This document shows positions 1 to 64,000 of a stretch of 64,000 bases of DNA, piece after piece (the first letter of the stretch is position 1; each line of letters opens with the position of its first letter). The stretch is from contig JBAZKE010000003.1 of NCBI GenBank assembly GCA_041650915.1, positions 21,226-85,225 on the forward strand, in the 5' to 3' direction. The translations under genes were made by a program, and so were the position numbers. The DNA comes from Patescibacteria group bacterium. GTDB lineage: Bacteria; Patescibacteriota; Patescibacteriia; UBA10025; JAHIVO01. The notes under the pieces were generated by a model. The model did not search any database. It was not told where the DNA came from and saw only the letters and a program-made list of their open reading frames with translations.

Positions 1-3000
1 CCTCAAATGCTTTCTACGTTGATAATATTGAGATGAGGGAGGTGTACGATAGTCTGTACCGGATACGGGATTCATACGCCTCGTGCTCGGGATACGAGAA
101 CTGCGACCGGTACACGGATGTGGACAGGAACACGCACTACCTCAAGTCATTCTCGAGGCTCTGCTCCGAGGATAAGGTAGGGTGTGAAGCATTTTTCGAT
201 ACCCAGAACAGCACCGAGACCGGCGCCACGGTGTACCGCCTCTCATCTGAGCCGCTCACGGCTGCGCGGGGCGATATGAATGCAAATGGTTCTATTGATA
301 TCGGTGACCTGACGGTACTCACCAACTACCTCTATATTAATAGCGATATCGTACCTACACCAGCTGACGTGGCTGACGTCAACGCCGACGGGCGCATCAA
401 TGAAGCAGACCTGCTTTACCTCAATGACAATTTATACTTTGGCGGTCCGTTCCCGACCCCGGCTGAGGCGTATCCGTCGCGGTACATTCCCGCAGATGCT
501 ACCATCACCCTCGTCAACGATGCGAACAAGGGCTGTGTTGCCGGTGACAAGGGCTGTTCGAGGCTCGGGTCGCCCACGATTGATGTGGATGGGGGCTTAT
601 CGTATTACACCGACGTTTATCTCAAGAATAATCCGGACCTGTATGACAGCATCCTGTGCAGCTATAACGATAACATGTGTGAAGAGTATACGACTGCCGG
701 CGGCGCAAAGCTTTACTTCAAAAATCCCGGGGCGCAGGTATGCGAGTACAAGCGCGTCGTCGGGCAGAATACGTCAGGCTGGTATAAGGTAGGGACTGAA
801 CAGGGCGTTCCGGACTGTCCGCTCTACACGGGCGTCTGCGTCGGAGGCGCGGACGACGGTGAACTCTGCAGTTCATTTGATATCCGCTGTGATAGCGGCG
901 TGTGCGAGAACCGCACAGAGCTCGTACCGCGGCCTGCGAACGGTTGGGTCGGGCTCTGTTCCTCTGCTGCGGTCGGGTGCACTGAATTTCGTGATCCGGA
1001 AGAGCCAACTGGCTGTGACGCGACGCTCGAAGATGGTACCGGCGTCGAGGGTTTGTACGATGATTGCGAGTCATACTACTATATTGACGAAACTATCGAC
1101 CAGTCGAGTTGCAACGGCCTCGTGGCGCGTGAAGAGGGCTGCCGCCTGTTCAACAATACGTCGAGCGGAGACCTCGTGTATGACAGCGCGGTTTCTGAGG
1201 ACGGCAGTACTCCAGTGCTCTGCACGGATCCGGCTGACTGTGATTCAAATACTATTGTGAAGGTCCGCAAGGACCGTGAGTGCGGCAAGTGGCTGGAGTG
1301 CAAGATGTCGGAACGGACATCCGGATCGGACGGTAAAGTGGAAGAACTCTGCCTCGCACGGTATATTTGCAGTGAAATGGATGAGGATACGGGCCATTGC
1401 ATTGAAGATGTTGACTTTGAGTATGTCAATCAGACATACTCCTCCCCCGCTTTTGTTGAAGAGATCGGAAATTATTCCGGGTATGTGCTTGCCGGCCTCG
1501 AGTGGGGGCTGCGGTGCAAGAATGACCCCGGGGTCAGCTGTGAAGTTGACGCCGACTGTCCAGTTGGCGTGGACGGCAACGTGATTCCCAATGCGTGCCA
1601 GCAGCAGATTGTAGAAGGGTATCTTCCGTACCCGGCCATGGAAGAAGTTGGCGCAATCAGCATTTCAGGCGACATTGTCAAGAGCGGGGACATGGGAGAC
1701 TCAAACTACCGCGTCAACCAGCTGCTGAGCCTCGGGCTCTCGTGGATTGACTCGAATGCGATCAAGTACGCTGACAGGATCAGCCAGTCTGATCTCACCT
1801 GTGCACCGCCCTGCCCTTACTCAGGCGAGCTGTGGCCGATCTCGTGGTACCCGAAGGAATATGGAGGCAGCACCGCCTCGGTGTGGCTCGCTGAAGAGTC
1901 AGCGGAGAATCAAATCCCCTCCCTCAACGGAAACCTCGATGAGAATAACGTTCTCGATGTCGCGCCAGGGGGCGTCTGGACCGGGGCGTACTACAATCTC
2001 GGCACTGCGGTCAACCGCGGCGATGAGTACGGGGTGACCTTCTCAATCAGGACGGCCGCGCCGCCGCTCGTTGATGACCGGATTACCATCCAGATTGATT
2101 ACCGCAACGAGGCAGACGCGAATATCGGCTACTATACCGTTGGGTCAATACAAGCAAATACGCTCTGGGATGAGTATACCTTCGGCCCGTTTACGGTCGG
2201 ATTTGATGACAACGGCGATGAGATGGCATTCTCTTCGGCGTGGCTCAGCTTTGTCTACACGTACGAAGGCACGCCGGGCGATGAAGTCCCGTCGGAGTTT
2301 TTCCTCGATGATGTCACGATGGAGCCGTTCCTGCGGGCGAACTACGATCTCCGCTGCCGCGGCGGCGATGATGACGGGTTCAAGTGCGAGACTGACGCTG
2401 ACTGCGCTGCTCCGGGCATCTGCTATGACAATACGCTCATCGAACGCGACTGCCGCCTATACCCGTCCGCCGATGCGCCGTACTGCGAGTATGTCGATGA
2501 GAACAATACGACTCACCGCGGCTGGCAGGGGTATTGCCTCGAGCGCGATCCGGGCAATCCAAAGTACTGCCTCAACTGGTGGCCCGTCGACCTGCTGAAG
2601 GGGGAATCGTCCGCGCTCAGCACGCTGCCGCGCATTGAGTCGACGCTCCGGACGCCGATGTACATGTGCCTCGCGTCGCACGGCAACTACCTAGGGGACA
2701 CAAATCCGTTCGGCGGTTCCTACGCAAATATTGATGGTGGCGGGCGGTACATCTACCGTGAGACAAACCAGTTAACAGGGAGCTGGATTATAGAGATAAT
2801 TTCTTCATGTTTTGCGGCAGACTGGTGCGAAATATCCGGCTGTGACGATTATGACGCTCTTTGGAATGCGCGCAATACCCCTGTAACGTTTGCGATCTGC
2901 AGGGATGACAATAATTTTGCGTGGCGGACTCCCGAGATCCAAATTTTTATGGAGGATATTGAGAAGGTTGAATTCCTGACAATGTACGATCACTGCAACC

Positions 3001-4595
3001 ACAGCCTATCCTCCGGTACCCCTGGATTCACCATTGACGCTGGCGGCGTACAGCGGCAGGATACTGACGGGGACGGCTGCCATCCTGTGCAGCTCCGGAA
3101 GCGCATTGTCGCCGGTGAAAGCTTCCTGTGCCCGCTCGCCGGAGCGAGCTGCATCGTGTGGGAAGCCATACCGATTAATTGCGTGGGCGTGAGGGACTGC
3201 GTCGGCGGATTCCTCTCGTTCGCGCCTGCTATGTACGGCAACCGGCTCCTGCGATACGGGTACCGGCATAACGACGATACGGGGGAACACCGTGAATCCG
3301 CGGACATCGTGGTTGATTTCTACCTGCGTGAAACATGCCAGGAGTACGTTAAGGTCGTGGATGATGACGGGTCAAATAAGGCGTGGTTCTCCCGGGTGAG
3401 CTCATCGAGCGACTACGTTGTTGCTGAAGGAGTGGCGGGCAGCCCCGAGTACGTGTACGGCACCGACTACCCTCCATTCGGCAGCGCAGTGCCCGCGCGG
3501 GAAAACTGCGAACCCAATGGCGGGTCGAATGACCTGCTCAATCCCGAGGCGTGGGACGCGAGCTGTGCAGAGCCTGGGTACCAGCCGCTCCTCGTGCAGC
3601 TGCCGTACCCCGACCTCCAGAACGCGCGCGGCGGCTCTCCGTTAGGGTACAATTATATGGATACGACTCCGCCAATACCGCCATCGCTGCAAACAACCCC
3701 GAGCGGCATGTGCATTACGGCACTCAGCCACTCGCGCAACGGGGATACGTGCAGCAATGTTTCAACGGATTGCTGTGAAAATTGGAATGAGACATTGGGC
3801 AGGTGTGAGGAGCTGGATTCCGAAAATCACCCGATTTATCCTAAGTGTGTTGGCTTCTCGACGCTTTCCGGCGAGATCGCGGGCGGGAACTGGGGAGCTC
3901 CGGCAATTGCGGATGGCGCCCTCCTGCGGTTATTCGCGTACGGATACGGGAAGTGGGGGCTGCACAGCAATATTTCACCAGACGTCGATCCTCCCGGCGT
4001 GTGCGTGGGCGGCAGCAATCCGGGTACGGGCTGCTCGGTTCCTGAGGATTGCACGGGCGGCGGGACGTGCAGTCGTATCCAGCACTACCACAGCAGGAGC
4101 GCTTGGGCATACCAGAATCCATTCAATACGATGGCGCCATGCACGAATAATATCCGCCCGAACAGCTACCCGAACGATTATTGCGGCGTAGTTCCTGAGG
4201 TTACGGTGGTCGCCGGCACGGGAGGCAACATGCAGCCTGACGTCAGCTACATCAATCTCGGGCCGGACGGGGGCGAGGTGCAGCTCAACCTCACCATCAA
4301 TGCCAATCCCGACCAGCTTCCGATACGGCTTATCGAGGTGGACTGGGGAGAGCCCGGGAAGGTGTACACGACGAGCGGCAGCTTCGGTTCAGGCACCCTC
4401 ACCTTGACGAACAATTACCGCACGCCCGGCACGCACGTCATACAGGTACGCGTGGTTGATAACTGGGATTGGTGCGGCATCGATGCTGACGGCGATGTTG
4501 ACTGCGCAGTTGATGATTGCCGGTACATGATTGACGGCGATGGGTGCGATCCGGAATACATTGATACGGAGATTCGCGTCAATGTCGGCAGCTAA
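1..4595 (+). CDS. Giant Cys-rich secreted or surface protein, 5'-truncated by the window edge. No stop lies in frame upstream of 33. It carries a dockerin-like Ca-binding repeat pair and several Cx2DADC knots.
   Basis: Continuous 4.6-kb ORF. Two ~22-aa segments DMNANGSIDIGDLTVLTNYLY and DVNADGRINEADLLYLNDNLY match the dockerin type I duplicated loop-helix pattern. Cys-rich motifs such as CETDADCAAPGIC and CEVDADCPVG recur. Cys content is high throughout. Confidence 0.7.
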   Translation, partial: SNAFYVDNIEMREVYDSLYRIRDSYASCSGYENCDRYTDVDRNTHYLKSFSRLCSEDKVGCEAFFDTQNSTETGATVYRLSSEPLTAARGDMNANGSIDIGDLTVLTNYLYINSDIVPTPADVADVNADGRINEADLLYLNDNLYFGGPFPTPAEAYPSRYIPADATITLVNDANKGCVAGDKGCSRLGSPTIDVDGGLSYYTDVYLKNNPDLYDSILCSYNDNMCEEYTTAGGAKLYFKNPGAQVCEYKRVVGQNTSGWYKVGTEQGVPDCPLYTGVCVGGADDGELCSSFDIRCDSGVCENRTELVPRPANGWVGLCSSAAVGCTEFRDPEEPTGCDATLEDGTGVEGLYDDCESYYYIDETIDQSSCNGLVAREEGCRLFNNTSSGDLVYDSAVSEDGSTPVLCTDPADCDSNTIVKVRKDRECGKWLECKMSERTSGSDGKVEELCLARYICSEMDEDTGHCIEDVDFEYVNQTYSSPAFVEEIGNYSGYVLAGLEWGLRCKNDPGVSCEVDADCPVGVDGNVIPNACQQQIVEGYLPYPAMEEVGAISISGDIVKSGDMGDSNYRVNQLLSLGLSWIDSNAIKYADRISQSDLTCAPPCPYSGELWPISWYPKEYGGSTASVWLAEESAENQIPSLNGNLDENNVLDVAPGGVWTGAYYNLGTAVNRGDEYGVTFSIRTAAPPLVDDRITIQIDYRNEADANIGYYTVGSIQANTLWDEYTFGPFTVGFDDNGDEMAFSSAWLSFVYTYEGTPGDEVPSEFFLDDVTMEPFLRANYDLRCRGGDDDGFKCETDADCAAPGICYDNTLIERDCRLYPSADAPYCEYVDENNTTHRGWQGYCLERDPGNPKYCLNWWPVDLLKGESSALSTLPRIESTLRTPMYMCLASHGNYLGDTNPFGGSYANIDGGGRYIYRETNQLTGSWIIEIISSCFAADWCEISGCDDYDALWNARNTPVTFAICRDDNNFAWRTPEIQIFMEDIEKVEFLTMYDHCNHSLSSGTPGFTIDAGGVQRQDTDGDGCHPVQLRKRIVAGESFLCPLAGASCIVWEAIPINCVGVRDCVGGFLSFAPAMYGNRLLRYGYRHNDDTGEHRESADIVVDFYLRETCQEYVKVVDDDGSNKAWFSRVSSSSDYVVAEGVAGSPEYVYGTDYPPFGSAVPARENCEPNGGSNDLLNPEAWDASCAEPGYQPLLVQLPYPDLQNARGGSPLGYNYMDTTPPIPPSLQTTPSGMCITALSHSRNGDTCSNVSTDCCENWNETLGRCEELDSENHPIYPKCVGFSTLSGEIAGGNWGAPAIADGALLRLFAYGYGKWGLHSNISPDVDPPGVCVGGSNPGTGCSVPEDCTGGGTCSRIQHYHSRSAWAYQNPFNTMAPCTNNIRPNSYPNDYCGVVPEVTVVAGTGGNMQPDVSYINLGPDGGEVQLNLTINANPDQLPIRLIEVDWGEPGKVYTTSGSFGSGTLTLTNNYRTPGTHVIQVRVVDNWDWCGIDADGDVDCAVDDCRYMIDGDGCDPEYIDTEIRVNVGS

Positions 4596-4656
4596 CGGCA
4601 GCGGGAACAGGCGACTTGGATTAATTTTCACCTTTTTTGCTATCAGCAGACGCAAT

Positions 4657-7600
4657 ATGTTTCGATACCTGAAAAACAGGCTCTTCCGCGCACTCGCCGC
4701 GAAGCCCCGTACGTCGAAGGCGGTGCTGACGGCGCTCGTTGCGTTTGTGCTGCTCGGCATCAATGTTTTTGCATTTGCGACACCCGCCCAGGCGGGCTTC
4801 ATCGGCGATATTGTCGGATTGGCGCTTGACCCGATCGTCAACGTTATTGCGAGCATCATGCTGTTTATTGCGACGATACTGGGCAAGTTATTAGTCGTGC
4901 TCATCGATATTTTACTCAACATCGTCAAGTACAACGATTTTACCAATGCGCGCGCGGTGGAGATCGGGTGGGTTGTCGTCCGCGACCTGTGCAACATGTT
5001 CTTTATCGTCGTGCTGCTCATCATCGCGTTTGGCACCATCTTCCGCATCGAGAACTACAAATACAACAGGCTGCTGCCCAAGCTGATTCTCATGGCGGTG
5101 CTCATCAATTTTTCCAAGCTCATTGCGGGATTCCTCATTGATCTCGGGCAGGTCGTCATGATGACGTTTGTCAATGCGTTTGCGGACGCTGCGGCGACGA
5201 ATTTTACAAGCGCGTTCAAGCTGCAGCAGATGCTCGGATTTTTGGATAATACCGGGGGCGGAACAGGCGGCGGTCCGAGCAACTGGTCGCTCCTCGGGGG
5301 GCCGTTCCTCGCCATCATGCTGCTCATCGTCGCCCTCATGGTCATGCTCGCGATGGTGGTCGTGTTCCTCACGCGCATCATCATGCTGTGGATCTTGGTC
5401 GCCGTTTCGCCGCTCGCCTTTTTGCTCGAGGTGCTGCCTGGCGGCTCAAAGTACGCACAGCAGTGGTGGTCGAAGTTCGGGCAGTGGGTTACGACCGGCC
5501 CGATCCTTGCCTTTTTCCTGTGGCTGTCGCTCGCGGTGCTGTCAACGAGGGACATCGAGCTCGGGATTCAGGATACCGTGATCACGGAGCAGCCCAGCGG
5601 CGGCGGCGTCGTCTCGGCGGGGCTGTCGGCCGTTTCTACCTCGAAGAACATGGTCGGCTTCATGTTTTCAATCGCGATGATGCTCATATCCCTGTCCATT
5701 GCCGGCGGGCTCGGCGGTGTTGCGGGCAGCGTTGCCGGAAAAATGACAGATAAGGTCCGCGCGATGGGTTCCGCCCCATTCAGGAGCTCGAGCCTCATCG
5801 GAAAAGGCAGGAAGGCGCTGACCGGGTACGTTGGAGAAGAGCTCGGCTCGCGGCTCGGTATCGCCTCGGTGCGGGACAAGTGGAAAGAGGGGTGGCAGCG
5901 GCACCGTGAGCGGACCCGCCGCGACCGTATCAGTAAAATGAGGGCAAAGGCGGCGGAACGCGGCGGTGTACTGGGAACGCTCGCCACGCCGACCCAGTTT
6001 TTTGACCAGTACTGGGGCGCGAAGGGCATCAAGCGCGCGTTCCAAGAGGGGATCGGAGGCAAGAAGTCGAGGGAAGCTGACAATAGGATGAAAACGGCAA
6101 AGGAAAAGTATGAGGCAACAAAGGAAGAGGCTGATACGCTCGATACGGTTGCAAATGGGCCTACCATGCACGAGTACCGGGGGTATATGGACAATAAGCG
6201 GGCGCTCACGCGGAAGTTCGATACGGCACGGCAAATGGGGTCAACTCTTGAGGTAAGCGACGATGCGGATAATCCGGACGGCATTGCTGATATTCTCGCT
6301 GCAGCGGGGAATAAAAAGAAGGAACTCGAAGGCCTGGCCGCCATTGAAGCGCGTAAAATAAAGGAAGCCAATGACGAGAAGAAAGAAATCGGCGCACTGT
6401 CGCCTGAGAGAACGGCAAAGCTGGATGAGGACATCAAAACGTATGTAGCGGACTATGAAAAGTATAAGAAAGAAGCAGCGGAAATAGAAGTTGCACTCAC
6501 TGAAGGTAAAAGGACGCGTACGATCAAGCTCAAACCAGAGTGGGAATTTACGGCTGAGTCGCGTAAAGAGCTCGATGCCACGATCGGGAAGATGGAGGCG
6601 TACTATAAGGAGGGCAAGCTCGCAAAAAGCAAGGCAGGCCGGGATGAGCTGCAGACTGCACTCGCTGCAATCCGGGCAAGAGAGGAAGTGGAGAAGCGGA
6701 ATTTTTTTACTGCGCGCCAGGAAGCTGACAGAATTCGGCCTGCATTCAACTTTGAAATGCTCCGTGAGCAGGCGCTTGATATCGCAAAAGAAAAGTCAGA
6801 AATGCTCACGGACAGCTGGCAAGAGCTCTGGGAGATACACCAGGACGCTGAGCGGCGCGGCGATTCTACGCGGGCAGCTGCTGCATACCTCAAAGCAACG
6901 GAGTATGCAAATGACAATGAGATACAAAATATGGCCGGTGACGGGAGCGGAGCCGAGGGGTTGAAATCGTTCATCATGAACCGGTACGTAGGCAAGAAAG
7001 GCTTTAAACACAATCAGGCTGCGATTGACGCATGGGAAACAGAAAACCCCGGAACCAAGATTGAAGAAGAAGGGATGGGCTTGTCGGAAGCTCAGGCACT
7101 CAACATTGCCAATTTGGTGTCATATGCCGCGGAAAAAGCCGGCCACTGGATGAATGCGCGTGCCGTGGGAGTTGAGAACGGCAAGCAGTTCTGGCAGAAG
7201 GAGAATGATCGCCTGATCGAGCAGATAGCTGAGATCAGGAAAATCGACCCTGAAACATTCCAGCGCCGCGTGAACCGGCTCGGGTGGGGCATTGAGCTGC
7301 CCAAAGGGGGGGAAGACCGCGCTGAACGTGCACGCAACTTCCAGCTGACCGGCGAACGGGAATTTAAAAATAGCCCGTTTGCGCTTGCCTTTTTTGAGGA
7401 CAACTGGAAGCGGTGGGAAGAGCTGCTCAGCCGGGGCCGGTTCAATGAGAGCGTCGCGCTCAGCATCACGAGCGGTGAAAACTATGATGAGCTAAAGCGG
7501 CTTGCCGCATTCCAAAAAACAACAGACGTGACGGCAAAGGGCGGCTGGAGTATGGAGAGGATGGTGGATGAGATTAAAAAATTCGGGGCCTCCCGCAGCG

Positions 7601-7770
7601 GCGATCCGTTTAGGGTTATCAGAGAAAAAACGTGGATGAAGACAGAAGGAGGAGGCAAACTCATGGAGAAAGAGTACTATACGGGCAAGCCGTCGCCGGA
7701 TCAGGAAAAAGAGTTGAAAACTTCGATTCCGGGCATCAAGAAAAAAACAAAGGAAGAAAAGCAACCATAG
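4657..7770 (+). CDS. TrbL/VirB6-like polytopic membrane protein of a T4SS-like system, with a long charged coiled-coil C-terminal extension.
   Basis: The first ATG after the upstream stop at 4595 is at 4657, in frame with ORF 4531..7770. About 7 hydrophobic helices fill the first ~400 aa. The remaining ~600 aa are K/E-rich. A VirB3/VirB4 cluster lies downstream. Confidence 0.55.
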   Translation: MFRYLKNRLFRALAAKPRTSKAVLTALVAFVLLGINVFAFATPAQAGFIGDIVGLALDPIVNVIASIMLFIATILGKLLVVLIDILLNIVKYNDFTNARAVEIGWVVVRDLCNMFFIVVLLIIAFGTIFRIENYKYNRLLPKLILMAVLINFSKLIAGFLIDLGQVVMMTFVNAFADAAATNFTSAFKLQQMLGFLDNTGGGTGGGPSNWSLLGGPFLAIMLLIVALMVMLAMVVVFLTRIIMLWILVAVSPLAFLLEVLPGGSKYAQQWWSKFGQWVTTGPILAFFLWLSLAVLSTRDIELGIQDTVITEQPSGGGVVSAGLSAVSTSKNMVGFMFSIAMMLISLSIAGGLGGVAGSVAGKMTDKVRAMGSAPFRSSSLIGKGRKALTGYVGEELGSRLGIASVRDKWKEGWQRHRERTRRDRISKMRAKAAERGGVLGTLATPTQFFDQYWGAKGIKRAFQEGIGGKKSREADNRMKTAKEKYEATKEEADTLDTVANGPTMHEYRGYMDNKRALTRKFDTARQMGSTLEVSDDADNPDGIADILAAAGNKKKELEGLAAIEARKIKEANDEKKEIGALSPERTAKLDEDIKTYVADYEKYKKEAAEIEVALTEGKRTRTIKLKPEWEFTAESRKELDATIGKMEAYYKEGKLAKSKAGRDELQTALAAIRAREEVEKRNFFTARQEADRIRPAFNFEMLREQALDIAKEKSEMLTDSWQELWEIHQDAERRGDSTRAAAAYLKATEYANDNEIQNMAGDGSGAEGLKSFIMNRYVGKKGFKHNQAAIDAWETENPGTKIEEEGMGLSEAQALNIANLVSYAAEKAGHWMNARAVGVENGKQFWQKENDRLIEQIAEIRKIDPETFQRRVNRLGWGIELPKGGEDRAERARNFQLTGEREFKNSPFALAFFEDNWKRWEELLSRGRFNESVALSITSGENYDELKRLAAFQKTTDVTAKGGWSMERMVDEIKKFGASRSGDPFRVIREKTWMKTEGGGKLMEKEYYTGKPSPDQEKELKTSIPGIKKKTKEEKQP

Positions 7771-7773
7771 CAT

Positions 7774-9723
7774 ATGGCGGATGACAAAATAAAAGAACCA
7801 GGAGTAGGAGCAGGCACGATCGACCTGCGCGATCCGCAGTGGAAAACGCAGGCTGAAGCGTACGTCCGCTGGATCGTCACGTTTGATGAGCTGCGGGACG
7901 CATACCTGTTTGGGAAGCTGCTCGCTGATTCGATGAAGGCGATCGTGAATTTTGATACCGAGCACCGGGAGCTTGCCGGTTTCTATCGCGGCAAACTCGC
8001 GCTCGTGCGCGCCGTTTCGCTCTCGATGCAGCCTGAAGACATTTTCCTCGGATTTTTCCAAGATGATATCTGCATTGCGCTTCAGCATGAGGATATCGAC
8101 CTCCTCGAAAAGATTGACGCCCGGGTCATCAATGAGATCATTCTTGAGGACCGCGATGCGCTCAAAAAAAAGGCGCATGACCGCCTCGTAAAAAACCAGC
8201 GGGAACTCACGAAGAATAAAATAACCGTCGGGGGCGAACTCGTGCCGCCGACCATTGAAAACTGGCTCCGGCACTACAATGCAGCCGCCAGCGCCGATCA
8301 GTCCGTCCGGTCGCTCAAGCAGGCAGAATACCTTGTTCGGGTGAAGGGTGAGGGGCTTATTGATGAGCACGAGCGTCTTGTCCTCCGGCGCCTCATCGAT
8401 GTGTATGAGCACCTCAAGCTGTCGTCGCTGAGCGTCGAGGGAATCGAAGAAAATTTCAGCATTAACCAGGGCGGAAAAAAGAAGATCGTCGCAGACGGGC
8501 GCGTTGAAGAGGTGCCTGTCGAGCAGCTCAAAAAGAAGCTCGAGCGTGCAATAAAAATCCAGAAGTCTGTGCAGGGCGGCAGCAAGCAGTACTCCCCCGA
8601 AGATATCACGGGAGAGCAGCGTGAGCGGTACCTCGAGTACCGGTCGGCCATTATGGAAAAAGTGGAAGACCTGCGCGCTGAAGCCGGCAACGATACCGAT
8701 AAAATCAAGGGCATATTCGCGCGGGCCTACGATATCAAAGATGCCGATGAAGTGACAGCGTGCCTGTACCACCTGGCTGCCGAGGGCGAGCTTCAGGGTG
8801 CACTCGTCGAAAACCGCAGCTGGCTCGATGGGACAAAGAAGTACGCAGAAGACAAGTTCGGCAGCGCCGATGCAGCTGAGGCCGTCAATAAAAAGCCGAC
8901 GGGCCGGGAGTCACTCTCCCTGTTCCTCCAATACGCGCTGCTCGACCGCCTGCGTTTTTCACAGAGTGAGAGTGCGTTGATTGGGATGGATGTCGGCGCG
9001 CTCATGGGCGGCCAGTACCAGGGCATGGCATACTGGGACCAGGAGAAAGGACTATTCGAGTGGACGGAACTGGAGCTCCGCGATGGAGACATCACCGCAA
9101 AGGCAGCGGCTCTAGAGGCGGCCGTGCTGGAGCCGGTAGCGCCCGCAGGATCAGTATCAAGAGAGGCTGCGGGAAGTGAGGAGAACGCGATTGATCGCCT
9201 CCGGCACAAGTATGGCGCTTTCCGCGCGCTGCGCTCCGTCGTCCTGTCAATCGAGGATGAGGTACTCGTCCGTACGAAGGGGGATCCGGAAGCGCTCAAG
9301 CGGGAACTGTCCGCGGCGGTCCGTGAAAAGAATCAAGACCGCGCCATCGCGTGCTTAAAAATTCTTGCAGCCCAGAGGACGCTTGCGGTTTCGATTAAGG
9401 ACAGCAGAGCGTGGGTGGATGCCCTGGCAGATCATCTCAGGGAAAAGTACCATGCGAAAAATTCTCCCGAAGAGATCGAGCGTGCCATCCGCGCCATGAG
9501 GATTGATTCTTCCTCGCCAGCGGTTTTATCCGAATTTCTCCAATACATCTTGATCAGCAAGCTCGGAATGCAGGCGGCTGATGCCGCACTTATTGCCTCC
9601 GATATTGGTCAGCTGATTGGGAGCGAATACCAGGCTATCGCGTACGGCAGCGAGGAGAGCGGTACGTTTGAGTGGGCAACAAATTCAATCCAAAACGGCG
9701 TGTTCGCAGCGCAGGAGGGCTAG
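7774..9723 (+). CDS. Hypothetical alpha-helical protein with an internally duplicated C-terminal domain. It is translationally coupled to the VirB6-like gene.
   Basis: Its start lies 3 nt after the upstream stop. Two ~70-aa segments are homologous: SLSLFLQYALLDRLRF...YQGMAYWDQEKGLFEW and VLSEFLQYILISKLGM...YQAIAYGSEESGTFEW. Confidence 0.6.
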   Translation: MADDKIKEPGVGAGTIDLRDPQWKTQAEAYVRWIVTFDELRDAYLFGKLLADSMKAIVNFDTEHRELAGFYRGKLALVRAVSLSMQPEDIFLGFFQDDICIALQHEDIDLLEKIDARVINEIILEDRDALKKKAHDRLVKNQRELTKNKITVGGELVPPTIENWLRHYNAAASADQSVRSLKQAEYLVRVKGEGLIDEHERLVLRRLIDVYEHLKLSSLSVEGIEENFSINQGGKKKIVADGRVEEVPVEQLKKKLERAIKIQKSVQGGSKQYSPEDITGEQRERYLEYRSAIMEKVEDLRAEAGNDTDKIKGIFARAYDIKDADEVTACLYHLAAEGELQGALVENRSWLDGTKKYAEDKFGSADAAEAVNKKPTGRESLSLFLQYALLDRLRFSQSESALIGMDVGALMGGQYQGMAYWDQEKGLFEWTELELRDGDITAKAAALEAAVLEPVAPAGSVSREAAGSEENAIDRLRHKYGAFRALRSVVLSIEDEVLVRTKGDPEALKRELSAAVREKNQDRAIACLKILAAQRTLAVSIKDSRAWVDALADHLREKYHAKNSPEEIERAIRAMRIDSSSPAVLSEFLQYILISKLGMQAADAALIASDIGQLIGSEYQAIAYGSEESGTFEWATNSIQNGVFAAQEG

Positions 9724-9772
9724 CATCCGGCCGCTGGCGGGTGAAATGCAGCCAGCATTGGTTGATGTGCAA

Positions 9773-10729
9773 TCAATTTTTTTTCAGTTCGTCGTACAGG
9801 ACGAGGATCGTCCAGAACGGCAGAAGAGAGACGTACGGTATGAATTCCGCTACGGCTCCGATCGCATACCGGCGCACTTTTTTTACCATTTTGCCGCGAA
9901 CGCCCGACCCGCGGTAGACGAGTATGACGGTGAGCGCCGATGTTATGGCGATGTTGAGCAGTGCGGCGGTTAATCCGACGTCGAAGTACTGGGTTATGAT
10001 GTCGTATGTGTCTTTTGAGAGTGTGAGGCCGATCGTGAGCATGAAGAGCGGCTGAATGAGAGTTCTTGCGATAGCGCCGACGTTCATGAGTTTTGCGGCA
10101 ACCTTTGCCGCGCTCTGGAGCTTCTTTTTTGCATTGAGAGCTTTTTGTGTAGCTGCTGCCGCTTTTTCGCCTCCGATTTTTCGTGCCGCCTTGGTGAGCT
10201 TTGAAGTATCGCCTGCCCCCGGCTCTCCTTCCTGCTGCTGAGTTTCTTCGCCCTTGCCCCGCTCGGTCATATTTTCGGGAAGCGTTTGCCCTTGCCTTCT
10301 TTCATTGTTCAGTGCACGTTTTGTTGCAGGTTCGTCTTTCGGCGAGACGCTGAGGTTTTCACGGATACGATCCCTGAGCGTTTCCCGTTTTTCCTCCGGA
10401 GCTCCGGCCGCTGCCTGCTGGGCTGCCGCTGCCAGCTCGTCGGTATCGCCGCGAATGCCTTCCCCGAGCCCGCTTTCCGGGCGGTCCGCAGCTTTTTTGC
10501 CAGTTTCTTCGTCACGGTAGGACTGCAACCCTGCTTCAAGAGCGCCGCGTACCGTGCGATTTTTCGTTTCGCCGTGTGGCACCGATTTTGATTTTGCCGC
10601 CGATCCCACCATGGCCGCAACCCCGTCCTCTGCCGGTACTGAGAGGTTCGTGCCGGCCGCCTGTGCAGCTATTTGGCCCTTGGCGAGGGCTGTGTGAATT
10701 GTATGCGGATCAGAATAAAAATTTGCCAT
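9773..10729 (-). CDS. Hypothetical membrane protein with a Lys/Glu/Ala-rich N-terminal region and C-terminal TM helices.
   Basis: ORF 9773..10768 on the minus strand. The internal Met at 10729 (MANFYS) avoids overlap with the upstream gene that stops at 10737. Hydrophobic C-terminus LIQPLFMLTIGLTL...AITSALTVILVY. Confidence 0.55.
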   Translation of the reverse strand: MANFYSDPHTIHTALAKGQIAAQAAGTNLSVPAEDGVAAMVGSAAKSKSVPHGETKNRTVRGALEAGLQSYRDEETGKKAADRPESGLGEGIRGDTDELAAAAQQAAAGAPEEKRETLRDRIRENLSVSPKDEPATKRALNNERRQGQTLPENMTERGKGEETQQQEGEPGAGDTSKLTKAARKIGGEKAAAATQKALNAKKKLQSAAKVAAKLMNVGAIARTLIQPLFMLTIGLTLSKDTYDIITQYFDVGLTAALLNIAITSALTVILVYRGSGVRGKMVKKVRRYAIGAVAEFIPYVSLLPFWTILVLYDELKKN

Positions 10730-10736
10730 AGGTTTT

Positions 10737-11081
10737 TTAGCCCATTTGCTTCGTGAATTCGTCAGCATTAATGCCGATCTCTACTACCGTTTTGTGCAGG
10801 TTATCTTCTTGGGAAGCCCGCTCGCTGAGCAGTTGCCGCTTGCGTTTGCTATTCATTTCCAGTACGATCGCATCGCTGATTTTTTTTACCGTATCGGCGG
10901 TCTGCAGTGACATTGTTTCTACGAGCTCGTCGAAAGCGCCGATACCGTCTTCGGGCCGGGCGCTTCTTTCGAGCGCACTGATAAAGGCATCCATTTTTTG
11001 GAGGACGTTCCCATCGTACTGCCCGTTAGTACTGCTGAGATATGTCTGTATTTTGTCGTTCAGTATCGTTTTTAAATCCAT
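10737..11081 (-). CDS. Small hypothetical protein (114 aa).
   Basis: Minus-strand ORF directly upstream of 9773..10729. It sits in a divergent arrangement with the promoter region 11082-11346. Confidence 0.5.
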   Translation of the reverse strand: MDLKTILNDKIQTYLSSTNGQYDGNVLQKMDAFISALERSARPEDGIGAFDELVETMSLQTADTVKKISDAIVLEMNSKRKRQLLSERASQEDNLHKTVVEIGINADEFTKQMG

Positions 11082-11234
11082 ATCAATCGCCGTGAAAATA
11101 AGAAAAGTACTGATGTGCTGAAGCGCAGAATTATTTCGGCATGCGCGGTTATAGAATGCTTTACTATTATGATTGTACCATTTTTTTCGATAAAAATCAA
11201 GTTTGGCAGTTGAAAAAAGTTTTTTTGAAATGGT

Positions 11235-11263
11235 TTGATTTTATGTTAAAATTGTGCTATAAT
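11235..11263 (+). promoter_or_regulatory. Sigma70-type promoter TTGATT-17nt-TGcTATAAT (extended -10) driving the + strand T4SS-like operon.
   Basis: -35 TTGATT at 11235-11240 and -10 TATAAT at 11258-11263, preceded by a TGn extension, with 17-nt spacing. It lies in an AT-rich 260-bp divergent intergenic region. Confidence 0.55.
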
Positions 11264-11346
11264 GAAGGCGCTTAATCATCTGCTAATATTGCGATTATTT
11301 TTATCGCTAAAGCCTAAAATAGTTTTTGGATTTTTTACAGGTATGT

Positions 11347-12789
11347 ATGAGTGACGATACAACATCGGACAACAGTTTACCTGAAGGCTTCTTGTTAAAA
11401 GACAAGGCCGGAAAGCTTAAAAAAGTCCTGGACGGGCAGCTGGTTGATTTTCAGGTAGCGCCGCGGGAGGAACAGCCCGCGCCTCAATCCAGCGTGCCCC
11501 CTGTTCCGCCGCATCCGGCATCAACCGCGAGTCTGCCCGCCGGTTTTTCCAGAGAGCCCCGTGCAGTATCGCAAACTATTCCGGCAGAACCGAAAGTTGA
11601 AAGCCGGTTGCCAAGGCCGGCGCTGGCACCGAGCGCGCCAATTTCTTCCTCAAGCAAGGCGCCTTTCCTGATCGAGCCGGAAGACGAGGAGGAGATCAAG
11701 CGGCACGTCAAAGGTTTGGAGCGGATGGCCCCTCGCGAAGAAAAGCCAGCCGGTTCATCTGCCCAGGCAATTATTGATGAGATTCAGCGCGAGTGTGGCA
11801 TCTCTTTTGCAAGCGAAGTGATGAGCACGCGTTTTAAGAAGGTAGTCGAGTCGAGGCTTCGGGAGCTGCGTACCGCCATTGAAGCCCGGGAAGTTTTGAT
11901 GAGGCCGTCCAAGGTCGGAGGCCTCGAGCTCCCTGCTGAAAAAGCTGATGCGGTCGTCAGTGCCGTTAACCAAAAAATCGGCAGGGGGCGCCCGGAGGGC
12001 GGAACCACACAGCACGATGCGATGCTCGGCATGGCTGGGCAATTGTTGGAACAGCCGCAGCAACAGGCTGAGGATCAACGCACAGTGCCGTCCTCTGCTG
12101 CTGGCACCATGGTCCAAGCACCTCCTCCATTCATTCCGCTGCCAAAGCGTGCACCCGAACCGATAGAAAAAATCGAGCCGCAGCCCGCGCCTCCATTGAG
12201 CACGGGGATGGTACAGTTCACGCCTCAGGAGCCGACTGCCACCCCTCAACCTGCGCCCGCCCAAGAGCAGCCCCGGCCGCAGAACATTCCAACGGAGGTA
12301 GCGCCGTCTCCACGGGGTGTAGATGAAGCCGTGCGTGCACCCCGCAGCGTATCTGCAGCAACAGCGAAGCTGTACCGGGAACCTTCGGACGGGATGCCCC
12401 GCAGGGTGCCGATAGCAGATGAAGATGACCGTCCTAAGCTCGTCGATATTAAGGAACTGCGCAAAGTCATCGGGCCCGTGGAAGAGCTCGGGGAGATCGA
12501 CCTCAAAGAATTCCGGCGGCTCGGAACGAACCCCGAGGAAGCTGCCGCGAAAATTGCCGAAAAAATCGATCTGCTCGAGGAAGAATCGTGGCAGCAGCGG
12601 TCTGAGGGCATCAGCGCATGGAAGCAGTCGCCGCTTTTCCTGCGGTACGTATCGCTCGGGCAGGAGAGCCTCACGGGCGGTATCACTCTCGATGAGGTGA
12701 TCCAGAAGCACGTCGCAGGCGGCGGCCTCAACCTGCAGAAAGAAGAATTTATTGCCATTAATGAGCTTAATAGTAGGCTCGGGACATAG
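11347..12789 (+). CDS. Pro/Ala-rich hypothetical protein, first gene of the T4SS-like operon.
   Basis: The ORF 11326..12789 has an in-frame ATG at 11347 (MSDDTTSD). Low-complexity PAPQ-rich centre. Its stop lies 6 nt before the PrgI-like gene. Confidence 0.6.
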   Translation: MSDDTTSDNSLPEGFLLKDKAGKLKKVLDGQLVDFQVAPREEQPAPQSSVPPVPPHPASTASLPAGFSREPRAVSQTIPAEPKVESRLPRPALAPSAPISSSSKAPFLIEPEDEEEIKRHVKGLERMAPREEKPAGSSAQAIIDEIQRECGISFASEVMSTRFKKVVESRLRELRTAIEAREVLMRPSKVGGLELPAEKADAVVSAVNQKIGRGRPEGGTTQHDAMLGMAGQLLEQPQQQAEDQRTVPSSAAGTMVQAPPPFIPLPKRAPEPIEKIEPQPAPPLSTGMVQFTPQEPTATPQPAPAQEQPRPQNIPTEVAPSPRGVDEAVRAPRSVSAATAKLYREPSDGMPRRVPIADEDDRPKLVDIKELRKVIGPVEELGEIDLKEFRRLGTNPEEAAAKIAEKIDLLEEESWQQRSEGISAWKQSPLFLRYVSLGQESLTGGITLDEVIQKHVAGGGLNLQKEEFIAINELNSRLGT

Positions 12790-12794
12790 CACGT

Positions 12795-13220
12795 ATGCAG
12801 CAGTTCGTAGTGCCACAGTTCCTCGACGTCGAGAGTAAAATTATCGGTCCGCTGACCGTGCGCCAGTTTGTGACGTTTCTCATCGGCGCCGGGATGATTT
12901 TTCTCGTCTTTAAGCTGGCGAGCTTTTGGGTCGCCGCTATTGAAGGGCTGTTGATTTTTGCGCTGACCGGCATGTTTGCTTTCTTAAAAATTAACGGTCG
13001 CCCGTTCCACTTTTTTCTGCTGAACATGATGCAGACGCTCCGGCGGCCGACACTCAAAGTATGGAATAAAGCGTATGTAGGTCAGCGCATCAAGGAAGAA
13101 AAGCCCGAGGCGTTGCCTCCCCAGGTACCAAAGAAGCGCCTCACCGTTTCCCGGCTCAATGAACTGTCGCTCGTCGTTGATACCGGCGGCGCATACCAAG
13201 AAGAAATCGATGAGGGATAA
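12795..13220 (+). CDS. PrgI/VirB3-like small membrane protein of a conjugative-type T4SS.
   Basis: The N-terminus MQQFVVPQFLDVESKIIGPLTVRQF matches the conserved PrgI-family motif F.D.E.KI.GPLT.RQF, followed by two TM helices. It lies directly upstream of VirB4. Confidence 0.65.
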   Translation: MQQFVVPQFLDVESKIIGPLTVRQFVTFLIGAGMIFLVFKLASFWVAAIEGLLIFALTGMFAFLKINGRPFHFFLLNMMQTLRRPTLKVWNKAYVGQRIKEEKPEALPPQVPKKRLTVSRLNELSLVVDTGGAYQEEIDEG

Positions 13221-13237
13221 TATTCCCTGTAGCACGT

Positions 13238-13924
13238 ATGGCTGAGAAAAAAGAAACCATCGCAAAAAAAGCGTCAGTAATCTCAACACAGCAGTACCTC
13301 GATATTCTCGAAGTACGCGACGATGCGATTATTCTCCGTGACGGCACCTTGCGCGGGATTATTCTCGTTTCCTCGATCAACTTTGCGCTCAAGTCAGAGG
13401 ATGAACAGAATGCCGTTATCAGCGGGTACGTCCAGTTTTTAAATTCACTCGACTTTCCACTCCAGATACTCATACAATCACGCAAGCTCAACATTGACGA
13501 GTATCTCGATCGCCTCAAGCTGATTGAGAAAGAGCAAACGAACGAGCTGCTGAAAACGCAAACGCGCGAGTACCGGCAGTACATCGCAGAGCTTGTCCAG
13601 CTGGCAGATATCATGACGAAACGTTTCTTTCTCGTGGTGCCGTACTCTGTCGGCTCGATCAAGTCGAAGGGTTTCCTTGCCCGTATGCGCGAGGCGCTCT
13701 CACCCTCGACGGTGATCACCATCAAGCAGAAGAAGTTTGAGAAGCACCGGACAGAGCTTTGGAAGCGCATGGAATACGTGATTGACGGGCTCAGTTCGTT
13801 CGGGCTCAACGGCAAGGCGCTCGATACGCAGGGGCTTATCGAAGTGTTCTATAATACCTACAATCCGGATACGTACGACCAGCAGGAGCTCGTTGACGTC
13901 GGTAAATTAAACCTTGAGCAGTAA
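13238..13924 (+). CDS. VirB4/TraC-family conjugal ATPase, N-terminal fragment (228 aa).
   Basis: ILRDGTLRGIILVSSINFALKSEDEQNAVISGYVQFLNSL is the typical N-terminal domain of CagE/TrbE/VirB4 proteins. It ends with TAA at 13922-13924, 2 nt before the next ATG. Confidence 0.6.
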   Translation: MAEKKETIAKKASVISTQQYLDILEVRDDAIILRDGTLRGIILVSSINFALKSEDEQNAVISGYVQFLNSLDFPLQILIQSRKLNIDEYLDRLKLIEKEQTNELLKTQTREYRQYIAELVQLADIMTKRFFLVVPYSVGSIKSKGFLARMREALSPSTVITIKQKKFEKHRTELWKRMEYVIDGLSSFGLNGKALDTQGLIEVFYNTYNPDTYDQQELVDVGKLNLEQ

Positions 13925-13926
13925 CC

Positions 13927-15807
13927 ATGGTAGAGTTATTTAGAAAAACTAAGTCGCTGCCGACTGAAACCCAGCCGCAGCTCACGAGGGAGGAGCAGGA
14001 ACAGCTCGCCCGTGAGCAGCTCGAAGAGAAGAAGACGATTCTCGAATCAGAGAAGGTATACCGCCGTGGAGTCGTAACGGTCAGGGACCTCATCGCCCCC
14101 GCCGCGATGAAGATCGAATCCCGTTTCCTCGAGCTGGGGTCGAAATTCGTCCGCACGATTTTCGTAGTCGCGTATCCGCGCTACATTCGAGTCGGCTGGT
14201 TCGCGCCGATAATCAACCTCAACGTACCGCTCGATATCTCGATGTTTTTCTATCCGGTCGGCTCAGAAATAATCTTGAAGCAACTTCGGAACAAGACCGG
14301 CGCGCTCGAGGCGCAGATACTCGCCGATGCCGAGAAGGGCGCGCCCCGCGATCCGATCCGGGAAACGGCGCTCCGTGATATTGAGAAGCTGCGCGACGAC
14401 CTGACGCAAGGCATTGAGCGGTTCTTCCAGTTTGCGCTCTATGTGACTATCTACGCTGACGACAAGGAGAGCCTCGATAAGATCAGCGAAAAGGTTGAGT
14501 CTCTATTCGGTTCGCGGCTCGTGTATACGAAGCGCGTCTTTTACCAAGCAGAGCAGGGCTTTAACTCGACGTTGCCGCTCGCGAACGATGAGCTCGGCAT
14601 CGGCTTCAATATGAGCTCTTCACCGTGCGCTTCTTCATTCCCGTTCATCTCGTCTGAGCTGACTTCGGATGACGGCATACTGTACGGCATCAACCGGCAC
14701 AACAATAGCCTGATCCTCTTCGATCGTTTTTCGCTGCAGAATGCGAACGCAGTTGTTTTTGCAACATCCGGCGCCGGCAAGAGCTACGCCGTGAAGCTCG
14801 AAATTCTCAGGAGCATGATGCTCGGCACCGACGTGATCGTCATCGATCCCGAAATGGAGTATAAGTACCTCTCGGATGCTGTCGGCGGAACCTATATAAG
14901 CATTTCGTTGAGTTCGGAGAGCAACATCAACCTTTTCGACCTTCCCCGCCCGACCAGAAAGGATGAGAAGACGAGCGATATCATACGGTCGGCGGTCATC
15001 ACCATCAAAGGCCAGCTGAGGCTTATGCTCGGCGAGTTTACGCACGAAGAGGACTCGGTCATCGACCGCGCGCTCATCGAAACGTACGCAAAAAAAGATA
15101 TTACCGCCGATGCGGACCTCGCACACGCCGAGCCGCCGCTCCTGTCGGACTTCCAGGAAGTGCTCGAGGGCATGGTAGGCGCTGAGCAGCTTGTGACGCG
15201 CCTCAAGAAGTACACCGAAGGAACGTTCGCCGGCCTTCTCAACAATCCGACCAACGTCGAGCTCTCCAACCAGCTCGTCGTATTCTCGGTGCGGGACCTC
15301 GAGGACGAGCTGAAGCCGATCGGCATCTCGCTCATCGTGTCCTACGTGTGGAATACGGTACGCTCCGAGCTTAAGAAGCGCATCATGGTCATCGATGAGG
15401 CGTGGTGGCTCATGCAGCAGGAGGAGTCCGCTAAGTTTATTTACGCGCTCGTCAAGCGGTGCCGCAAGTACTACCTCGGCGTAACGACGATCACGCAGGA
15501 CGTCAACGATTTCCTGCAATCCCCCTACGGCCAGGCGATCGTCACCAACTCGGCGATCCAGCTCCTCATGAAGCAGTCCGAAGCTGCCATTGATCTGATT
15601 GTCAAGACGTTCCTCCTCACCGAAGGGGAGAAGTACCTTTTGCTCGAGTGCGGCGTCGGCGAGGGAATATTTTTCGCCGGCTCAAAGCACGCAGCCATAA
15701 AAATTGTCGCATCGTATACCGAAGACCAGATTATCACCTCTGACCCGCGCCAGCTGCTGGAAATCGAGGCGGCAAAAAAAGAATTTAATGAGGCAGTCGA
15801 GGAGTAG
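13927..15807 (+). CDS. virB4: VirB4/TrbE/CagE-family T4SS ATPase, C-terminal ATPase part (626 aa).
   Basis: Walker A FATSGAGKSYAVK, Walker B-like MVIDEAWWLM, VirB4-typical motifs and size. It is in a different frame from the N-terminal fragment. Confidence 0.75.
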   Translation: MVELFRKTKSLPTETQPQLTREEQEQLAREQLEEKKTILESEKVYRRGVVTVRDLIAPAAMKIESRFLELGSKFVRTIFVVAYPRYIRVGWFAPIINLNVPLDISMFFYPVGSEIILKQLRNKTGALEAQILADAEKGAPRDPIRETALRDIEKLRDDLTQGIERFFQFALYVTIYADDKESLDKISEKVESLFGSRLVYTKRVFYQAEQGFNSTLPLANDELGIGFNMSSSPCASSFPFISSELTSDDGILYGINRHNNSLILFDRFSLQNANAVVFATSGAGKSYAVKLEILRSMMLGTDVIVIDPEMEYKYLSDAVGGTYISISLSSESNINLFDLPRPTRKDEKTSDIIRSAVITIKGQLRLMLGEFTHEEDSVIDRALIETYAKKDITADADLAHAEPPLLSDFQEVLEGMVGAEQLVTRLKKYTEGTFAGLLNNPTNVELSNQLVVFSVRDLEDELKPIGISLIVSYVWNTVRSELKKRIMVIDEAWWLMQQEESAKFIYALVKRCRKYYLGVTTITQDVNDFLQSPYGQAIVTNSAIQLLMKQSEAAIDLIVKTFLLTEGEKYLLLECGVGEGIFFAGSKHAAIKIVASYTEDQIITSDPRQLLEIEAAKKEFNEAVEE

Positions 15808-15862
15808 CGGCATTTGCGCAAGGCGCCCCCGATGGCATACAATATACTAATATAACGCTCGT

Positions 15863-16468
15863 ATGGAACAGCAAAAAAAGAAGGCAATCTATATATGGGT
15901 AATGGTCGGAATCGTGGTAATTCTGATTGGCGTTGTCATGTGGATCCAATTTTTCCGCGAAGCGCCGGTTGACACAGTCCCCGCCGTTAACCAGCCGACG
16001 AATACCATTGCCGCCAATGTTACCGTCGTGAACGCAACCGAAGAGCCTGCCCCTGCCGATGAGGAGATCGACGCCGTGGAGACAGAGGAGCTGACCGTCA
16101 CGAGGCTCGCGATCCTCTTCGCGGAGCGGTTCGGAAGCTACTCGACCGACGCTGCGTATGAGAATATATCCAACCTTAAGGGGTACATGACGGCGTCGAT
16201 GCAAAATTGGGCTGACCAGTACGTCGCCGACCAGCGCGAGCTGGAAGCGGATTCGTATTTCGCGATCGTGACAAAAGCGCGGTCGACGAAGGTGGTTTCC
16301 CTCAGTGACGATGCGGCTTCCGTCGCAGTGACGGCGCAGCGTACTCCAGATGAGCTGAGCGGGCTGAACAGCCCGTTCATCCAGACGATAGTTATTGGCC
16401 TGTCACACGACGGAGAAGCGTGGCTCGTAGAGAGCGCCGTATGGCAGGACCAGGATCTCGGAGAGTAA
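15863..16468 (+). CDS. Membrane-anchored small protein. It is a possible VirB8-like component: a single N-terminal TM plus a ~150-aa globular domain.
   Basis: TM WVMVGIVVILIGVVMWIQFF followed by a soluble domain. Position between VirB4 and the pilin-like gene. No diagnostic motif, so the function call is positional. Confidence 0.4.
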   Translation: MEQQKKKAIYIWVMVGIVVILIGVVMWIQFFREAPVDTVPAVNQPTNTIAANVTVVNATEEPAPADEEIDAVETEELTVTRLAILFAERFGSYSTDAAYENISNLKGYMTASMQNWADQYVADQRELEADSYFAIVTKARSTKVVSLSDDAASVAVTAQRTPDELSGLNSPFIQTIVIGLSHDGEAWLVESAVWQDQDLGE

Positions 16469-16506
16469 GAAAACATCCGGCATTATTTTTTATTGCATAC
16501 CGAACC

Positions 16507-17934
16507 ATGGCACGACAGAAGAACATACTACTATTCGGCGCGCTGCTGGCAGTGATGGCCTGCAGCCTCATACTCGCCTCGCTGCCGCTGCAGGCAGCCG
16601 CCCAAGAGGGCGAGGAGGCGGCTGCTGATGAGTGCGCGTTTGACTGCAATGGGGATTCTGACAGCTACGTCCGGCTCAACATCGTGATCCCCGGCGTCGC
16701 TCCGATGACGCCGTGCGGCTTTCCCGCGGTGAAGAATATGCAGTGCTTCATACGGGGGATGTACATCTACTTCGCGTGGACCGCGGGCATCCTCGCGACG
16801 GCCATGATCATGTTCGGCGGCTTCAAGTATGTCGTTTCGTTCGGCAGCCCGACGAAGGTCGCCGATGCAAAGGATACCATCATCTCAGCCATGATCGGCC
16901 TTGCGCTCCTCCTCGCGTCGTATACGATCCTGTACTTTATCAATCCGAACATCGTTAACCTCAAGGACCTTGATCTGCAGAGCATCGGCGCGCTCAAAGA
17001 GGGCGTTATCTGGTGTGAAGATATCGCGCCGGGTGGGGCACAAGAGCAGTTGCTCGATCCGCAGCTTGATCCGATGGATGCAAATAACCGTCCACGTCCC
17101 ATAGATCTCGGTGAAACGTGGGATACTTCGCAATTGAAGTGCGGGGTTGAGGGATTGATGGTATATACGGACGGCCATGAGCAGCCTTGCGTATACCAGG
17201 GAGCATATAGCGGTGCAGGTTGTCCAGACCAGAATGGATCACAGACAGTGTGTGCGCCTGATTACCTGACCGGCGAAGGGTTTAAGTGCGTGGAGCCCGA
17301 ACGGTACTGCACATTCGCGTTTGCCGGCACGTGCGAGCGGGTTGATGAGGTTTTTCAAACGCAGCCGCAATTTGGGGCGGGCTTATGCGAGGCGAGCAGG
17401 GACGGATCGGGCTGCATTTACCGTGATTCGGATGTGCTCAGTTGTGAGGAAGCGCAGCATGAGAATTACTACCAGGTGTACTGCGATACGGGGAATAACC
17501 TGCAGCGGGGCACCGGGCAGAATACGGACTGCTGGGGCATCGGAGATCCAACGGAACCCGAATACCGCAACGAGCCGGATGAGTCGAGCGTATGGAACGG
17601 CCACACGAGGAAGTGCGTCGACCGGCGGACCGGCGGGTACGACTGGGCGATCTGCTGCCTCGAGCTGTCCAATACCAGCGGGGGTATAGAGTGTCGAAAT
17701 GAGTGCAACAGCGATGAGATCATGGTCGCGAACTGCATCCTGCCGGAACATATCGAAACTCCCGTTATTGAAGACCAGGGTTTGCTCGATGCCTGGGTCA
17801 GAACCATCAGGAATGCAGAAACCGGCAGGATTATTACCGGATGCACGGATGCCCAGCTCAGCCAGAATATGGTGTGCTGCATGGAGATGGAATTTGAATA
17901 TGTAACCAAGCAGGATCCCGAACAGCCCCGATAA
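16507..17934 (+). CDS. T4SS pilin-like (TrbC/VirB2-like) protein with a signal peptide and two hydrophobic helices, fused to a ~330-aa Cys-rich C-terminal extension.
   Basis: In-frame ATG at 16507 gives a signal peptide MARQKNILLFGALLAVMACSLILASLPLQAAAQE. The helices are IYFAWTAGILATAMIMFGGFKYV and TIISAMIGLALLLASYTILYFINPN. The C-terminal extension contains more than 25 Cys. Confidence 0.5.
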   Translation: MARQKNILLFGALLAVMACSLILASLPLQAAAQEGEEAAADECAFDCNGDSDSYVRLNIVIPGVAPMTPCGFPAVKNMQCFIRGMYIYFAWTAGILATAMIMFGGFKYVVSFGSPTKVADAKDTIISAMIGLALLLASYTILYFINPNIVNLKDLDLQSIGALKEGVIWCEDIAPGGAQEQLLDPQLDPMDANNRPRPIDLGETWDTSQLKCGVEGLMVYTDGHEQPCVYQGAYSGAGCPDQNGSQTVCAPDYLTGEGFKCVEPERYCTFAFAGTCERVDEVFQTQPQFGAGLCEASRDGSGCIYRDSDVLSCEEAQHENYYQVYCDTGNNLQRGTGQNTDCWGIGDPTEPEYRNEPDESSVWNGHTRKCVDRRTGGYDWAICCLELSNTSGGIECRNECNSDEIMVANCILPEHIETPVIEDQGLLDAWVRTIRNAETGRIITGCTDAQLSQNMVCCMEMEFEYVTKQDPEQPR

Positions 17935-17957
17935 TACATTACCAATCGCATTGAGCT

Positions 17958-19223
17958 ATGAATCCTAAGCGTATACTTCTCATCGTTTTATTCGTCATCC
18001 TCGTTCTTGCTTTCGGGGCATTCATTTATTTCGTGCTCATACGGGACATCGGCAAGCCGCTCAACATCGGGAACCAGAACGTAAATGGGGCGGCCAATAC
18101 GAATTCATCCCTGCCGGTCATCAACGGCGCGGAAAACGTAAATCAGTATGTGCCGGTGAATGAGAATACGAACGTCCCAACCATCAACACAACGCCGTCC
18201 GTAAACCGCGCGCAGTTTGATCCCGTCGCCGCAGGGGGAGAAACGCAGGCTTCGGTTATTGTCAGTGACCCGTCGCAAGCTGCCGCCCCGGCGGTGGATG
18301 GCAACGGGCTGCGGTACTACGATGCCGATGAGGGCAAGTTTTATACAATTGATAAGGACGGCAATGCCGCGGCACTCTCGGAGCAGACTTTTCCCGAAGC
18401 CCGGGAAATTGAATGGTCGCCGACGAGCAACCAGGCCGTCATCGGATTCCCCGATAATACGAATATTTTATACAATTTCGATACCGGCGTTCAGGTGACG
18501 CTCCCGAAAGAATGGGAGGACATCGAATTTTCAACTACCGGCGATCAGATAGGATTTCTCAACCTGACGGATGACGAACGTGCGCGTTGGCTCGCGACAG
18601 CGAATCCGGACGGCTCTGATGCGCAGCTGCTTGAGCCGCTCGGGGATAACGCGGATGACGTCGATGTGAACTGGTCCCCTTCGGGCCAGGTCGTGGCGCT
18701 TTTCCGTGAATCGTACAACGCTGACGGGCAGGAGGCATTCCTCATCGGGCTGCACGGTGAAAATTTTAAGTCCATCATCACTGACGGACGGGGCTTTGAG
18801 GGGCTCTGGTCCCCTGACGGCAGCAGGCTCCTGTACAATGTTTTCAACGCCGATTCGCGCTACAATCCGGTACTGCACCTCGTTGATGCATCGGGCGATC
18901 TGGTCGGCGCCAATGACGTTAATTTGGAATTGCAGACGTGGGTCAGCAGGTGCGCTTTTTCGAAACTCCATACCTTTGCATATTGCGCCGTGCCCCAGTA
19001 CCTGCCGACCGGGAGCGGATTGTTTCCCGATGCCGCCGGTACGACGAACGACAGCATCTACCGCATCGATACCCGGAACGGATCAAAGACGATTATCGCC
19101 ATGCCCCGCTTTTCCGAAAACGACCAGTATACCGTTGAATCACTCTTTCTCTCAAGCGATGAAGCGACTCTGTACTACGTTGACGGTGAGCAGAGCAAGG
19201 TATTCAGCATTGCGCTGCAGTAG
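17958..19223 (+). CDS. Membrane-anchored TolB-like/PD40 beta-propeller protein.
   Basis: N-terminal TM LLIVLFVILVLAFGAFIYFVLI. Repeats EWSPTSNQAV, WSPSGQVVALF, WSPDGSRLLY. Confidence 0.6.
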   Translation: MNPKRILLIVLFVILVLAFGAFIYFVLIRDIGKPLNIGNQNVNGAANTNSSLPVINGAENVNQYVPVNENTNVPTINTTPSVNRAQFDPVAAGGETQASVIVSDPSQAAAPAVDGNGLRYYDADEGKFYTIDKDGNAAALSEQTFPEAREIEWSPTSNQAVIGFPDNTNILYNFDTGVQVTLPKEWEDIEFSTTGDQIGFLNLTDDERARWLATANPDGSDAQLLEPLGDNADDVDVNWSPSGQVVALFRESYNADGQEAFLIGLHGENFKSIITDGRGFEGLWSPDGSRLLYNVFNADSRYNPVLHLVDASGDLVGANDVNLELQTWVSRCAFSKLHTFAYCAVPQYLPTGSGLFPDAAGTTNDSIYRIDTRNGSKTIIAMPRFSENDQYTVESLFLSSDEATLYYVDGEQSKVFSIALQ

Positions 19224-19290
19224 CACACCGGCGTATGCATTCTGATCCGTACGTATGCCCTGTGCACTTTTTGGATACCGGTAATGAGCT

Positions 19291-20643
19291 ATGGCCAAGA
19301 CAGTAACAATTTTTTCATGCACAAAGTGCGGTGCGCAGTTCCCTAAGTGGCAAGGTCGGTGCACCGAATGCGGTTCGTGGGGCACCTTTAGCAAGGGGCA
19401 GCCAGCTGTCCGGCAGCGAAACGCACGCCCGACTGCAGGGCGAGCCGCTCCGGTCGAGACGCTTGCTACTATCGGTCCGGCGCAGGACGAACGGCTTGAG
19501 AGTTCGGTCCGCGAGTTTGACCGCGTACTCGGAGGCGGGATCGTCGCGGGGAGCTTGGCGCTGCTCGGGGGCGATCCGGGAATTGGCAAGTCAACGCTCA
19601 TACTCCAGGTCGGCGGCAAGCTCGCCAGCCTTGGGCGCGAGGTGCTGTACGTGTCCGGCGAGGAATCCTCGGTGCAGGTCAAGGATCGCTTCACAAGGCT
19701 CGGGCTTACGACCGACAAGCTTAAGTTTCTCGGTGAGACGGACATCGAGACGGTACGTGCGACCGTGGAACAGCACAAGCCCGCACTCGTTATTATCGAT
19801 TCGATCCAGACCGTGCATACGGCCGAGGTCGATGCAGAGGCAGGGAGCATCAGCCAGCTGAAAGCATGCACTGCCAAGCTCTCAGAGGCGGCGCGGGACC
19901 TCAATACAGCCATGATCGTGATCGGGCACGTGACGAAGAAGGGCGGCGTCGCCGGGCCCCGTACGCTCGAGCACCTCGTCGACGTGGTGCTGTACCTCGA
20001 GGGTGACCGGCACCATGCGTTCCGCGTGCTCCGTGCGGTCAAGAACCGGTTCGGCTCAACCGCGGAGGTTGGGGTGTTTGACATGCAGGCGGGAGGTCTG
20101 GCTGAGGTGCGGAACCCATCGGAAATTTTTCTCGCGGACCGCACGGCAGAGAGCCCGGGATCGGTCGTGACCGCGGTCGTCGAGGGTTCGCGCGCCTTCC
20201 TCGTTGAAGTGCAGGCGCTCGTCTCCCGTGCGAACTTTGGGTACCCGCAGCGCCGCGCGGCAGGATTCGATTTCAACCGGCTGCAGATGCTCGTCGCGGT
20301 ACTTACCAAAAAAGCCGGGCTGTACCTCGGGAACCAGGATGTGCACGTGAACGTCGCCGGCGGCTTTCGGGTCGGGGAGCCCGCTGCGGACCTCGCGGTG
20401 TGCCTCGCGATCGCGTCAGCGCTGAAAAATAAGCCCATACCAAAAACACTCGCCGTATTCGGCGAGGTAGGCTTGGGCGGCGAGCTGCGGGCTGTGGGAC
20501 AGAGCGACAAGCGCCTGGATGAGATCGTCAAGATGGGCTTCAAGGAAGCTCTGATCCCAAGGACAAAACTTTCACAGGAGCCAGGCGGATTACAGATTGT
20601 GATGCTTGATTCGCTCAGCGAGGTTATCAGAGATTTTGTGTAA
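19291..20643 (+). CDS. radA: DNA repair protein RadA/Sms.
   Basis: N-terminal Zn finger CTKCGAQFPKWQGRCTECGSW. Walker A GGDPGIGKST. KNRFG motif. C-terminal Lon-like domain. Confidence 0.9.
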   Translation: MAKTVTIFSCTKCGAQFPKWQGRCTECGSWGTFSKGQPAVRQRNARPTAGRAAPVETLATIGPAQDERLESSVREFDRVLGGGIVAGSLALLGGDPGIGKSTLILQVGGKLASLGREVLYVSGEESSVQVKDRFTRLGLTTDKLKFLGETDIETVRATVEQHKPALVIIDSIQTVHTAEVDAEAGSISQLKACTAKLSEAARDLNTAMIVIGHVTKKGGVAGPRTLEHLVDVVLYLEGDRHHAFRVLRAVKNRFGSTAEVGVFDMQAGGLAEVRNPSEIFLADRTAESPGSVVTAVVEGSRAFLVEVQALVSRANFGYPQRRAAGFDFNRLQMLVAVLTKKAGLYLGNQDVHVNVAGGFRVGEPAADLAVCLAIASALKNKPIPKTLAVFGEVGLGGELRAVGQSDKRLDEIVKMGFKEALIPRTKLSQEPGGLQIVMLDSLSEVIRDFV

Positions 20644-20650
20644 AAAAATA

Positions 20651-20680
20651 GGCGACCCCTGGTTGTGGGTCGCCCTTTGA
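20651..20680 (+). terminator. Hairpin terminator after radA, with a weak U tract.
   Basis: GGCGACCC-ctggttgt-GGGTCGCC followed by CTTTGA. Confidence 0.4.
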
Positions 20681-20705
20681 GCGGTGAAACTGTAAAGACG
20701 GTTTG

Positions 20706-20885
20706 TTACTCGTCTTCGTTGTTGGGGCCGCCGATCTTCCTGCCGCCCCCGCAGTTCGATACGCGGTTGTATCGGCCGGCAAATGATCTGCCGGATGTGT
20801 CCGCTGCGAGTGGATGGAGGTCGAAATCGTTGCACTGGAGAGATTCATCTCCCGCTGGCAGTAGATCGGTGTTTTGATCTTCCAT
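20706..20885 (-). CDS. Candidate small protein (59 aa) between radA and recG.
   Basis: Minus-strand ORF MEDQNTDLLPAGDESLQCNDFDLHPLAADTSGRSFAGRYNRVSNCGGGRKIGGPNNEDE preceded by GGGAGA 4 nt upstream. Just under the 60-aa cutoff of the ORF track. Confidence 0.3.
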   Translation of the reverse strand: MEDQNTDLLPAGDESLQCNDFDLHPLAADTSGRSFAGRYNRVSNCGGGRKIGGPNNEDE

Positions 20886-21083
20886 ACGTCTCCCGTTTTT
20901 TGGCGGTTTGGCACATTTGCTGTCTTGTAAAGAGCGGTGCTGAGCTCATCTAACCTCCTTGTTTACTCAGCTGTTTTGGGTTGTTCCTTTTTGAACGGCT
21001 ATTGTGTTTTTTCCATGCCATCCGAAAAGGAGTATTACTATAGATTAATATCACAAAACAGCGCCTCTGTCAAGCTGTACGGC

Positions 21084-23147
21084 TCACTCCAGGTGCACGG
21101 AAGCGGAAAAATGTTTGAGCCGTTTTTGTACGAGCGGGTAGCCGCTAAGGCCTTTATTTCCCGTTAAAAGGCTTTCGGCAGCTTCGCGGGTTTGCCGGAT
21201 GAGCTCACGGTCTGTCAGTTTCGCGATTTTCAGCTCCGGGAAGCCGGACTGTTTGAGCCCGTAAATTTCACCCGGACCCCTGAATTCAAGGTCTTTTTCG
21301 GCAAGTTCGAAGCCGTCTTTAGCAGTGATAAGCGCATTGAGGCGTTCGAGCGTTTTGTCACTGTTGGATTCCGTAAAGACGAGGCAGTATGACTGGTGCT
21401 CGGCGCGGCCGACCCTGCCGCGGAACTGGTGGAGCTGCGCGAGGCCAAACCGCTCGGCGCCTTCAATAACCATGACCGATGCGTTCGGGATATCGACACC
21501 AACTTCAACGACCGCGGTGGCGACCAGTATGCTGGCCTTGTTCTGCTCAAATGCGTCAATGGCAGCTTTCTTGTCTGCGGAGCTCAGCTTGCCGTGCACG
21601 AGCCCGACAGAAAGGTCCGGAAATATCTCCTCGCTGAGCATGTTATACTCGGCTGTCGCCGCACGCACGCCGAGCTTGTCTGATTCTTCGATAAGCGGGC
21701 AGATCACAAACGCCTGCCGTCCACTCTCTATTTCTCTGCGTATGAAGCCGTACGCGCTCTGCCGTTTTTCAGGCGGTACGATTTTTGTCAGCACCTTTTT
21801 CCGCCCGCGGGGGAGTTCGGTAATGGCTGAGATGTCGAGGTCGCCATAGAGGGTAAGGGCGAGCGAGCGCGGGATGGGGGTGGCGGTCATGGACAGGAGG
21901 TGCGGGCTATAACCGTCAGTTTTATTTTTCAGCGTCTTGCGCTGGTCAACGCCGAAGCGGTGCTGCTCATCGATGATGGCGAGGCCGAGTTTATTGAAAC
22001 GCACCCGCTCCTGTATCAGTGCATGGGTCCCGATCACGACCTGCGCGCTGCCCTTTTCAATATGCTTCAGCAATTTCTGCTGCGTCGTTTTTCTGGCACC
22101 GTACTGCTTGGCACTGCTTGTGATGAGCGCAGTCTGCACCTTGGACTGCTTGAAAATTTTATGCAGCGTCTTGAAGTGCTGGAGCGCGAGAATTTCCGTA
22201 GGGGCCATGAGTGCCGTTTGGTACCCGTTCGTTGCCACGTTGAGCGCTATGAGGGCCGCAACGACGGTTTTACCAGCGCCGACATCGCCCTCGAGGAGCC
22301 GGTTCATCGGGCTAGCATCGCCAAGGGATTGGAGGATTTCCCATGCGGCTTTTTTTTGGCTCGGCGTCAGTGTAAAGGGCAGCGAGCTGACAAACTGCCT
22401 GGTGAGCCCCTCATTGAAATGGATTTTCGGTGCGCGCTCAGCGCTGAGCTCGTGGCGCACGAGCTGTGTTTTCAGCTGTATGAGCAGCAGCTCGTCGAAT
22501 TTGAGCCTCCGCCTCGCCATGCCAAGCTGTGCTTTATCAGTAGGGAAGTGCACCTCGTGGAGCGCCGTGCTCAGGCGCATGAGCCGGTACTGGCGGAGAA
22601 CCGTATCGGGGAGCCACTCGGGCACCGACTGTGCGAGCGGCAGCACGAGCCTGATGAGGTAGCGTATTTGCTTCTCGGTGAGGTTTTCCGTCAGCGAGTA
22701 GATCGGAATTATCCTGGCAGTATGCGTCTGCTCTTTCTTGACCTTTTCGTACGAGGGGTTGGAGAACTGCAGGCCGTACTTCGTGTGCTCAACCTTGCCG
22801 GAAAGGTATACGAGATCGCCCTGCCTCAGGAGTTTGGTGATGAACGGCTGGTTGAACCATACCGCTTTCGCGCTCCCTGTCTCGTCGGTGATAAGGCATT
22901 CGGTTATGTACATTCTTCTGCGGAATGCCCTTTTATTTGCGATGAGGTCAATGGTGCCGCAAACCGTCGTTTCCGTTTTTGGCTGGATCCTGGCGATGGG
23001 AGTAATCGTGCTGAAGTCTTCGTACCGGAAGGGGAAGTAAAATAACAAGTCGAGCACGCGGGCAAGCCCCAGCTTGTGAAGGCGTTTTGTCAGTACTTTT
23101 CCTATCCTCGGCAGGTCAGACAGGGGTGTCGTGGGCGTTATTGTCAT
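21084..23147 (-). CDS. recG: ATP-dependent DNA helicase RecG.
   Basis: Wedge/OB N-terminal domain. Helicase motif I GDVGAGKTVVA and motif II DEQHRFGV. Size 687 aa. Confidence 0.9.
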   Translation of the reverse strand: MTITPTTPLSDLPRIGKVLTKRLHKLGLARVLDLLFYFPFRYEDFSTITPIARIQPKTETTVCGTIDLIANKRAFRRRMYITECLITDETGSAKAVWFNQPFITKLLRQGDLVYLSGKVEHTKYGLQFSNPSYEKVKKEQTHTARIIPIYSLTENLTEKQIRYLIRLVLPLAQSVPEWLPDTVLRQYRLMRLSTALHEVHFPTDKAQLGMARRRLKFDELLLIQLKTQLVRHELSAERAPKIHFNEGLTRQFVSSLPFTLTPSQKKAAWEILQSLGDASPMNRLLEGDVGAGKTVVAALIALNVATNGYQTALMAPTEILALQHFKTLHKIFKQSKVQTALITSSAKQYGARKTTQQKLLKHIEKGSAQVVIGTHALIQERVRFNKLGLAIIDEQHRFGVDQRKTLKNKTDGYSPHLLSMTATPIPRSLALTLYGDLDISAITELPRGRKKVLTKIVPPEKRQSAYGFIRREIESGRQAFVICPLIEESDKLGVRAATAEYNMLSEEIFPDLSVGLVHGKLSSADKKAAIDAFEQNKASILVATAVVEVGVDIPNASVMVIEGAERFGLAQLHQFRGRVGRAEHQSYCLVFTESNSDKTLERLNALITAKDGFELAEKDLEFRGPGEIYGLKQSGFPELKIAKLTDRELIRQTREAAESLLTGNKGLSGYPLVQKRLKHFSASVHLE

Positions 23148-23206
23148 GAGTGTATTGTATCAAAAAAAAGGGGGTCCCGCATGGACAGGACCCCTCATGG
23201 GAATAC

Positions 23207-23683
23207 TCATCGAAGTTTGATTGCGGATGACGCGAGCACGATACTCGTGTCGATCTTCCAGCTGCCGGACATTGGCAGCTCCAGCGGGCTACTGACCCGG
23301 AAGGTGAGGCGCGCCTCGAATTTGTGTGACTCGCCCGGCTGTACGATAGCCACCGATGCGAAGCGCAGGATAGGATTGAGCGTAATCGAAGGCTCACCTT
23401 TAATTGCCTCAATCGCATCCCGAAAGGCATCGCGGATAGCGGGATGATCGTTGGCAAAGGCGCCAATGATCTCAAAGGTGACGGTCGGCTGGTGCGGTTG
23501 CACCTGTGCGATAAACAGCCCGGTATTTTTTTCGGACTGGATCGCGAATACGGGCGGGACATTGTGCCCTACGGTGCCGGCACCATTGACCGAAGCAGAG
23601 AGTGCCAGGCTTCCATCCACTTTCCCTCGGAGCGCGAGAGAGATTTCATCGGTGAGCTTTTGAAGCAGCTCAATGGGACTCAT
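23207..23683 (-). CDS. Hypothetical protein (~158 aa).
   Basis: Minus-strand ORF 23207..23695. The likely start is MSPIELLQKL at 23683. Confidence 0.5.
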   Translation of the reverse strand: MSPIELLQKLTDEISLALRGKVDGSLALSASVNGAGTVGHNVPPVFAIQSEKNTGLFIAQVQPHQPTVTFEIIGAFANDHPAIRDAFRDAIEAIKGEPSITLNPILRFASVAIVQPGESHKFEARLTFRVSSPLELPMSGSWKIDTSIVLASSAIKLR

Positions 23684-23810
23684 ATATGCCTCCACGAAAA
23701 CAGTGTTTATTTCACATGGTAAGGGCAGTGTGTATATTCAGAGCGGTTATTCGCTCGGCAGTACATCGTACCATAGGATTTAGGAATGTCAAAGCACTGT
23801 TGATTTGATA

Positions 23811-23838
23811 CAAAAAAGACCCCATGCATATTGGGGGT
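23811..23838 (-). terminator. Rho-independent-like terminator on the minus strand, downstream of the tRNA at 24023-24094.
   Basis: Minus-strand reading ACCCC-aatatgcat-GGGGT followed by CTTTTTTG. Confidence 0.4.
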
Positions 23839-24022
23839 GCCGGCGTTTTTTCGTATACGTGCCTTGTGTTTGTAAGCGGTGCAGGTAGGAATCGGTCACG
23901 AGTCGCGCTCCGCGCGCTCTCGACCCCGCCTCGCGCCACCTTCGGTGGCATGCTCCGGCTTTCGATTCCTGGCGCTCCGCAAGCAGTTGCGGAGCTCCTC
24001 GTTCAGATTCACTGCGTTCATC

Positions 24023-24094
24023 TGCCCTCGGCAGGAATCGAACCTGCATTTCAGGCTCCGCAAGCTTGCGTCCTATCCGTTGAACGACGAGGGC
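24023..24094 (-). tRNA. tRNA of 72 nt with no encoded CCA. The anticodon loop reads UUGCGGA, so the tentative call is tRNA-Arg(GCG) with G37.
   Basis: Acceptor stem GCCCTCG/CGAGGGC, D-arm GTTC/GGAC with a GG loop, T-arm GCAGG-TTCGATT-CCTGC, discriminator A. The anticodon stem has one A.C mismatch. Confidence 0.6.
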
Positions 24095-24124
24095 TCGATA
24101 TGTTTACAGTGGGCTGAAATGCTG

Positions 24125-24643
24125 CTACAGCTTCATGACCCGGCCGAGACCGTCTGAGAAAGATTCATTGACCTTTTCCGGATCTTCTTCGATGTATTTG
24201 AGCAGGATCTGCCTGATCTTTAAGGGATTTTGGCTCTCGAGTGCAATGCTGATCGACGGCCGCACGCCGGACTTAAATGAAAAGTATAGGTTTTTCACTT
24301 CAGGCGGATCGTATACGATCCAGAACTGCTTGATGGCATTCCATTCGTAAAATGTGCTTTCACCGAGCACGAGCCCATCTTCGGTCAGCTGGGCTTGCAG
24401 CCTTCTGGGTGATCTGCGGTACTCGAGCGCATAGACCCCGACCAAAATAACGAGGAGCAGGAGGAAGAGGTAATTTTGGGTGCTCACCGCGTAGATTGTA
24501 AGTGCGCAAACAATCGTAATTGCGACTGCGTACCACAGCTTACCGCGGAAGTATTTCGTGTATTCCGGAAATTCCCATGAGGCAAGGACTTCCCCAAAGT
24601 CGATTTTTTGATTGGGTGTTTTTCCTGCGTTGGATTGCGCCAT
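24125..24643 (-). CDS. Hypothetical two-TM membrane protein (172 aa).
   Basis: Minus-strand ORF with hydrophobic segments LWYAVAITIVCALTIYAV and LFLLLLVILVGVYAL. Confidence 0.55.
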   Translation of the reverse strand: MAQSNAGKTPNQKIDFGEVLASWEFPEYTKYFRGKLWYAVAITIVCALTIYAVSTQNYLFLLLLVILVGVYALEYRRSPRRLQAQLTEDGLVLGESTFYEWNAIKQFWIVYDPPEVKNLYFSFKSGVRPSISIALESQNPLKIRQILLKYIEEDPEKVNESFSDGLGRVMKL

Positions 24644-24837
24644 ATATCGTAGGTATTAACTTGTTATGTGGTCCCGGAGAGTGCCTCTATAGTATACAGA
24701 AAAACAGGAAAAAATTCACGTTTGGTCACTCATCGATTTCCTGACGGAAATCTAGGTCGATTCCGCCTCGCGGTGTTCGTTTTCCGCCAGGGGCGGTGGA
24801 AATTCTCGCTGGGACGCTCCAGGCTTTCTCTTTTTTA

Positions 24838-25285
24838 CGCTCCTTCGTTCACGTTGTTCACTTCGGAGGCGGAGGGATTCCGCTCCGCGCCGGGGCTCGC
24901 GGCTACTCCATTGCATTCCGCAGCATCGCTCGCCCTTCTCATCCCTACGCTCCACACGCAGGTGTGGAGCTCCGCTCCTTCGTTCACGTTGTTCACTTCG
25001 GAGGCGGAGGGATTCCGCTCCGCGCCTGGGCTCGCGGCTACTCCATTGCATTCCGCAGCATCGCTCGCCCTTCTCATCCCTACGCTCCACACGCAGGTGT
25101 GGAGCTCCGCTCCTTCGTTCACGTTGTTCACTTCGGAGGCGGAGGGATTCCGCTCCGCGCCTGGGCTCGTGGCTACTCCATTGCATTCCGCAGCATCGCT
25201 CGCCCTTCTCATCCCTACGCTCCACACGCAGGTGTGGAGCTCCGCTCCTTCGTTCACGTTGTTCACTTCGGAGGCGGAGGGATTC
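24838..25285. repeat. Tandem direct repeat of 3.3 units of 135 bp in the tRNA-Ser(TGA) trailer. Each unit begins with a copy of the last 16 nt of the tRNA.
   Basis: Units 24838-24972, 24973-25107 and 25108-25242 differ by 1-2 SNPs. A partial unit 25243-25285 overlaps the genuine tRNA 3' end. The shared motif is cttcGGAGGCGGAGGGATTC. Confidence 0.85.
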
Positions 25286-25355
25286 GAACCCCCGAGACCT
25301 TTGCGGGTCTAACGGTTTTCAAGACCGTCCCATTCAACCGCTCTGGCACGCCTCC
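25269..25355 (-). tRNA. tRNA-Ser(TGA), type II with a long variable arm, no encoded CCA.
   Basis: GGAGGCG acceptor, anticodon loop CUUGAAA, variable stem AGACC/GGTCT, T-arm GGGGG-TTCGAAT-CCCTC, discriminator G. Confidence 0.85.
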
Positions 25356-25625
25356 ATCTGTGCGAAAGGTACGGTATGTACCGTTCGCTTTTTGAATCAA
25401 ACCGCAGCATAAGTTGTAGTGCGGCCCATTTTTTATTAATGTATTGGTGGAGAGGGCGAGATTCGGTCACAAATAAATTTCCTGACGAAAATTTTTTACG
25501 ACCCCGCCTCGCGGCGCTCGCCTCCCCTCGGCAGGCTCGGGGAACTCGCGCATCGCTGCGGCTTTCTCATCTCGATGTCCCACAAGCAGTTGCGGGACTC
25601 CCTTCCTCATTCACTAACGTTCATT

Positions 25626-25716
25626 CGGAGAGGGCGAGATTCGAACTCGCGAAGGGGTTTTAAGGCCCCTTAACGGTTTAGCAAACCGCTGCCTTCAGCC
25701 ACTCGGCCACCTCTCC
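25626..25716 (-). tRNA. tRNA-Ser(GCT), type II, no encoded CCA.
   Basis: GGAGAGG acceptor, anticodon loop UUGCUAA, long variable arm AAGGGGCCTTAAAACCCCTTC, T-arm GCGAG-TTCGAAT-CTCGC, discriminator G. Confidence 0.85.
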
Positions 25717-25764
25717 TCGATTCATCGAGATGTATACGCTGCTCGGGTAAGGGAAAAAAATATT

Positions 25765-26493
25765 TTACGAGCCGCGAGCGATGACGAGGCCCCAGACAGC
25801 CCGTGCGCCCGCTTGCTTGAGCACCCCTGAGCACTCATGTAAAGTAGCGAGTGTCGTTGCTACATCATCTACCAGTATAGCATTTTTTCCTTTGATGCTG
25901 AAGGGATCTGCAACGGAAAATGCGCCGACGACATTTTGCAGACGTTGCTGCCTATTGAGTTGGGCTTGGGATTCAGTTTTTCTGGCTCTCTTTAGCAGAT
26001 GGGGGTACTGGGTAAGTGAGGAGTATTCGGCGATTACCGCACAGAGGAGCCCAGCCTGGTTAAAACCCCGCTCGAGAAACCGCTTTCGGTGGAGCGGAAC
26101 CGGAACCAATACCGTGCGCTGGTGACTGCTCAGTATACCGGCAGGCTTTGTTTTGTCAACAGCCTGGAGCGCGCGGAGGAGCTGCAGCCCGAGGAACTGT
26201 GCGAGCTCCTCGACGTATTTGTATTTCAGCAGGTGGATCGCCGACTGGATGAGCTTCTGTTCATACGGAGCCGCGACGATGAGCCCGTCGAGGCTTGAGG
26301 TACTGCGGCACTTCCCGCAGGTAGCCGGCGATCCGGGGATTCTGCAGATTGGGCAGCGCTGCTGCATGCCGCCGGTAACCTGCCGGGCGCATGCCGTACA
26401 GATCCAGGCGCCCTCGGCACCGCACCCGACGCACGATGCCGGAAAGAGCGTGTCGAGGACCGTTATTTTTAAAGTGTGCAGGATTGTGGACAT
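25765..26493 (-). CDS. comFC: ComF-family phosphoribosyltransferase (ComFC-like competence protein).
   Basis: N-terminal Cys4 zinc-finger pair CVGCG...CTAC and CPIC...CGKC. C-terminal PRTase motif ILVDDVATTLATL. Confidence 0.8.
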   Translation of the reverse strand: MSTILHTLKITVLDTLFPASCVGCGAEGAWICTACARQVTGGMQQRCPICRIPGSPATCGKCRSTSSLDGLIVAAPYEQKLIQSAIHLLKYKYVEELAQFLGLQLLRALQAVDKTKPAGILSSHQRTVLVPVPLHRKRFLERGFNQAGLLCAVIAEYSSLTQYPHLLKRARKTESQAQLNRQQRLQNVVGAFSVADPFSIKGKNAILVDDVATTLATLHECSGVLKQAGARAVWGLVIARGS

Positions 26494-26543
26494 AAAAACC
26501 TCCCCGTAAATTTGGGGAGGTTTTTGGCATCAATGGTACGTAC

Positions 26544-29045
26544 CTATGATATCACAATGCGCTCATTTTTCAACTTAACCTTGATGGTGCTGCCTGGTTT
26601 GTATTCGTTCCTGAGGAGCGCCTGGGCGATCTGATTCTCGACCATTTCCTGGACATACCTCCGGACGGCTCGCGCCCCCTGGTCAGGCTGGAAGCTCATT
26701 TCTGCGATAGAGAGGGCCGCTTTTTTATCGACCTGCAGCTTGATATCCTGTTCGGCGAGTTTTTTTTCAACCTCTGTAATCTGCATCGATACGATGACGG
26801 CGATATCTTCTTTTGTCAGCGGGCGGAAGACGATCGTTTTATCTATTCTATTCAGCAGCTCAGGCCTGAACTGGCTCTCAAGCTCTTTGAGCACTCCCTC
26901 TTTGATTTCTGCATACCTTTCTTCCGCAGCCTGTTTGTCTTCTGCGGTTGCAGCGCTGAAACCCATGGAAGCGCTCGCATTTAGGTTTTTTAGCCCGATA
27001 TTAGAGGTCATGATGATGATCGTATTTTTAAAATTCACCTGCCTGCCGGTCGCATCGGTCAGGTGCCCATCCTCGAGTATCTGCAGCAGGAGGCTGAATA
27101 CTTCCGGGTGGGCTTTTTCCATCTCATCGAACAGTACGACCGAGTATGGCTTTCTCCGCACCGGCTCGGTGAGCTTGCTGCCCTCTTTGTACCCGACGTA
27201 CCCTGCAGGGGCGCCGATGAGCTTTGATACGTTGAAGCTTTCCGCGAATTCCGACATGTCTATCCGGATGAGCGCGTGTTCGTCTTCAAACACCGTTTTT
27301 GCGAGCACTTTTGCCGTTTCGGTTTTCCCGACGCCCGAGGGGCCGAGGAAAATGAATGATGCGATCGGCCTGTTTGGGTCCGCGAGCCCGACGCGTGAGC
27401 GGCGGATAAAGTCGGCGATTGTTTTGAGCGCATCATCCTGGCCGACGATCTGCCGCGAGAGCTCCTGCTCGAGGCTGAGCAGCCGCTCCTTCTCTTCGGT
27501 GATGAGCTCATCGAGGGGGACCTTCGTGATGCGCGCGACGACTTCCCCGACATCACGCTTCGTGACCTTGCCGATGCATTTCTTCGCTGTTTTTTCTTGC
27601 TGTGCCCGGAGTTCCGCGAGCCGCTTGCGCAGGTCGTTCTCTTTCTCCTTTATTTTTAGCGCCTGTTCGTAGTTTTCCTGGTTGACGAGTTCATTTTTCT
27701 GCGATTTGAGTTTCTCTATTTCCTTTTCCGTGCCGAATATTTTTTTTATAAAGCCGTCGCCCCGGTGGCTGATTTTTATTTTTGATGCCGCCTCATCGAT
27801 CAGATCTATAGCCTTGTCCGGGAGGAATTTATCCTGGAGAAAGCGGACGCTAAGCTTCACGGCAGTGTCGATCGCCTCGTCGGTAATTTCTACGAGGTGG
27901 TACCGTTCATAGTTTCTCTTAATGCCGAGCAGCACCTGCCGTGTCTCGTCCGCCGTGGCTTCTTCAATAATGATTGGCTGGAAGCGCCGCTCGAGCGCTG
28001 CGTCGGATTCTATATGCTTGCGGTACTCGTCGAGCGTCGTCGCGCCGATCGTGCGGATTTGGCCTTTGGCGAGCGCCGGTTTCAGGATATTCGCCGCATC
28101 CATCGATCCTGCGGCTGATCCCGTACCGATGATCGTATGGAGCTCGTCGATGAAGATAATGATGTTCGGGTCCTTCGTGATTTCATCAATAATCTGCTTG
28201 AACCGCCCCTCAAATTCGCCGCGATATATTGTGCCTGCAACGACGAGGCTGAGGTCGAGCTTGAGTATTTTTTTATTGAGCAAAATGTCCGGGACGTCTC
28301 CGGCGAGTATCTTCTTTGCGAGCCCTTCAACGATCGCTGTTTTTCCGACCCCCGGGTCGCCGATGAGCACTGGGTTGTTTTTCGTCCTCCGCGAGAGTAT
28401 GTGTATGAGCCGTTCAATTTCACGCTCCCGCCCGATTACCGGATCGATGCTCAGCTGCAGCTTGTCATTGGTTATGTCGGTCGTGAAAAAATCAAGCGCG
28501 GGAGTCTTCGATTCATCGCGCGTACCTTCTTCCCGGCCAAGCTCCTTGGCTTGGTCGAATATCTGCGTCAGGTCCGGAAACTTTGAGGTGCTCCGCATGA
28601 CGGTATCGAGCTGGCCCGTGAGCTTGTTGAGGTTTACCCTGTTGTTTTCCCAGAGCTCAATCATAGTATCGGTCTTCATTTGCACGAGGCTCTGGAGGAG
28701 GTGTTCGGTCCCGATATACTTGTGTTTATTCTGGTGGGCGATAAGCGCCGCCTTTTCGATCACCTGCTTGGCGTGCTCAGAGAGCTTCGGCTTGTTCTTT
28801 GAGCTCCGCTGTTTGTCTGTTTCGGAAGATTTGTTTTTCTGTACGACGAGGCTGCGAACGCGTTCCGGCGTCAGGCCGATCTTCGCCAGTACCTCTGCGG
28901 CGATGCTCCCCTTCTGCAGTATTAATCCGTAGACGAGGTGCTCCGGGTTGATTGCATCATGCCCGAGCGTGCCGCTGAGCTCTCGCGCCTGCTTAAATGC
29001 GTTCTTGAGGTGGGTGGTAAATTTATCGATTATCTTATTATCCAT
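26544..29045 (-). CDS. clpC: Clp/Hsp100 ATPase with two AAA+ domains, ClpC-like (short middle linker).
   Basis: Clp_N repeats. AAA1 Walker A GDPGVGKTAIVEGLA. AAA2 GPSGVGKTETAKVLA. Short UVR-like linker KEIEKLKSQKNELVNQENYEQALKIKEK. 833 aa. Confidence 0.8.
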   Translation of the reverse strand: MDNKIIDKFTTHLKNAFKQARELSGTLGHDAINPEHLVYGLILQKGSIAAEVLAKIGLTPERVRSLVVQKNKSSETDKQRSSKNKPKLSEHAKQVIEKAALIAHQNKHKYIGTEHLLQSLVQMKTDTMIELWENNRVNLNKLTGQLDTVMRSTSKFPDLTQIFDQAKELGREEGTRDESKTPALDFFTTDITNDKLQLSIDPVIGREREIERLIHILSRRTKNNPVLIGDPGVGKTAIVEGLAKKILAGDVPDILLNKKILKLDLSLVVAGTIYRGEFEGRFKQIIDEITKDPNIIIFIDELHTIIGTGSAAGSMDAANILKPALAKGQIRTIGATTLDEYRKHIESDAALERRFQPIIIEEATADETRQVLLGIKRNYERYHLVEITDEAIDTAVKLSVRFLQDKFLPDKAIDLIDEAASKIKISHRGDGFIKKIFGTEKEIEKLKSQKNELVNQENYEQALKIKEKENDLRKRLAELRAQQEKTAKKCIGKVTKRDVGEVVARITKVPLDELITEEKERLLSLEQELSRQIVGQDDALKTIADFIRRSRVGLADPNRPIASFIFLGPSGVGKTETAKVLAKTVFEDEHALIRIDMSEFAESFNVSKLIGAPAGYVGYKEGSKLTEPVRRKPYSVVLFDEMEKAHPEVFSLLLQILEDGHLTDATGRQVNFKNTIIIMTSNIGLKNLNASASMGFSAATAEDKQAAEERYAEIKEGVLKELESQFRPELLNRIDKTIVFRPLTKEDIAVIVSMQITEVEKKLAEQDIKLQVDKKAALSIAEMSFQPDQGARAVRRYVQEMVENQIAQALLRNEYKPGSTIKVKLKNERIVIS

Positions 29046-29075
29046 AAAGCTAAAATGGTTAGTAACGTAATTTAC

Positions 29076-29104
29076 AGTATAGTTATAAATGCAGCACGCG
29101 TCAA
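29076..29104 (-). promoter_or_regulatory. Sigma70-like promoter for clpC on the minus strand: TTGACG-17nt-TATACT.
   Basis: Reverse complement of 29076-29104 reads TTGACGcgtgctgcatttataacTATACT, about 30 nt upstream of the clpC start. No CtsR or CIRCE repeat was seen. Confidence 0.45.
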
Positions 29105-29134
29105 TAAAAAAACCTGCGTACGCGCGTACGCAGG
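29105..29134 (-). terminator. Rho-independent terminator on the minus strand for gene 29154..30656.
   Basis: Perfect 10-bp palindrome CCTGCGTACG-cgc-GTACGCAGG followed on the minus strand by TTTTTTT. Confidence 0.7.
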
Positions 29135-29153
29135 TTCAGCATAAAGCAAGAAT

Positions 29154-30656
29154 CTACTCCCGGTCGAGCGTGTCCCAGAAATCTGACGGGTAACTATCGA
29201 AGATGCCGTTCGATGTCTGTCCTGATTCATCAATGCAGTATTGAGATTCCGTGAAGGTATCGTACTCCTCAAGGGAGGCGCAGATGGTAAATGACAACCC
29301 ATCGCTACTCACGTCATAGTCGTACGGTGCGTCCGACCGGGGGTCCGTTGGGAGCCGTGAGATGTATTCGCCCGCAACTTCATTGAGCGCGCTCGGGTAC
29401 CGAGAATAGTCGTCATAGTAGAGCGTTAAGGCGGTCCTCAGTTGGCTGATATCAGATTTTCTCGTGGCATCGCGCGCTTTTCCTCGTGCGTTGCTGAGTC
29501 CCATGTACGCGACAAAGATTAATGCACCGACTATGACCGGAACTACCACCCAGCCGATGATTGCCGTCGCGATGATCCCTTTCGAGTTTGTCTGCCGCGT
29601 ATCGATCGCGCTCCCTGCGCACTCCGCACGGACAGATTGGTACAGTGAGTAGTTGTAACAGAGCGCAAACGGCATGAACACCGCACTGGCAGCGCCTATG
29701 ATGACATAGTTGAGTATCATCGCAAGGAATGATAAACCGGTCGTATCAGAGGCAGATCCGATAATCCACGTGACGAGCATTACGCCCCCGTTCAAGAGCA
29801 TGAGCGCAACTGCCGCCATCGCGTAGAATCCGATGTACCTTCCGAATACAGGCCACCATCTGCCGCGCACATACTCTTTGCTCCTGAGGAGCGCCTGGTA
29901 TCCTCTAACGTTTTCCGTCACCGGCAAGAACAGCCCGAAGGAAAACCAGACCGCGAAGATTATACCCGGCACCCAGCCGAGGAACATGCCGCCCGAAACA
30001 AAAAACCAGAGGAGTACGGAGACCCACCAGAATGGCATGATGAGTTTCATGGCAGTGCCGAGGACCGAGCCAATATTCAGATTTTGTTTGGGAGTCTGGA
30101 TTGCGGTAACGATTCCTGCTGTGGAAAATGATCCGATAAAGGTCCACGCGATACTCATGACGATCGCGATGATAACCGGCAGTGCAAATGTTGCAATGCT
30201 GAATGTGGAAGAACCTACGCTTGAGATGGCGAAGCTGCCCGTGAAAGAGGCAAAGAATCCAAAGAAGCTGCCGACGTACAGTATGCCGCCGGCGAGAAGC
30301 GTGATTACGGCGATGGCGGCGAATACTCCGATCCGCTGGGAAAAAATTTCCCATGCCCGCGGTATCAAATCGAAGATGCCGGGCAGCTCGCCGAGTGGCG
30401 CTGCGGGAGTGCCCTGCGGCATTTGCTGCACGGGCGGTTGCTTGGTTTGCACCGGAGCAGTGCCGGGAGGCGCAAACTCCTGAGCGATTTGTCCGATCGC
30501 TTCATTCTCTGCCTGCTGCGAGTATCCGCCGGTGAGAACCTGGCTGATTTTATCGTCTTGCCATCCGGCTTTTTTTAGCTGGTCGTGGATCTGCATATCA
30601 GAAAGTCCCGCTGAGCGCGCTTGCTGCAGCCAGCTGTAGATATCTTTATCTTCCAT
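29154..30656 (-). CDS. Polytopic membrane protein with a C-terminal type IV pseudopilin-like (GspG/PulG-like) domain.
   Basis: About 8 TM helices in the centre. The C-terminus LSNARGKARDATRKSDISQLRTALTLYYDDYSRYP...DPRSDAPYDYDVSSDGLSF matches the pseudopilin globular domain. There is no G|F prepilin cleavage motif. Confidence 0.55.
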   Translation of the reverse strand: MEDKDIYSWLQQARSAGLSDMQIHDQLKKAGWQDDKISQVLTGGYSQQAENEAIGQIAQEFAPPGTAPVQTKQPPVQQMPQGTPAAPLGELPGIFDLIPRAWEIFSQRIGVFAAIAVITLLAGGILYVGSFFGFFASFTGSFAISSVGSSTFSIATFALPVIIAIVMSIAWTFIGSFSTAGIVTAIQTPKQNLNIGSVLGTAMKLIMPFWWVSVLLWFFVSGGMFLGWVPGIIFAVWFSFGLFLPVTENVRGYQALLRSKEYVRGRWWPVFGRYIGFYAMAAVALMLLNGGVMLVTWIIGSASDTTGLSFLAMILNYVIIGAASAVFMPFALCYNYSLYQSVRAECAGSAIDTRQTNSKGIIATAIIGWVVVPVIVGALIFVAYMGLSNARGKARDATRKSDISQLRTALTLYYDDYSRYPSALNEVAGEYISRLPTDPRSDAPYDYDVSSDGLSFTICASLEEYDTFTESQYCIDESGQTSNGIFDSYPSDFWDTLDRE

Positions 30657-30924
30657 AGTGTTATTATTGTAATTTATAAGCTAATTTTAGCACTTTTTTA
30701 TATTTTTGTCAACAATAAAACCAGCATTTCAACTGGTTTTAGAGATTATTTGGTATTTCCCGTTTTTACAAGTTCAACAGCGAAGTGACGATGGCCAGCG
30801 CGGTCATCACTCCTGCGGCGATTGCGATCCCGAGTGAAATTTTTGTCGACGTGGCTACCTTCGTAGTCACCTCGGTTTCAATTTCCGGCTTGTTGTCGGC
30901 CATAGGATTGGTTGCTTAGTTCGA

Positions 30925-31830
30925 TTATTGTGCGGGCATGCCCCGGAGTGCGGCTATGCGTTCTTCTACCGGCGGGTGCGTAGAGAACAGGCGCGCGAGG
31001 CCTTTGGCAGCTTTATCACCGAATGGATTTGAAATGTAGAGGTGGGCAGTCGCGTTGTTGGCCCGGGGCATGGGCTGTGAATTGTTGAGTTTAATTTTTT
31101 CGAGCGCACGCGCCAATCCTTCCGGGTAGCGGGTAAGCAGGGCGCCGGAAGCATCGGCTAGAAATTCACGTTTGCGCGAAACGGCGAGCTTAATGAGCTG
31201 CCCGATGAGCGGTGCGAAGATGATGAGTATGAGGCCGATAATCATGAGTATGAGCTGTATCCTGCCGTCGCCGCGCGAGTTCCGCCGTCCGCCGAAAAAG
31301 GAAATCCTGAAAAACCAGTTTGAAAGCAGGGCAATAATCCCGACGCAGATGATGACGACGGTCATGAGCCTGATGTCGTAGTTTTTTATGTGCGAGAGCT
31401 CGTGTGCGATCACGCCTTCGAGCTCTTCGTTCGCGAGTTTCTCTATCGCACCGGTTGTAACAGCGATTGACGAGTGTTCGGGGTCACGCCCGGTCGCGAA
31501 CGCATTGATTGCAGGATCATTAATAATGTGCACCTTCGGCATAGGCAGCCCGGCGGTGATGCAGAGGTTCTCCACCATTCGGAATACGTACGGATTATCC
31601 TCCTTTTCAATGGCCCGGGCACCGGCAGTCCAGAGCGCAACCTTGTCTCCCGAGTAGTACGAAAACAGCGACATACCGACGGCAATGAACACTGCGATGA
31701 CGAGGCCTGCGTAGCCGAATTCGGTCAGCTCCCCGAATACCCACCCGAGGAGGATAATTATGATAAAGAATATCCCAAGCAGGAGGAGTGACTTTCGCTT
31801 ATTTTGTGCAATTTGCGTGTAGAGGGTCAT
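30925..31830 (-). CDS. htpX: Zinc metalloprotease HtpX.
   Basis: HELSHIKNYD (HExxH) and four TM helices, 301 aa. Confidence 0.85.
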   Translation of the reverse strand: MTLYTQIAQNKRKSLLLLGIFFIIIILLGWVFGELTEFGYAGLVIAVFIAVGMSLFSYYSGDKVALWTAGARAIEKEDNPYVFRMVENLCITAGLPMPKVHIINDPAINAFATGRDPEHSSIAVTTGAIEKLANEELEGVIAHELSHIKNYDIRLMTVVIICVGIIALLSNWFFRISFFGGRRNSRGDGRIQLILMIIGLILIIFAPLIGQLIKLAVSRKREFLADASGALLTRYPEGLARALEKIKLNNSQPMPRANNATAHLYISNPFGDKAAKGLARLFSTHPPVEERIAALRGMPAQ

Positions 31831-31907
31831 GGGTTCGTGCGGTGCCGAAAGGGCCGATAGTGTATTTTCATCGGCCCCCGTATCCGCTATTACCGCAGTA
31901 AAGCTTC

Positions 31908-32462
31908 TTAAAACTGTACCTTAACCGGTTCCCGCTCACCTTCTTCAATCTCAAAGAATTCATACTTTTTAAACCCGAGCATTCCGGCAAGCATGTTATT
32001 CGGGAACACCTGAATTTTTGTATTGAAGTCACGGACGTTACCGTTGTAAAACCTGCGGGATGCCTGAATTTTATTCTCGGTATCCGAGAGTTCATCCTGC
32101 AGCTTCATGAAGTTCTCATTCGCCTTGAGGTCGGGATAGTTCTCGGCTACCGCGAAGAGGCTCTTGAGGGTGTTTGACAGCATATTCTCCGCCTTGCTCT
32201 GTTCTTCCACTGTTTTAGCTCCCATTGCCTGGGTGCGGGCTTTGGTGACGTTTTCAAAAAGTTCCCGCTCGTGCTTTGCATACCCTTTGACGGTTTCGAT
32301 GAGATTGGGAATCAGGTCGTACCGGCGTTTCAGCTGTACGTCGATGTCAGACCACGCTTCGTCCGTTTGATTCCTGAGTTTAATGAGGCCATTGTAGACC
32401 CCGATCAGCCAGAAGACGATGAGGGCGACGGCGCCCAAGATAATCCATGCGGCGGTGCTCAT
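31908..32462 (-). CDS. lemA: LemA family protein.
   Basis: N-terminal TM plus the LemA-family signature [41 protein letters not shown]. Confidence 0.8.
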
Positions 32463-32513
32463 GTTGTGATTGGTTAATGCTAAGTTGGATTAATTATTTT
32501 TTATCGTTTGTTC

Positions 32514-33038
32514 TTACAGCTTCTCCGGCGTGATGAGAAGCGTAATGCTTGACGCAGTCACTTCATTTTCGGCATCAATGTTGTTTGCCGCCTTGACGAC
32601 GACCTGCTGCCCCGGTTTTATCTCGTCAATGCCGATCGAATTTTTATTGCTTACCGGTTCGTCTGGCTGCGGTAACTGGGTCAGATCCCAGCGGTAGAGT
32701 TCGGTTGACGGTTCAATGAGCGCTGAGACCTGCCGTGTCGATATGGAACCATCCGCTGATTTGACCGAAGTGGAAAAAGAAACCACACTGTCTTCGATCC
32801 CGGCAACGATTCCCTGCCAGCTGAACGTCTGCACGCCGAGCACTTGCTGGCCTGTTATTTCCGACGCTTGAATAATCGGAATCGGCGATTCCGAGAGAGT
32901 ACGGGGCGTCTCCCGCTTGCCGAGGTAGTAGCTCGTTGCCGCAATAACGAGAATGAGGAGCAGGAGCGCGATAGACCCAAGCATGGCTATTCTCAATTTT
33001 TCTTGATTGTCCCAGCTCAATATTTTTTTAGTTGACAT
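32514..33038 (-). CDS. Hypothetical membrane-anchored protein (174 aa).
   Basis: Minus-strand ORF with N-terminal TM IAMLGSIALLLLILVIAATSYY. Confidence 0.5.
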   Translation of the reverse strand: MSTKKILSWDNQEKLRIAMLGSIALLLLILVIAATSYYLGKRETPRTLSESPIPIIQASEITGQQVLGVQTFSWQGIVAGIEDSVVSFSTSVKSADGSISTRQVSALIEPSTELYRWDLTQLPQPDEPVSNKNSIGIDEIKPGQQVVVKAANNIDAENEVTASSITLLITPEKL

Positions 33039-33061
33039 TTGGGTAAAAAATGTGGTAGAAT
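33032..33061 (+). promoter_or_regulatory. Sigma70 promoter TTGACA-18nt-TGgTAGAAT for the giant-protein array.
   Basis: Consensus -35 TTGACA at 33032-33037, extended -10 TGgTAGAAT ending at 33061, about 130 nt upstream of the 33191 start. It overlaps the start codon of the divergent gene. Confidence 0.5.
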
Positions 33062-33190
33062 GAATCCGCTTTTTGAATCAGTAGGTACTGTAATTGTCGT
33101 AGAAAATGAACAATTTGTCAAATGAGAGCCGCTCAGCTAATTTTAGCAACGGAATTGTTTCGTAGATAACACAATAAGATAATTATCAAC

Positions 33191-36100
33191 GTGCAAACGG
33201 GGTGGCACAAACAGCAACTGGTATTGAAATGGGCTATTCTTGGCCTATTTTTTTGTGCGATTTCAATCGTGGTATTCGGTACTGAGAGCACCTCCGCTAC
33301 TACGCTCGATCCGTCTGGTCCGCCTCCAGAAGACAATACGACGGGTTTCATAGACATTGGAAATGAATATCAGATAAAAACGGGCGCTCTGCGTTTGGGC
33401 ACGGATGACAGGTCGGCGCCGTTCAACTACCAGCTCGAGGTTGTGGGTGATGGCGCAGAAATATCAAATGTAGTCGCTGAAAACAATTTGGGTGTCGGCC
33501 AGTATGACGGCCGGACGTGTGAGAATGATGCTGATTGCGCGGGCGGCATGGCGATGTACTGCTCGTACGGCAAGTGCCGCTACGATTCGCTCTATGTTGA
33601 TTCCGAACGTGATGTAGTTTGTTTCGGCCCTTGCCTGAATGCTTCGGGGAGCAGGGTTGAAGTCAGCGGAAGCGGTATGCACGTTGAGAATGATGCAGGG
33701 TACGGCATGTATGCGACGAGTTCGTCCGATACGGCGGTTTACGGCAGCGGGACAACGTACGGGGTACAGGGCATTTCGAGCGGGTCGAATAACTACGGCA
33801 TTTGGGCAATCAATACAATCGGCACTGCGTTGGAGGGGACCAGTACGGGCGTGCCTTACCCTGCGTATAGTTCGGTCGCAGGCATCAGTACGACGGGTTG
33901 GGGCATTTACGCAACCAATACGAATGCGTCCGGGCTTTGGTCCGGCTACTTTGAGGGCAGGGTCGGATCGACGAGGAATGTGGTCGGTTCAAAGCTCGTT
34001 ACCACCAAACCAGGCGTATCACTCACGCCATTTACATCGGCCCAGGAGCTTGCCGAGTACGGCATCAGCAGTGACGGCCTGCGGTACTATGACGGGACCA
34101 ACCTCTGGCTCGCAGACGGAAATACGCTCATCAAGGTGCGCGCTTCGGATGGTTTCTTGCTGCTCCGCACAGCGCTCTCAGGAGCGCCGACGGATGTTAT
34201 TTTCGACCAGGAGGCGTTGTGGGTGACGGTCAGCGACGGAACGGTGCTCCGGCTCGACCCGGTAACCGGCACGGCGGTGTGCTCGCTCGATTTAGCGGCT
34301 GTTGCCGCACCTGTCGGACCGCTCTCAAACCCGCTCGGCATCGTATACGTCAAACAGCGTGAAATGAATATATCCCGCGGGCAGGGCACGACGTACCAGC
34401 ACTACTGGGTGACGGCAACCGGCAGTGCGGGGGCTGGCGCCATCGTTGAACTCACCTATGAAAAGCGAAGCGGCGCGTGCGCATTCGTAGCGGGCAGCGC
34501 ACAGGAAATAGTCAGTGCCAGCACCAGCATCGGCAAGATGGCTTTTGATGGCGACTACCTCTGGATCCTGGCGCAGGACAGCGTGAGCCGCGAGGGTTAC
34601 CTCGTCAGCGTACACGCTTCGGATGGAGAGGCAGCGCTGTTCCCGGATATCGTGGGAAGCGAGCCGACGGATATCGTGTTTGATAACTCATTCCTCTGGG
34701 TAACGAACAGCCTCGATGACACGCTCTCGAGGATTTCCCTGGCAGGGTCGCACGTTTGCTCTATTAAAGATGGGTACCTATGGAGATCCTGCTCAGCTAA
34801 CCTCGAGTGTGCGGCTGCAGGGCTTGGGCAGTGCTTTCAAGTGCCGATTCCGTACGGCTTGTATGATACCGCAGATGAACCGACGTACGTCGCATTCGAC
34901 GGCACGTACGTCTGGGCAGCGAGCGATACGAATCCTACGGTATCGCAGTTTCTTGCGGCTGATCCGGCTGACCGCGATGACCATACGCTCTCAGCGGATG
35001 CAAATGGCCTCCTGTTTGACGGCACGAACGTTTGGGTTTCGCACGATGCCGGAATCACGAAGCTTTTTTCCGGCACCGGATTCGGGGCAGCTGACCTGGG
35101 CGATACGCTCACGCTCCAGAATGCCGGCCCGGTCGTGCAGCAGCCCGGTTCGATATCGATCACCGATTCCGCATTCATCGGCCAGAGCTTGATTGCTGAC
35201 AGTGAGCTCACAGTTTCCGATAATGTATGGGCAGATGAGCAATCAGGCGATGTGATCCGGAGCGATGAGTGGGAGATCGCCGGACAGTGGAGCGGCGGCG
35301 GCGTCCTTGCCGTGGCGGTTACAGGCAACGGTACGGTGCTCGCCGGCGATAAATACAACGGGCACATTTACCGGTCCACGGACCGGGGCGATACGTGGGC
35401 TGATACGGGCAGCTATGGCCAATGGGTATGGGGAATCCTTGAGGCGCATGACGGCATGCTCTATGCGGCGACCGGAGATGAATCAGGGATCGGAGCGCAG
35501 GTGTATACGTCGGCCGATGATGGCCAGACATGGCAGATGAGTACAGCGGTATTTCCGACAGCGGGCAACCACGCATACGAATGTGCTGAAACTTACTTTT
35601 CCAGCGATTGGTGGGTTGCCTGCGGATCCGGGTTCGATGACTACGTTTGGCGCACCAATAACGGGGGAACTACGTGGATCCAGTCGGCCGCGTTGCCGGG
35701 TTCAGGCAGTGACAGTCCGTGGGCACTGTTCTCGGCGAGTGACGGGTACCTGTACGTTGCTTCCAAGTGGAACAGCCATGTGTACCGTACGGCTGACGGA
35801 GGCACGACCTGGGAAACGCTGGCGGACATTCCCGGCGTATCAGGCGTCTATGATCTGCTCGAGGGCAGCGATGGGGCACTCTACGCTGCCACCGGGTGCG
35901 AGTGCGCCACTATGGAGGGGCACGTGTTCAAGTCAGTTGATGGCGGCTCGACATGGCTCGACGTGATCGACGTCACCGGTGACGGGATGAATGACGTCTA
36001 CGCGATTATCGAATCTGAGCCCGGCGTGTTCTACTTTACGACGCGTGCAGAAGTTGCGGGCCCCTCTTTTACCGCGCATGTGTACCGCGCGCTCGACTAT

Positions 36101-36337
36101 GGCAGCTCATGGGCCGAACTGCCGCTGTCGATCACTCCTGATATCAATGAGCTGTCTGCCGTCACAATAGGGCCGGACGGCACCATATATCTCGGCGGTT
36201 CCCGATCATCAAGCATGGTCGTGCGGAGCAGCGGATTCGGTGCCGGTACGTACAGCTGTCCCGACGGCCACTTCATTAAGGATGTTCAGCGTAACTATGC
36301 AGGCGAAGTCATCCGGATTGAGTGCAGGGCACTCTAG
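33191..36337 (+). CDS. Large secreted protein (1048 aa). Signal peptide, Gly/Tyr-rich repeats, FDGxxxW beta-propeller repeats, six BNR/Asp-box repeats, and a C-terminal Cys motif.
   Basis: Asp-boxes STDRGDTW, SADDGQTW, TNNGGTTW, TADGGTTW, SVDGGSTW, ALDYGSSW. Repeats YDGTNLWLADG, FDGDYLWIL, FDGTYVWAA. CENDADCAGG. C-terminus CPDGHFIKDVQRNYAGEVIRIECRAL. Confidence 0.75.
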   Translation: MQTGWHKQQLVLKWAILGLFFCAISIVVFGTESTSATTLDPSGPPPEDNTTGFIDIGNEYQIKTGALRLGTDDRSAPFNYQLEVVGDGAEISNVVAENNLGVGQYDGRTCENDADCAGGMAMYCSYGKCRYDSLYVDSERDVVCFGPCLNASGSRVEVSGSGMHVENDAGYGMYATSSSDTAVYGSGTTYGVQGISSGSNNYGIWAINTIGTALEGTSTGVPYPAYSSVAGISTTGWGIYATNTNASGLWSGYFEGRVGSTRNVVGSKLVTTKPGVSLTPFTSAQELAEYGISSDGLRYYDGTNLWLADGNTLIKVRASDGFLLLRTALSGAPTDVIFDQEALWVTVSDGTVLRLDPVTGTAVCSLDLAAVAAPVGPLSNPLGIVYVKQREMNISRGQGTTYQHYWVTATGSAGAGAIVELTYEKRSGACAFVAGSAQEIVSASTSIGKMAFDGDYLWILAQDSVSREGYLVSVHASDGEAALFPDIVGSEPTDIVFDNSFLWVTNSLDDTLSRISLAGSHVCSIKDGYLWRSCSANLECAAAGLGQCFQVPIPYGLYDTADEPTYVAFDGTYVWAASDTNPTVSQFLAADPADRDDHTLSADANGLLFDGTNVWVSHDAGITKLFSGTGFGAADLGDTLTLQNAGPVVQQPGSISITDSAFIGQSLIADSELTVSDNVWADEQSGDVIRSDEWEIAGQWSGGGVLAVAVTGNGTVLAGDKYNGHIYRSTDRGDTWADTGSYGQWVWGILEAHDGMLYAATGDESGIGAQVYTSADDGQTWQMSTAVFPTAGNHAYECAETYFSSDWWVACGSGFDDYVWRTNNGGTTWIQSAALPGSGSDSPWALFSASDGYLYVASKWNSHVYRTADGGTTWETLADIPGVSGVYDLLEGSDGALYAATGCECATMEGHVFKSVDGGSTWLDVIDVTGDGMNDVYAIIESEPGVFYFTTRAEVAGPSFTAHVYRALDYGSSWAELPLSITPDINELSAVTIGPDGTIYLGGSRSSSMVVRSSGFGAGTYSCPDGHFIKDVQRNYAGEVIRIECRAL

Positions 36338-36341
36338 GCGT

Positions 36342-39300
36342 ATGAAGAAATTATTCCACAATCGAGCGGCAATCGTAGGTCTTACCGGCCTTTGCGTCGG
36401 CATCGGTGCGGTCGTTTTGGTCGTGACCGCGAGCGTGAGCATTGCCCAGGTAACATGGGAAGAACCGACATCCCAGCCGCCGGGCGGCAATAAATACGCG
36501 CCGCTCAATACCGGCCCGGGCGACCAGGCCAAGCAGGGGGGGCTGCTGCTCGACCCTTTCTATAACTATATCGGGCCAATGCCCACCATGAGCTATCCGC
36601 TCGAGGTCAGGGGGCCGCAGAATGTTAGCATATCAAGCCTCGAGGTGCCCTCGGGGCAGGATACCGGGCAACTGACGGTTGATACCGATACGCTGTACGT
36701 TGATGCAGTCAGCCACCGGGTCGGTTTCGGTACGGCCGCGCCGTCATCGCTTGCTGAGGTGAGCGGCGGTTCGCTCGATATCGGGAGCGCCGCTTCGCCC
36801 ATTGCCGCTGATCCGGCGCTCTACGTTGCCAGCCAGTCGGCAGCCGGCTTATACGCAACTTCAACAGCTAGCGGTGCGGTAGCGGCGATCTACGGCGTGA
36901 GCGGCGCGCAGCCTGGCGTATTCGGGTATAACCTCGGGACTGGCGCCGGCATCAGGGCGGACAGCGGTTCTTCGTCAGCGGTTGTCGGCACGACAGATGC
37001 GCCGCTCAGTACGGGGAGTACCGTGCAGGCCGGCGTGTACGCGGTCGGCAAAGGGCTCGGGGCATGGGCCGGTTACTTCGGCCAGCGGGTGTACGGGTCG
37101 GATGCGGTTGTCGGACGCCAGTTCATCGAATCCCAGCCCGCTGAGTCGCAGGTTCCCTATACGCAGACATGGGAAGTTCGGCTATCCTCCGATTCGAAAA
37201 AAATAAATCCCGTGCACCTGCTGTACGCAAACGGATACGTCTGGGTTGCCCAGGAAGACTCGGTCGTGTATGTCGTCAATCCCCTCAATGGGTATTTGGT
37301 AGGGGAGATCGAGCTTTCCGCGGATTTTGAGAATGACCCGGGCCATCCGGTAAACGCCAACCACGGGATCGGAAATATGGTGTACGCAGAGGGTTATATA
37401 TGGGCTCTCGGCGATACGTGGGACGAACCGATCGTATCCCGGTTTACGCCCGATCCGGATATTGCCGGAAGCTCAGTCCGGCAGTTCATCCTCGGCACGG
37501 CCTTCGACGATGACGATGTGCGCGACCTCGTGTACGATGACATCACGCCCGGCGGCCCATTCCTGTGGATAGCGAGCAGTGATGGGCCCGGTGAGGGCGA
37601 CCAGCATTCAATCGTCCGTTTGACTATCAATGAATCAAGCCCGGACTATGGTGATTTTATTGAAGTGCTGGCGCCTGACGCGAGCTGCATTACCCTGGAT
37701 GCCGCACTGTGCACCGATCGGCTCGATAACAACGGTGACGGCACGATCGACCACGGACTGTGTGTGTTCAGTGCACCGATTGATGTTGCGGAGTGCAGTG
37801 TGGCAGGCGGTACATGGACGCCCGGTACGTGCACGGATTCACGGTACGCCGATCAAACGTCTTGTGAGGGCGCACCCGCAGACAAGTACGGGTATGCGCC
37901 CCGGTGGGTGCCGGGAACGTGCAGCACCCCGGTGTGCTCACAGGTTGAGTGTGAAGCTGCCAACCACTGTTCAGGCGGCACGTGGACCGAAGGGTCTGGC
38001 TGCTCGGACGCGAATTGCTTGACGCAGGCAACGTGCGGGCTTGGCTCGGGCTGCGGCGAAACATGGACACCGCTTGAGACAGACTGCAATCCATATACTG
38101 CGACCCCCGGTGCCTCCGTGTATGATCCCGATGCGCCCGATGTGTCTCCGGATACGGACGAACGGCTCATATACCGGCAGCTCGGCGTGCCGTTCGGCAT
38201 TGCGTTTGACGGCACTGACGTATGGACGGTCGGGGGCATGCTCACCTCTGATGCATCTTCGGGAGAAGCAGTCGTAAAAATTAATGCCGCTGACCCTGAA
38301 AATGCCAGTCTTCATGACTACTACTGCATCGGGCCGGCACGTGATGCGCGGGATATCACGTACGATAGCGGCAATGACCAGCTCTGGATAGGGCAAGCGC
38401 CGTCCTGGCACAAGCCTGGCACCTTTCATGGCTTGAGCCGGTTTGATATGGCAGCGGGAAAAATTGCGGAGACATACCTGAATTCGGTTTACGGTTTTGG
38501 CGTCAATATAAATAAGGTAGAGTATGACGACATCTCAGCCGGCGGCCCCTGGGTATGGGCAGCTGCTGCGTACAATGCACCGCTCAACAAGTTCCATATC
38601 AACGATGAAGAAATAAAACACCAGTTTATTCCTCCCGGAGGCATCCCGGATTTTTCGATTGACCGTGAAACCGCAGGCGGCCCGTACGCGTGGTCGTCGC
38701 TGTACTATGCGAGTGCCGTCGGCAGAAGCCTGGTCAATGAGCCCTATACGACCGTGGTATATACGCCCAAGGGGGTCGGCAGGGAGGATATTGCGTTCGA
38801 CGGGGAATTTATCTGGACGGCAAACGGGTACGCCCAGTCAATCAGCAAGTACCGCTCAAGCGACAGCGAAAAGGTTGCAGACTACGGCGGGTTTCCGAGT
38901 GACGTGCAGCATATAATGTACGACGGTTCATACTTGTGGGCAGTCATATCGGGCGGCAGCCCGCTTGCCAAGGTCGATCCGCGGACAGGTAATATTATTG
39001 AAATATTCACGTACGCAGGCGAGCATCAGGTCGGGTGGGATTGGGCTTTTGACGGCACCAATCTCTGGCTCTCCCTCGAGCACAAGAATATGGTTCAGCG
39101 CATCGATCTCACGTCGTGCAGCGCCGGCACGTGCGGCGTCACGCAGTATGCAAATATTTTTCAGCCGTACGAGCTTGAGTTTGACGGAACCTACGTCTGG
39201 ATTACCCACACCAGCCAAGCCTCGAGTGACGTCAGCCTGAGCGATAGCCTGACGCGCATCAGGGTTTCTGACGGTGCGGTTGAAGGCCCGTTCATCGTGC

Positions 39301-40559
39301 TCGATGACGAGCACGGGGGCAATATCACCGCGCTCGAGTACGACGGAACCTACCTGTGGATCGGCACCAGTATCGCGGATTACTACGGCAACAGCGTTTT
39401 TAAACTCGATATTGAGCGTTGCGGGGAGGCGCCTGATTACGTTGATGCATGCCCGGTCGCAGGTCGGTATAAAATTTACCACGATTCCGGCGTATGCTCA
39501 GTGAGCAAGACGTACTGCACGGCATCTAACGACTGCCCGGCAACGGAGTACTGCAGCAATATCAGGCCGGCCTGTACGTACGGTGATAAGACGGATGTTG
39601 TGTATTCGAGAGTTGATCAGATGCTCTTTGACGGAATGAACATGTGGGTCACGAATATGACACCGACCGATTGCAGCTCATTACGGGAGTGCAGCACGGA
39701 TAATTCGTACGACGAGGACGGTGACGGCCTCACGGGGAATAGTGATCCGAACTGCGAGCGTACGTATGATGCGGTTTCCTATGACCACCACGAGCGGAGC
39801 ATCTGCGATGACGGGATTGATAACGATAATGACGGCACGTGCGACTGGAACGGATGCGGCGGATTGCCGGCTGACAGCGAGTGCGTCGTTGCCGGCTACC
39901 CGAATGACCTGCAGCTTGATACCGAGGGTGCGTCGCTGTTTACTGACGGCAAGGGGCTGCTCGAGTGCAGGGACGGGCTCGACAATGACGGCAATGGCTT
40001 GTGCGACTGGGACGGCGCGGCCGGCTCGCCCGGGTGCAGCGGCAAGCCTGATCCGGGATGCGATGTGCCGAATGACGCGAGCGAAGCAGCGCGGCCTAAT
40101 GACGCACATCTCACGAAGATCAACGCGGCTACCGACGAGGTTGTCGAGAGTATCCTCTATGGGGCGTACTGCAGTTCGAGCGGGCTGGCGTACGATGGCA
40201 CGGATCTTTGGATCGCGAACTACGCGTGCGAATCTGGTTATGAGTACAGCGCAGCCGCGTACTACACCCTTTATCAGTATTATTCCGGTAATGGGCGGGG
40301 AGTCACGGATATTATAAGTTCCGTTAACCTATCGGGAATTGATGCTGCTGATCCGCAGCAGGGGGATATTGCACTCGGCGGCAGCGCTACGTTTGGCGGA
40401 TCTTTGTATGTAAACGGTGATATCGTCGTGCCGGGAAATACGTGGGCGGGGACTGCCGACCATGATCAGGCATTCGGTGACGGATGCGCCGAAGGTGAAT
40501 TTGTAAAGGGGATCGATTTGACAGCCGGCAGCGAGTCGCTCCAGTGCCGGCCACTATAA
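36342..40559 (+). CDS. Large anchored or secreted paralog (1405 aa), Cys-rich, with FDGTxxW repeats and the C-terminal Cys motif.
   Basis: ATG at 36342, 4 nt after the upstream stop. Its N-terminal module, Gly/Tyr-rich repeats and FDGxxxW beta-propeller repeats match 33191..36337. C-terminus CAEGEFVKGIDLTAGSESLQCRPL. Confidence 0.75.
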   Translation: MKKLFHNRAAIVGLTGLCVGIGAVVLVVTASVSIAQVTWEEPTSQPPGGNKYAPLNTGPGDQAKQGGLLLDPFYNYIGPMPTMSYPLEVRGPQNVSISSLEVPSGQDTGQLTVDTDTLYVDAVSHRVGFGTAAPSSLAEVSGGSLDIGSAASPIAADPALYVASQSAAGLYATSTASGAVAAIYGVSGAQPGVFGYNLGTGAGIRADSGSSSAVVGTTDAPLSTGSTVQAGVYAVGKGLGAWAGYFGQRVYGSDAVVGRQFIESQPAESQVPYTQTWEVRLSSDSKKINPVHLLYANGYVWVAQEDSVVYVVNPLNGYLVGEIELSADFENDPGHPVNANHGIGNMVYAEGYIWALGDTWDEPIVSRFTPDPDIAGSSVRQFILGTAFDDDDVRDLVYDDITPGGPFLWIASSDGPGEGDQHSIVRLTINESSPDYGDFIEVLAPDASCITLDAALCTDRLDNNGDGTIDHGLCVFSAPIDVAECSVAGGTWTPGTCTDSRYADQTSCEGAPADKYGYAPRWVPGTCSTPVCSQVECEAANHCSGGTWTEGSGCSDANCLTQATCGLGSGCGETWTPLETDCNPYTATPGASVYDPDAPDVSPDTDERLIYRQLGVPFGIAFDGTDVWTVGGMLTSDASSGEAVVKINAADPENASLHDYYCIGPARDARDITYDSGNDQLWIGQAPSWHKPGTFHGLSRFDMAAGKIAETYLNSVYGFGVNINKVEYDDISAGGPWVWAAAAYNAPLNKFHINDEEIKHQFIPPGGIPDFSIDRETAGGPYAWSSLYYASAVGRSLVNEPYTTVVYTPKGVGREDIAFDGEFIWTANGYAQSISKYRSSDSEKVADYGGFPSDVQHIMYDGSYLWAVISGGSPLAKVDPRTGNIIEIFTYAGEHQVGWDWAFDGTNLWLSLEHKNMVQRIDLTSCSAGTCGVTQYANIFQPYELEFDGTYVWITHTSQASSDVSLSDSLTRIRVSDGAVEGPFIVLDDEHGGNITALEYDGTYLWIGTSIADYYGNSVFKLDIERCGEAPDYVDACPVAGRYKIYHDSGVCSVSKTYCTASNDCPATEYCSNIRPACTYGDKTDVVYSRVDQMLFDGMNMWVTNMTPTDCSSLRECSTDNSYDEDGDGLTGNSDPNCERTYDAVSYDHHERSICDDGIDNDNDGTCDWNGCGGLPADSECVVAGYPNDLQLDTEGASLFTDGKGLLECRDGLDNDGNGLCDWDGAAGSPGCSGKPDPGCDVPNDASEAARPNDAHLTKINAATDEVVESILYGAYCSSSGLAYDGTDLWIANYACESGYEYSAAAYYTLYQYYSGNGRGVTDIISSVNLSGIDAADPQQGDIALGGSATFGGSLYVNGDIVVPGNTWAGTADHDQAFGDGCAEGEFVKGIDLTAGSESLQCRPL

Positions 40560-40572
40560 TAATACGATTGCA

Positions 40573-42801
40573 GTGAAACGATTTTTACTCACAATAAAAA
40601 AAGCCCGTAAATGCGCAATCCTGTGCGTCGGCATTGCCATAGCTGTTTCGTGCGCAGCGGGTGGCCGCGTTGCTACGGCTGAGTGGATTGAACCTGACGA
40701 TGCTCCTCCTGAGGGAACTTTTTACGCGCCGATAACGCAGGGATCGGAGAACCAGGCGAAGAAGGGGTATGTGAAGCTCGATCCGCGATATACGCCAACA
40801 GATGATTACTCCCTCACGTACCGCATCAATAAGCCGCTCGAGGTAGCGGGCATCGGTGCGAAGTTTTCTACACCGGACGTATTCGCGAATTTGCTCTACG
40901 TCGATACGGACACCCTGTACGCCGATTCATTCTCAAACTGGACCGGGATTAATACCGATGTGCAGCTGCACGGGGTACAGCTCGAGGTTGCCGACGGGAC
41001 CGTGACAGCCACCCATGATAACGGTCCGGCCGTCCGCGGTTACAGCGGCACCGGCGCCGGAATCTACGGCAGCGGAGGAGCGGCTGGCATCGCCGGGGTG
41101 TACGGCCTCCGCGCTTCGAACGACGGCTGGGCAGTCTACGGCGAGAGCGAGGGTAACGTCGGGGTGCGCGGCGAGAGCGAAGCGGGCGCTGGCATCTATG
41201 CGACGACGAATTCGGATACGATGGCCGCCGTGTACGCGCGCAATGACAATACAGGCTGGGCAGCGTACTTCGACGGGAAGCTCGGCGCGGGATCCGATGT
41301 GATCACGAACCAGTTTTATCCGACGACGACGCGGCAATCGCTGCTGCCGTATACCTCTGGGCAGAAGGTTGCGGAGTATACGTACGGCGCTGACTGGAGC
41401 GATCCGGTCAACGCGATTCTCGCTTTTGACGGGACGTACGTCTGGGCGGCTACAAAAGGCAGGGATGAGAATACGAATAACCTCTTCAAGATCCGCGCTG
41501 CTGACGGCCAGACGATGGATGCATGGCGCCTTGATAGCATCTACTCGGCGGAGGCGATGGCATTTGACGGGCGTTACTTATGGCTGTACGGGCACTGGAA
41601 CAGGCTCGCCCGTTTCGATACCGTGACGAATGCGGTTCTGTACAGCGAGCTCGTCCCGATGGGGGCGCAGGATGTCATTTCGGTGCTCGTGACGTACTCA
41701 GGAGGCGAGGAGTACATCTGGGTTCCCGACTGGGGCAATAACCAGATTTTCAGGTTCAACGCGAGTACGTTCAGTACCGTAGCGCCGGAGGCATTCCTGT
41801 TTACCGATACGGCGGTGATTCCCGCGGGCAGCCTTCCTTTTTCCGAACCGGCCGGCTCGACGTACGACGGTGAGTATATCTGGATCGCCGGGTACGCAAC
41901 CGGTACCGTTGCACGCATCTGGGCGGAAAATCCGAAAGACTCAGGCCATCCCGGCATGGTCATCGATACGACGACGAGCGCCTACAACTGCGCGGTCCGG
42001 AAGGTTGTCTTTGACGGCGAGTACGTGTGGTGCCTGCAGGGGAATACCCTGTCGTACCTCGTGCGTATCTGGGCGGAAGACCCGTACGATCCCCGCCATC
42101 CGATCCGGCAATTTGGTCCCCTCATGGGAGGGGCGAAGGGCGCTGTTTTTGACGGCACCTACCTCTGGGTCGTGAACCACCTTCCAGGCACGAACGGGCT
42201 CTACCGCTTCCTTGCAGCCGATCCGGCGCAGTACGAACGTGTCGATAGCACGATCCGTAGCGAGTACCTCGTCTTTGACGGCACGTTCATCTGGGTTATC
42301 GATGAGACGACCGGCACGCTCGAAAAATTCTACAGCGGAGCGGGTACAGGCGCGGTGTACCAGAATAATATGGTGGCGCTGCAGACTTACTCGGGGCAGT
42401 GCAACGCTGATAGTTCGTACAGGTGCATGACCGATGCCGATTGCGTCCAGGTCGGAGGCACGTGCAATGTGCAGATGTACGCGCAGCAGGGTGAGGTGCA
42501 CATATCCGGCAGCGCCGAGTTCAATGACGCCCACTGCTTTGATTCCTGGCAGAACCGGCACTACTATGACCGGGCGTGCACGGCAGATGCTGAGTGCGGC
42601 GGCGCGGGGTGGTACTGCATCGGCGGTGACGTAACGGCCGGCGCAGACGTGGATGCGGACGGCAACGTGTGGGGCGGCAGCGATGATGCACGCGCAGTGC
42701 CGTCCGGCGGTTCGGCCGAGTGCAGCGACGGCCAGTTTATTAAGGGCATAACGCTTGACGGGGACAGCGAGATTACCGCGATAATCTGCAGGCAATTGTA
42801 A
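40573..42801 (+). CDS. Paralog (742 aa) of the same family.
   Basis: Signal peptide. The N-terminal module AEWIEPDDAPPEGTFYAPITQGSENQAKKGYVKLDP aligns with TWEEPTSQPPGGNKYAPLNTGPGDQAKQGGLLLDP of the previous gene. CMTDADCVQVGGTC. C-terminus CSDGQFIKGITLDGDSEITAIICRQL. Confidence 0.75.
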   Translation: MKRFLLTIKKARKCAILCVGIAIAVSCAAGGRVATAEWIEPDDAPPEGTFYAPITQGSENQAKKGYVKLDPRYTPTDDYSLTYRINKPLEVAGIGAKFSTPDVFANLLYVDTDTLYADSFSNWTGINTDVQLHGVQLEVADGTVTATHDNGPAVRGYSGTGAGIYGSGGAAGIAGVYGLRASNDGWAVYGESEGNVGVRGESEAGAGIYATTNSDTMAAVYARNDNTGWAAYFDGKLGAGSDVITNQFYPTTTRQSLLPYTSGQKVAEYTYGADWSDPVNAILAFDGTYVWAATKGRDENTNNLFKIRAADGQTMDAWRLDSIYSAEAMAFDGRYLWLYGHWNRLARFDTVTNAVLYSELVPMGAQDVISVLVTYSGGEEYIWVPDWGNNQIFRFNASTFSTVAPEAFLFTDTAVIPAGSLPFSEPAGSTYDGEYIWIAGYATGTVARIWAENPKDSGHPGMVIDTTTSAYNCAVRKVVFDGEYVWCLQGNTLSYLVRIWAEDPYDPRHPIRQFGPLMGGAKGAVFDGTYLWVVNHLPGTNGLYRFLAADPAQYERVDSTIRSEYLVFDGTFIWVIDETTGTLEKFYSGAGTGAVYQNNMVALQTYSGQCNADSSYRCMTDADCVQVGGTCNVQMYAQQGEVHISGSAEFNDAHCFDSWQNRHYYDRACTADAECGGAGWYCIGGDVTAGADVDADGNVWGGSDDARAVPSGGSAECSDGQFIKGITLDGDSEITAIICRQL

Positions 42802-42804
42802 TGT

Positions 42805-45800
42805 ATGCCAAAGGCGACTAAAAATTTACTCTTCATCCTTACCATCGCCACTGCGGCTGCGGTGCTCGGCGGCGGGCTGCTCTGGCTCGGGTATGCGCTC
42901 GTGCGCGAGCCTGCCGGCTCAGTGCCCGTCGCGGTCGCGGAAGACCCCGAGACGCTCATGGATGAGCAGGCCGAGCAGGGGGCGATCAACTATACGCATG
43001 CGGATAACGGAGACGGCACCTCGACGATGACGTTCTCGCTTTTTGATACGCAGTACCTGGCCGACGATGGCGCGTACGCGCCCATCAGTACGGAGGTCCT
43101 GGAATCAGCGGGCGACTACGCGTTTGAGAATACCGAGAACATATTCAAGACGCACTTCCGCGGGAGCGCTGCCGTGGACAGCGCCGTCGAATTCGCGATC
43201 GGCGAGCGGTCGGTGGGCATCAGCTTCGTCGGCGCCAGCGAATCCGCGCCCGTCGCAGCGGGAAACACGGTCACGTACCCGGGCGTGTATGGCGGCATGG
43301 ACGCCCGGTACACGCTCCTCCCGGAGCAGCTCCTCGAAGAGCTCATCGTGACCGAGCAGGTAGAGGTCAGCCGCATCAGCCAGAAGCTTATCCTGAGCAA
43401 CGTGTACTACAAAGAGCAGCCGGACGGTTCGCTCACTTTCCATGATGCAGACACCAGGCGGATCGTGTGGTATACACCGGCTCCGGTCATGTATGAGATT
43501 CCGACCGAGGAAAACAGCGAGGCGGGCTCGAGCTCCGCCCTCCACTACGAGGTGGAAGAGGTTGAAGGCGGCTTTATCGTGCACAAGGTGATCGATGCTG
43601 AGGGTATCGAGTGGCTCAAGGCTGCTTCGTACCCGCTCGTGATCGACGGAACATTTACCCGTGACACCTGGCCAACCTCGTCGGGCTCAATGTATGGGGA
43701 GATTGCGTGGGAGGATCCGTTGTGGACGGTCGACCCTGGAGGCAGAAGTTTTTGGACAGAGGGTTACAATTGGGAGCAGATGGCGTACGTTACCTTCCTG
43801 CAGGACGGGACGATCGAGCGCCGGGCATACTTAGTGTTTGATACGAAGAGGCTGCCGGATTCGATATGGCCGATACAAGCAACGCTCCAGGTGCGCAACC
43901 TTCAAAATAATTTTTACGGAGAAACGTGGCGTGATGACGAGTATTACATGGGCGCTTTCGCATGCCAGTACGGGTGGTACGTCCTCGGCTCCGACGATTG
44001 GGAAGGGTGCAAACGCTTGACAAGTGACATTACTAATGAGGATGACGACAGCGTTGAGCTCGTGGATAACTGGCCTAGTCATGCGTGGCATACGTTTAAC
44101 CTCAATCCGGAATCAATCGGTGCGGATGTATGGACCAACGTCGTGCTCGATACGTACCGCGTCGGAAATCTTGACGACAATAATTACGAGCGCAGTATGG
44201 TAGTCGGCGTCGGCCCGAATGCCGGCCCGACTTCCGGGCCCGACATGTGGGCGTATGCGCCAATACTGACGGTCACGTACAAAGGCCCGCCCCCGCCGCC
44301 AAACCACTTTGAGATCACCGGCAATACGCAGACGAGCGTTGCGCTCGAGTGGCAGGATGAGAGCACGACCGAAGACGGGTGGATCATCCAGTACGGCCCC
44401 ACTGCAGCCGGGCCGTGGACAGACCTGTGCCATCCGCATACGGGCAGCGGTTCTATCCCGAGCACGGGCGTTTGCGTCGACTTCAGCTCGGATTGGGACT
44501 GCGATATAGAGGTAACGAAGGCGGGGAGCGGCGACGATACGCCAGCTGACCCGGACGACTATATGTGCCGCCTGACGCACACCCCCCTTTCGCCGAATAC
44601 GCACTACTACTACCGGATCGTGACGTACGAGCCTGCACCTTTTGGCGAGAACGGCGCTGTGTTCTCGTCGGTCAACCGCAGGAGCGTCACCACCTCGCAT
44701 CTCAATGCGAGTGGCGAGCTGTACATCGGCGGTTCACGGTTGGCGAATGGCGAGACGCACGGTGCGCTCGAGCGGCGCCGGTCCATAAACGGGCGACTCG
44801 ACCGCACGTTTGCCAACCTGCAGGGCGATGTGGCGTGCTGCGACACGGCAGGGTGTGCGGGATATGTTGATTCCGGACAGGGATGGATTCTCTTCAACTG
44901 GGATACTTTTTGGAGCTTCAATACGATTCTCGACATTCCGAGCGGCGCCGGCTCAATACAGCCCGATCTGTACGCGCTCGGCGGCGCACACTGGGATTAC
45001 GATAAGCTCATGCGTTTTGACACCATGAATGACCACGAGGGAGAGTGGGAGTGGAAAAACTCAGTGAACTGGGGAGCGTACCAGTCCAAGATGTTTCCCA
45101 TATTGGAGGAAAACACGCTCATCGTAACCGGCGCCCGTGAAAATTATAATGCTTCTTATCCTACTTTGGGCTGCGGCCGGACCGGGTACTGCTGGAAGGT
45201 CAAGGCTCAGCTCATGCTGAAGTCCTGCAGTGCGACGCTCGGGTACCGTTATGACTGGGACTACAGCGCGACAGGCCTTAATGGGGATGGCTACTACAAT
45301 GGCGAGATGTGGGTGCCGGCTGGCCAGAATCTGTACGATAGCGTATCGGACGCGGACTATATGTACCTCGCCGGCACGCCGTATGGCCTGGCGGACGGGT
45401 ATCTCCGGAAGCACGATAAGTACACCGGGTACCTGTGCAACGGGACTGACGCGAACCATTGCGGCATCGGGAACGGGTGGGGCGACGCAGACTCCGGCAC
45501 GATCACGATTCCTGAGAGCAGCGGTATCAGATACCTCGCGATTGATAGTACGAGCCTGTATTTGCTCGGCTCCCGTGACGATGGCATCTCCTGGCAGATT
45601 GAGAAGCGCAGCCTGGCTACGGGTGACCGCGTGACCGCGTTCAGCGGAGATGGCGTCTTTGTCTCTATTATGGGTTCACCTTCACCGTCGGACATCATTG
45701 TCGATAATAACTACCTGTACGTTATCGGCCGAGAACGGCCCTCGAGCATCTACCAGTGGCGCATCGAGAAGTACGACAAGAACACGGGTGACCGCTGCGA

Positions 45801-48800
45801 TGGCGGGTCCGGGCACTGCGGCAATGTCGAATTCGGGTCAAGCGGCATCATTTCATTCAGCAGCGATGTGGCAGGTGATGCGTATACGCCGGTGTCAATC
45901 GAGCAAGACGATAACCACCTCTACATCTCTGGAGTAGCGAATTCATCGTACACTGCGTGGCGCATTGAGAAGCGCGTCAAAGATACCGGTGCACTCGGTA
46001 ACAAGATGGATATTCTCCACGGGGCGTCGCAGTTCGGAATCCACGACGACTGGTCATATCCGGAAGACGCCTGGACGCTCGCCGAGGCGGTTGCGGCACC
46101 CCCGGTATTTGTCGATCCGCAGCCGGACAATTCCGAGGTGCACGTACTGTATGAGAACGGCGGTTCAGCAGGCCCGGGCAGGTTCCCGGACGATCCGCTC
46201 GACGGCGATCCGGGCACGACCCAGTACTGCCTCGGGCTCTACATCGAGGACTGGCCGGCGGATCCTGGTTTTGAGACGCCTCCGACGCCAGATACTTTTT
46301 TATCCATATGGAAAGACCTTGCGGCATACGGCTATTTTCCGCAGACGCTCATTGCTGGTACTGGCGGCTTCATGTGGTGGGGCCCTGTTTGTTATACGGC
46401 GGCCGAATGGCACGGTCTGCCGTTCTCATCCGTATACCCGCGGCTCGAAACCCCGATACGTGCGCCGCTCAATATGCTTGCTGACAGTACTGAGATCGCT
46501 CCGCTGCCTCCGGACCAGGAAATGACAGGCGCGTTTTTCGCGAAGAACGGAGACGGTGAGGTGGCGGACCCGCTGCCGAGCGGATGGGCTACCACGAGGA
46601 CGCGCGCCCGCAATCCTCTGCAGCCCCTCGCGACCGCGCTCGATGCCCATACGGTCCAGATTACGATGCGCAATAATAGTGCAGGATCGGTGTCTAGAAA
46701 TCCTGCGTGGACAGACTACGCACTCCAGAACGCAGATACCGGGCAGTATCTTGATCCGGCTACTGGTTTATTCGTAGACGATCTGCCAATCAACGAGGAC
46801 GATATTTGGTGCGACCTTTCTTCCCAAGAACCTGATAGTACGTGCAATTGGGGGTACCCGAGCCCTGACAGCGTTGGGACGGTCACGTTCAACAATGCGC
46901 AGCCTGCGCTGTGCTATGAATTGCGCGCAAAGTCGAGGAATAAAGATAAAGTCGAGGGTGAGTTTTGGGGCAGGTGCAATGAGTATATGACCGACGGAGG
47001 CGGATATACGTGCTGGACCGACAAGGCGTGCGTGCCGTGGAACTGCAATATCGAAAACCATACTACGTTTAATAATAGCCAACCGGCGCTCTGTGCATCT
47101 GAGGGCGGCGTCTGGGAGGAAAACTGGGATTCCGATTCGTGCGTTGATCAGAGTGATCCGGATTATGAAGACTGGTACAATTTAATATGGTCGACTTCAG
47201 TGAATGTATGCGTTCCATCCGCGCCCGCTGATGGCGTCAATGTCGAGTGCGGGTATGACGAAACGGACGGATACTACTGCGACCTGGGGATTATCGATAG
47301 TGAGAATCCGGCGAATTATTGTGAAGGTCATCCGGAATGCACCGATCAAGCCAGTTGCGAGAATGTCGCAGGGTGCAATTCTACCTGGCATGTCAGCGTG
47401 GTCTACGGAATACAATACTGCCTGGATAATGTGCCGCTCAGTGATTGCTTCAGCGTACCGGGGCACGGCTGGAATGATGCGGTTTTAGAAACGGACCAAA
47501 AGGTACACCGGTTTGCGTCAGAAACGCTGCAAACATGGCTCGCGTGCTCGCAGGAGAATAACGTGCAGGCATACCGCGTCCGTACGCGGGGGCAGAATGG
47601 AGTATGGTCTGCATACACTGCTCCGATCGAAGTGGACATCGGCAGCGGCTGGGATACGTTGCCTCCGTGCCCTGTCACCTGGGCAACGCCTCTGCACTCA
47701 GAAAATGCGGCGGATGGCTTTGGTTATAAAATTACCTGGCAGTGGCTCCAGCCTGACAATTGGGACGCCGACTGTTTGGATAAGGATTGCATGTACTACA
47801 ATTTGTATGATGATGCGATGCGGTGCGTCGTTGGAGGATCGGACGCAGTGCCTGATGCGGACGAGCTCTGCCCTTTGACGCCGCGGCCTTCCATTGCCGA
47901 CTGGATTGATCCGTCATTTTCGCAGTATATGTACTGTGATAACTTACTATGCACCCGGCTCCTGAAGCAGAATACGGAGTACGCTGCCCGCGTGCAGGCG
48001 GTGCGGGTTGATAGGTATAATGAAACGCAGCGCATCCGCGGCGGCGAGCCCACGTGGTATATGAAGCCGTTTGAGGAGTATGCGACCGTTTATACTTCCA
48101 TTGACGCGCCTGCCGGCATAACATTCAATAATGACGGGCTGTCAGCGGAAACGTTGCTTATGCGCTGGACAGGGCTGCTCGCAGGAGTCAGCCAAGCCGA
48201 CTACCGCGGCGAGTCCGGCGTGAAGTACTACCAGACGCTCGAAGGCGCTCCGGACAATATAGGCGATCCTGCTTTTATGGGATTCGTGAAAGACGGCGAT
48301 CCGGCCGTTTGGCTCGATATATGGGATAGTGGCCTGATGCCGAACCGCAAGTACTGCTACCAGGCCGAGGCATGCAATGGCGACTGCGATATACTCGGCG
48401 ATCCCACTGATGTGAGCGCGCGGTCTCCGGTAGCGTGCCAGTATACGCTTGCTGACCAGCCGGCGCAGCCCGTGCTCCGCCGAAATGAGGGGGAGACCGA
48501 AATCACCCTTAGCATCCGTACGAATGCCGATGACCGCAATTCCCACGGCGAGTTCATTGACCCGTACCAAAATCCGGATACTGACTATGCGCTGTGCGTG
48601 ACCAGCTACGATGATATCGGCAATAAGGTCTGGTCGCACTACGCAGACCCGAACTGGGATGCGGGAGACACTACGACCGCATTCATCGATAAGAGCTTTT
48701 GCAGCGATCCGGCGTGCGATAATGAGGCAGACTGCCTCGGATCCGGCCCTGGGCAGTGCAGTGAACTCGTGCTGCAGACCTGGACCGAGCGCCCGACCTG

Positions 48801-51800
48801 CGACGTGGATAATTCGGCCTACGATGAAGATGCCGAACCGCAGCACTGGGCGACGTACAGCGAATGGAATGGTGTGGATGGCGTGCTGATTGACCTCGTT
48901 ACCGCAGGCAAGTACGACTTCATGTTCAAGGCGCGGAACGGCGATAACGGCAACTGTTCAGAGGGGATCAACGAGTGTACGTTAACTGACTTTGGCCCGC
49001 CAGCGACGCTCTTTCTCGTGCGGAATAACGTTGTCGGCTGGGCATGGTCCTCTACCGCCGGCTGGCTGTCCCTCAACTGCCTCAACTTTTACTCTGAGCC
49101 GAGCCACGGGTACAGCTGCAACCGTGCGGCTGACTGGGGGCTCAACACTGCGTTTGCAGCGTCACGCACGATAAATCCGCTCGAGGGGTATGCCTGGTCT
49201 TCTTCAGGGCAGAACCTCGAGAGCGTGTGGTCTGATGCGGTTAACCTGAGCCAGTCGGGTACCGGCACCACACCCGGCACGATCACGCTTGACGGGAACG
49301 GCAATCCGCACGTCGCGTGGTGGGATATCGACGGGTACTATTGCAATAACGATAGAATAACCGCCTGCACATCGGACGCCCAGTGTCCGGGGTCGTTCTG
49401 CCAGTCGCACGATGTCATCAGCTACCTCAGGTGGGATTCGGGATCGAAGCAGTGGGTTGACTACGACTACGCCATTGACAGCAATCCGCGCAACCACACC
49501 GCCGTGCCGGCGCAGATGCTCGTGGACCAGGGAGCCCGCTGCTTGCTCCAGGAGAGCGCTATCAGCCTGCAGATTGATTCTCAAGGCCAGCCGCACCTGC
49601 TCTGGAAATACGTGCACTGTTCAAACAGCACCCAGCCGGTACTGTACCAGTACTGGGATAGCGGTTCGGGCGCGTGGAAGTACTACGGGGCTAACGGAGT
49701 CGTGCCGGTGTGGTACGGCCCGGCCATGGTGCTCGATGCTGAGGACCGGCCGCACGTTGTTTCGAAGTATGAGGCAGGCGGCGGCAACCCGAATGGAATA
49801 CAGTACCGGTACGGCGATCCGGCGACCGAGCAGTGGTATACCGTTACCGGCGACCTCGGAACCGACCATCTGCGGCTCGACGATTCGACGCGGAGTATCG
49901 GTGATTACGCAACACCGACTATTGCGATAGATTCAGGCGGCAATCCGCACGTTGCGTGGGGAGCTGGCGGGAACGGCGATGCGCTGTACCGCAAGTGGGA
50001 TGGCGAACATTGGGTTACTGCCTCTGGTGCATACGGGAATGGGGATGCTGACGAGGATTTCAATGTTACGCAGGTAAATCCAGCGACGGAAGAAGTGAAG
50101 CGCCCCGTACTCAAACTCGACTCCAATGATATCCCCTACATAGCGTTTAACGGATTGCGCGATGGCGTTGGCATGCGCCGCGCGTACCTCAAGACGTGGA
50201 TACCGGAAAAAGGCGAGTGGGGAACCATGGCCGGCGATACGTCGCCTGAGCTTGTTGGCGAAGCCGTGATGGTGTCGCCTGCCGGGGCGGTGTACTACGA
50301 TGGGATGGCGCTCGATATTGGCGCGGGCGACGTGCCGTACGTCGGATGGGCAGCCGGTGACGGCGAAGCGCACGCCCGCCGGTGGAGCATTGACCAGCGC
50401 GCATGGGTTACCGTATCTGGCGACGCCGGAACAGAAAATGAAAACTACTCCCAAAGTGCCGAGTTCTCCCGCTATCCGCTCATTGCGGTATCTGGCGAGG
50501 GCGTCGTGCATACGATCTGGCGTGATGAGGCGTCGACCGGCGCCAATGAGTGCAGCTGGAACCATGACAGCGCGTGCATTGCGCAGCCTGACTATCCGTA
50601 TTGCATGAATGAATGGCCTACCAATGACTGTACCGGATCAGATATCTACTACCGCGCGTGGGGCGATATCGCTGATAATATCGGGCTCGGATGGGTCAGC
50701 TTCTACCGGGGAACCTGCACTGACAACGCACAGCGCGCCTGCATTGTTGATGCAGACTGCGATGAGGGCACGTGCGAGCCGAGTGCGGTCAAAGAGCTCG
50801 GTGATCCGCTGCCAGACGGCAGCATGGGGTATGGATTCTGCTATACGGCATCCGATGGGGTCCGGTACGGCACGTGTGCGATCGATACGGTAACGCCGTG
50901 CGAGGTGGACAGCGATTGCCCGACAGAGGATGACTCATGCGTGCACTATACGTGCAGCGAGGATTCGACCTGCCGGAATGACACGCCGGCGAGCCCGCCA
51001 ACAAGCCAGGAGCTGTGCCGTCCGGTGGCGACCGCATACCTCAATGGGTCAACCATGGCGGTCGAAGGCTGGGCGCGGGTACTGGCGCTGAAGGAGGAGG
51101 GAGAATCCCAGGGCTTTGATGACTGGGGATGGGTTAAGCTCAATGGAACGTACAACGACGGCGCTGGAAATGCCGGCCCGTACAGCTTGACGGCTACTGA
51201 GGTTGATTCGCAGCAGTTCCTCGGGGATCCTGATGTCAATCCGAACGACGTTTCGCTGTACAGCCTGTTCGGCTGGAGCTGGAGCGCCGAAACATCGAGC
51301 TATACTCCGGCAGATTCTCGCTGGCTCGAACGGGAAAATGTTTCCGGGGACGGTCTGTCGCACTACTACTATAAAGATCGCGATTCATCGATGGTACTCG
51401 ACCGTGACGGCAATCCGCACGTCGCGTGGTCTTCTTACAATGCGGATGAGCAGCGGTACAGCATTTACTATGTCCGGCAGCAGAGCGGCCATTGGGTCAC
51501 GGCCACTGGCGAGGAGTACGTGCCCGGCACGACCAATCCGGCATCATCCAAGCTCGACGTGGGCATTGCCGCAGGGCTGCTGCCGCCATCAGATACGGAC
51601 GACCTCAGATCACCGTCGCTCGCCATCGATGTTTCCGGCCGGCCGCACGTCGCACTCCAGAAAGCAGGCTCAGCCACCGAGGACGGCACGGTCTACTACA
51701 CGTATTGGAACGGGACGGATTGGGCAGCGGGATCGTGCATTGACGGCCGCGCCTGCCCGAATGCGTATGACGGCATCGGTGCGCTTGGCGCACAGCAGCC

Positions 51801-54800
51801 GACCCTGCAGCTCGATGCAGCCACTGTCCCCCACGTTGTATACCGGCGCGGAGAGTATGCCGGATATGGCATTTACTACGTGCGTTTGAATGGCGGCCTG
51901 TGGGAGCCGATCAATGGTAATCCGGCGAACCTGAACGTAGCGGCAAGTTCGACAGGAGAATGCTCGGGCAATCCAAGCCTGCCATGCCTCACCGACGCAG
52001 AGTGTGCGGGATCGGGGGGGATATGCTGGCACCGTGCGTATGATCCCGAGTTCCGGCTCCAGGATGGCGTGCCGCATGTCCTGTGGATTCAAAAGATTTT
52101 CGGGGGGACAAACCAGGTCTACTACCGCTGGTGGGATGAGGTCAATGGCGTCTGGTCTGATGCTGACGGCGGGGCAGATATGTTCAATACCGTTTCGGTG
52201 ACGCAAGGCCTCGCCGGCATTGGCAATATCCCGAATCCCGCGGTTCCCGAAGTGCCGTCGCTCGCGCTGTTTTCTGACGGCAGGCCTGCAGTCGCGTGGC
52301 GCGATCCGGATTACATTATATTCCGCCAGTGGGATGGCGCCCAGTGGGCCGATATCAATCCGGGTGACGGATCCACAACGGATGACCTCCAGCTCAACTC
52401 GTCCCTGGGGCACGCTTACGCAGGCGGCGAACCGTACGTTATGGTCGATGCGGATGACCACCCGCACGTGCTGTGGGGAGATGACTATAGCGTTACACAG
52501 AATCCCCATATTTTCTACCGGCGGTGGGATCCTGCGGAAGGCCCGGCAGGGAGCTGGGTAACGGTCGACGGGAACGCGGCAGATGCCGCCGACACCCCTC
52601 ACTATAGGGTTTCGCCGATCGGGAGCGATTACTCCATCAGCCCGATCTCAATGCTCGATGCGATCGGCAATGCGCACGTGCTCTGGACTGAGGTAACGCG
52701 AGGTGCCGAGGGCTGCGGCTTTGGTTACGACGGCGTACTGACCTCACAAGACGGAGACAGCGATTTTGAAGACGTGGTGCTTGATTCTACCGGGACGTAC
52801 CTCTATGCTGCCGGCACGGACGCAGATGAGTTCCTGGTGGAGAAGCGCAGGGCTGATACGGGGCTCCCGTGTTCAGCTACAAACTGCGGCACCGAGTTCG
52901 GCACCAATGGTGCCATACTGTCGGCAGGCATGCCAGGAGGCGATGGCGTTGCGTACGCTGTCGGGCTCGATGAGCGCGAGGGCAGCCTGTACGTTGCTGG
53001 CCGTGCGGTAGGCGGTGGCGGTTTCCAGTGGATTATCTACAAATTCGATGCGGGTACCGGGGCGCTCTGCACGGGCGGTGTGTGCGGCGCGGCAGAGAAT
53101 TTCGGTGCAGCCGGGTATATACAAATAGCGAGTACGTACGCGTACTATGGCATGGACATGAAAATAAACGACGGATTCATGTACCTTTTTGGATCAAAGA
53201 ATATCTCACCGGATGTTAATGATTGGGTTGTCGAACGGCGGCATCTGACGAATGGGAGCTTGGTCGCAGATTCGTATGTCGGCGGATGGCAGGGCGGCCG
53301 GATCGAAATCCCCGCTGGTTATCTTGGCGCGGCTATTGTTATCGACGGACGTGATATGTACATCGCAGGCTCTGATGATGACGATGACGGCGTCGGCGGA
53401 TCCGACACATACGATTGGCGGATTGAAAAACGCTCTGCGTTCTCCGGGCAGCTCGCCAGCGCATTTGGCGCGGGCGGCGTATGGACCGGGCCTGGTGCCG
53501 GAGATGCGGTCAATAGTTATAAAATCAATGATTTGGAAATAGCCGGAGATGCGCTCTATGCTGGCGGGTTTGTGGATGTCGAGGATTGGCTTACCGCCAA
53601 ATTCGATAAAAATACCGGTGCGCTCGATACTGCTTTTGGCGGTGACGGATTTGTGCAAGGCCCAGAAGTAACGAAAAAGGTTTACGGCATTACGGCTGGC
53701 GGTGACGGCCTGTACGTCGTCGGCTGGTCAAACGACAATTGGAGGTATGAGAAGTTGGATTTGAATACGGGCGCAAACATTGCAACGGGAGACTACGCGG
53801 GCGGATGGCAGGGAGGCGTTATCGAGGAAACGTGGGGAGATGCGGCGAGCGTCGCCCGAGAGATCGTGCTCGATGATCGGTATATGTATGCAGTGGGGTC
53901 CAGTGATGAGCGCGGAAGCGTTGCTGATTGGCGCATTGAGAAGCGCTACCGCGATACCGGCCAGCTTATCACGGAGCGGAATGAGAACTGCGCTGATCCA
54001 TTGCTCCCGACCTGTTTAGAAACGGGCTGGGCAAATCCTCCCGACTGGAACATCACGTACCCAGACGGCACGTCCGTCAGCAGGTGTTCGGCCGTCACTA
54101 TGAGCTACGCGCAATGGGCGCCGGGCGCGGTGCATGCCGGGCTCGGGTGGATCGAATTCATGCCGGCTGGCGCGCTGCTCGGCATTCCGTGGGTGCAGAC
54201 GATGTTCAGCGATATCTATGCATCCGAAGCGATCGCGCTCTCACCGCCGCCGCGCGGCACGGGCGGATATACGAGCACGTTCCTCATCCTCGCGGGCGAG
54301 GAGGGCGATACGATTACCGGCATACCCGGCTACTATTCCGGAGCGCAGACCGGCGCGCCGACGAGCAGCTACTACGAGCCCGGCTTCGATCCGCTCATCA
54401 CAGGCGCGGGCAATCCGCTCGGCGAAGACGTTCTCGACCGGCTCAATATCAGCGGTCTTGTTGCGGAGACTGCCACGGGGAGCGGTTACAACCAGTATGG
54501 GCATCCGCTGCGGATTGATTCGAGCGAAGGCACGGTCGACATCAGCCAGAGCGCTTCGTTCGGCGGCGACCCGTCGGATATCACGCTCGACGGCACGGTA
54601 TACTATTTCAGTTCAGCCAACCCGACAACGCGGTACGTGATCGGACGCGAGATGACCTTCAAGGCCGGATCCGAACCGGCAGGTACCGCAGGAGACGGGC
54701 TCATCGTGATCGACGGCGACCTGGAGATCAACCGTGATATTCTGTATGAGGAGCGCGACCTCGCCGATATCAGCGAGATGCCGTCGGTAGCGATTGTCGT

Positions 54801-57660
54801 ACGGGGCAACGTGTACATCAGCCCGTTCGTGAGCGAGCTCGCGGGTGCGTACGTGGCGGTTGACGATCCGCAGACCGCAGAAGCCAGCGAAGGCATTATC
54901 CATACAGGCCGGCAGCAGCCCTTCGTGGCCGCGATCGCCGCTTCGGCGGATGATACTTCTATCGCAAACGATGCCTATGCGAATGATACAGGCGCTATCC
55001 AGCAGGCTTTCGGGCAGAGCGAGGCGGGCGTGGACAGCCGCAGCTTTATACGGTGGCAGCTCGACATCCCCGCCGGCGCGGAAATTCGCGATGCATACCT
55101 CAGATTGCACGCCGACGATTCAGCCAGTGCTACCCTCGATCCGTTCAGCGCCAAGATACGGCTCATCGATTCGGCCGATGCGTCGGGCATCGATTTCACA
55201 GCAAATCCGAATGCGGGGCTCTACGGCATCGCGACGGGTAACAGCGTCAGTTACCCGATCAGCAGCGCCACGTGGCAGTACGGTGCGGTCAACGAGACCC
55301 CGGACATTTCTGCGCTCATACAGCGGTTCATCGACGATTCCGCGTACGTTCCGGGCGCGAGCATGGTCGGCATTGCGATTGACGAGGGTGATGCAGGCAC
55401 CGGAGACATCGTGAGTTTTTATTCGTACGATTACTACCAGGCGAATCCCGTATCAGAGCCCGATTATGTTCCTGAGCTCGTAATCGAGTACTCGCCCCAG
55501 CGGACGGTGTATACGATTGATAATGAGAGCTTGGGCGGTTTCGGCTCCGGTGGCGTTGCCGACACGGATTATGAAATGTACAATTATAAGCTCGCCGTGG
55601 ATGAGCCGAATAACGCGCTTTATGCCGCCGGGGTATTTCGGTGGCTTCAGCCGCCTTCTGCGTGGCACTACGATTGGCGTATCGAGAAGCGCACCCTTGA
55701 TACGGGCGAGCTCGACACTACCTTTGGCATGGGCCAGTGCATAGCAGATCCGACATACTATTGCCACGTTAATGCTGACTGTCCGCACAATGATTGCAAT
55801 GCAGCCCCGACCGGCATTATCAATCTGGGAGGAATCGCTGGCTATGCGTACGATGTTCACGTTGATGATAATTTTATCTACGTCGCTGGGAGTAGGGGAG
55901 GGTCTCGTATAACAAAGTACGATAAAGCAACCGGCGCTCTCTGCACCGCCGGCGCGTGCGGTGCGGGCGAAGACTTCGGCACGGGGGGATACCAGTCTGT
56001 TACTATATCGTTCAGCGGGGGAGCAAACATATTGGGCGTCGATAGTAATTTTATATATGTTAACGGCTACTATACGTCAGGAGGGACGCGCATGCGTACC
56101 GCAAAGATCAGCAGAGCAACCGGTGCCCTGTGCACTGGCGGCGCGTGCGGCGCGGGCGAAGACTTCGGCACGGGGGGATACCGTGACTCATCGCTCACCA
56201 CAACGTACGGGTACGGTATTGCGGTAGATGGAGAATTTATCTATACCATAGGGCGCCGCTACATTTCGACTCCGACCACGAATTGGATGCATCTCGAGAA
56301 GTACGAAAAGCATACCGGCGCCTTGTGCACCGCCGGCGCGTGCGGCGCGGGCGAAGACTTCGGCGCGGGCGGCATGCAGGATTTCCCTTCGGCAAATGCG
56401 CAAGCCTACGGCCGTGCCATTACCGTGTCCGGCGATGTGCTCTTTGCAGCTGGGTACACCACGGGGTTTGATTTCCTGACCGCAAAGTACAATAAGCATA
56501 CCGGCGAGCTGTGTTCCATACTCGGAGGCTGTGGCGTTCACCAGGATTTTAACTTTCAGGGATATGTCATATCCACAAACGGAAGGCTGGTGTATGACGT
56601 TGCCGCTGACGCTGAGTATGTGTACGTTGCGGGCTTATCAGATATGGGTGCGAGCCAGTATAACATGTACGTCGAACGGTATACCCACAGCGGGCAGCCG
56701 GAGCCGTTTACCGGCCATGCCACGAACGCAATCGTCGAAACGAACGGGCGGCAAGCCTATGCGGTTAAGCTCGACAGCAGTGCGATGTACATCGGCGGAT
56801 TTTCCTATGTTGGTTCGGTTAACCGCTGGATGATTGAGAAGCGGGATCGGTTGACTGGGGATCTCGTTGGCAGTGGAGCGAATGAAGCCGCATCCTGGGG
56901 CAGCACCGATCCGCAGGACTGCGATACGAACGCAGAATGCGACTACGACCCGGTCTGCATGAATTTTGGTAGGTACAAGGGCAATCCGAACAGAGTATTC
57001 CTCAGGTTTGCGCCTCCTCCAGCGGATGACCCCGATTATACGCAGCTGCCTGCCAGTGCAGAAATTATCAATGCACAGCTCAAGGTTACGGGGCGGAATG
57101 AGAGTCCGGCGTGCTTTGACGCCACGGATACGGGCGCTGACGCCTTGCAAGGCAGGATTGGGCTTTTGAGCGGGGTCGATATCGCATCATTCGGCTGCAA
57201 CCCGAATGTGCCGTCATGCGTATCAATGAGCCAGGAGGTATCCGAAGTGACGTGGGATATCGCTGCAGGCGCGTGGGCTGACGGCACGGAATACCTGCTT
57301 CCGGCTGATATCGCGAGCCTGGTGGATGCGTGGGTTGATCTCGGCAGCCATCAGCCTGAGCACCACATCGGGCTGCGGGTGCGCCGCGGTACGAACGAAA
57401 CCGACGCGGATGACGGCGCCTCGCGCGCGCTCTACCAGGAGGCGGCGTTGCCCGGAGCATCCGAGCTCGTCGTCGACTACCAGATGCCGCTGCTCGTCAA
57501 CGGGCTATTCGTAGCGGAAGGCTATAGCTTCGACCGGAAGTACACGAAGAACCTTGCTGCGTCAGAACAGATACTGTATGATGGGAGAGTCGTAGCCAAT
57601 ACGCCACCCGGACTTTCTGATTTTACCGAGGCGCTGCCGATTTACGACAGGGTGCCGTAA
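42805..57660 (+). CDS. Giant membrane-anchored surface protein (4951 aa). FN3 domain, multiple beta-propellers (delta-60-like WRIEKR...TG.LD..FG repeats and PHVxW repeats), Cx2DADC knots.
   Basis: A 14.9-kb uninterrupted ORF. N-terminal TM LLFILTIATAAAVLGGGLLWLGYAL. FN3 PPNHFEITGNTQTSVALEWQDE. More than 15 WRIEKR/K..TGALCT.G.CG...FG repeats. More than 12 (N/R)PHV(A/V)W repeats. CLTDAECAGSGGIC, CIVDADCDEGTC and similar. Confidence 0.8.
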   Translation: MPKATKNLLFILTIATAAAVLGGGLLWLGYALVREPAGSVPVAVAEDPETLMDEQAEQGAINYTHADNGDGTSTMTFSLFDTQYLADDGAYAPISTEVLESAGDYAFENTENIFKTHFRGSAAVDSAVEFAIGERSVGISFVGASESAPVAAGNTVTYPGVYGGMDARYTLLPEQLLEELIVTEQVEVSRISQKLILSNVYYKEQPDGSLTFHDADTRRIVWYTPAPVMYEIPTEENSEAGSSSALHYEVEEVEGGFIVHKVIDAEGIEWLKAASYPLVIDGTFTRDTWPTSSGSMYGEIAWEDPLWTVDPGGRSFWTEGYNWEQMAYVTFLQDGTIERRAYLVFDTKRLPDSIWPIQATLQVRNLQNNFYGETWRDDEYYMGAFACQYGWYVLGSDDWEGCKRLTSDITNEDDDSVELVDNWPSHAWHTFNLNPESIGADVWTNVVLDTYRVGNLDDNNYERSMVVGVGPNAGPTSGPDMWAYAPILTVTYKGPPPPPNHFEITGNTQTSVALEWQDESTTEDGWIIQYGPTAAGPWTDLCHPHTGSGSIPSTGVCVDFSSDWDCDIEVTKAGSGDDTPADPDDYMCRLTHTPLSPNTHYYYRIVTYEPAPFGENGAVFSSVNRRSVTTSHLNASGELYIGGSRLANGETHGALERRRSINGRLDRTFANLQGDVACCDTAGCAGYVDSGQGWILFNWDTFWSFNTILDIPSGAGSIQPDLYALGGAHWDYDKLMRFDTMNDHEGEWEWKNSVNWGAYQSKMFPILEENTLIVTGARENYNASYPTLGCGRTGYCWKVKAQLMLKSCSATLGYRYDWDYSATGLNGDGYYNGEMWVPAGQNLYDSVSDADYMYLAGTPYGLADGYLRKHDKYTGYLCNGTDANHCGIGNGWGDADSGTITIPESSGIRYLAIDSTSLYLLGSRDDGISWQIEKRSLATGDRVTAFSGDGVFVSIMGSPSPSDIIVDNNYLYVIGRERPSSIYQWRIEKYDKNTGDRCDGGSGHCGNVEFGSSGIISFSSDVAGDAYTPVSIEQDDNHLYISGVANSSYTAWRIEKRVKDTGALGNKMDILHGASQFGIHDDWSYPEDAWTLAEAVAAPPVFVDPQPDNSEVHVLYENGGSAGPGRFPDDPLDGDPGTTQYCLGLYIEDWPADPGFETPPTPDTFLSIWKDLAAYGYFPQTLIAGTGGFMWWGPVCYTAAEWHGLPFSSVYPRLETPIRAPLNMLADSTEIAPLPPDQEMTGAFFAKNGDGEVADPLPSGWATTRTRARNPLQPLATALDAHTVQITMRNNSAGSVSRNPAWTDYALQNADTGQYLDPATGLFVDDLPINEDDIWCDLSSQEPDSTCNWGYPSPDSVGTVTFNNAQPALCYELRAKSRNKDKVEGEFWGRCNEYMTDGGGYTCWTDKACVPWNCNIENHTTFNNSQPALCASEGGVWEENWDSDSCVDQSDPDYEDWYNLIWSTSVNVCVPSAPADGVNVECGYDETDGYYCDLGIIDSENPANYCEGHPECTDQASCENVAGCNSTWHVSVVYGIQYCLDNVPLSDCFSVPGHGWNDAVLETDQKVHRFASETLQTWLACSQENNVQAYRVRTRGQNGVWSAYTAPIEVDIGSGWDTLPPCPVTWATPLHSENAADGFGYKITWQWLQPDNWDADCLDKDCMYYNLYDDAMRCVVGGSDAVPDADELCPLTPRPSIADWIDPSFSQYMYCDNLLCTRLLKQNTEYAARVQAVRVDRYNETQRIRGGEPTWYMKPFEEYATVYTSIDAPAGITFNNDGLSAETLLMRWTGLLAGVSQADYRGESGVKYYQTLEGAPDNIGDPAFMGFVKDGDPAVWLDIWDSGLMPNRKYCYQAEACNGDCDILGDPTDVSARSPVACQYTLADQPAQPVLRRNEGETEITLSIRTNADDRNSHGEFIDPYQNPDTDYALCVTSYDDIGNKVWSHYADPNWDAGDTTTAFIDKSFCSDPACDNEADCLGSGPGQCSELVLQTWTERPTCDVDNSAYDEDAEPQHWATYSEWNGVDGVLIDLVTAGKYDFMFKARNGDNGNCSEGINECTLTDFGPPATLFLVRNNVVGWAWSSTAGWLSLNCLNFYSEPSHGYSCNRAADWGLNTAFAASRTINPLEGYAWSSSGQNLESVWSDAVNLSQSGTGTTPGTITLDGNGNPHVAWWDIDGYYCNNDRITACTSDAQCPGSFCQSHDVISYLRWDSGSKQWVDYDYAIDSNPRNHTAVPAQMLVDQGARCLLQESAISLQIDSQGQPHLLWKYVHCSNSTQPVLYQYWDSGSGAWKYYGANGVVPVWYGPAMVLDAEDRPHVVSKYEAGGGNPNGIQYRYGDPATEQWYTVTGDLGTDHLRLDDSTRSIGDYATPTIAIDSGGNPHVAWGAGGNGDALYRKWDGEHWVTASGAYGNGDADEDFNVTQVNPATEEVKRPVLKLDSNDIPYIAFNGLRDGVGMRRAYLKTWIPEKGEWGTMAGDTSPELVGEAVMVSPAGAVYYDGMALDIGAGDVPYVGWAAGDGEAHARRWSIDQRAWVTVSGDAGTENENYSQSAEFSRYPLIAVSGEGVVHTIWRDEASTGANECSWNHDSACIAQPDYPYCMNEWPTNDCTGSDIYYRAWGDIADNIGLGWVSFYRGTCTDNAQRACIVDADCDEGTCEPSAVKELGDPLPDGSMGYGFCYTASDGVRYGTCAIDTVTPCEVDSDCPTEDDSCVHYTCSEDSTCRNDTPASPPTSQELCRPVATAYLNGSTMAVEGWARVLALKEEGESQGFDDWGWVKLNGTYNDGAGNAGPYSLTATEVDSQQFLGDPDVNPNDVSLYSLFGWSWSAETSSYTPADSRWLERENVSGDGLSHYYYKDRDSSMVLDRDGNPHVAWSSYNADEQRYSIYYVRQQSGHWVTATGEEYVPGTTNPASSKLDVGIAAGLLPPSDTDDLRSPSLAIDVSGRPHVALQKAGSATEDGTVYYTYWNGTDWAAGSCIDGRACPNAYDGIGALGAQQPTLQLDAATVPHVVYRRGEYAGYGIYYVRLNGGLWEPINGNPANLNVAASSTGECSGNPSLPCLTDAECAGSGGICWHRAYDPEFRLQDGVPHVLWIQKIFGGTNQVYYRWWDEVNGVWSDADGGADMFNTVSVTQGLAGIGNIPNPAVPEVPSLALFSDGRPAVAWRDPDYIIFRQWDGAQWADINPGDGSTTDDLQLNSSLGHAYAGGEPYVMVDADDHPHVLWGDDYSVTQNPHIFYRRWDPAEGPAGSWVTVDGNAADAADTPHYRVSPIGSDYSISPISMLDAIGNAHVLWTEVTRGAEGCGFGYDGVLTSQDGDSDFEDVVLDSTGTYLYAAGTDADEFLVEKRRADTGLPCSATNCGTEFGTNGAILSAGMPGGDGVAYAVGLDEREGSLYVAGRAVGGGGFQWIIYKFDAGTGALCTGGVCGAAENFGAAGYIQIASTYAYYGMDMKINDGFMYLFGSKNISPDVNDWVVERRHLTNGSLVADSYVGGWQGGRIEIPAGYLGAAIVIDGRDMYIAGSDDDDDGVGGSDTYDWRIEKRSAFSGQLASAFGAGGVWTGPGAGDAVNSYKINDLEIAGDALYAGGFVDVEDWLTAKFDKNTGALDTAFGGDGFVQGPEVTKKVYGITAGGDGLYVVGWSNDNWRYEKLDLNTGANIATGDYAGGWQGGVIEETWGDAASVAREIVLDDRYMYAVGSSDERGSVADWRIEKRYRDTGQLITERNENCADPLLPTCLETGWANPPDWNITYPDGTSVSRCSAVTMSYAQWAPGAVHAGLGWIEFMPAGALLGIPWVQTMFSDIYASEAIALSPPPRGTGGYTSTFLILAGEEGDTITGIPGYYSGAQTGAPTSSYYEPGFDPLITGAGNPLGEDVLDRLNISGLVAETATGSGYNQYGHPLRIDSSEGTVDISQSASFGGDPSDITLDGTVYYFSSANPTTRYVIGREMTFKAGSEPAGTAGDGLIVIDGDLEINRDILYEERDLADISEMPSVAIVVRGNVYISPFVSELAGAYVAVDDPQTAEASEGIIHTGRQQPFVAAIAASADDTSIANDAYANDTGAIQQAFGQSEAGVDSRSFIRWQLDIPAGAEIRDAYLRLHADDSASATLDPFSAKIRLIDSADASGIDFTANPNAGLYGIATGNSVSYPISSATWQYGAVNETPDISALIQRFIDDSAYVPGASMVGIAIDEGDAGTGDIVSFYSYDYYQANPVSEPDYVPELVIEYSPQRTVYTIDNESLGGFGSGGVADTDYEMYNYKLAVDEPNNALYAAGVFRWLQPPSAWHYDWRIEKRTLDTGELDTTFGMGQCIADPTYYCHVNADCPHNDCNAAPTGIINLGGIAGYAYDVHVDDNFIYVAGSRGGSRITKYDKATGALCTAGACGAGEDFGTGGYQSVTISFSGGANILGVDSNFIYVNGYYTSGGTRMRTAKISRATGALCTGGACGAGEDFGTGGYRDSSLTTTYGYGIAVDGEFIYTIGRRYISTPTTNWMHLEKYEKHTGALCTAGACGAGEDFGAGGMQDFPSANAQAYGRAITVSGDVLFAAGYTTGFDFLTAKYNKHTGELCSILGGCGVHQDFNFQGYVISTNGRLVYDVAADAEYVYVAGLSDMGASQYNMYVERYTHSGQPEPFTGHATNAIVETNGRQAYAVKLDSSAMYIGGFSYVGSVNRWMIEKRDRLTGDLVGSGANEAASWGSTDPQDCDTNAECDYDPVCMNFGRYKGNPNRVFLRFAPPPADDPDYTQLPASAEIINAQLKVTGRNESPACFDATDTGADALQGRIGLLSGVDIASFGCNPNVPSCVSMSQEVSEVTWDIAAGAWADGTEYLLPADIASLVDAWVDLGSHQPEHHIGLRVRRGTNETDADDGASRALYQEAALPGASELVVDYQMPLLVNGLFVAEGYSFDRKYTKNLAASEQILYDGRVVANTPPGLSDFTEALPIYDRVP

Positions 57661-57675
57661 CGAAGCATAAAAAAC

Positions 57676-58878
57676 ATGGCGAAGAAACTATCATATTTGG
57701 GGGTAGACCTGAGCGGCTCAAGCATCAAGATCGTTGAGCTTGTTGACATTGGCGGCAGGTCGCAGCTCGTTACGTATGGTTTTGCAGAGGGTGTTCCGAG
57801 CATTATTAAAGACGAGAGCGTGGAAGCGCGGCATGAAGTCGCGAATCACGTTAAAGATGTATTAAAACAGTCGCGCATGTCGAGCCTCAGGGTCGTAACC
57901 GCACTGCCAAACTTCAGCGTATTCAGTTCGCTCATCAGCCTTCCTGCGATGAGCAAGAAGGAGCTCATTTCCGCTGTACGGTGGGAGGCGAAAAAGTTCG
58001 TGCCGATCCCGCTCGAAGAGATGATTCTGGACTGGGAGGTCCTGTCGGGGGATGCTGAGCAGCACGCCGCACCGGGCAGCGCGAAGGGGATGCTGGAAAA
58101 AAAGAATCACGCGGGGGATCTGCAGAAGAAAGATGGGGGCAAGGCATCGCGGGATGGTTTTCCCGGCGGTGGCGGAGGAGATCCGGAGAGCGGTTCTAGT
58201 GATGAGCAGGCGTCAGCCCGATTGAAGGAAGCGAAGGCCAGCATTAAAGTTCTCCTGACGGCAGCGCCAAAAAATTTGGTGAACCGGTACGTTGAGCTCT
58301 TCAAGGAAGCGGGCGTGCAGCTCATCGGCCTGGAGACGGAATCTTTCGCGCTCGAGCGCGCTCTCATCGGCAACGACCAGAATCCGGTTATGATTATCGA
58401 TATTGGCAATGAAGCCGCAAGCCTCACTATTTTTGCGCGCGGCGTGCCGATCCACAACCGCAGTATCGATATCGGCGGCACTACCATAACGAAGGCGGTT
58501 GCACAAGCAACCGGGCTTGCCGAGGAACACGCCGAGCAGTTCAAGCGCGATATGAACGGTTCGCTTGATGACGAGTCGGTAGAGAAGCTGCCCCAGCAGG
58601 TTAAGTACGTCGTGCACTCTGTCGTCAATGAAGCGCGCTACATTATAAACTACTACGAGCGCCAGAATAAGCAGAAGGTCTCGAAGATTATTTTAACTGG
58701 AGGCTCTTCATACTTCATGGACTTGCCTGACTATCTGCAAAAAATCTTCAATATCAAGACATACATCGGAGATCCGTGGGCGCGGGTAATCCACCCCGTT
58801 GAAATCGATTCGTTGCTCAGGCAGCTCGGTCCGCGGCTTGCCGTGTCAGTCGGCTTGGCGATGCGTGAAATTGTATAA
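57676..58878 (+). CDS. pilM: Type IV pilus assembly protein PilM (actin-like ATPase) with a Gly-rich insertion.
   Basis: LGVDLSGSSIKIVEL and IIDIGNEAASLTIF (actin-fold phosphate motifs). A ~60-aa insert rich in GGGGGDPESGSSDEQ. Confidence 0.8.
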   Translation: MAKKLSYLGVDLSGSSIKIVELVDIGGRSQLVTYGFAEGVPSIIKDESVEARHEVANHVKDVLKQSRMSSLRVVTALPNFSVFSSLISLPAMSKKELISAVRWEAKKFVPIPLEEMILDWEVLSGDAEQHAAPGSAKGMLEKKNHAGDLQKKDGGKASRDGFPGGGGGDPESGSSDEQASARLKEAKASIKVLLTAAPKNLVNRYVELFKEAGVQLIGLETESFALERALIGNDQNPVMIIDIGNEAASLTIFARGVPIHNRSIDIGGTTITKAVAQATGLAEEHAEQFKRDMNGSLDDESVEKLPQQVKYVVHSVVNEARYIINYYERQNKQKVSKIILTGGSSYFMDLPDYLQKIFNIKTYIGDPWARVIHPVEIDSLLRQLGPRLAVSVGLAMREIV

Positions 58879-58932
58879 ATTGCATTATTAATATAGAGAT
58901 ATGCCCTTTCTCGCCGATGGGGCTGTGTTATG

Positions 58933-58961
58933 TTGACTTATTTTTTTAAATATGCTACAAT
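58933..58961 (+). promoter_or_regulatory. Sigma70 promoter TTGACT-17nt-TGcTACAAT between pilM and pilN.
   Basis: TTGACT at 58933-58938, extended -10 TGCTACAAT ending at 58961, in the 213-bp AT-rich spacer. Confidence 0.5.
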
Positions 58962-59091
58962 ATACATATAACCGTTATAGGGAAAACCACTCTATACGCA
59001 GCTTCTGAGTATAAGCCTTATTTACAAAAAAGGGTTAAATTAGGCTCACCGCAAGTCTAGAAAAGGGTTACGAAAAACAAAAAAACAAACT

Positions 59092-61278
59092 ATGTCCATT
59101 AACCTCCTCCCCGGCGAGGAAAAGTTGAAAGTTAAAAAACAGCAGCAGCGGCCAGCTCCGCGGATAGAGCTAACAGGCCCGGTTAAGCCTGCAAAGAAGA
59201 CAAGGTCAGGCGTTGAGCACGCTGGCGTTTTGTCTTTTTTCAAACGTCCTTTCCTGCGCCCGAAAGTGGATGTAAGAAAGCAGGAAGCCGAGAAAGCCAT
59301 GGTAGCTCCGGCAAAAAAAATTCTGCTCGAGGAGAAAATCTTGTACCAGAAATCCAGGGTTACCTCAATGCCAAAACCAAGGGTTGAATTTCGGGCTGAG
59401 CCACAGAAGCAGCCGGAAAGTTCAAAACCGGCAGGAAAAAAGGTTTCATTCATGGCTCGCCTGTTCGGCCGGAGAGCGCCCGAAGCGGCACAACTTCCGG
59501 CAGCTTCCGCCGTGTGGCAGCAGAAGGAACAATTTCCCAAGTATAAGCCTGTCCGTACGGAGCGGGTCGCACAAGAGCCTGCTCCCAAGAAGAGAACTCC
59601 GCAGGTCGTGCATGTCGCCGCGAACGGCGGCGGGACGGCTGGTGCAGGAGAAGCAGTAAAAAGAGCGGAAGAGTCCGGACGTGAAATCCATGCTGCCGCT
59701 GGTTTTCCGAAACTCGATCAGCAGCTTAAGGCGACGGTCGAGGTCGTAACGCCCCAACAGCAGGCGAAGCAGGTGCCGGCACCAGCGCCTTCAGTGTGGA
59801 AGCGGTTCATGCACTGGCTGCGGGGAATGTTTGGCAGGAAGAAAAAATTAGACCTCCATCCCGCGCTCACCGGCAAGTCGCTGCCTGTCGTTACGCCCCC
59901 TCCGCCGCGGAGAGAAGTTTTTCATGCTGAGCGTGTCACGTACGCCCCGGCGCGGGAAATTACCCCCGAGCTTCAGCGGCCGCATGAGCGCCCCGCGCCA
60001 GACATGGAGCGGATTAAGATCGAGCCGCCGAGAGCTTTCGGCAGCGAGGTAACGCAGACTCTGGAAGTCGCCCCGCCCGCACCAGAACAAAAAAAATATT
60101 CAGCCCCGATTTCTGCTCCTCAGAAAATTTCAGCGCCCCAGAAGCCGGCCGCGGAGCCGGAGAGGGCTGCGCCACCCGTACCGGAAGTAGCGCCACTAAA
60201 GAAAGAACAGAAAAAAGGCAGCGGCTTTGGCGCGTGGTTAAGAAGGGTGCTCAGCGCCCTCGCGGGCATATTCAAGCGCAAGAAGATTGTACGCCCTGCG
60301 GCGGAAACGCATCCGGCTGAAGTGAAGGCTGACGTGAAAGAGGGCGTAAAACTAACGGCTGCGCAGGAAGCGCCCCACTATGATTTTCACGCACCGTCGT
60401 TCATCAACCCTCCGGAAGCGCAGTCCGAAGTGACAGCTGCACCAGCGGCTGAAGAAGCGGGCGATGCCATGGAACGCGTATCTGCAGCAGAAGCGATAGA
60501 TGTGCCAGCAGTACAACGAGCCGAAGTGCGCCCGGAGCGGGAGGAGATCAGCAAACAGCCTGATGCCATTGTGGAGCCGCCGCTTCCGCCACTCCCACCG
60601 CCACCTCCGTCGGAACGTGCTAGCGGAGTACGGCTTACGAAGCCCGAGGCGCCCGGAGTACAGCATACGGTCGAGTGGGAGATCAACCTGATTCCGGAAG
60701 AGTCGATGATGCATGAGCTGCCCGTAGTAAAGCTCCTGTACCTTGGCCTCTTTGTGATCGCCGCGTGCGGACTTATTTTTGGCGGCTGGCTCGGCGCAAA
60801 TTTTTACTATAATAATATCACCAAGAATGTCGGGCAAGTAAAAGATGAGATTCAGTCGCTCGCCACCTCGATCAACCAGTATGACGATTTGCAGGATAGG
60901 ATAGACGACTTGAATGCCGAGGTTCGTGAAGCAAAGACTCTTCTCGAGAAGCACGTTCACTGGTCAAGCATTTTTACGAAACTCGAAGCCCACACCGTAC
61001 CGGAGGTGTACTATACGACGATGGTTGCCGACGTGAATGGGGTGCTGCGCCTCGGTGCGGTCGGAAAAAACTATGAGGCGGCGGTCAAACAGCTGCTTGT
61101 GCTCGAGAAGGCGACGGATTTTGTAAAAACCGCTACCATATCAGGCATTCAGTTCATAGGCGAAGCTGCCGCCACCGATGGAACCGGGAATGTGCCCGTG
61201 GATGCAATGGACGATCGCGCAGTCAGCTTTACGATCGAGCTGACGGTCTTGCCGAGCATCTTTTATTTTTCACCGTAG
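59092..61278 (+). CDS. pilN: PilN-like type IV pilus assembly protein with a ~500-aa Pro/Ala/Lys-rich cytoplasmic insertion.
   Basis: N-terminus MSINLLPGEE (PilN INLLP motif). A second EWEINLIPEE lies about 20 aa before the single TM LLYLGLFVIAACGLIFGGWL. The C-terminal PilN periplasmic domain is followed by pilO. Confidence 0.65.
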   Translation: MSINLLPGEEKLKVKKQQQRPAPRIELTGPVKPAKKTRSGVEHAGVLSFFKRPFLRPKVDVRKQEAEKAMVAPAKKILLEEKILYQKSRVTSMPKPRVEFRAEPQKQPESSKPAGKKVSFMARLFGRRAPEAAQLPAASAVWQQKEQFPKYKPVRTERVAQEPAPKKRTPQVVHVAANGGGTAGAGEAVKRAEESGREIHAAAGFPKLDQQLKATVEVVTPQQQAKQVPAPAPSVWKRFMHWLRGMFGRKKKLDLHPALTGKSLPVVTPPPPRREVFHAERVTYAPAREITPELQRPHERPAPDMERIKIEPPRAFGSEVTQTLEVAPPAPEQKKYSAPISAPQKISAPQKPAAEPERAAPPVPEVAPLKKEQKKGSGFGAWLRRVLSALAGIFKRKKIVRPAAETHPAEVKADVKEGVKLTAAQEAPHYDFHAPSFINPPEAQSEVTAAPAAEEAGDAMERVSAAEAIDVPAVQRAEVRPEREEISKQPDAIVEPPLPPLPPPPPSERASGVRLTKPEAPGVQHTVEWEINLIPEESMMHELPVVKLLYLGLFVIAACGLIFGGWLGANFYYNNITKNVGQVKDEIQSLATSINQYDDLQDRIDDLNAEVREAKTLLEKHVHWSSIFTKLEAHTVPEVYYTTMVADVNGVLRLGAVGKNYEAAVKQLLVLEKATDFVKTATISGIQFIGEAAATDGTGNVPVDAMDDRAVSFTIELTVLPSIFYFSP

Positions 61279-61282
61279 TGCC

Positions 61283-61870
61283 ATGAAGTTTGCAATCGTA
61301 AAGAGGGATCTGATACGGATTTTCACGAAGTACTTCGTGCTGATTTCGGTAATCACGACGCTGCTTATCATCGGCGCTGGCTACCAGCTGTTTATCAAGG
61401 GCACGGTCGCCGACATCAGGTCCATCGGCGTGATCGATCTGAAAGAGCGCGAGCAGCAGAAGCTCAACCTGATAGATACGCTCGAGCGGCTCAAGCGGCT
61501 CGAGACCCGGTACAATGAGCTGACGTATGAGGAAATCAAGCAGCTTGAGTACCTCTTGCCTGATGAGCGTGAGATTCCCTATATCGTTATTGAGCTGAAA
61601 GATTTTATCGCTGCGAACGGGCTCGTGCTTAAGTCGATCGACGTCGGCGTGTTCAAGGCTGCTGTCGGTGAAGAGGAAGAGGAAACGAAGGCAGTGAGCT
61701 TGAAGAGCCTCAACGTAACGGTAACGATCGAAGGCCTCGACACGTACGCGCAAATCAAAGATTTTCTGGATAAGCTCGGCACGCTCATGCCGCCATTTGA
61801 ACTCAATTCATTTTCCTATGCACCGGACAGGACGAGCTACAGCCTGAACCTAACGACGTACTATAAGTAA
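61283..61870 (+). CDS. pilO: Type IV pilus assembly protein PilO.
   Basis: N-terminal TM plus a coiled coil. Position and size (195 aa) directly after pilN, with a 4-nt spacer. Confidence 0.65.
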   Translation: MKFAIVKRDLIRIFTKYFVLISVITTLLIIGAGYQLFIKGTVADIRSIGVIDLKEREQQKLNLIDTLERLKRLETRYNELTYEEIKQLEYLLPDEREIPYIVIELKDFIAANGLVLKSIDVGVFKAAVGEEEEETKAVSLKSLNVTVTIEGLDTYAQIKDFLDKLGTLMPPFELNSFSYAPDRTSYSLNLTTYYK

Positions 61871-61884
61871 GCAGCACGGCGACT

Positions 61885-62811
61885 ATGGAACCCAAGAAAG
61901 AGAAAAAGATTAAACACCTGGCGACGTACCTGGCAATCGGGCTCGTAGCGGCTGGAGTTGGCGGGTATATCATCTACGATATTTTTTACAGTACACCCGA
62001 AACGGGGGTCGTTACCCGTGATGATGCTGCGGCGAGCGGCTTGGGCAAGCCTCTCACCTTCAAGATTGACGATGAGGTGTTCAGCGACGCACGGCTGTAT
62101 GAGCTCGCGAAGGAGCCGTTTGAAGGTTTCAACGAGCAGCACCAGGGCATCGCGCTTAATACGCGCGATCCTCTCGCACCGACGCTCGAATCAGTTACGA
62201 GTACCGGTGCAGGCCGCCAGCTCATCGTCAAGTGGCAGCTGCCGGCGCATATCAATTTTTCTTCCGTCCGTCTGTACCGTTCCGAAGCGAAGGGCAAGCT
62301 CGGCATGCTCGTGTACGAAGAAGCTATCAGCGGGATGGACAGCGGCAGAGTGATGAACTATATCGATAGCGATGTTGTCAACGAGGTGCAGTACTACTAC
62401 CTTATCCGTTCAGTGGCGGTCGATGAAGCGACGGGAACTGAGTATGAATCGGAGAATGGCGATCAGTTGTTTGGTATTCCTGCTGATACGATAGCCCCTG
62501 ATTCTCCGTTGAATGTCAGCGTTGGGAGTACTGGGGACGGGGAGATTACCGTTTCGTGGATCAATCCGTACAATACCGATTTCTGGTTTGTCCGCGTATA
62601 TCGGTCAACCGTGGAGGGCGCGCTCGGCAGCGTCGTGTACCCTCGGAATGAAAATGACATCGCGGAGCAAGCGGAATCGTACGTCGATAGCGTTGATCCA
62701 AACACCGCGTACTACTATACTGTAACCAGCGTCGATACCTCGCTCAATGAATCCAGCACCGACGTGCTCGCCGCTCCGTACCGGATTAATCCTTTCATAC
62801 CCCTGCCATAA
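61885..62811 (+). CDS. Membrane-anchored protein with two fibronectin type III-like domains, sitting in the PilP/secretin position of the operon.
   Basis: TM LATYLAIGLVAAGVGGYIIY. Repeated LIVKWQLP...VRLYRSEAKGKLGMLVY and ITVSWINP...VRVYRSTVEGALGSVVY. Confidence 0.55.
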   Translation: MEPKKEKKIKHLATYLAIGLVAAGVGGYIIYDIFYSTPETGVVTRDDAAASGLGKPLTFKIDDEVFSDARLYELAKEPFEGFNEQHQGIALNTRDPLAPTLESVTSTGAGRQLIVKWQLPAHINFSSVRLYRSEAKGKLGMLVYEEAISGMDSGRVMNYIDSDVVNEVQYYYLIRSVAVDEATGTEYESENGDQLFGIPADTIAPDSPLNVSVGSTGDGEITVSWINPYNTDFWFVRVYRSTVEGALGSVVYPRNENDIAEQAESYVDSVDPNTAYYYTVTSVDTSLNESSTDVLAAPYRINPFIPLP

Positions 62812-62821
62812 CGTTACGAAT

Positions 62822-64000
62822 ATGGATTTCAATGGACCACAGACAAGACAGTCGCTGCTCGATATTTTTATCGAGGGCGGCCTCCTGCCGATAGAACGGG
62901 TAGAGGAGCTGAAAAAGCAGGCGAAAGATGATGATGAAGTAGCAGAAATTGCGATCCAGCGCGGATTCATATCCGAGGAAGACGTCGCGAAAGCCCGGAG
63001 CAGGGTGCTCGGCGTGCCGTATATCGATTTGTTTGGCAAGTCGATACCGCATGCGGTTTTAAGTTTAATACCGCGGGAGCTGGCAGAAAACTACCACTTC
63101 GTTGCGTTCGATAAAGTTCAAAATGAAATCAGCCTCGCCATGGTAAACCCGGGCGATTTCAAGGCCATTGAGGCGGTAGAATTCATCGCACGGGAAAAGC
63201 AGCTGAAGATAAAGTTCTATATTATATCTACGAGCGGTTTCCGGTATGCGGCAAAACAGTACGCAACGCTCGGCGCGGAGGTGGAGGAAGCGCTGGCGGG
63301 TACGGACCAGCGGGATCGCGGATCACTCGATGAGCTGCTCGACAAAGACAAGGGCAAGGGGCAAACCGTCAAGAGCGCCCCGGTATCAAAGATGGTATCG
63401 GTCATCCTCAAGCACGCCGTCGAGGGCAATGCATCTGATATCCACATCGAGCCGGTCGAGAATGAGACCCGGGTTCGGTACCGCGTTGACGGCGTCCTCC
63501 ATACCTCACTCGTGCTGCCGCGGTATGTGCACTCGGCGATCGTCGCGAGGATTAAGGTGCTCTCCAACCTGAAGCTCGATGAAACGCGCGTTCCCCAGGA
63601 CGGCCGTTTCCGCACCGAGTGGGAGGGGAGAATCATTGACTACCGCGTTTCAACGCTCCCGCTATTCTCGAATGAGAAAGTCGTTATGCGTATCCTTGAC
63701 CGCGCTGCTGTCGTGCTCGATCTGGAAAAGCTGGGATTTGAGGGGAGGAGCCTCGAAGTTATGCAGCAATCAGTCAAGAAGTCGGTCGGCATGATCCTGC
63801 TGACTGGCCCGACCGGTTCTGGAAAATCAACCACGCTCTCTGCTCTGCTCACCATCCTCAACGACGATTCAATCAATATCATTACGCTTGAGGACCCGGT
63901 TGAGTACTACATCAACGGCGTAAACCAGTCCCAAATCAATCCCGATGTCGGGCTTACTTTTGCGGCCGGGCTCCGGTCGATTTTGCGCCAGGACCCCGAC
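62822..64000 (+). CDS. pilB: Type IV pilus assembly ATPase PilB/GspE, 3'-truncated by the window edge.
   Basis: Manual translation from the ATG at 62822 gives a T2SSE N-terminal domain, then the Walker A LLTGPTGSGKSTT and the VEYYINGVNQSQIN motif. The ORF has no stop before 64000, which is why it is absent from the ORF track. Confidence 0.8.
   Translation, partial: MDFNGPQTRQSLLDIFIEGGLLPIERVEELKKQAKDDDEVAEIAIQRGFISEEDVAKARSRVLGVPYIDLFGKSIPHAVLSLIPRELAENYHFVAFDKVQNEISLAMVNPGDFKAIEAVEFIAREKQLKIKFYIISTSGFRYAAKQYATLGAEVEEALAGTDQRDRGSLDELLDKDKGKGQTVKSAPVSKMVSVILKHAVEGNASDIHIEPVENETRVRYRVDGVLHTSLVLPRYVHSAIVARIKVLSNLKLDETRVPQDGRFRTEWEGRIIDYRVSTLPLFSNEKVVMRILDRAAVVLDLEKLGFEGRSLEVMQQSVKKSVGMILLTGPTGSGKSTTLSALLTILNDDSINIITLEDPVEYYINGVNQSQINPDVGLTFAAGLRSILRQDPD

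Follow-up and report, generated by a model that had tools for sequence, protein, structure and literature searches.

Host recognition and attachment are a central open question in the CPR/Patescibacteria, and to our knowledge type IV pili (T4P) have been experimentally implicated in CPR host attachment only for Saccharibacteria. PilY1/PilC, the type IVa tip adhesins of Pseudomonas, Neisseria and Myxococcus, are large proteins that bear a Sec signal, are not pilins and map to pilus gene clusters. Their C-terminal domain is conserved, their N-terminal region is variable and adhesive, and they include a beta-propeller; a genome may hold several paralogues. ComZ, the tip pilin of the Thermus thermophilus competence pilus (PDB 6qvi), carries a beta-solenoid like that of ice-binding proteins (IBP); it binds DNA, and its gene accompanies pilA1-3 (PMC6561018). 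Tapirins of Caldicellulosiruptor (PDB 6n2b, 6n2c, 4wa0) are secreted, cellulose-binding beta-helix proteins encoded beside the T4P locus, downstream of the pilus genes (bioRxiv 10.1101/359786). Within the CPR, the precedent for a propeller-bearing T4P adhesin candidate is PilX2 of Nanosynbacter lyticus TM7x. This T4P-associated protein combines a non-canonical signal with a beta-propeller at its C-terminus and has been proposed to be a host-binding tip adhesin (PMC11623550). Thin CPR filaments can also be non-T4P, as in the case of Pam pili (bioRxiv 10.64898/2026.03.03.709456). Here we describe a T4P operon headed by four large genes, A to D, which reveals a very widespread protein family tied to pilM in much of the Parcubacteria-type CPR.

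Layout of the pilus operon

The window, a stretch of 64,000 nucleotides, comes from a metagenome-assembled genome named Patescibacteria group bacterium and related to Kerfeldbacteria. Genes A, B, C and D are + strand ORFs that lie at the head of a T4P operon, with spacers of 4 nt (A-B), 13 nt (B-C), 3 nt (C-D) and 15 nt (D-pilM), and are followed in order by pilM, pilN, pilO, an FN3 protein and pilB (Table 1). Beyond pilB the contig holds a response regulator, pilC, three pilin-like genes and PilD. The T4P assembly set (pilM, pilN, pilO, pilB, pilC, prepilin peptidase and pilins) is thus complete in one cluster, where the pilin genes begin about 7 kb downstream of D, past pilC, and pilT is absent from the operon downstream of A-D. 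The preliminary description had reported four consecutive genes of these lengths and spacings leading into pilM to pilB in a CPR-like genome, with two promoter-like sites; the ORF coordinates, the Pfam matches (marginal for PilO and weak for fn3) and the name of the source organism confirmed it.

In the pilN-like protein, the N-terminal MSINLLP motif is separated by some 530 aa of low-complexity linker from a second motif, INLIP, which is followed by a TM segment and a C-terminal domain like that of PilN. The protein gave no Pfam match; its place between pilM and pilO and its C-terminal 200 aa are kept in all relatives. The double FN3-like protein holds the same position in relatives and gives way to one of about 120 aa in more distant genomes. 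The first promoter candidate lies inside a 152-nt divergent intergenic region, the other side of which is a conserved 174-aa minus-strand gene. Both promoter-like sites were present as described, and the total of such sites in the region did not exceed shuffle expectation. No terminator-like site was found in the spacers between genes, the only matches falling within genes B and C. The short, terminator-free spacers indicate a single transcription unit from 33191 into pilM, and the region is best explained as belonging to one long T4P operon, of which it forms the 5' half, in a Patescibacterium related to Kerfeldbacteria.

Table 1. Features of the locus, in positions of the window
Feature	Position	Strand	Size	Remarks
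Sigma-70-like promoter candidate	33032..33061	+		TTGACA-18-TAGAAT, TG extended -10, 11/12; consensus match only
Gene A	33191..36337	+	1048 aa	Pfam Sortilin-Vps10, BNR_2; paralogue of B and C
Gene B	36342..40559	+	1405 aa from ATG	Paralogue of A and C
Gene C	40573..42801	+	742 aa	Paralogue of A and B
Gene D	42805..57660	+	4951 aa	Giant acidic protein, predicted secreted or anchored
D-family conserved core	54094..54927	+	D aa 3764-4041	First part of beta-solenoid domain
Invariant D-family C-terminal tail	57457..57657	+	D aa 4885-4951	Ends the ORF directly upstream of pilM in 24/24 loci
pilM	57676..58878	+		Pfam PilM_2 4.5e-42
Second promoter-like site, pilM-pilN gap	58933..58961	+		TTGACT-17-TACAAT, TG, 10/12; consensus match only
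pilN-like	59092..61278	+	728 aa	Putative, by position and motif
pilO	61283..61870	+		Pfam PilO 2.7e-4, 21.5 bits (cut-off 22), marginal; conserved in relatives
TM-anchored double FN3-like protein	61885..62811	+	308 aa	Weak fn3; between pilO and pilB
pilB, 5' part	62822..64000	+	583 aa in full contig	Pfam T2SSE 2.1e-71, MshEN 7e-13

The paralogous proteins A, B and C

All four proteins begin with a hydrophobic N-terminal segment, in agreement with the signal peptide or anchor ascribed to them earlier. They had also been taken as four paralogues sharing an N-terminal module (N-module), propeller repeats and a C-terminal motif. This held for A, B and C, which have all three elements in common (BLASTP E 1e-13 to 1e-25, 24-30% identity) with a Cys-bounded C-terminus ending in C-R-x-L, and which, judged from their sequences, are true paralogues. 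It did not hold for D, in which all three elements are absent and BLASTP found only a 51-aa Cys-rich match. When a C-family profile was aligned with D by hhalign, one Cys-knot segment was obtained at 20% probability, and four-way paralogy was rejected.

Protein A consists of a signal peptide, a tail-fibre-like Gly/Tyr-rich N-module (about aa 37-283), an FDGxxxW beta-propeller, a BNR/Sortilin-type propeller (aa 681-1000) and a C-terminal C..G.F.K…C-R-x-L; its aa 725-830 scored 37.3 bits with Pfam Sortilin-Vps10, above the cut-off of 33. In B, the signal peptide and N-module are followed by two FDGxxxW propeller regions and the shared C-terminal motif, with Cys-rich and acidic double-disulfide repeats between the propeller regions (NCBIfam acid_disulf_rpt match weak), and aa 107-209 matched phrog_5906 (1.8e-8). 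Protein C has a signal peptide, an N-module (aa 37-261), a 7-8-bladed propeller (aa 262-590) and a Cys-knot C-module with a CRQL end. Its AF2 model gave a pLDDT of 80-90 for the propeller and below 30 for the N-module, and Foldseek returned generic BamB/WD40 propellers, with PilY1 missing among the top 50. Scans of A-D (D in eight segments) with Pfam, NCBIfam and PHROGs yielded only generic propeller, FN3 and DNRLRE matches.

Motifs of the A-C N-module were also found in tail-fibre-like proteins with Peptidase_S74/G2 domains and in tail-fibre PHROGs. A profile of this module recovered only such motif-sharing proteins, and no further family members, in a word-indexed homologue search, and nothing usable from PDB sequences. 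The order A-B-C-giant is kept in L001, L003, L004 and L113 with one-to-one orthology, orthologues of A opening the array and those of B coming second. In about 25 of 35 metagenome loci (roughly 70%), 1-3 fibre-like genes precede the D-like gene. We also considered a diversity-generating retroelement; no template/variable repeat pair was present in the window or in L113. L113 carries an Avd-like (23S_rRNA_IVP) gene.

The D family and its linkage to pilM

Protein D has an N-terminal hydrophobic helix, an FN3-like domain (aa 498-612), three 'WRIEKR' propeller regions (about aa 640-1070, 3300-3760 and 4240-4690), a BNR_4-like 'GNPHVAW' region (aa 2076-3300) and a DNRLRE-like domain (aa 4068-4211; NCBIfam DNRLRE match weak). 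Pfam Pur_ac_phosph_N/fn3 matches were obtained as well, and aa 2060-3300, scanned as a segment, scored 41.3 bits with Pfam BNR_4 against a cut-off of 27.3. Homologues in relatives have 2400 to >4400 aa. D is a hypertrophied member of a separate family, distinct from A-C, which comprises about 6,100 clusters at 50% identity and has a usual size of 520-820 aa. The family gave no Pfam, NCBIfam or PDB sequence match; no Pfam family covered the core in the 37 members scanned, and D-core profiles had zero matches among all PDB sequences (tapirins included) at E up to 10. We found no description of it in the literature, where one catalogue paper goes no further than showing transmembrane families, left unnamed, in the neighbourhood of pilB/pilC/pilM in Patescibacteria (PMC10849945).

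Members of the family share the core, with the motifs GW[IV]EF and G.G[LV]I[VI][IV]DG[DN]LEI, and the C-terminal tail, with the pattern PL.V.GL.VA..F.F.R.Y…E.I.YDGR..AN.PPGL.DF..ALP.Y.RV.P-COOH; in D, some 850 inserted aa lie between the two. The conserved core was modelled as an IBP/ComZ/tapirin-like beta-solenoid. Its predicted resemblance to the ComZ and tapirin solenoids is the only structural pointer to pili; the Foldseek match with ComZ was statistically weak (E 0.05-0.6). Beta-solenoids are frequent in many unrelated adhesins and enzymes. The preliminary description had proposed to search the N-terminal module for likeness to minor-pilin or PilY1-like domains; A-D showed neither a prepilin signal nor a PilY1 domain. 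The prepilin motif G[FMYLIVW][ST]..E was missing from the first 60 aa of A-D and of all 178 D-family sequences. The family is thus unable to polymerise as a pilin, and D as a pilin was rejected. Minimal forms resemble cleaved secreted proteins with A-x-A-like sites and no membrane anchor.

A search through PilM retrieved 24 species-representative genomes, and in all of them (24/24) the gene immediately upstream of pilM belongs to the D family, the upstream ORFs sharing a 60-aa tail and a 265-aa core in proteins of 697 to >3330 aa. The reverse search used the D core alone, and pilM was present on the same strand within 1.5 kb in 69 of the 71 informative metagenome loci, i.e. those with at least 700 nt downstream. 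Three further locus look-ups, the most divergent homologue among them, concurred on this adjacency. The D family is very strongly linked to the pilus operon. These genes do occur beside pilMNOB in related genomes, the comparison proposed earlier as a refuting test, and the conserved synteny strongly supports the earlier claim that large surface proteins are functionally coupled to a T4P operon in a CPR genome. Since a D-family member precedes pilM in nearly every related locus, it is likely to be part of a cell-attachment pilus. We also considered whether a giant D goes with loss of the operon pilT; no clean correlation was seen, as pilT is missing from L032 too, where D is minimal.

The same linkage bears on an explanation in which A-D are independent tapirin-like surface adhesins or coat proteins, co-transcribed or co-regulated with the pilus and physically separate from it. 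We regard this as unlikely, because 97% adjacency of D core and pilM, at D-core identities down to 25-30%, is tighter than mere co-regulation predicts, and because a C-terminal tail that is invariant points to a conserved partner. We also think it quite unlikely that the D family belongs to the structural parts of the pilus machine and had adhesive domains grafted onto it in this lineage, for example as a collar or conduit spanning the envelope, cell wall or S-layer and replacing PilP/PilQ/TsaP in monoderm-like cells. In pilMNOPQ operons the position beside pilM is held by the machine components PilP and PilQ, and the near-obligate place of D beside pilM-pilN-pilO rather than pilins, about one conserved D core in each operon, a C-terminal residue pattern whose strict conservation suggests a fixed protein-protein contact, and the lack of a secretin-like gene in the operons examined all fit such a component. 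However, machine parts seldom range from 520 to 4951 aa, the minimal forms look secreted and anchor-free, and the nearest folds are adhesin/receptor solenoids (ComZ, tapirin, IBP), not ring-forming proteins.

Proposed role and comparison with known systems

We favour, with some reserve, the reading that A-D form the extracellular binding module of the T4P system, serving host or surface adhesion and acting in the manner of PilY1, ComZ or tapirins. D is a vastly expanded member of a putatively Sec-exported, non-pilin family encoded immediately 5' of pilM in this CPR lineage. Its constant solenoid and tail may dock the protein to the pilus, at a minor-pilin priming/tip complex or at the pilus base, and contact with the host or with another surface would fall to the variable domains at its N-terminus and in its insertions (propellers, FN3, Cys knots and lectin-like DNRLRE). 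A, B and C, as anciently diverged paralogues in fixed order with tail-fibre-like N-modules, propeller heads and a conserved C-terminal Cys loop, would be co-expressed fibre adhesins in an accessory role; they may form a hetero-oligomer and may sit on D or on the cell surface. A location at the pilus tip or sheath and a role in episymbiont attachment are what we infer. By analogy with PilY1, extreme size variation around a constant core would be an adhesin pattern, unlike that of machine parts. Known tip adhesins, however, are usually encoded beside minor pilins, and the position of D next to pilM, far from the pilins, counts against the adhesin reading.

T4P and type II secretion systems (T2SS) are homologous and A-D have Sec-type N-termini, as T2SS substrates do, so that A-D could be pictured as cargo of a T2SS-like pseudopilus. 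We consider this highly improbable: with neither outer membrane nor secretin expected in Patescibacteria, Sec export alone would release A-D, nothing in the data specifically supports it, and we know of no precedent for pilus-like machinery exporting such cargo. An extension of the binding-module reading, which we offer tentatively and hold to be possible rather than probable, is that the pre-pilM family is an unrecognised core T4P component in a large part of Patescibacteria, a functional counterpart of PilY1/ComZ that primes or caps the pilus and carries host-recognition domains; here, grown to about 5,000 aa and acting with an A-B-C heterotrimer that forms a tail-fibre-like propeller adhesin, it would make an episymbiont host-docking organelle. 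In the lineage studied, the family has expanded to a giant protein with multiple propellers, and three fibre-like paralogues flank it. The D family and A-C are concrete candidates for host-specificity determinants of pili, and the conserved tail offers a simple sequence marker for metagenome detection.

D appears to belong to none of the PilY1, ComZ and tapirin families. Like PilY1/PilC it is a large non-pilin with a Sec signal encoded in a pilus cluster, and A-D also match the other traits of these adhesins given above. However, the PilY1/Neisseria_PilC domain (PF05567) had no Pfam match in A-D, with the threshold relaxed to E 1 for the D segments; the conserved domain is predicted to be a beta-solenoid in D and is a propeller in PilY1; and the D gene precedes pilM, outside a minor-pilin cluster of the fimU-pilVWX type, and encodes a protein 3-5 times larger. 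With ComZ the D core shares the modelled IBP-like solenoid, whereas the GspK-like pilin domain and N-terminal pilin helix of ComZ are absent from the D family, and profile searches of PDB sequences detected no similarity at the sequence level. Tapirins, too, are secreted proteins from beside a T4P locus, yet they share no sequence similarity with the D family and lack the YDGR…PPGL tail. The D-core model also resembles ice-binding proteins of the DUF3494 fold (PDB 5uyt, 3wp9, 7bwx and 6bg8), for which the 37 members gave no Pfam match, and the context and tail motif of D are unrelated to ice binding. PilX2, compared by description only, is a minor pilin of a Saccharibacteria pilin locus, unlike A-D (PMC11623550). 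With tail-fibre-like Peptidase_S74/Peptidase_G2 proteins, the A-C N-module shares 'VDTDTLYVD..(N)RVGIGT..P' and Gly-rich G.GV.G.S repeats ending in AG(Y/F)F.G; the S74/G2 chaperone domain was absent from A-C by Pfam, and in these chromosomal pilus-operon genes propellers and a Cys-loop C-terminus take its place.

The array of predicted surface proteins and the pilus operon behind it

Genes A to D, which encode four large predicted surface proteins, are separated by spacers of 4 nt (A/B), 13 nt (B/C) and 3 nt (C/D), and pilM (Pfam PilM_2, 4.5e-42) starts 15 nt past the end of D. The genes that follow pilM are a 728-aa gene in the pilN position, pilO (a marginal Pfam match), a gene for a TM-anchored protein with a weak fn3 signal and, at the window end, the 5' part of pilB (Pfam T2SSE, 2e-71, and MshEN). 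Past the window, the 273-kb source contig carries the rest of pilB and then genes for a response regulator, PilC, a pilin, a GT2 glycosyltransferase, a Wzy_C/TPR protein, another pilin, a protein of 140 aa, a prepilin peptidase and one more pilin-like protein; the downstream pilins are 148, 167 and 235 aa long. Both promoter-like sites listed in the preliminary description are present, at 33032-33061 (11/12, extended -10) and 58933-58961; they are consensus matches only, the total count of such sites being not above that in shuffled sequences. No terminator-like site was found in any intergenic spacer, and the sole matches in 32400-43400 fall inside genes B and C. The guess that the genome belongs to the CPR was right, since a MAG of a Patescibacteria group bacterium encodes a 'hypothetical protein' identical to protein C.

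Coordinates of the four surface-protein genes in the window
Gene	Coordinates	Strand	Product
A	33191-36337	+	ORF, 1048 aa
B	36342-40559	+	ORF, 1405 aa
C	40573-42801	+	ORF, 742 aa
D	42805-57660	+	ORF, 4951 aa

The gene in the pilN position (59092-61278) starts with MSINLLP, a PilN-type N-terminal motif; after it come about 530 aa of low complexity, rich in Pro, Lys and Ala, and then a second motif, INLIP, directly before a TM segment. In relatives, the first residues of the protein and its C-terminal 200 aa are conserved, and the linker is of variable length. The GT2 glycosyltransferase and the Wzy_C/O-antigen-ligase-like TPR protein lie between two pilin genes (15195-18262 of L005, the source contig beyond the window end), which suggests pilin glycosylation. 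pilT is absent between the response regulator and pilC in the source operon (L005 12719-14362) and, across loci L006-L032, in its close relatives, and is present in the operon of more distant relatives (L018, L019, L021, L022, L026, L028, L030 and L031); its presence showed no clean correlation with the size of D.

Two other regions of the window were noted. Beside tRNA-Ser(TGA) (25268-25356), the minus strand carries at least 3 tandem units of 135 nt, 99% identical, at 24838-25285. The opening 17 nt of each unit repeat the 3' end of the tRNA-Ser gene (GAATCCCTCCGCCTCCG), and a hairpin inside the units also occurs 3' of both neighbouring tRNA genes; the units look like a reiterated att site or a tRNA-3'-end duplication. 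A second surface or secretion cluster (33-20643) has three large ORFs, of 1520 aa (with a dockerin domain), 1079 aa and 649 aa, and a VirB4/TraG-like ATPase (13927-15807), a T4SS-pilin-domain protein (16420-17934) and then radA. This cluster resembles the Patescibacteria T4SS (PMC12102498).

Linkage of the D family to pilM

One genome per species was scanned with the PilM of the window, which yielded 24 loci, with PilM 45-60% identical, from MAGs of Patescibacteria, Kerfeldbacteria and Parcubacteria, 6 of which their submitters labelled 'uncultured Gammaproteobacteria bacterium'. At each of the 24 loci the ORF directly before pilM, of 697 to >3330 aa, ends in the tail PL.V.GL.VA..FNF.R.Y….E.I.YDGR..AN.PPGL.DF..ALP.Y.RV.P, and a ~265-aa core that corresponds to D aa 3764-4041 was likewise present in 24/24. 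The strongest result on pilus linkage came from the reverse test, in which metagenome contigs were searched by the D core alone (pattern [YN]DGR[LV]x[AL]N[PT]P, then tblastn confirmation). Among the 80 loci obtained, 71 had 700 nt or more of sequence beyond the match, and 69 of these 71 have a pilM homologue in the same orientation no more than 1.5 kb downstream, usually 20-150 nt past the stop of the D-like gene.

Three homologues, including the most divergent (29% identity), showed the order D-like, pilM, pilN, pilO, small protein, pilB, response regulator, (pilT), pilC, pilins. In close relatives the minus strand carries ClpC, M48 peptidase, LemA and a ~170-aa gene, followed on the plus strand by A-like, B-like, C-like and giant genes, with one-to-one orthology of A, B and C and tight spacers. 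In the wider metagenome sample the usual length of the D-like protein is 520-820 aa (median ~608), and ~25/35 loci have, ahead of its gene, 1-3 genes whose products show the W..P mature N-terminus and/or VGIGT motifs. The window is therefore an outsized version of an operon layout that is widespread.

Divergent from the array, the minus strand at 26544-33038 encodes ClpC, a ~500-aa ORF without Pfam matches, M48 peptidase, LemA and a 174-aa TM protein without family assignment; ClpC, M48 and LemA are syntenic with the array even in the distant genomes L030, L031 and L113. Between the C-like and giant genes, a Kerfeldbacteria-like relative has an extra 486-aa gene (L001 12373-13833) and another relative a 137-aa 23S_rRNA_IVP (Avd-like) gene (L113 16292-16705), near which a search for a template/variable repeat pair of the kind seen in diversity-generating retroelements found none.

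Sequence of D and of the A-C family

Searching with the core profile turned up numerous minimal homologues, 620-750 aa long. When all 1.84 billion representatives were scanned with HMMER, 6112 clusters matched at E up to 1e-3 and 494 at 1e-30, and in most of the best 150 of the 6112 matches the profile ends a few residues from the protein C-terminus. In D, the core and the tail are ~850 aa apart, the insertion comprising a propeller between a DNRLRE-like domain and a further DNRLRE-like region. Minimal homologues have GWAWS…GWLSLNC at their mature N-terminus, but in D this motif sits at residue 2078, which suggests that D residues 36-2075 are an added N-terminal extension. The core and the family matched no Pfam model and no PDB sequence.

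The four proteins had been described as paralogues, which held for A, B and C but not for D, where BLASTP and hhalign detected only a short Cys-knot resemblance; thus, the array consists of three paralogues and one different giant. A, B and C have ~300 N-terminal residues in common (24-30% identity, BLASTP E 1e-13 to 1e-25), as well as FDGxxxW repeats and the C-terminus; D shows none of these. As defined from two alignments with homologues (A1 and A2), the family has an invariant mature N-terminus, A-(E/A)-W-x-E-P…PP…Q.K.G…DP, after a hydrophobic signal, then a 'VDTDTLYVD…WVGIGT' element and Gly/Tyr-rich ~10-residue repeats ending GWAGYF.G, one or more propellers, a Cys-knot region and a C-terminal C..G.F.KG…C-(R/K)-x-L-COOH with an invariant final Leu. 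The propeller of C (aa 262-590) was modelled by AF2 at pLDDT 80-90 and matched generic 7-8-bladed propellers in Foldseek; further features are a BNR/Sortilin propeller in A (37.3 bits, above cut-off) and acidic double-disulfide repeats in B.

Both elements of the A-C N-module recur in small tail-fibre-like proteins (profile search of 5.8 billion sequences, E 1e-19 to 1e-4), some of which carry Peptidase_S74 or Peptidase_G2 intramolecular-chaperone domains. B aa 107-209 matches phrog_5906, which is also matched by a motif-sharing protein that in addition matches tail-fibre PHROGs. Because of these matches we call the N-module tail-fibre-like; it may form an oligomeric fibre. As a monomer it was predicted by AF2 at pLDDT <30 (12 sequences).

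Fold of the D core and comparison with known adhesins

The AF2 model of P0038, a minimal D-family homologue (37 sequences), had a mean pLDDT of 74; its C-terminal part from ~residue 480 was mostly >80, with residues 630-700 at ~64-84. In Foldseek against the whole PDB, three ComZ chains ranked first, with weak statistics (E 0.05-0.6). The D family could alternatively be a component of the pilus machine, as its place beside pilMNO and its one-per-operon conservation would fit, but its tenfold size variation and the adhesin-like fold of the core speak against this. The best-supported reading of the array is a pilus-coupled adhesion module, in which the constant solenoid and tail of D would make a conserved contact with the pilus system, and the highly variable rest of D, together with the propeller heads of A-C, would bind surfaces or hosts. 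Such a module would work like PilY1, ComZ or tapirin.

No description of the D family or the A-C family was found in the searchable literature; unnamed transmembrane families adjoining pilB, pilC and pilM in Patescibacteria are merely depicted in a catalogue paper (PMC10849945). Membership of the D family in PilY1, ComZ and tapirins was tested in turn, and it belongs to none of them. ComZ, a pilin into which an IBP-like solenoid is inserted, has been argued to cap the competence pilus (PMC6561018). The prepilin motif is absent from 178 D-family sequences, the family having Sec-type signals with A-x-A-like sites instead. Tapirins are cellulose adhesins whose genes adjoin a T4P locus (bioRxiv 10.1101/359786), and D might also be a tapirin-like adhesin independent of the pilus; to both ComZ and tapirins, the modelled likeness of the D family is at the level of fold only. 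Within the CPR, Saccharibacteria are reported to need T4P for host attachment (PMC9894109, PMC10633639), and non-T4P filaments are also made (bioRxiv 10.64898/2026.03.03.709456). As a pilus-coupled adhesion module, the array would add to the T4P-associated non-pilin adhesins; in the CPR, PilX2 of TM7x is a precedent for propeller-bearing T4P adhesin candidates (PMC11623550).

Follow-up and report, generated by a model that had tools for sequence, protein, structure and literature searches.

A giant propeller-repeat protein encoded upstream of pilMNO-pilB in Patescibacteria: a candidate type IV pilus-associated host-adhesion platform

Introduction

Much of bacterial diversity belongs to the Patescibacteria, which live in attachment to other microbes. 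Type IV pili are the one attachment system whose importance in Saccharibacteria has been shown by experiment. The PilX2 protein of TM7x, which combines a 7-blade propeller with a non-canonical signal, is required for pilus-mediated host binding (PMC12206443). The solenoids of cyanobacterial PilX proteins have been proposed to serve as PilY1-like plugs (bioRxiv 10.64898/2026.02.12.705559). ComZ, a non-canonical pilin-like protein, is found at the pilus tip, and its N-terminal helix is not a predicted PilD substrate (PMC6561018).

Here we describe a protein of 4951 aa and ~530 kDa that is encoded next to pilus genes in a 64,000-nt stretch of Patescibacteria DNA (assembly GCA_041650915.1, contig JBAZKE010000003.1), referred to below as the window. 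An earlier note, made from the sequence of the window, had described one giant anchored protein built from stacked propeller repeats, encoded in a small-genome episymbiont and suggestive of a multivalent binding platform. Our analysis upholds the architecture, with 5 propeller-type repeat arrays making up most of the protein, and agrees with the lineage, since all homologues are from Patescibacteria, including one on a 1.31 Mb Ca. Kerfeldbacteria chromosome; the binding platform is a reasonable reading. Features to which the note had not drawn attention are a non-repetitive C-terminal beta-solenoid module, DNRLRE-like inserts and a fixed pilMNO-pilB neighbourhood.

Results

The giant gene (Table 1) is a single uninterrupted ORF with an ATG start and without an internal stop, as the earlier note had read it. 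The upstream gene ends 3 nt before its start codon, and the encoded N-terminus aligns with those of the orthologues. The exact 4951-aa protein is called on ENA contig k141_1347418 (273 kb). The protein is real and intact, and the concern raised in the note that repeats invite misassembly is answered by several observations. At least 20 orthologues, 3053-5073 aa in length, are colinear with the giant protein, and 8 other genomes, the complete Ca. Kerfeldbacteria chromosome and a 1.15 Mb contig among them, have equivalent ORFs of at least 3397 aa; complete family ORFs of 3244 and 3134 aa were also found in the genome scan. We consider it extremely improbable that shorter genes were fused, or repeats collapsed or expanded, during assembly. 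Such an artefact could be suspected from the k-mer based Logan assembly of one run, which breaks at aa 4511 in the GALC repeat region, from the majority of homologue contigs, which break within the gene too, and from array A3, which has no orthologue counterpart. Yet the longest DNA repeat inside the gene is 88 nt (repeats are 76-83% identical), which is less than one read, all non-repeat segments keep their order in at least 20 orthologues, and a Logan contig matches the gene at 100% over 4544 nt, spanning the A3/DNRLRE2 junction. Also, A3 is ~26% identical to A2 and is thus no duplicated read pile-up.

Table 1. Features of the giant gene and of its neighbours in the window
Feature	Position	Strand	Basis or remark
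Three large secreted proteins upstream (1048, ~1405 and 742 aa)	33191..42801	+	operon-like string with the giant gene
Whole gene, 4951-aa giant surface protein	42805..57660 (stop codon included)	+	single ORF
N-terminal hydrophobic helix, aa 8-33	42826..42903	+	26-residue hydrophobic run, read as signal-anchor
Conserved N-terminal domain, DUF7948-like, aa ~34-334	42904..43806	+	PF25778 in orthologues
FN3-like domain, sub-threshold, aa ~493-610	44281..44634	+	fn3, Pur_ac_phosph_N
Repeat array A1, aa ~623-1083	44671..46053	+	local HMM
Cys-rich middle region, aa ~1084-2077	46054..49035	+	colinear with orthologues
First GW module, 'GWAWSS..GWLSLNCLN', aa ~2078-2132	49036..49200	+	motif scan
Repeat array B1, aa 2157-2630	49273..50694	+	local HMM; BNR_4 22.7 bits
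Second GW/Cys-knot module, aa ~2628-2831, knots at 2638 and 2691	50686..51297	+	motif scan
Repeat array B2, aa 2859-3303	51379..52713	+	local HMM; PF15892 BNR_4
Repeat array A2, aa 3314-3731	52744..53997	+	local HMM
C-terminal family module, N-part, aa ~3770-4050	54112..54954	+	ComZ/ice-binding-type beta-solenoid; motif 'GLGWIEFMP..PPPRG..YTSTFLI…GDGLIVIDGDLEIN…PSVAIVVRGNVYI'
DNRLRE/CBM96-like domain 1, inserted in module, aa ~4060-4250	54982..55554	+	weak NF033679, CBM96
Repeat array A3, aa 4255-4703	55567..56913	+	local HMM
DNRLRE-like domain 2, aa ~4720-4890	56962..57474	+	homology to domain 1 in profile
Family tail, aa 4895-4951	57487..57657	+	last solenoid strands and invariant C-terminal peptide; motif 'PLLVNGLFVAEGYSFDRKY…EQILYDGRVVANTPPGLSDF..LP.Y.RVP'
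pilM, 15 nt downstream	57676..58878	+	TIGR01175 E 1.4e-55; PF11104 E 4.5e-42
PilN-position protein, 728 aa	59092..61278	+	position kept in L004, L006, L007, L009
PilO-like protein	61283..61870	+	PF04350 21.5 bits vs cutoff 22; position conserved
pilB (T2SSE ATPase), runs off window end	62822..64000	+	PF00437 E 2.1e-71; MshEN E 7e-13

The N-terminal hydrophobic run, which bears out the TM anchor proposed earlier, is preceded by K3 and K6, and the orthologues carry runs of 22-28 residues in the same place. No prepilin cleavage motif, Gly-1 or Glu5 was found in this helix, all frames of the window lack a G[FM][ST]L[IL]E motif, and the protein matched neither N_methyl (PF07963) nor T2SSG. A canonical pilin was ruled out in view of the missing class III signal; no class III signal peptide is recognised in ComZ and PilX-type proteins either. 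The domain that follows is covered by nearly all orthologues. PF25778 matches 12 of 18 of these (best E 1.2e-7) and scores 16 bits against a cutoff of 27 on the giant protein itself; comparison of the domain profile with PDB sequences gave nothing meaningful. The FN3 domain of the earlier note can be retained as an FN3-like sequence, and not as a family assignment, as it scored below the cutoffs for fn3 (E 4.7e-4, 20.8 bits vs 25) and Pur_ac_phosph_N (28.3 bits vs 30), with E 0.02 to the PDB entry FN3con. No Pfam or NCBIfam match at E<=1 was obtained for the Cys-rich middle region. All orthologues have the motif of the first GW module, as do small family members, and the second GW/Cys-knot module is kept in P0001, P0002 and all orthologues.

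An HMM iterated on the protein recovered 18 solid copies of the 'WRIEKR..TG.L..FG' repeat (domain E 1e-13 to 1e-23), in units of 47-65 residues at 836-1083 (4), 3314-3731 (7) and 4255-4703 (7). The count of more than 15 delta-60-like repeats given in the earlier note is thereby sustained, and the label is not: TIGR02608 matched the A3 segment only (E 0.016, 15 bits vs a cutoff of 76.5) and Pfam DUF5122 matched no segment of the protein at E<=1, so that the likeness to delta-60 is one of motif order only. In A1, degenerate units lie upstream of 4 clear 'W.IEKR..TG' units; the array is probably one propeller, of 7 blades on our reading of the motifs, and residues 608-831 are without orthologue coverage. 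The 7 WRIEKR blades of A2 form a cassette that is found in most orthologues and missing in some (present in P0001, absent from P0002). A3 has 7 blades as well, 3 of them with the sequence 'TGALCT.G.CGAGEDFG'; it is a clean insertion relative to 5 homologues, no orthologue covers residues 4250-4600, and in these alignments the insertion is unique to this genome. Each orthologue has 0-1 full WRIEKR arrays, of 7 blades apart from one fragmentary orthologue in which 6 were detected.

The 'D..G.PHVAW...Y..W' blades, of which at least a dozen had been claimed, number 13-14 in a local HMM search and are of BNR_4 type. B1 contains 7 of them, with a 4-Cys knot in blade 1 (aa 2180-2199), and B2 contains 6-7, with a knot at aa 3053. 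BNR_4 (PF15892) scored 39.3 bits on the segment 2820-3320, above the cutoff of 27.3, and 26.7 bits, just under it, on the whole protein; orthologues have 1-2 such arrays of 5-7 blades. The Cys knots do recur, as the note had said: the strict Cx2DADC motif occurs 3 times, and the full pattern C-x5-10-C-x2-[DNST]-x2-C-x3-8-C occurs 5 times, compared with a mean of 0.02 in 500 shuffles. All of these repeat and knot counts are far beyond chance.

AF2 gave a poor model of residues 3752-4951 from a 7-sequence alignment (pLDDT 50.9). In this low-confidence model the A3 units have 3-4 strands each, with generic matches to 6-8-bladed propellers, and the tandem WRIEKR units with their G.LD..FG turn, which fit the delta-60 unit pattern, appear as propeller blades. 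DNRLRE/CBM96-like domain 1 was modelled at pLDDT 70-85 and is missing from small family members, and domain 2 aligned with all homologues. As domain 1 scored below the cutoffs for NF033679 (20.1 bits vs 34) and CBM96 (13.1 bits vs 26), we call these inserts DNRLRE-like only.

The C-terminal module, together with a fixed gene position directly upstream of pilM-pilN-pilO-(FN3)-pilB, defines a new lineage-specific family, the pilM-upstream solenoid-tail proteins of Patescibacteria, which is conserved and has been unannotated until now. An exhaustive search with a C-terminal profile, on which the giant protein scored 1061.9 bits, returned 1637 proteins at E<=1e-10. Among the matches, 24 proteins are full-length (2404-5073 aa) and end in the module; they also have the N-terminal anchor and the DUF7948-like domain in common and align colinearly with the giant protein. 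Family members are ~355 to 5073 aa long and differ by the gain and loss of whole cassettes. The tail, '…F.F.R.Y…E.I.YDGR..AN.PPG..DF..LP', stands at the extreme C-terminus, has 31 invariant columns among 10 orthologues, and retains the G and R of YDGR in each of 35 diverse members. No part of the protein is more conserved than solenoid and tail, and the remainder is shuffled among orthologues. The module has the form of a triangular, IBP-like beta-solenoid, the confident model being that of a homologue (28-48% identical pieces) and not of the giant protein itself, in which the family solenoid is split by DNRLRE-like domains and one propeller. ComZ was the best structural match, with ice-binding solenoids scoring nearly as high, and the sequence profile of the module gave no sequence-level match in the PDB, ComZ included. 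In small family members the N-terminus is an ordinary, cleavable Sec signal peptide and not a pilin-like helix, and the module is thus not bound to an N-terminus of pilin type. A sortase, PEP-CTERM or other C-terminal sorting signal was rejected, as no TM helix or basic tail comes after the motif.

We observed in a scan of species-representative genomes, using an alignment of the tail only as query, that the family gene is located directly upstream of pilM-pilN-pilO-pilB in 15 of 15 loci. In these loci pilM lies 0-1.3 kb downstream and is followed by pilB, one contig stopping just past pilM. The same order is found in the window and in two further loci, L006 and L007; the contigs of loci L004 and L009 recur in the scan as L018 and L019 and are counted among the 15. 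Loci with pilM synteny range from Kerfeldbacteria-like genomes to Saccharibacteria, in which a homologue exists. One scan match, L025 from Thaumarchaeota (E 4e-4 over 31 residues), was discarded as spurious. Intergenic gaps of the window genes are 3-15 nt. The protein in the PilN position has a TM segment near aa 570-590 and a long Pro/Ala/Lys-rich N-terminal extension, and matched no family in Pfam or NCBIfam. The three secreted proteins encoded upstream have motifs at both termini in common, as well as 'FDG.y.W' propeller repeats, and an equivalent 4-gene set is found at the same upstream place in L007.

Discussion

The fixed slot upstream of pilMNO-pilB is the main clue to the function of the giant protein. 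On a slight balance of judgement we favour a type IV pilus-associated host-adhesion platform, PilY1/ComZ-like in its mode of action, and the protein is a strong candidate for the means by which these symbiotic bacteria recognise and grip their hosts. We infer an extracellular topology, a physical association with the pilus and ligand binding as follows. One N-terminal helix would hold the protein in the membrane, with all else outside the cell. The conserved solenoid and tail would dock to a constant partner of the bacterium's own cell, possibly the pilus-priming/minor-pilin complex or the pilus tip, as has been proposed for ComZ and cyanobacterial PilX; the parallel in docking with PilY1 would be a functional one. 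The variable part, composed of exchangeable 7-blade cassettes (WRIEKR and BNR_4), FN3-like and DNRLRE/CBM96-like domains and disulfide knots, may then recognise the host cell as a multivalent surface for ligand binding, the ligands being probably glycans. It should be noted that adjacency to pil genes can mean co-regulation without physical association, and that the presence of a 530-kDa protein at the tip of a pilus is hard to imagine on steric grounds.

A bolder reading by analogy, which we regard as unlikely, is that the giant protein caps the pilus, its N-terminal helix entering the filament core as the first subunit. The helix would do so without Glu5 or a PilD site, as in GspK, PilX and ComZ, and the C-terminal solenoid and tail would fold back onto the priming pilins. 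A half-megadalton cap might be possible at the tip because these bacteria lack a secretin. If this were true, the protein would form a five-propeller 'grappling head' with exchangeable cassettes that set host range, and no known pilus-tip protein would come near it in size.

It is possible, and in our estimation rather doubtful, that the protein is instead a stand-alone surface adhesin or fibril, physically outside the pilus and its machine and co-transcribed with pilus genes because both serve host attachment. The beta-solenoid would in that case be the adhesive end domain, as in ice-binding and beta-helical adhesins, and the helix would anchor the stalk. The small family members are indeed ordinary secreted proteins, the giant protein is without a pilin signature, and CPR genomes commonly encode giant membrane proteins thought to bind hosts (PMC8080830). 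However, a host-binding end should vary with the host, yet solenoid and tail are what varies least, and pilM synteny was kept in every locus examined across the phylogenetic range given above.

Two further possibilities seem less probable still. One is an enzyme complex at the surface that degrades or remodels glycans; it would bind and cut host envelope polysaccharide with its sialidase-like BNR_4 propellers, DNRLRE/CBM96-like domains and beta-helix, and so clear a path for the pilus or for feeding. BNR_4 does exceed its Pfam cutoff, and the distant match P0007 combines a DNRLRE-like domain with Beta_helix; but no catalytic family was detected in the giant protein with Pfam or NCBIfam, the best structural matches (ComZ and ice-binding proteins) are non-enzymatic, the DNRLRE matches are sub-threshold and those of the propellers generic, and we think such an enzyme improbable. 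An envelope-spanning scaffold or conduit, which as a part of the machine, and not as an adhesin, would lead the pilus across wall and S-layer in a bacterium without secretin, would account for the constant position beside pilMNO and for the conserved module, and PilQ is absent from these monoderm-like cells (general knowledge; PMC6851277). The range in size and the gain and loss of cassettes are, on the other hand, unlike a stoichiometric machine part, and nothing points to the formation of an oligomeric ring, so that we judge a conduit very improbable.

A constant ComZ-like docking module joined to a variable, cassette-built ectodomain is the pattern expected of a host-range determinant on a constant machine. 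The family offers a concrete, testable target for genetics in cultivable relatives and for cryo-ET, and comparison of cassette content across genomes could help to forecast host specificity.

Several known systems resemble the giant protein in part. The WRIEKR repeats share with delta-60 (TIGR02608/DUF5122) and SBBP-type propeller repeats a unit of ~60 residues arranged in sevens and the order '…aromatic-x-hydrophobic-x-(K/R)-(R/Y)..(D/T)G.LD..FG..G…'; the WRIEKR signature and the Cys-bridged variant 'TGALCT.G.CG' are particular to the family of the giant protein. No Pfam Ice_binding match at E<=1 was found in the giant protein, and its module differs from ice-binding proteins (DUF3494/IBP-1 fold) in the extra conserved tail, the GW-motif lead-in and a context that is not one of cold adaptation. 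CPR giant membrane proteins (e.g. those of Vampirococcus lugosii, up to 4163 aa) are likewise very large and membrane-localised products of reduced genomes, with many propeller and beta-sandwich domains and a presumed role in host recognition. These have been described only as a class, and neither a conserved C-terminal module nor a fixed link to pilM is reported in the descriptions (PMC6851277, PMC8080830).

Cyanobacterial PilX proteins (including HpsA-like PilX-EPS), which we compare by description only, are pilus-associated and combine a non-canonical signal with a bulky IBP-like beta-solenoid; for PilX and TM7x PilX2 a role in adhesion and host binding has been proposed or shown. PilX and PilX2 keep the pilin 'lollipop' fold and sit in minor-pilin clusters, whereas the giant gene stands upstream of pilM. 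The published TM7x locus 1 begins at pilM1, without an upstream gene; we found no named TM7x counterpart of the family, and no Nanosynbacter entry was among the matches listed in the protein search.

The nearest structural likeness is to ComZ of Thermus thermophilus (PDB 6qvi), from the competence-pilus tip, which has a triangular beta-solenoid as the giant protein does. In both, no PilD site is recognisable at the hydrophobic N-terminal helix, and each is the product of a type IV pilus locus. ComZ, which binds DNA, is a protein of 554 aa with its solenoid inserted in a GspK-like pseudopilin fold, whereas no pilin fold was detected by sequence searches in the giant protein, which has ~3700 extra residues of propellers and other domains; the likeness is structural only. 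With regard to PilY1/PilC of Proteobacteria and Myxococcus, membership in the PilY1 family was ruled out, since no PilY1/Neisseria_PilC or vWA domain was matched in Pfam or NCBIfam by the whole protein or its segments. The giant protein is 4-5 times larger than PilY1/PilC and is membrane anchored, and the arrangement of its folds is different: the conserved C-terminal domain of PilY1/PilC is a propeller, whereas that of the giant protein is a beta-solenoid, with the propellers placed in the variable part. Yet both are large, non-pilin, Sec-exported proteins that are encoded with pilus genes and contain a 7-blade propeller, and both combine a variable N-terminal adhesive part with a conserved C-terminal domain that is thought to dock on minor pilins.

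Conserved C-terminal module and its protein family

We observed that the giant protein ends in a conserved C-terminal module, a feature absent from the earlier note's description. This region is non-repetitive and common to the giant and its homologues, and none of the Pfam and NCBIfam models covers it. In the giant, the propeller formed by WRIEKR array A3 is a clean insertion that separates the two DNRLRE-like domains of the module. An exhaustive profile search with the C-terminal region gave 6040 matches at E<=1e-3 (1637 at E<=1e-10), including about 24 full-length giants and many small proteins of 355-600 aa that consist of a signal peptide, 'GWAWS..GWISF' motifs and the uninterrupted module with its tail, and nothing else.

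Further large insertions follow or interrupt the module in 2 family proteins, P0031 (4945 aa) and P0025 (4484 aa): a subtilisin-like protease region and long Cys-rich repeats in P0031, judged from reading the sequence, and a Cys-rich block in P0025. The insert in P0020 and P0021 is laminin-G/concanavalin-like by the look of its sequence. Because of these 4 cases, the module seems to be a domain-insertion hot spot across the family.

Features of the giant protein (aa positions) and of the window (nucleotide positions)
Feature	Position	Strand	Evidence or remark
Giant gene	42805..57660	+	ATG start, 4951 codons, 0 internal stops
Hydrophobic run	aa 8-33		26 residues, two lysines before it
FN3 region	aa ~493-610		sub-threshold
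WRIEKR array A1	aa 836-1083		4 units, degenerate units upstream; iterated HMM
PHVAW array B1	aa 2157-2630		second HMM
PHVAW array B2	aa 2859-3303		second HMM
WRIEKR array A2	aa 3314-3731		7 units; iterated HMM
WRIEKR array A3	aa 4255-4703		7 units; iterated HMM
4-Cys units	aa 2180, 2638, 2691, 3053, 4312		C-x5-10-C-x2-[DNST]-x2-C-x3-8-C
Module, first part			'GLGWIEFMP…PPPRG..YTSTYLI…GNGLIVIDGDLEIN…PS.AIIVRGN.YI…EG.ISTGR'
Module, middle			two DNRLRE/CBM96-like domains, sub-threshold matches
Module, tail	protein end		'PL.V.GLFVA.GYNFDRKY…E.I.YDGRVVANTPPGLSDF..LP.Y.RV.P'
pilM	downstream of giant		TIGR01175, E 1.4e-55
PilN-position protein	59092-61278	+	728 aa; by position, no family match
PilO-like protein	downstream of PilN-position gene		21.5 bits vs 22
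FN3-like protein	61885-62811	+	between PilO-like gene and pilB
pilB	runs off window end		T2SSE, E 2.1e-71
Three large secreted proteins	33191-36337, 36342-40559, 40573-42801	+	directly upstream of giant, same gene string
Type IV secretion genes	13927-17934	+	TraG/VirB4-type P-loop ATPase, PF19044 E 3e-27
Second very-large-gene string	33-4595, 4531-7770, 7774-9723	+	1520, 1079, 649 aa

Integrity of the gene

As the earlier note had claimed, the giant is encoded by a single 14.9-kb ORF, separated from the upstream gene's stop by 3 nt and from the start of pilM by 15 nt. In alignments, orthologue N-termini match that of the giant residue for residue, and the hydrophobic run bears out the proposed N-terminal TM anchor. 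The proposed FN3 domain is less secure, in that a signal is present but falls below family thresholds (fn3, E 4.7e-4; Pur_ac_phosph_N, 28.3 bits vs cutoff 30; PDB FN3con, E 0.02).

A collapsed or chimeric assembly, which the earlier note had given as the refuting outcome, is opposed by 4 lines of evidence. The DNA repeats within the gene are short and diverged (longest family 88 nt, 76-83% identity), with no tandem array at the DNA level. All non-repeat segments of the giant follow the same linear order in at least 20 orthologues (3053-5073 aa) taken from other assemblies, and only aa 608-831 and 4250-4600 are without an orthologue counterpart. In a genome scan (one genome per species; 15 true loci), the homologous ORF was open through the whole 10 kb upstream flank (at least 3397 aa) in 8 loci, among them a complete Ca. 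Kerfeldbacteria chromosome (CP181398.1, 1.31 Mb) and a 1.15 Mb contig, and 2 further loci held complete homologous ORFs of 3244 and 3134 aa. Also, Logan's independent assembly of run SRR8542065 matches the gene at 100% identity from aa 4511 onward (4544 nt), a stretch spanning the junction of the unique A3 array with the next domain; A3 is no duplicated pile-up, since it is only ~26% identical to A2. The Logan contig stops partway through the gene, as do most contigs with homologues, and repeats therefore do fragment k-mer assemblies. They do not account for the giant ORF, however, and we consider an assembly artefact an exceedingly improbable origin for it.

Repeat anatomy and predicted propeller folds

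With an HMM seeded with 'W.IEKR' motifs and iterated on the giant itself, we detected 18 solid WRIEKR units of ~60 aa each (E 1e-13 to 1e-23), and a second HMM found 13-14 'D..G.PHVAW…Y..W' blades in 2 arrays. The counts in the earlier note (more than 15 delta-60-like repeats and at least 12 PHV(A/V)W blades) agree with these numbers, and the recurring Cys mini-knots that it described are a 4-Cys unit found 5 times vs 0.02 expected from shuffles; three upstream genes also carry this unit. The delta-60 assignment itself did not stand: the WRIEKR units resemble delta-60 repeats in length and motif order ('…(K/R)(R/Y)..(D/T)G.LD..FG..G'), but the arrays fail TIGR02608 (15 bits vs 76.5), and DUF5122 gave zero matches to them at E<=1. 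The PHVAW arrays consist of blades of BNR_4 type (PF15892, 39.3 bits vs cutoff 27.3 for giant segment 2820-3320).

In an AF2 model of aa 3752-4951, of low confidence, each repeat unit has 3-4 strands, and every top match of the model in the PDB is a propeller with 6-8 blades (plexin sema, BtuG, Sec12, prolyl oligopeptidase, PQQ dehydrogenase, YWTD). The suggested cross-genome comparison of repeat copy number, run on 24 orthologues, showed that array sizes are nearly fixed and that whole cassettes vary. The WRIEKR array has 7 blades (a single fragmentary orthologue yielded 6) and is present in 0-1 full copies per orthologue, plus a few extra partial arrays, the giant alone having 3; BNR_4 arrays have 5-7 blades, with 1-2 arrays per protein. 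Such constancy of blade number is the expectation for closed propellers, and the unit of gain and loss is the whole cassette, not the single blade.

Position in the pilus operon

On the upstream side of the giant, the 3 large secreted proteins are encoded on the same strand with shared end motifs and gaps of 3-13 nt, preceded on the opposite strand by a 174-aa gene and LemA. Gene order is the same at the locus of P0006, a family member of 1180 aa (LemA, small gene, four large proteins, P0006, pilM-N-O, pilB, response regulator, pilT, pilC, pilin, PilD). A family member lies directly upstream of pilM in all loci compared (the window, L004, L006, L007 and L009) and in 15/15 true genome-scan loci, including a Saccharibacteria locus; the 2 sets overlap, the L004 and L009 contigs being L018 and L019 of the scan. 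No canonical prepilin motif was found within the whole 64-kb window.

In a Ca. Saccharibacteria MAG, a 1243-codon ORF (L023:6470-10198) with the module and tail '…YYDGRVVANTPPGFGTF…' adjoins pilM upstream, and the family therefore extends to Saccharibacteria, to our knowledge the only Patescibacteria class with genetics. In N. lyticus TM7x, the candidate family member would be TM7x_00415, which precedes pilM1. Four scan loci (L010, L011, L020, L021) combine the family with a pilus operon of Patescibacteria type under MAG titles 'uncultured Gammaproteobacteria bacterium', a label that is probably wrong.

The PilN-position protein has a ~560-residue, Pro/Ala/Lys-rich N-terminal extension, presumably cytoplasmic, followed by a single TM helix; its counterparts measure 591-735 aa in L004, L006 and L009 and just 391 aa in L007. 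The FN3-like gene encodes a TM-anchored protein of 308 aa with 2 FN3-like repeats, and genes of comparable length take up the equivalent position in L004 (384 aa) and in L009 (303 aa, with a faint fn3 signal). A TM-anchored FN3-repeat protein is no usual part of type IV pilus operons.

Other genes of the window

The 3 upstream secreted proteins share the post-signal motif 'W.EP..PP….YAP...G...Q.K.G…LDP' and the C-terminal motif 'C.DG.FIKGI.L….E…I.CR.L', and contain 'FDG.y.W' propeller repeats as well as 4-Cys knots. The 'FDG..W' type also replaces the first BNR_4 array in several giant orthologues (e.g. P0009, P0010, P0012), a pattern suggesting that the genes of the locus exchange cassettes. 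With 3 such upstream genes in the window and 4 in L007, their number is reminiscent of a set of minor pilins, but these proteins showed no pilin signature. The GTG start listed at 36240 entails a 98-nt overlap with the preceding gene, and translation more probably begins at the in-frame ATG at ~36342 (MKKLFHNR…).

A 500-aa protein with many TM helices (29154-30656, minus strand) has a C-terminal part, '…ARGKARDATRKSDISQLRTALTLYYDDYSRYP…', that resembles a pseudopilin alpha1-C/globular start (T2SSG, 18.8 bits vs cutoff 21); the protein may represent the fusion of a polytopic membrane protein with a pilin-like domain. The type IV secretion genes, which also encode a T4SS_pilin domain protein (PF18895, E 1.9e-7), fit the conjugation-like T4SS reported for Patescibacteria (PMC12102498). 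The second large-gene string may be another surface-protein cluster: its 1520-aa product has a dockerin type I domain (E 2e-10) and a weak CBM_4_9 match, and no family matches were found for the 1079-aa and 649-aa products.

Proposed role and comparison with known systems

The best-conserved parts of the giant are its 2 ends, the anchor with a DUF7948-like domain and the solenoid with its tail, and the middle is a shuffled cassette set. From this we infer that the solenoid and tail would dock to a constant, self-encoded partner, and that the propellers would bind variable external ligands. Given end conservation, the invariant pilus-operon position and the ComZ-like fold, the best-supported reading, which we think somewhat probable, is that the giant is a pilus-associated adhesion platform with a putative topology, putative ligand binding and a putative docking site on the pilus or on its machine. 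The confident structure model belongs to a homologue, not to the giant, and no pilin fold was detected in the N-terminal region of the giant or its family.

The ordinary Sec signals of the small family members speak against a pilus association and in favor of a stand-alone adhesin merely co-regulated with pili. We regard this alternative as plausible but rather unlikely, with pilM adjacent in every locus compared and with the solenoid and tail so conserved beside a shuffled middle. A glycan-active enzyme complex would accord with the BNR_4 match and the DNRLRE/CBM96-like domains, but the latter matches are sub-threshold and we consider such a complex improbable. The fixed place beside pilM-N-O might also suit an envelope conduit; the variable size of the family, with whole cassettes gained or lost, argues against it, and its probability appears very small.

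Solenoid-bearing pilus-tip proteins are already known from Thermus and cyanobacteria. ComZ is pseudopilin-like: its N-terminal helix is non-canonical, its beta-solenoid is large, triangular and IBP-like, and it has been argued to be at the pilus tip with PilA2 (PMC6561018); cyanobacterial PilX has the same solenoid, itself a proposed substitute for the PilY1 'plug' (bioRxiv 10.64898/2026.02.12.705559); and TM7x PilX2, with a non-canonical signal and a 7-blade propeller, is required in pilus-dependent host binding (PMC12206443). As an adhesion platform, the giant would have functional counterparts in PilY1, ComZ, PilX and TM7x PilX2. The module resembles ComZ in structure alone, and the scores of ice-binding proteins are nearly as high. 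Giant membrane proteins are a known theme of CPR genomes (PMC8080830; PMC6851277), and in the TM7x study the pilus locus begins at pilM1 (PMC12206443); in the library searched, we found no description of the Patescibacterial solenoid-tail family or of a conserved giant gene upstream of pilM. New here are the C-terminal placement of a constant solenoid in a Sec-exported or anchored protein with no recognisable pilin character, and the expansion of such a protein to 3-5 thousand residues via exchangeable propeller cassettes.
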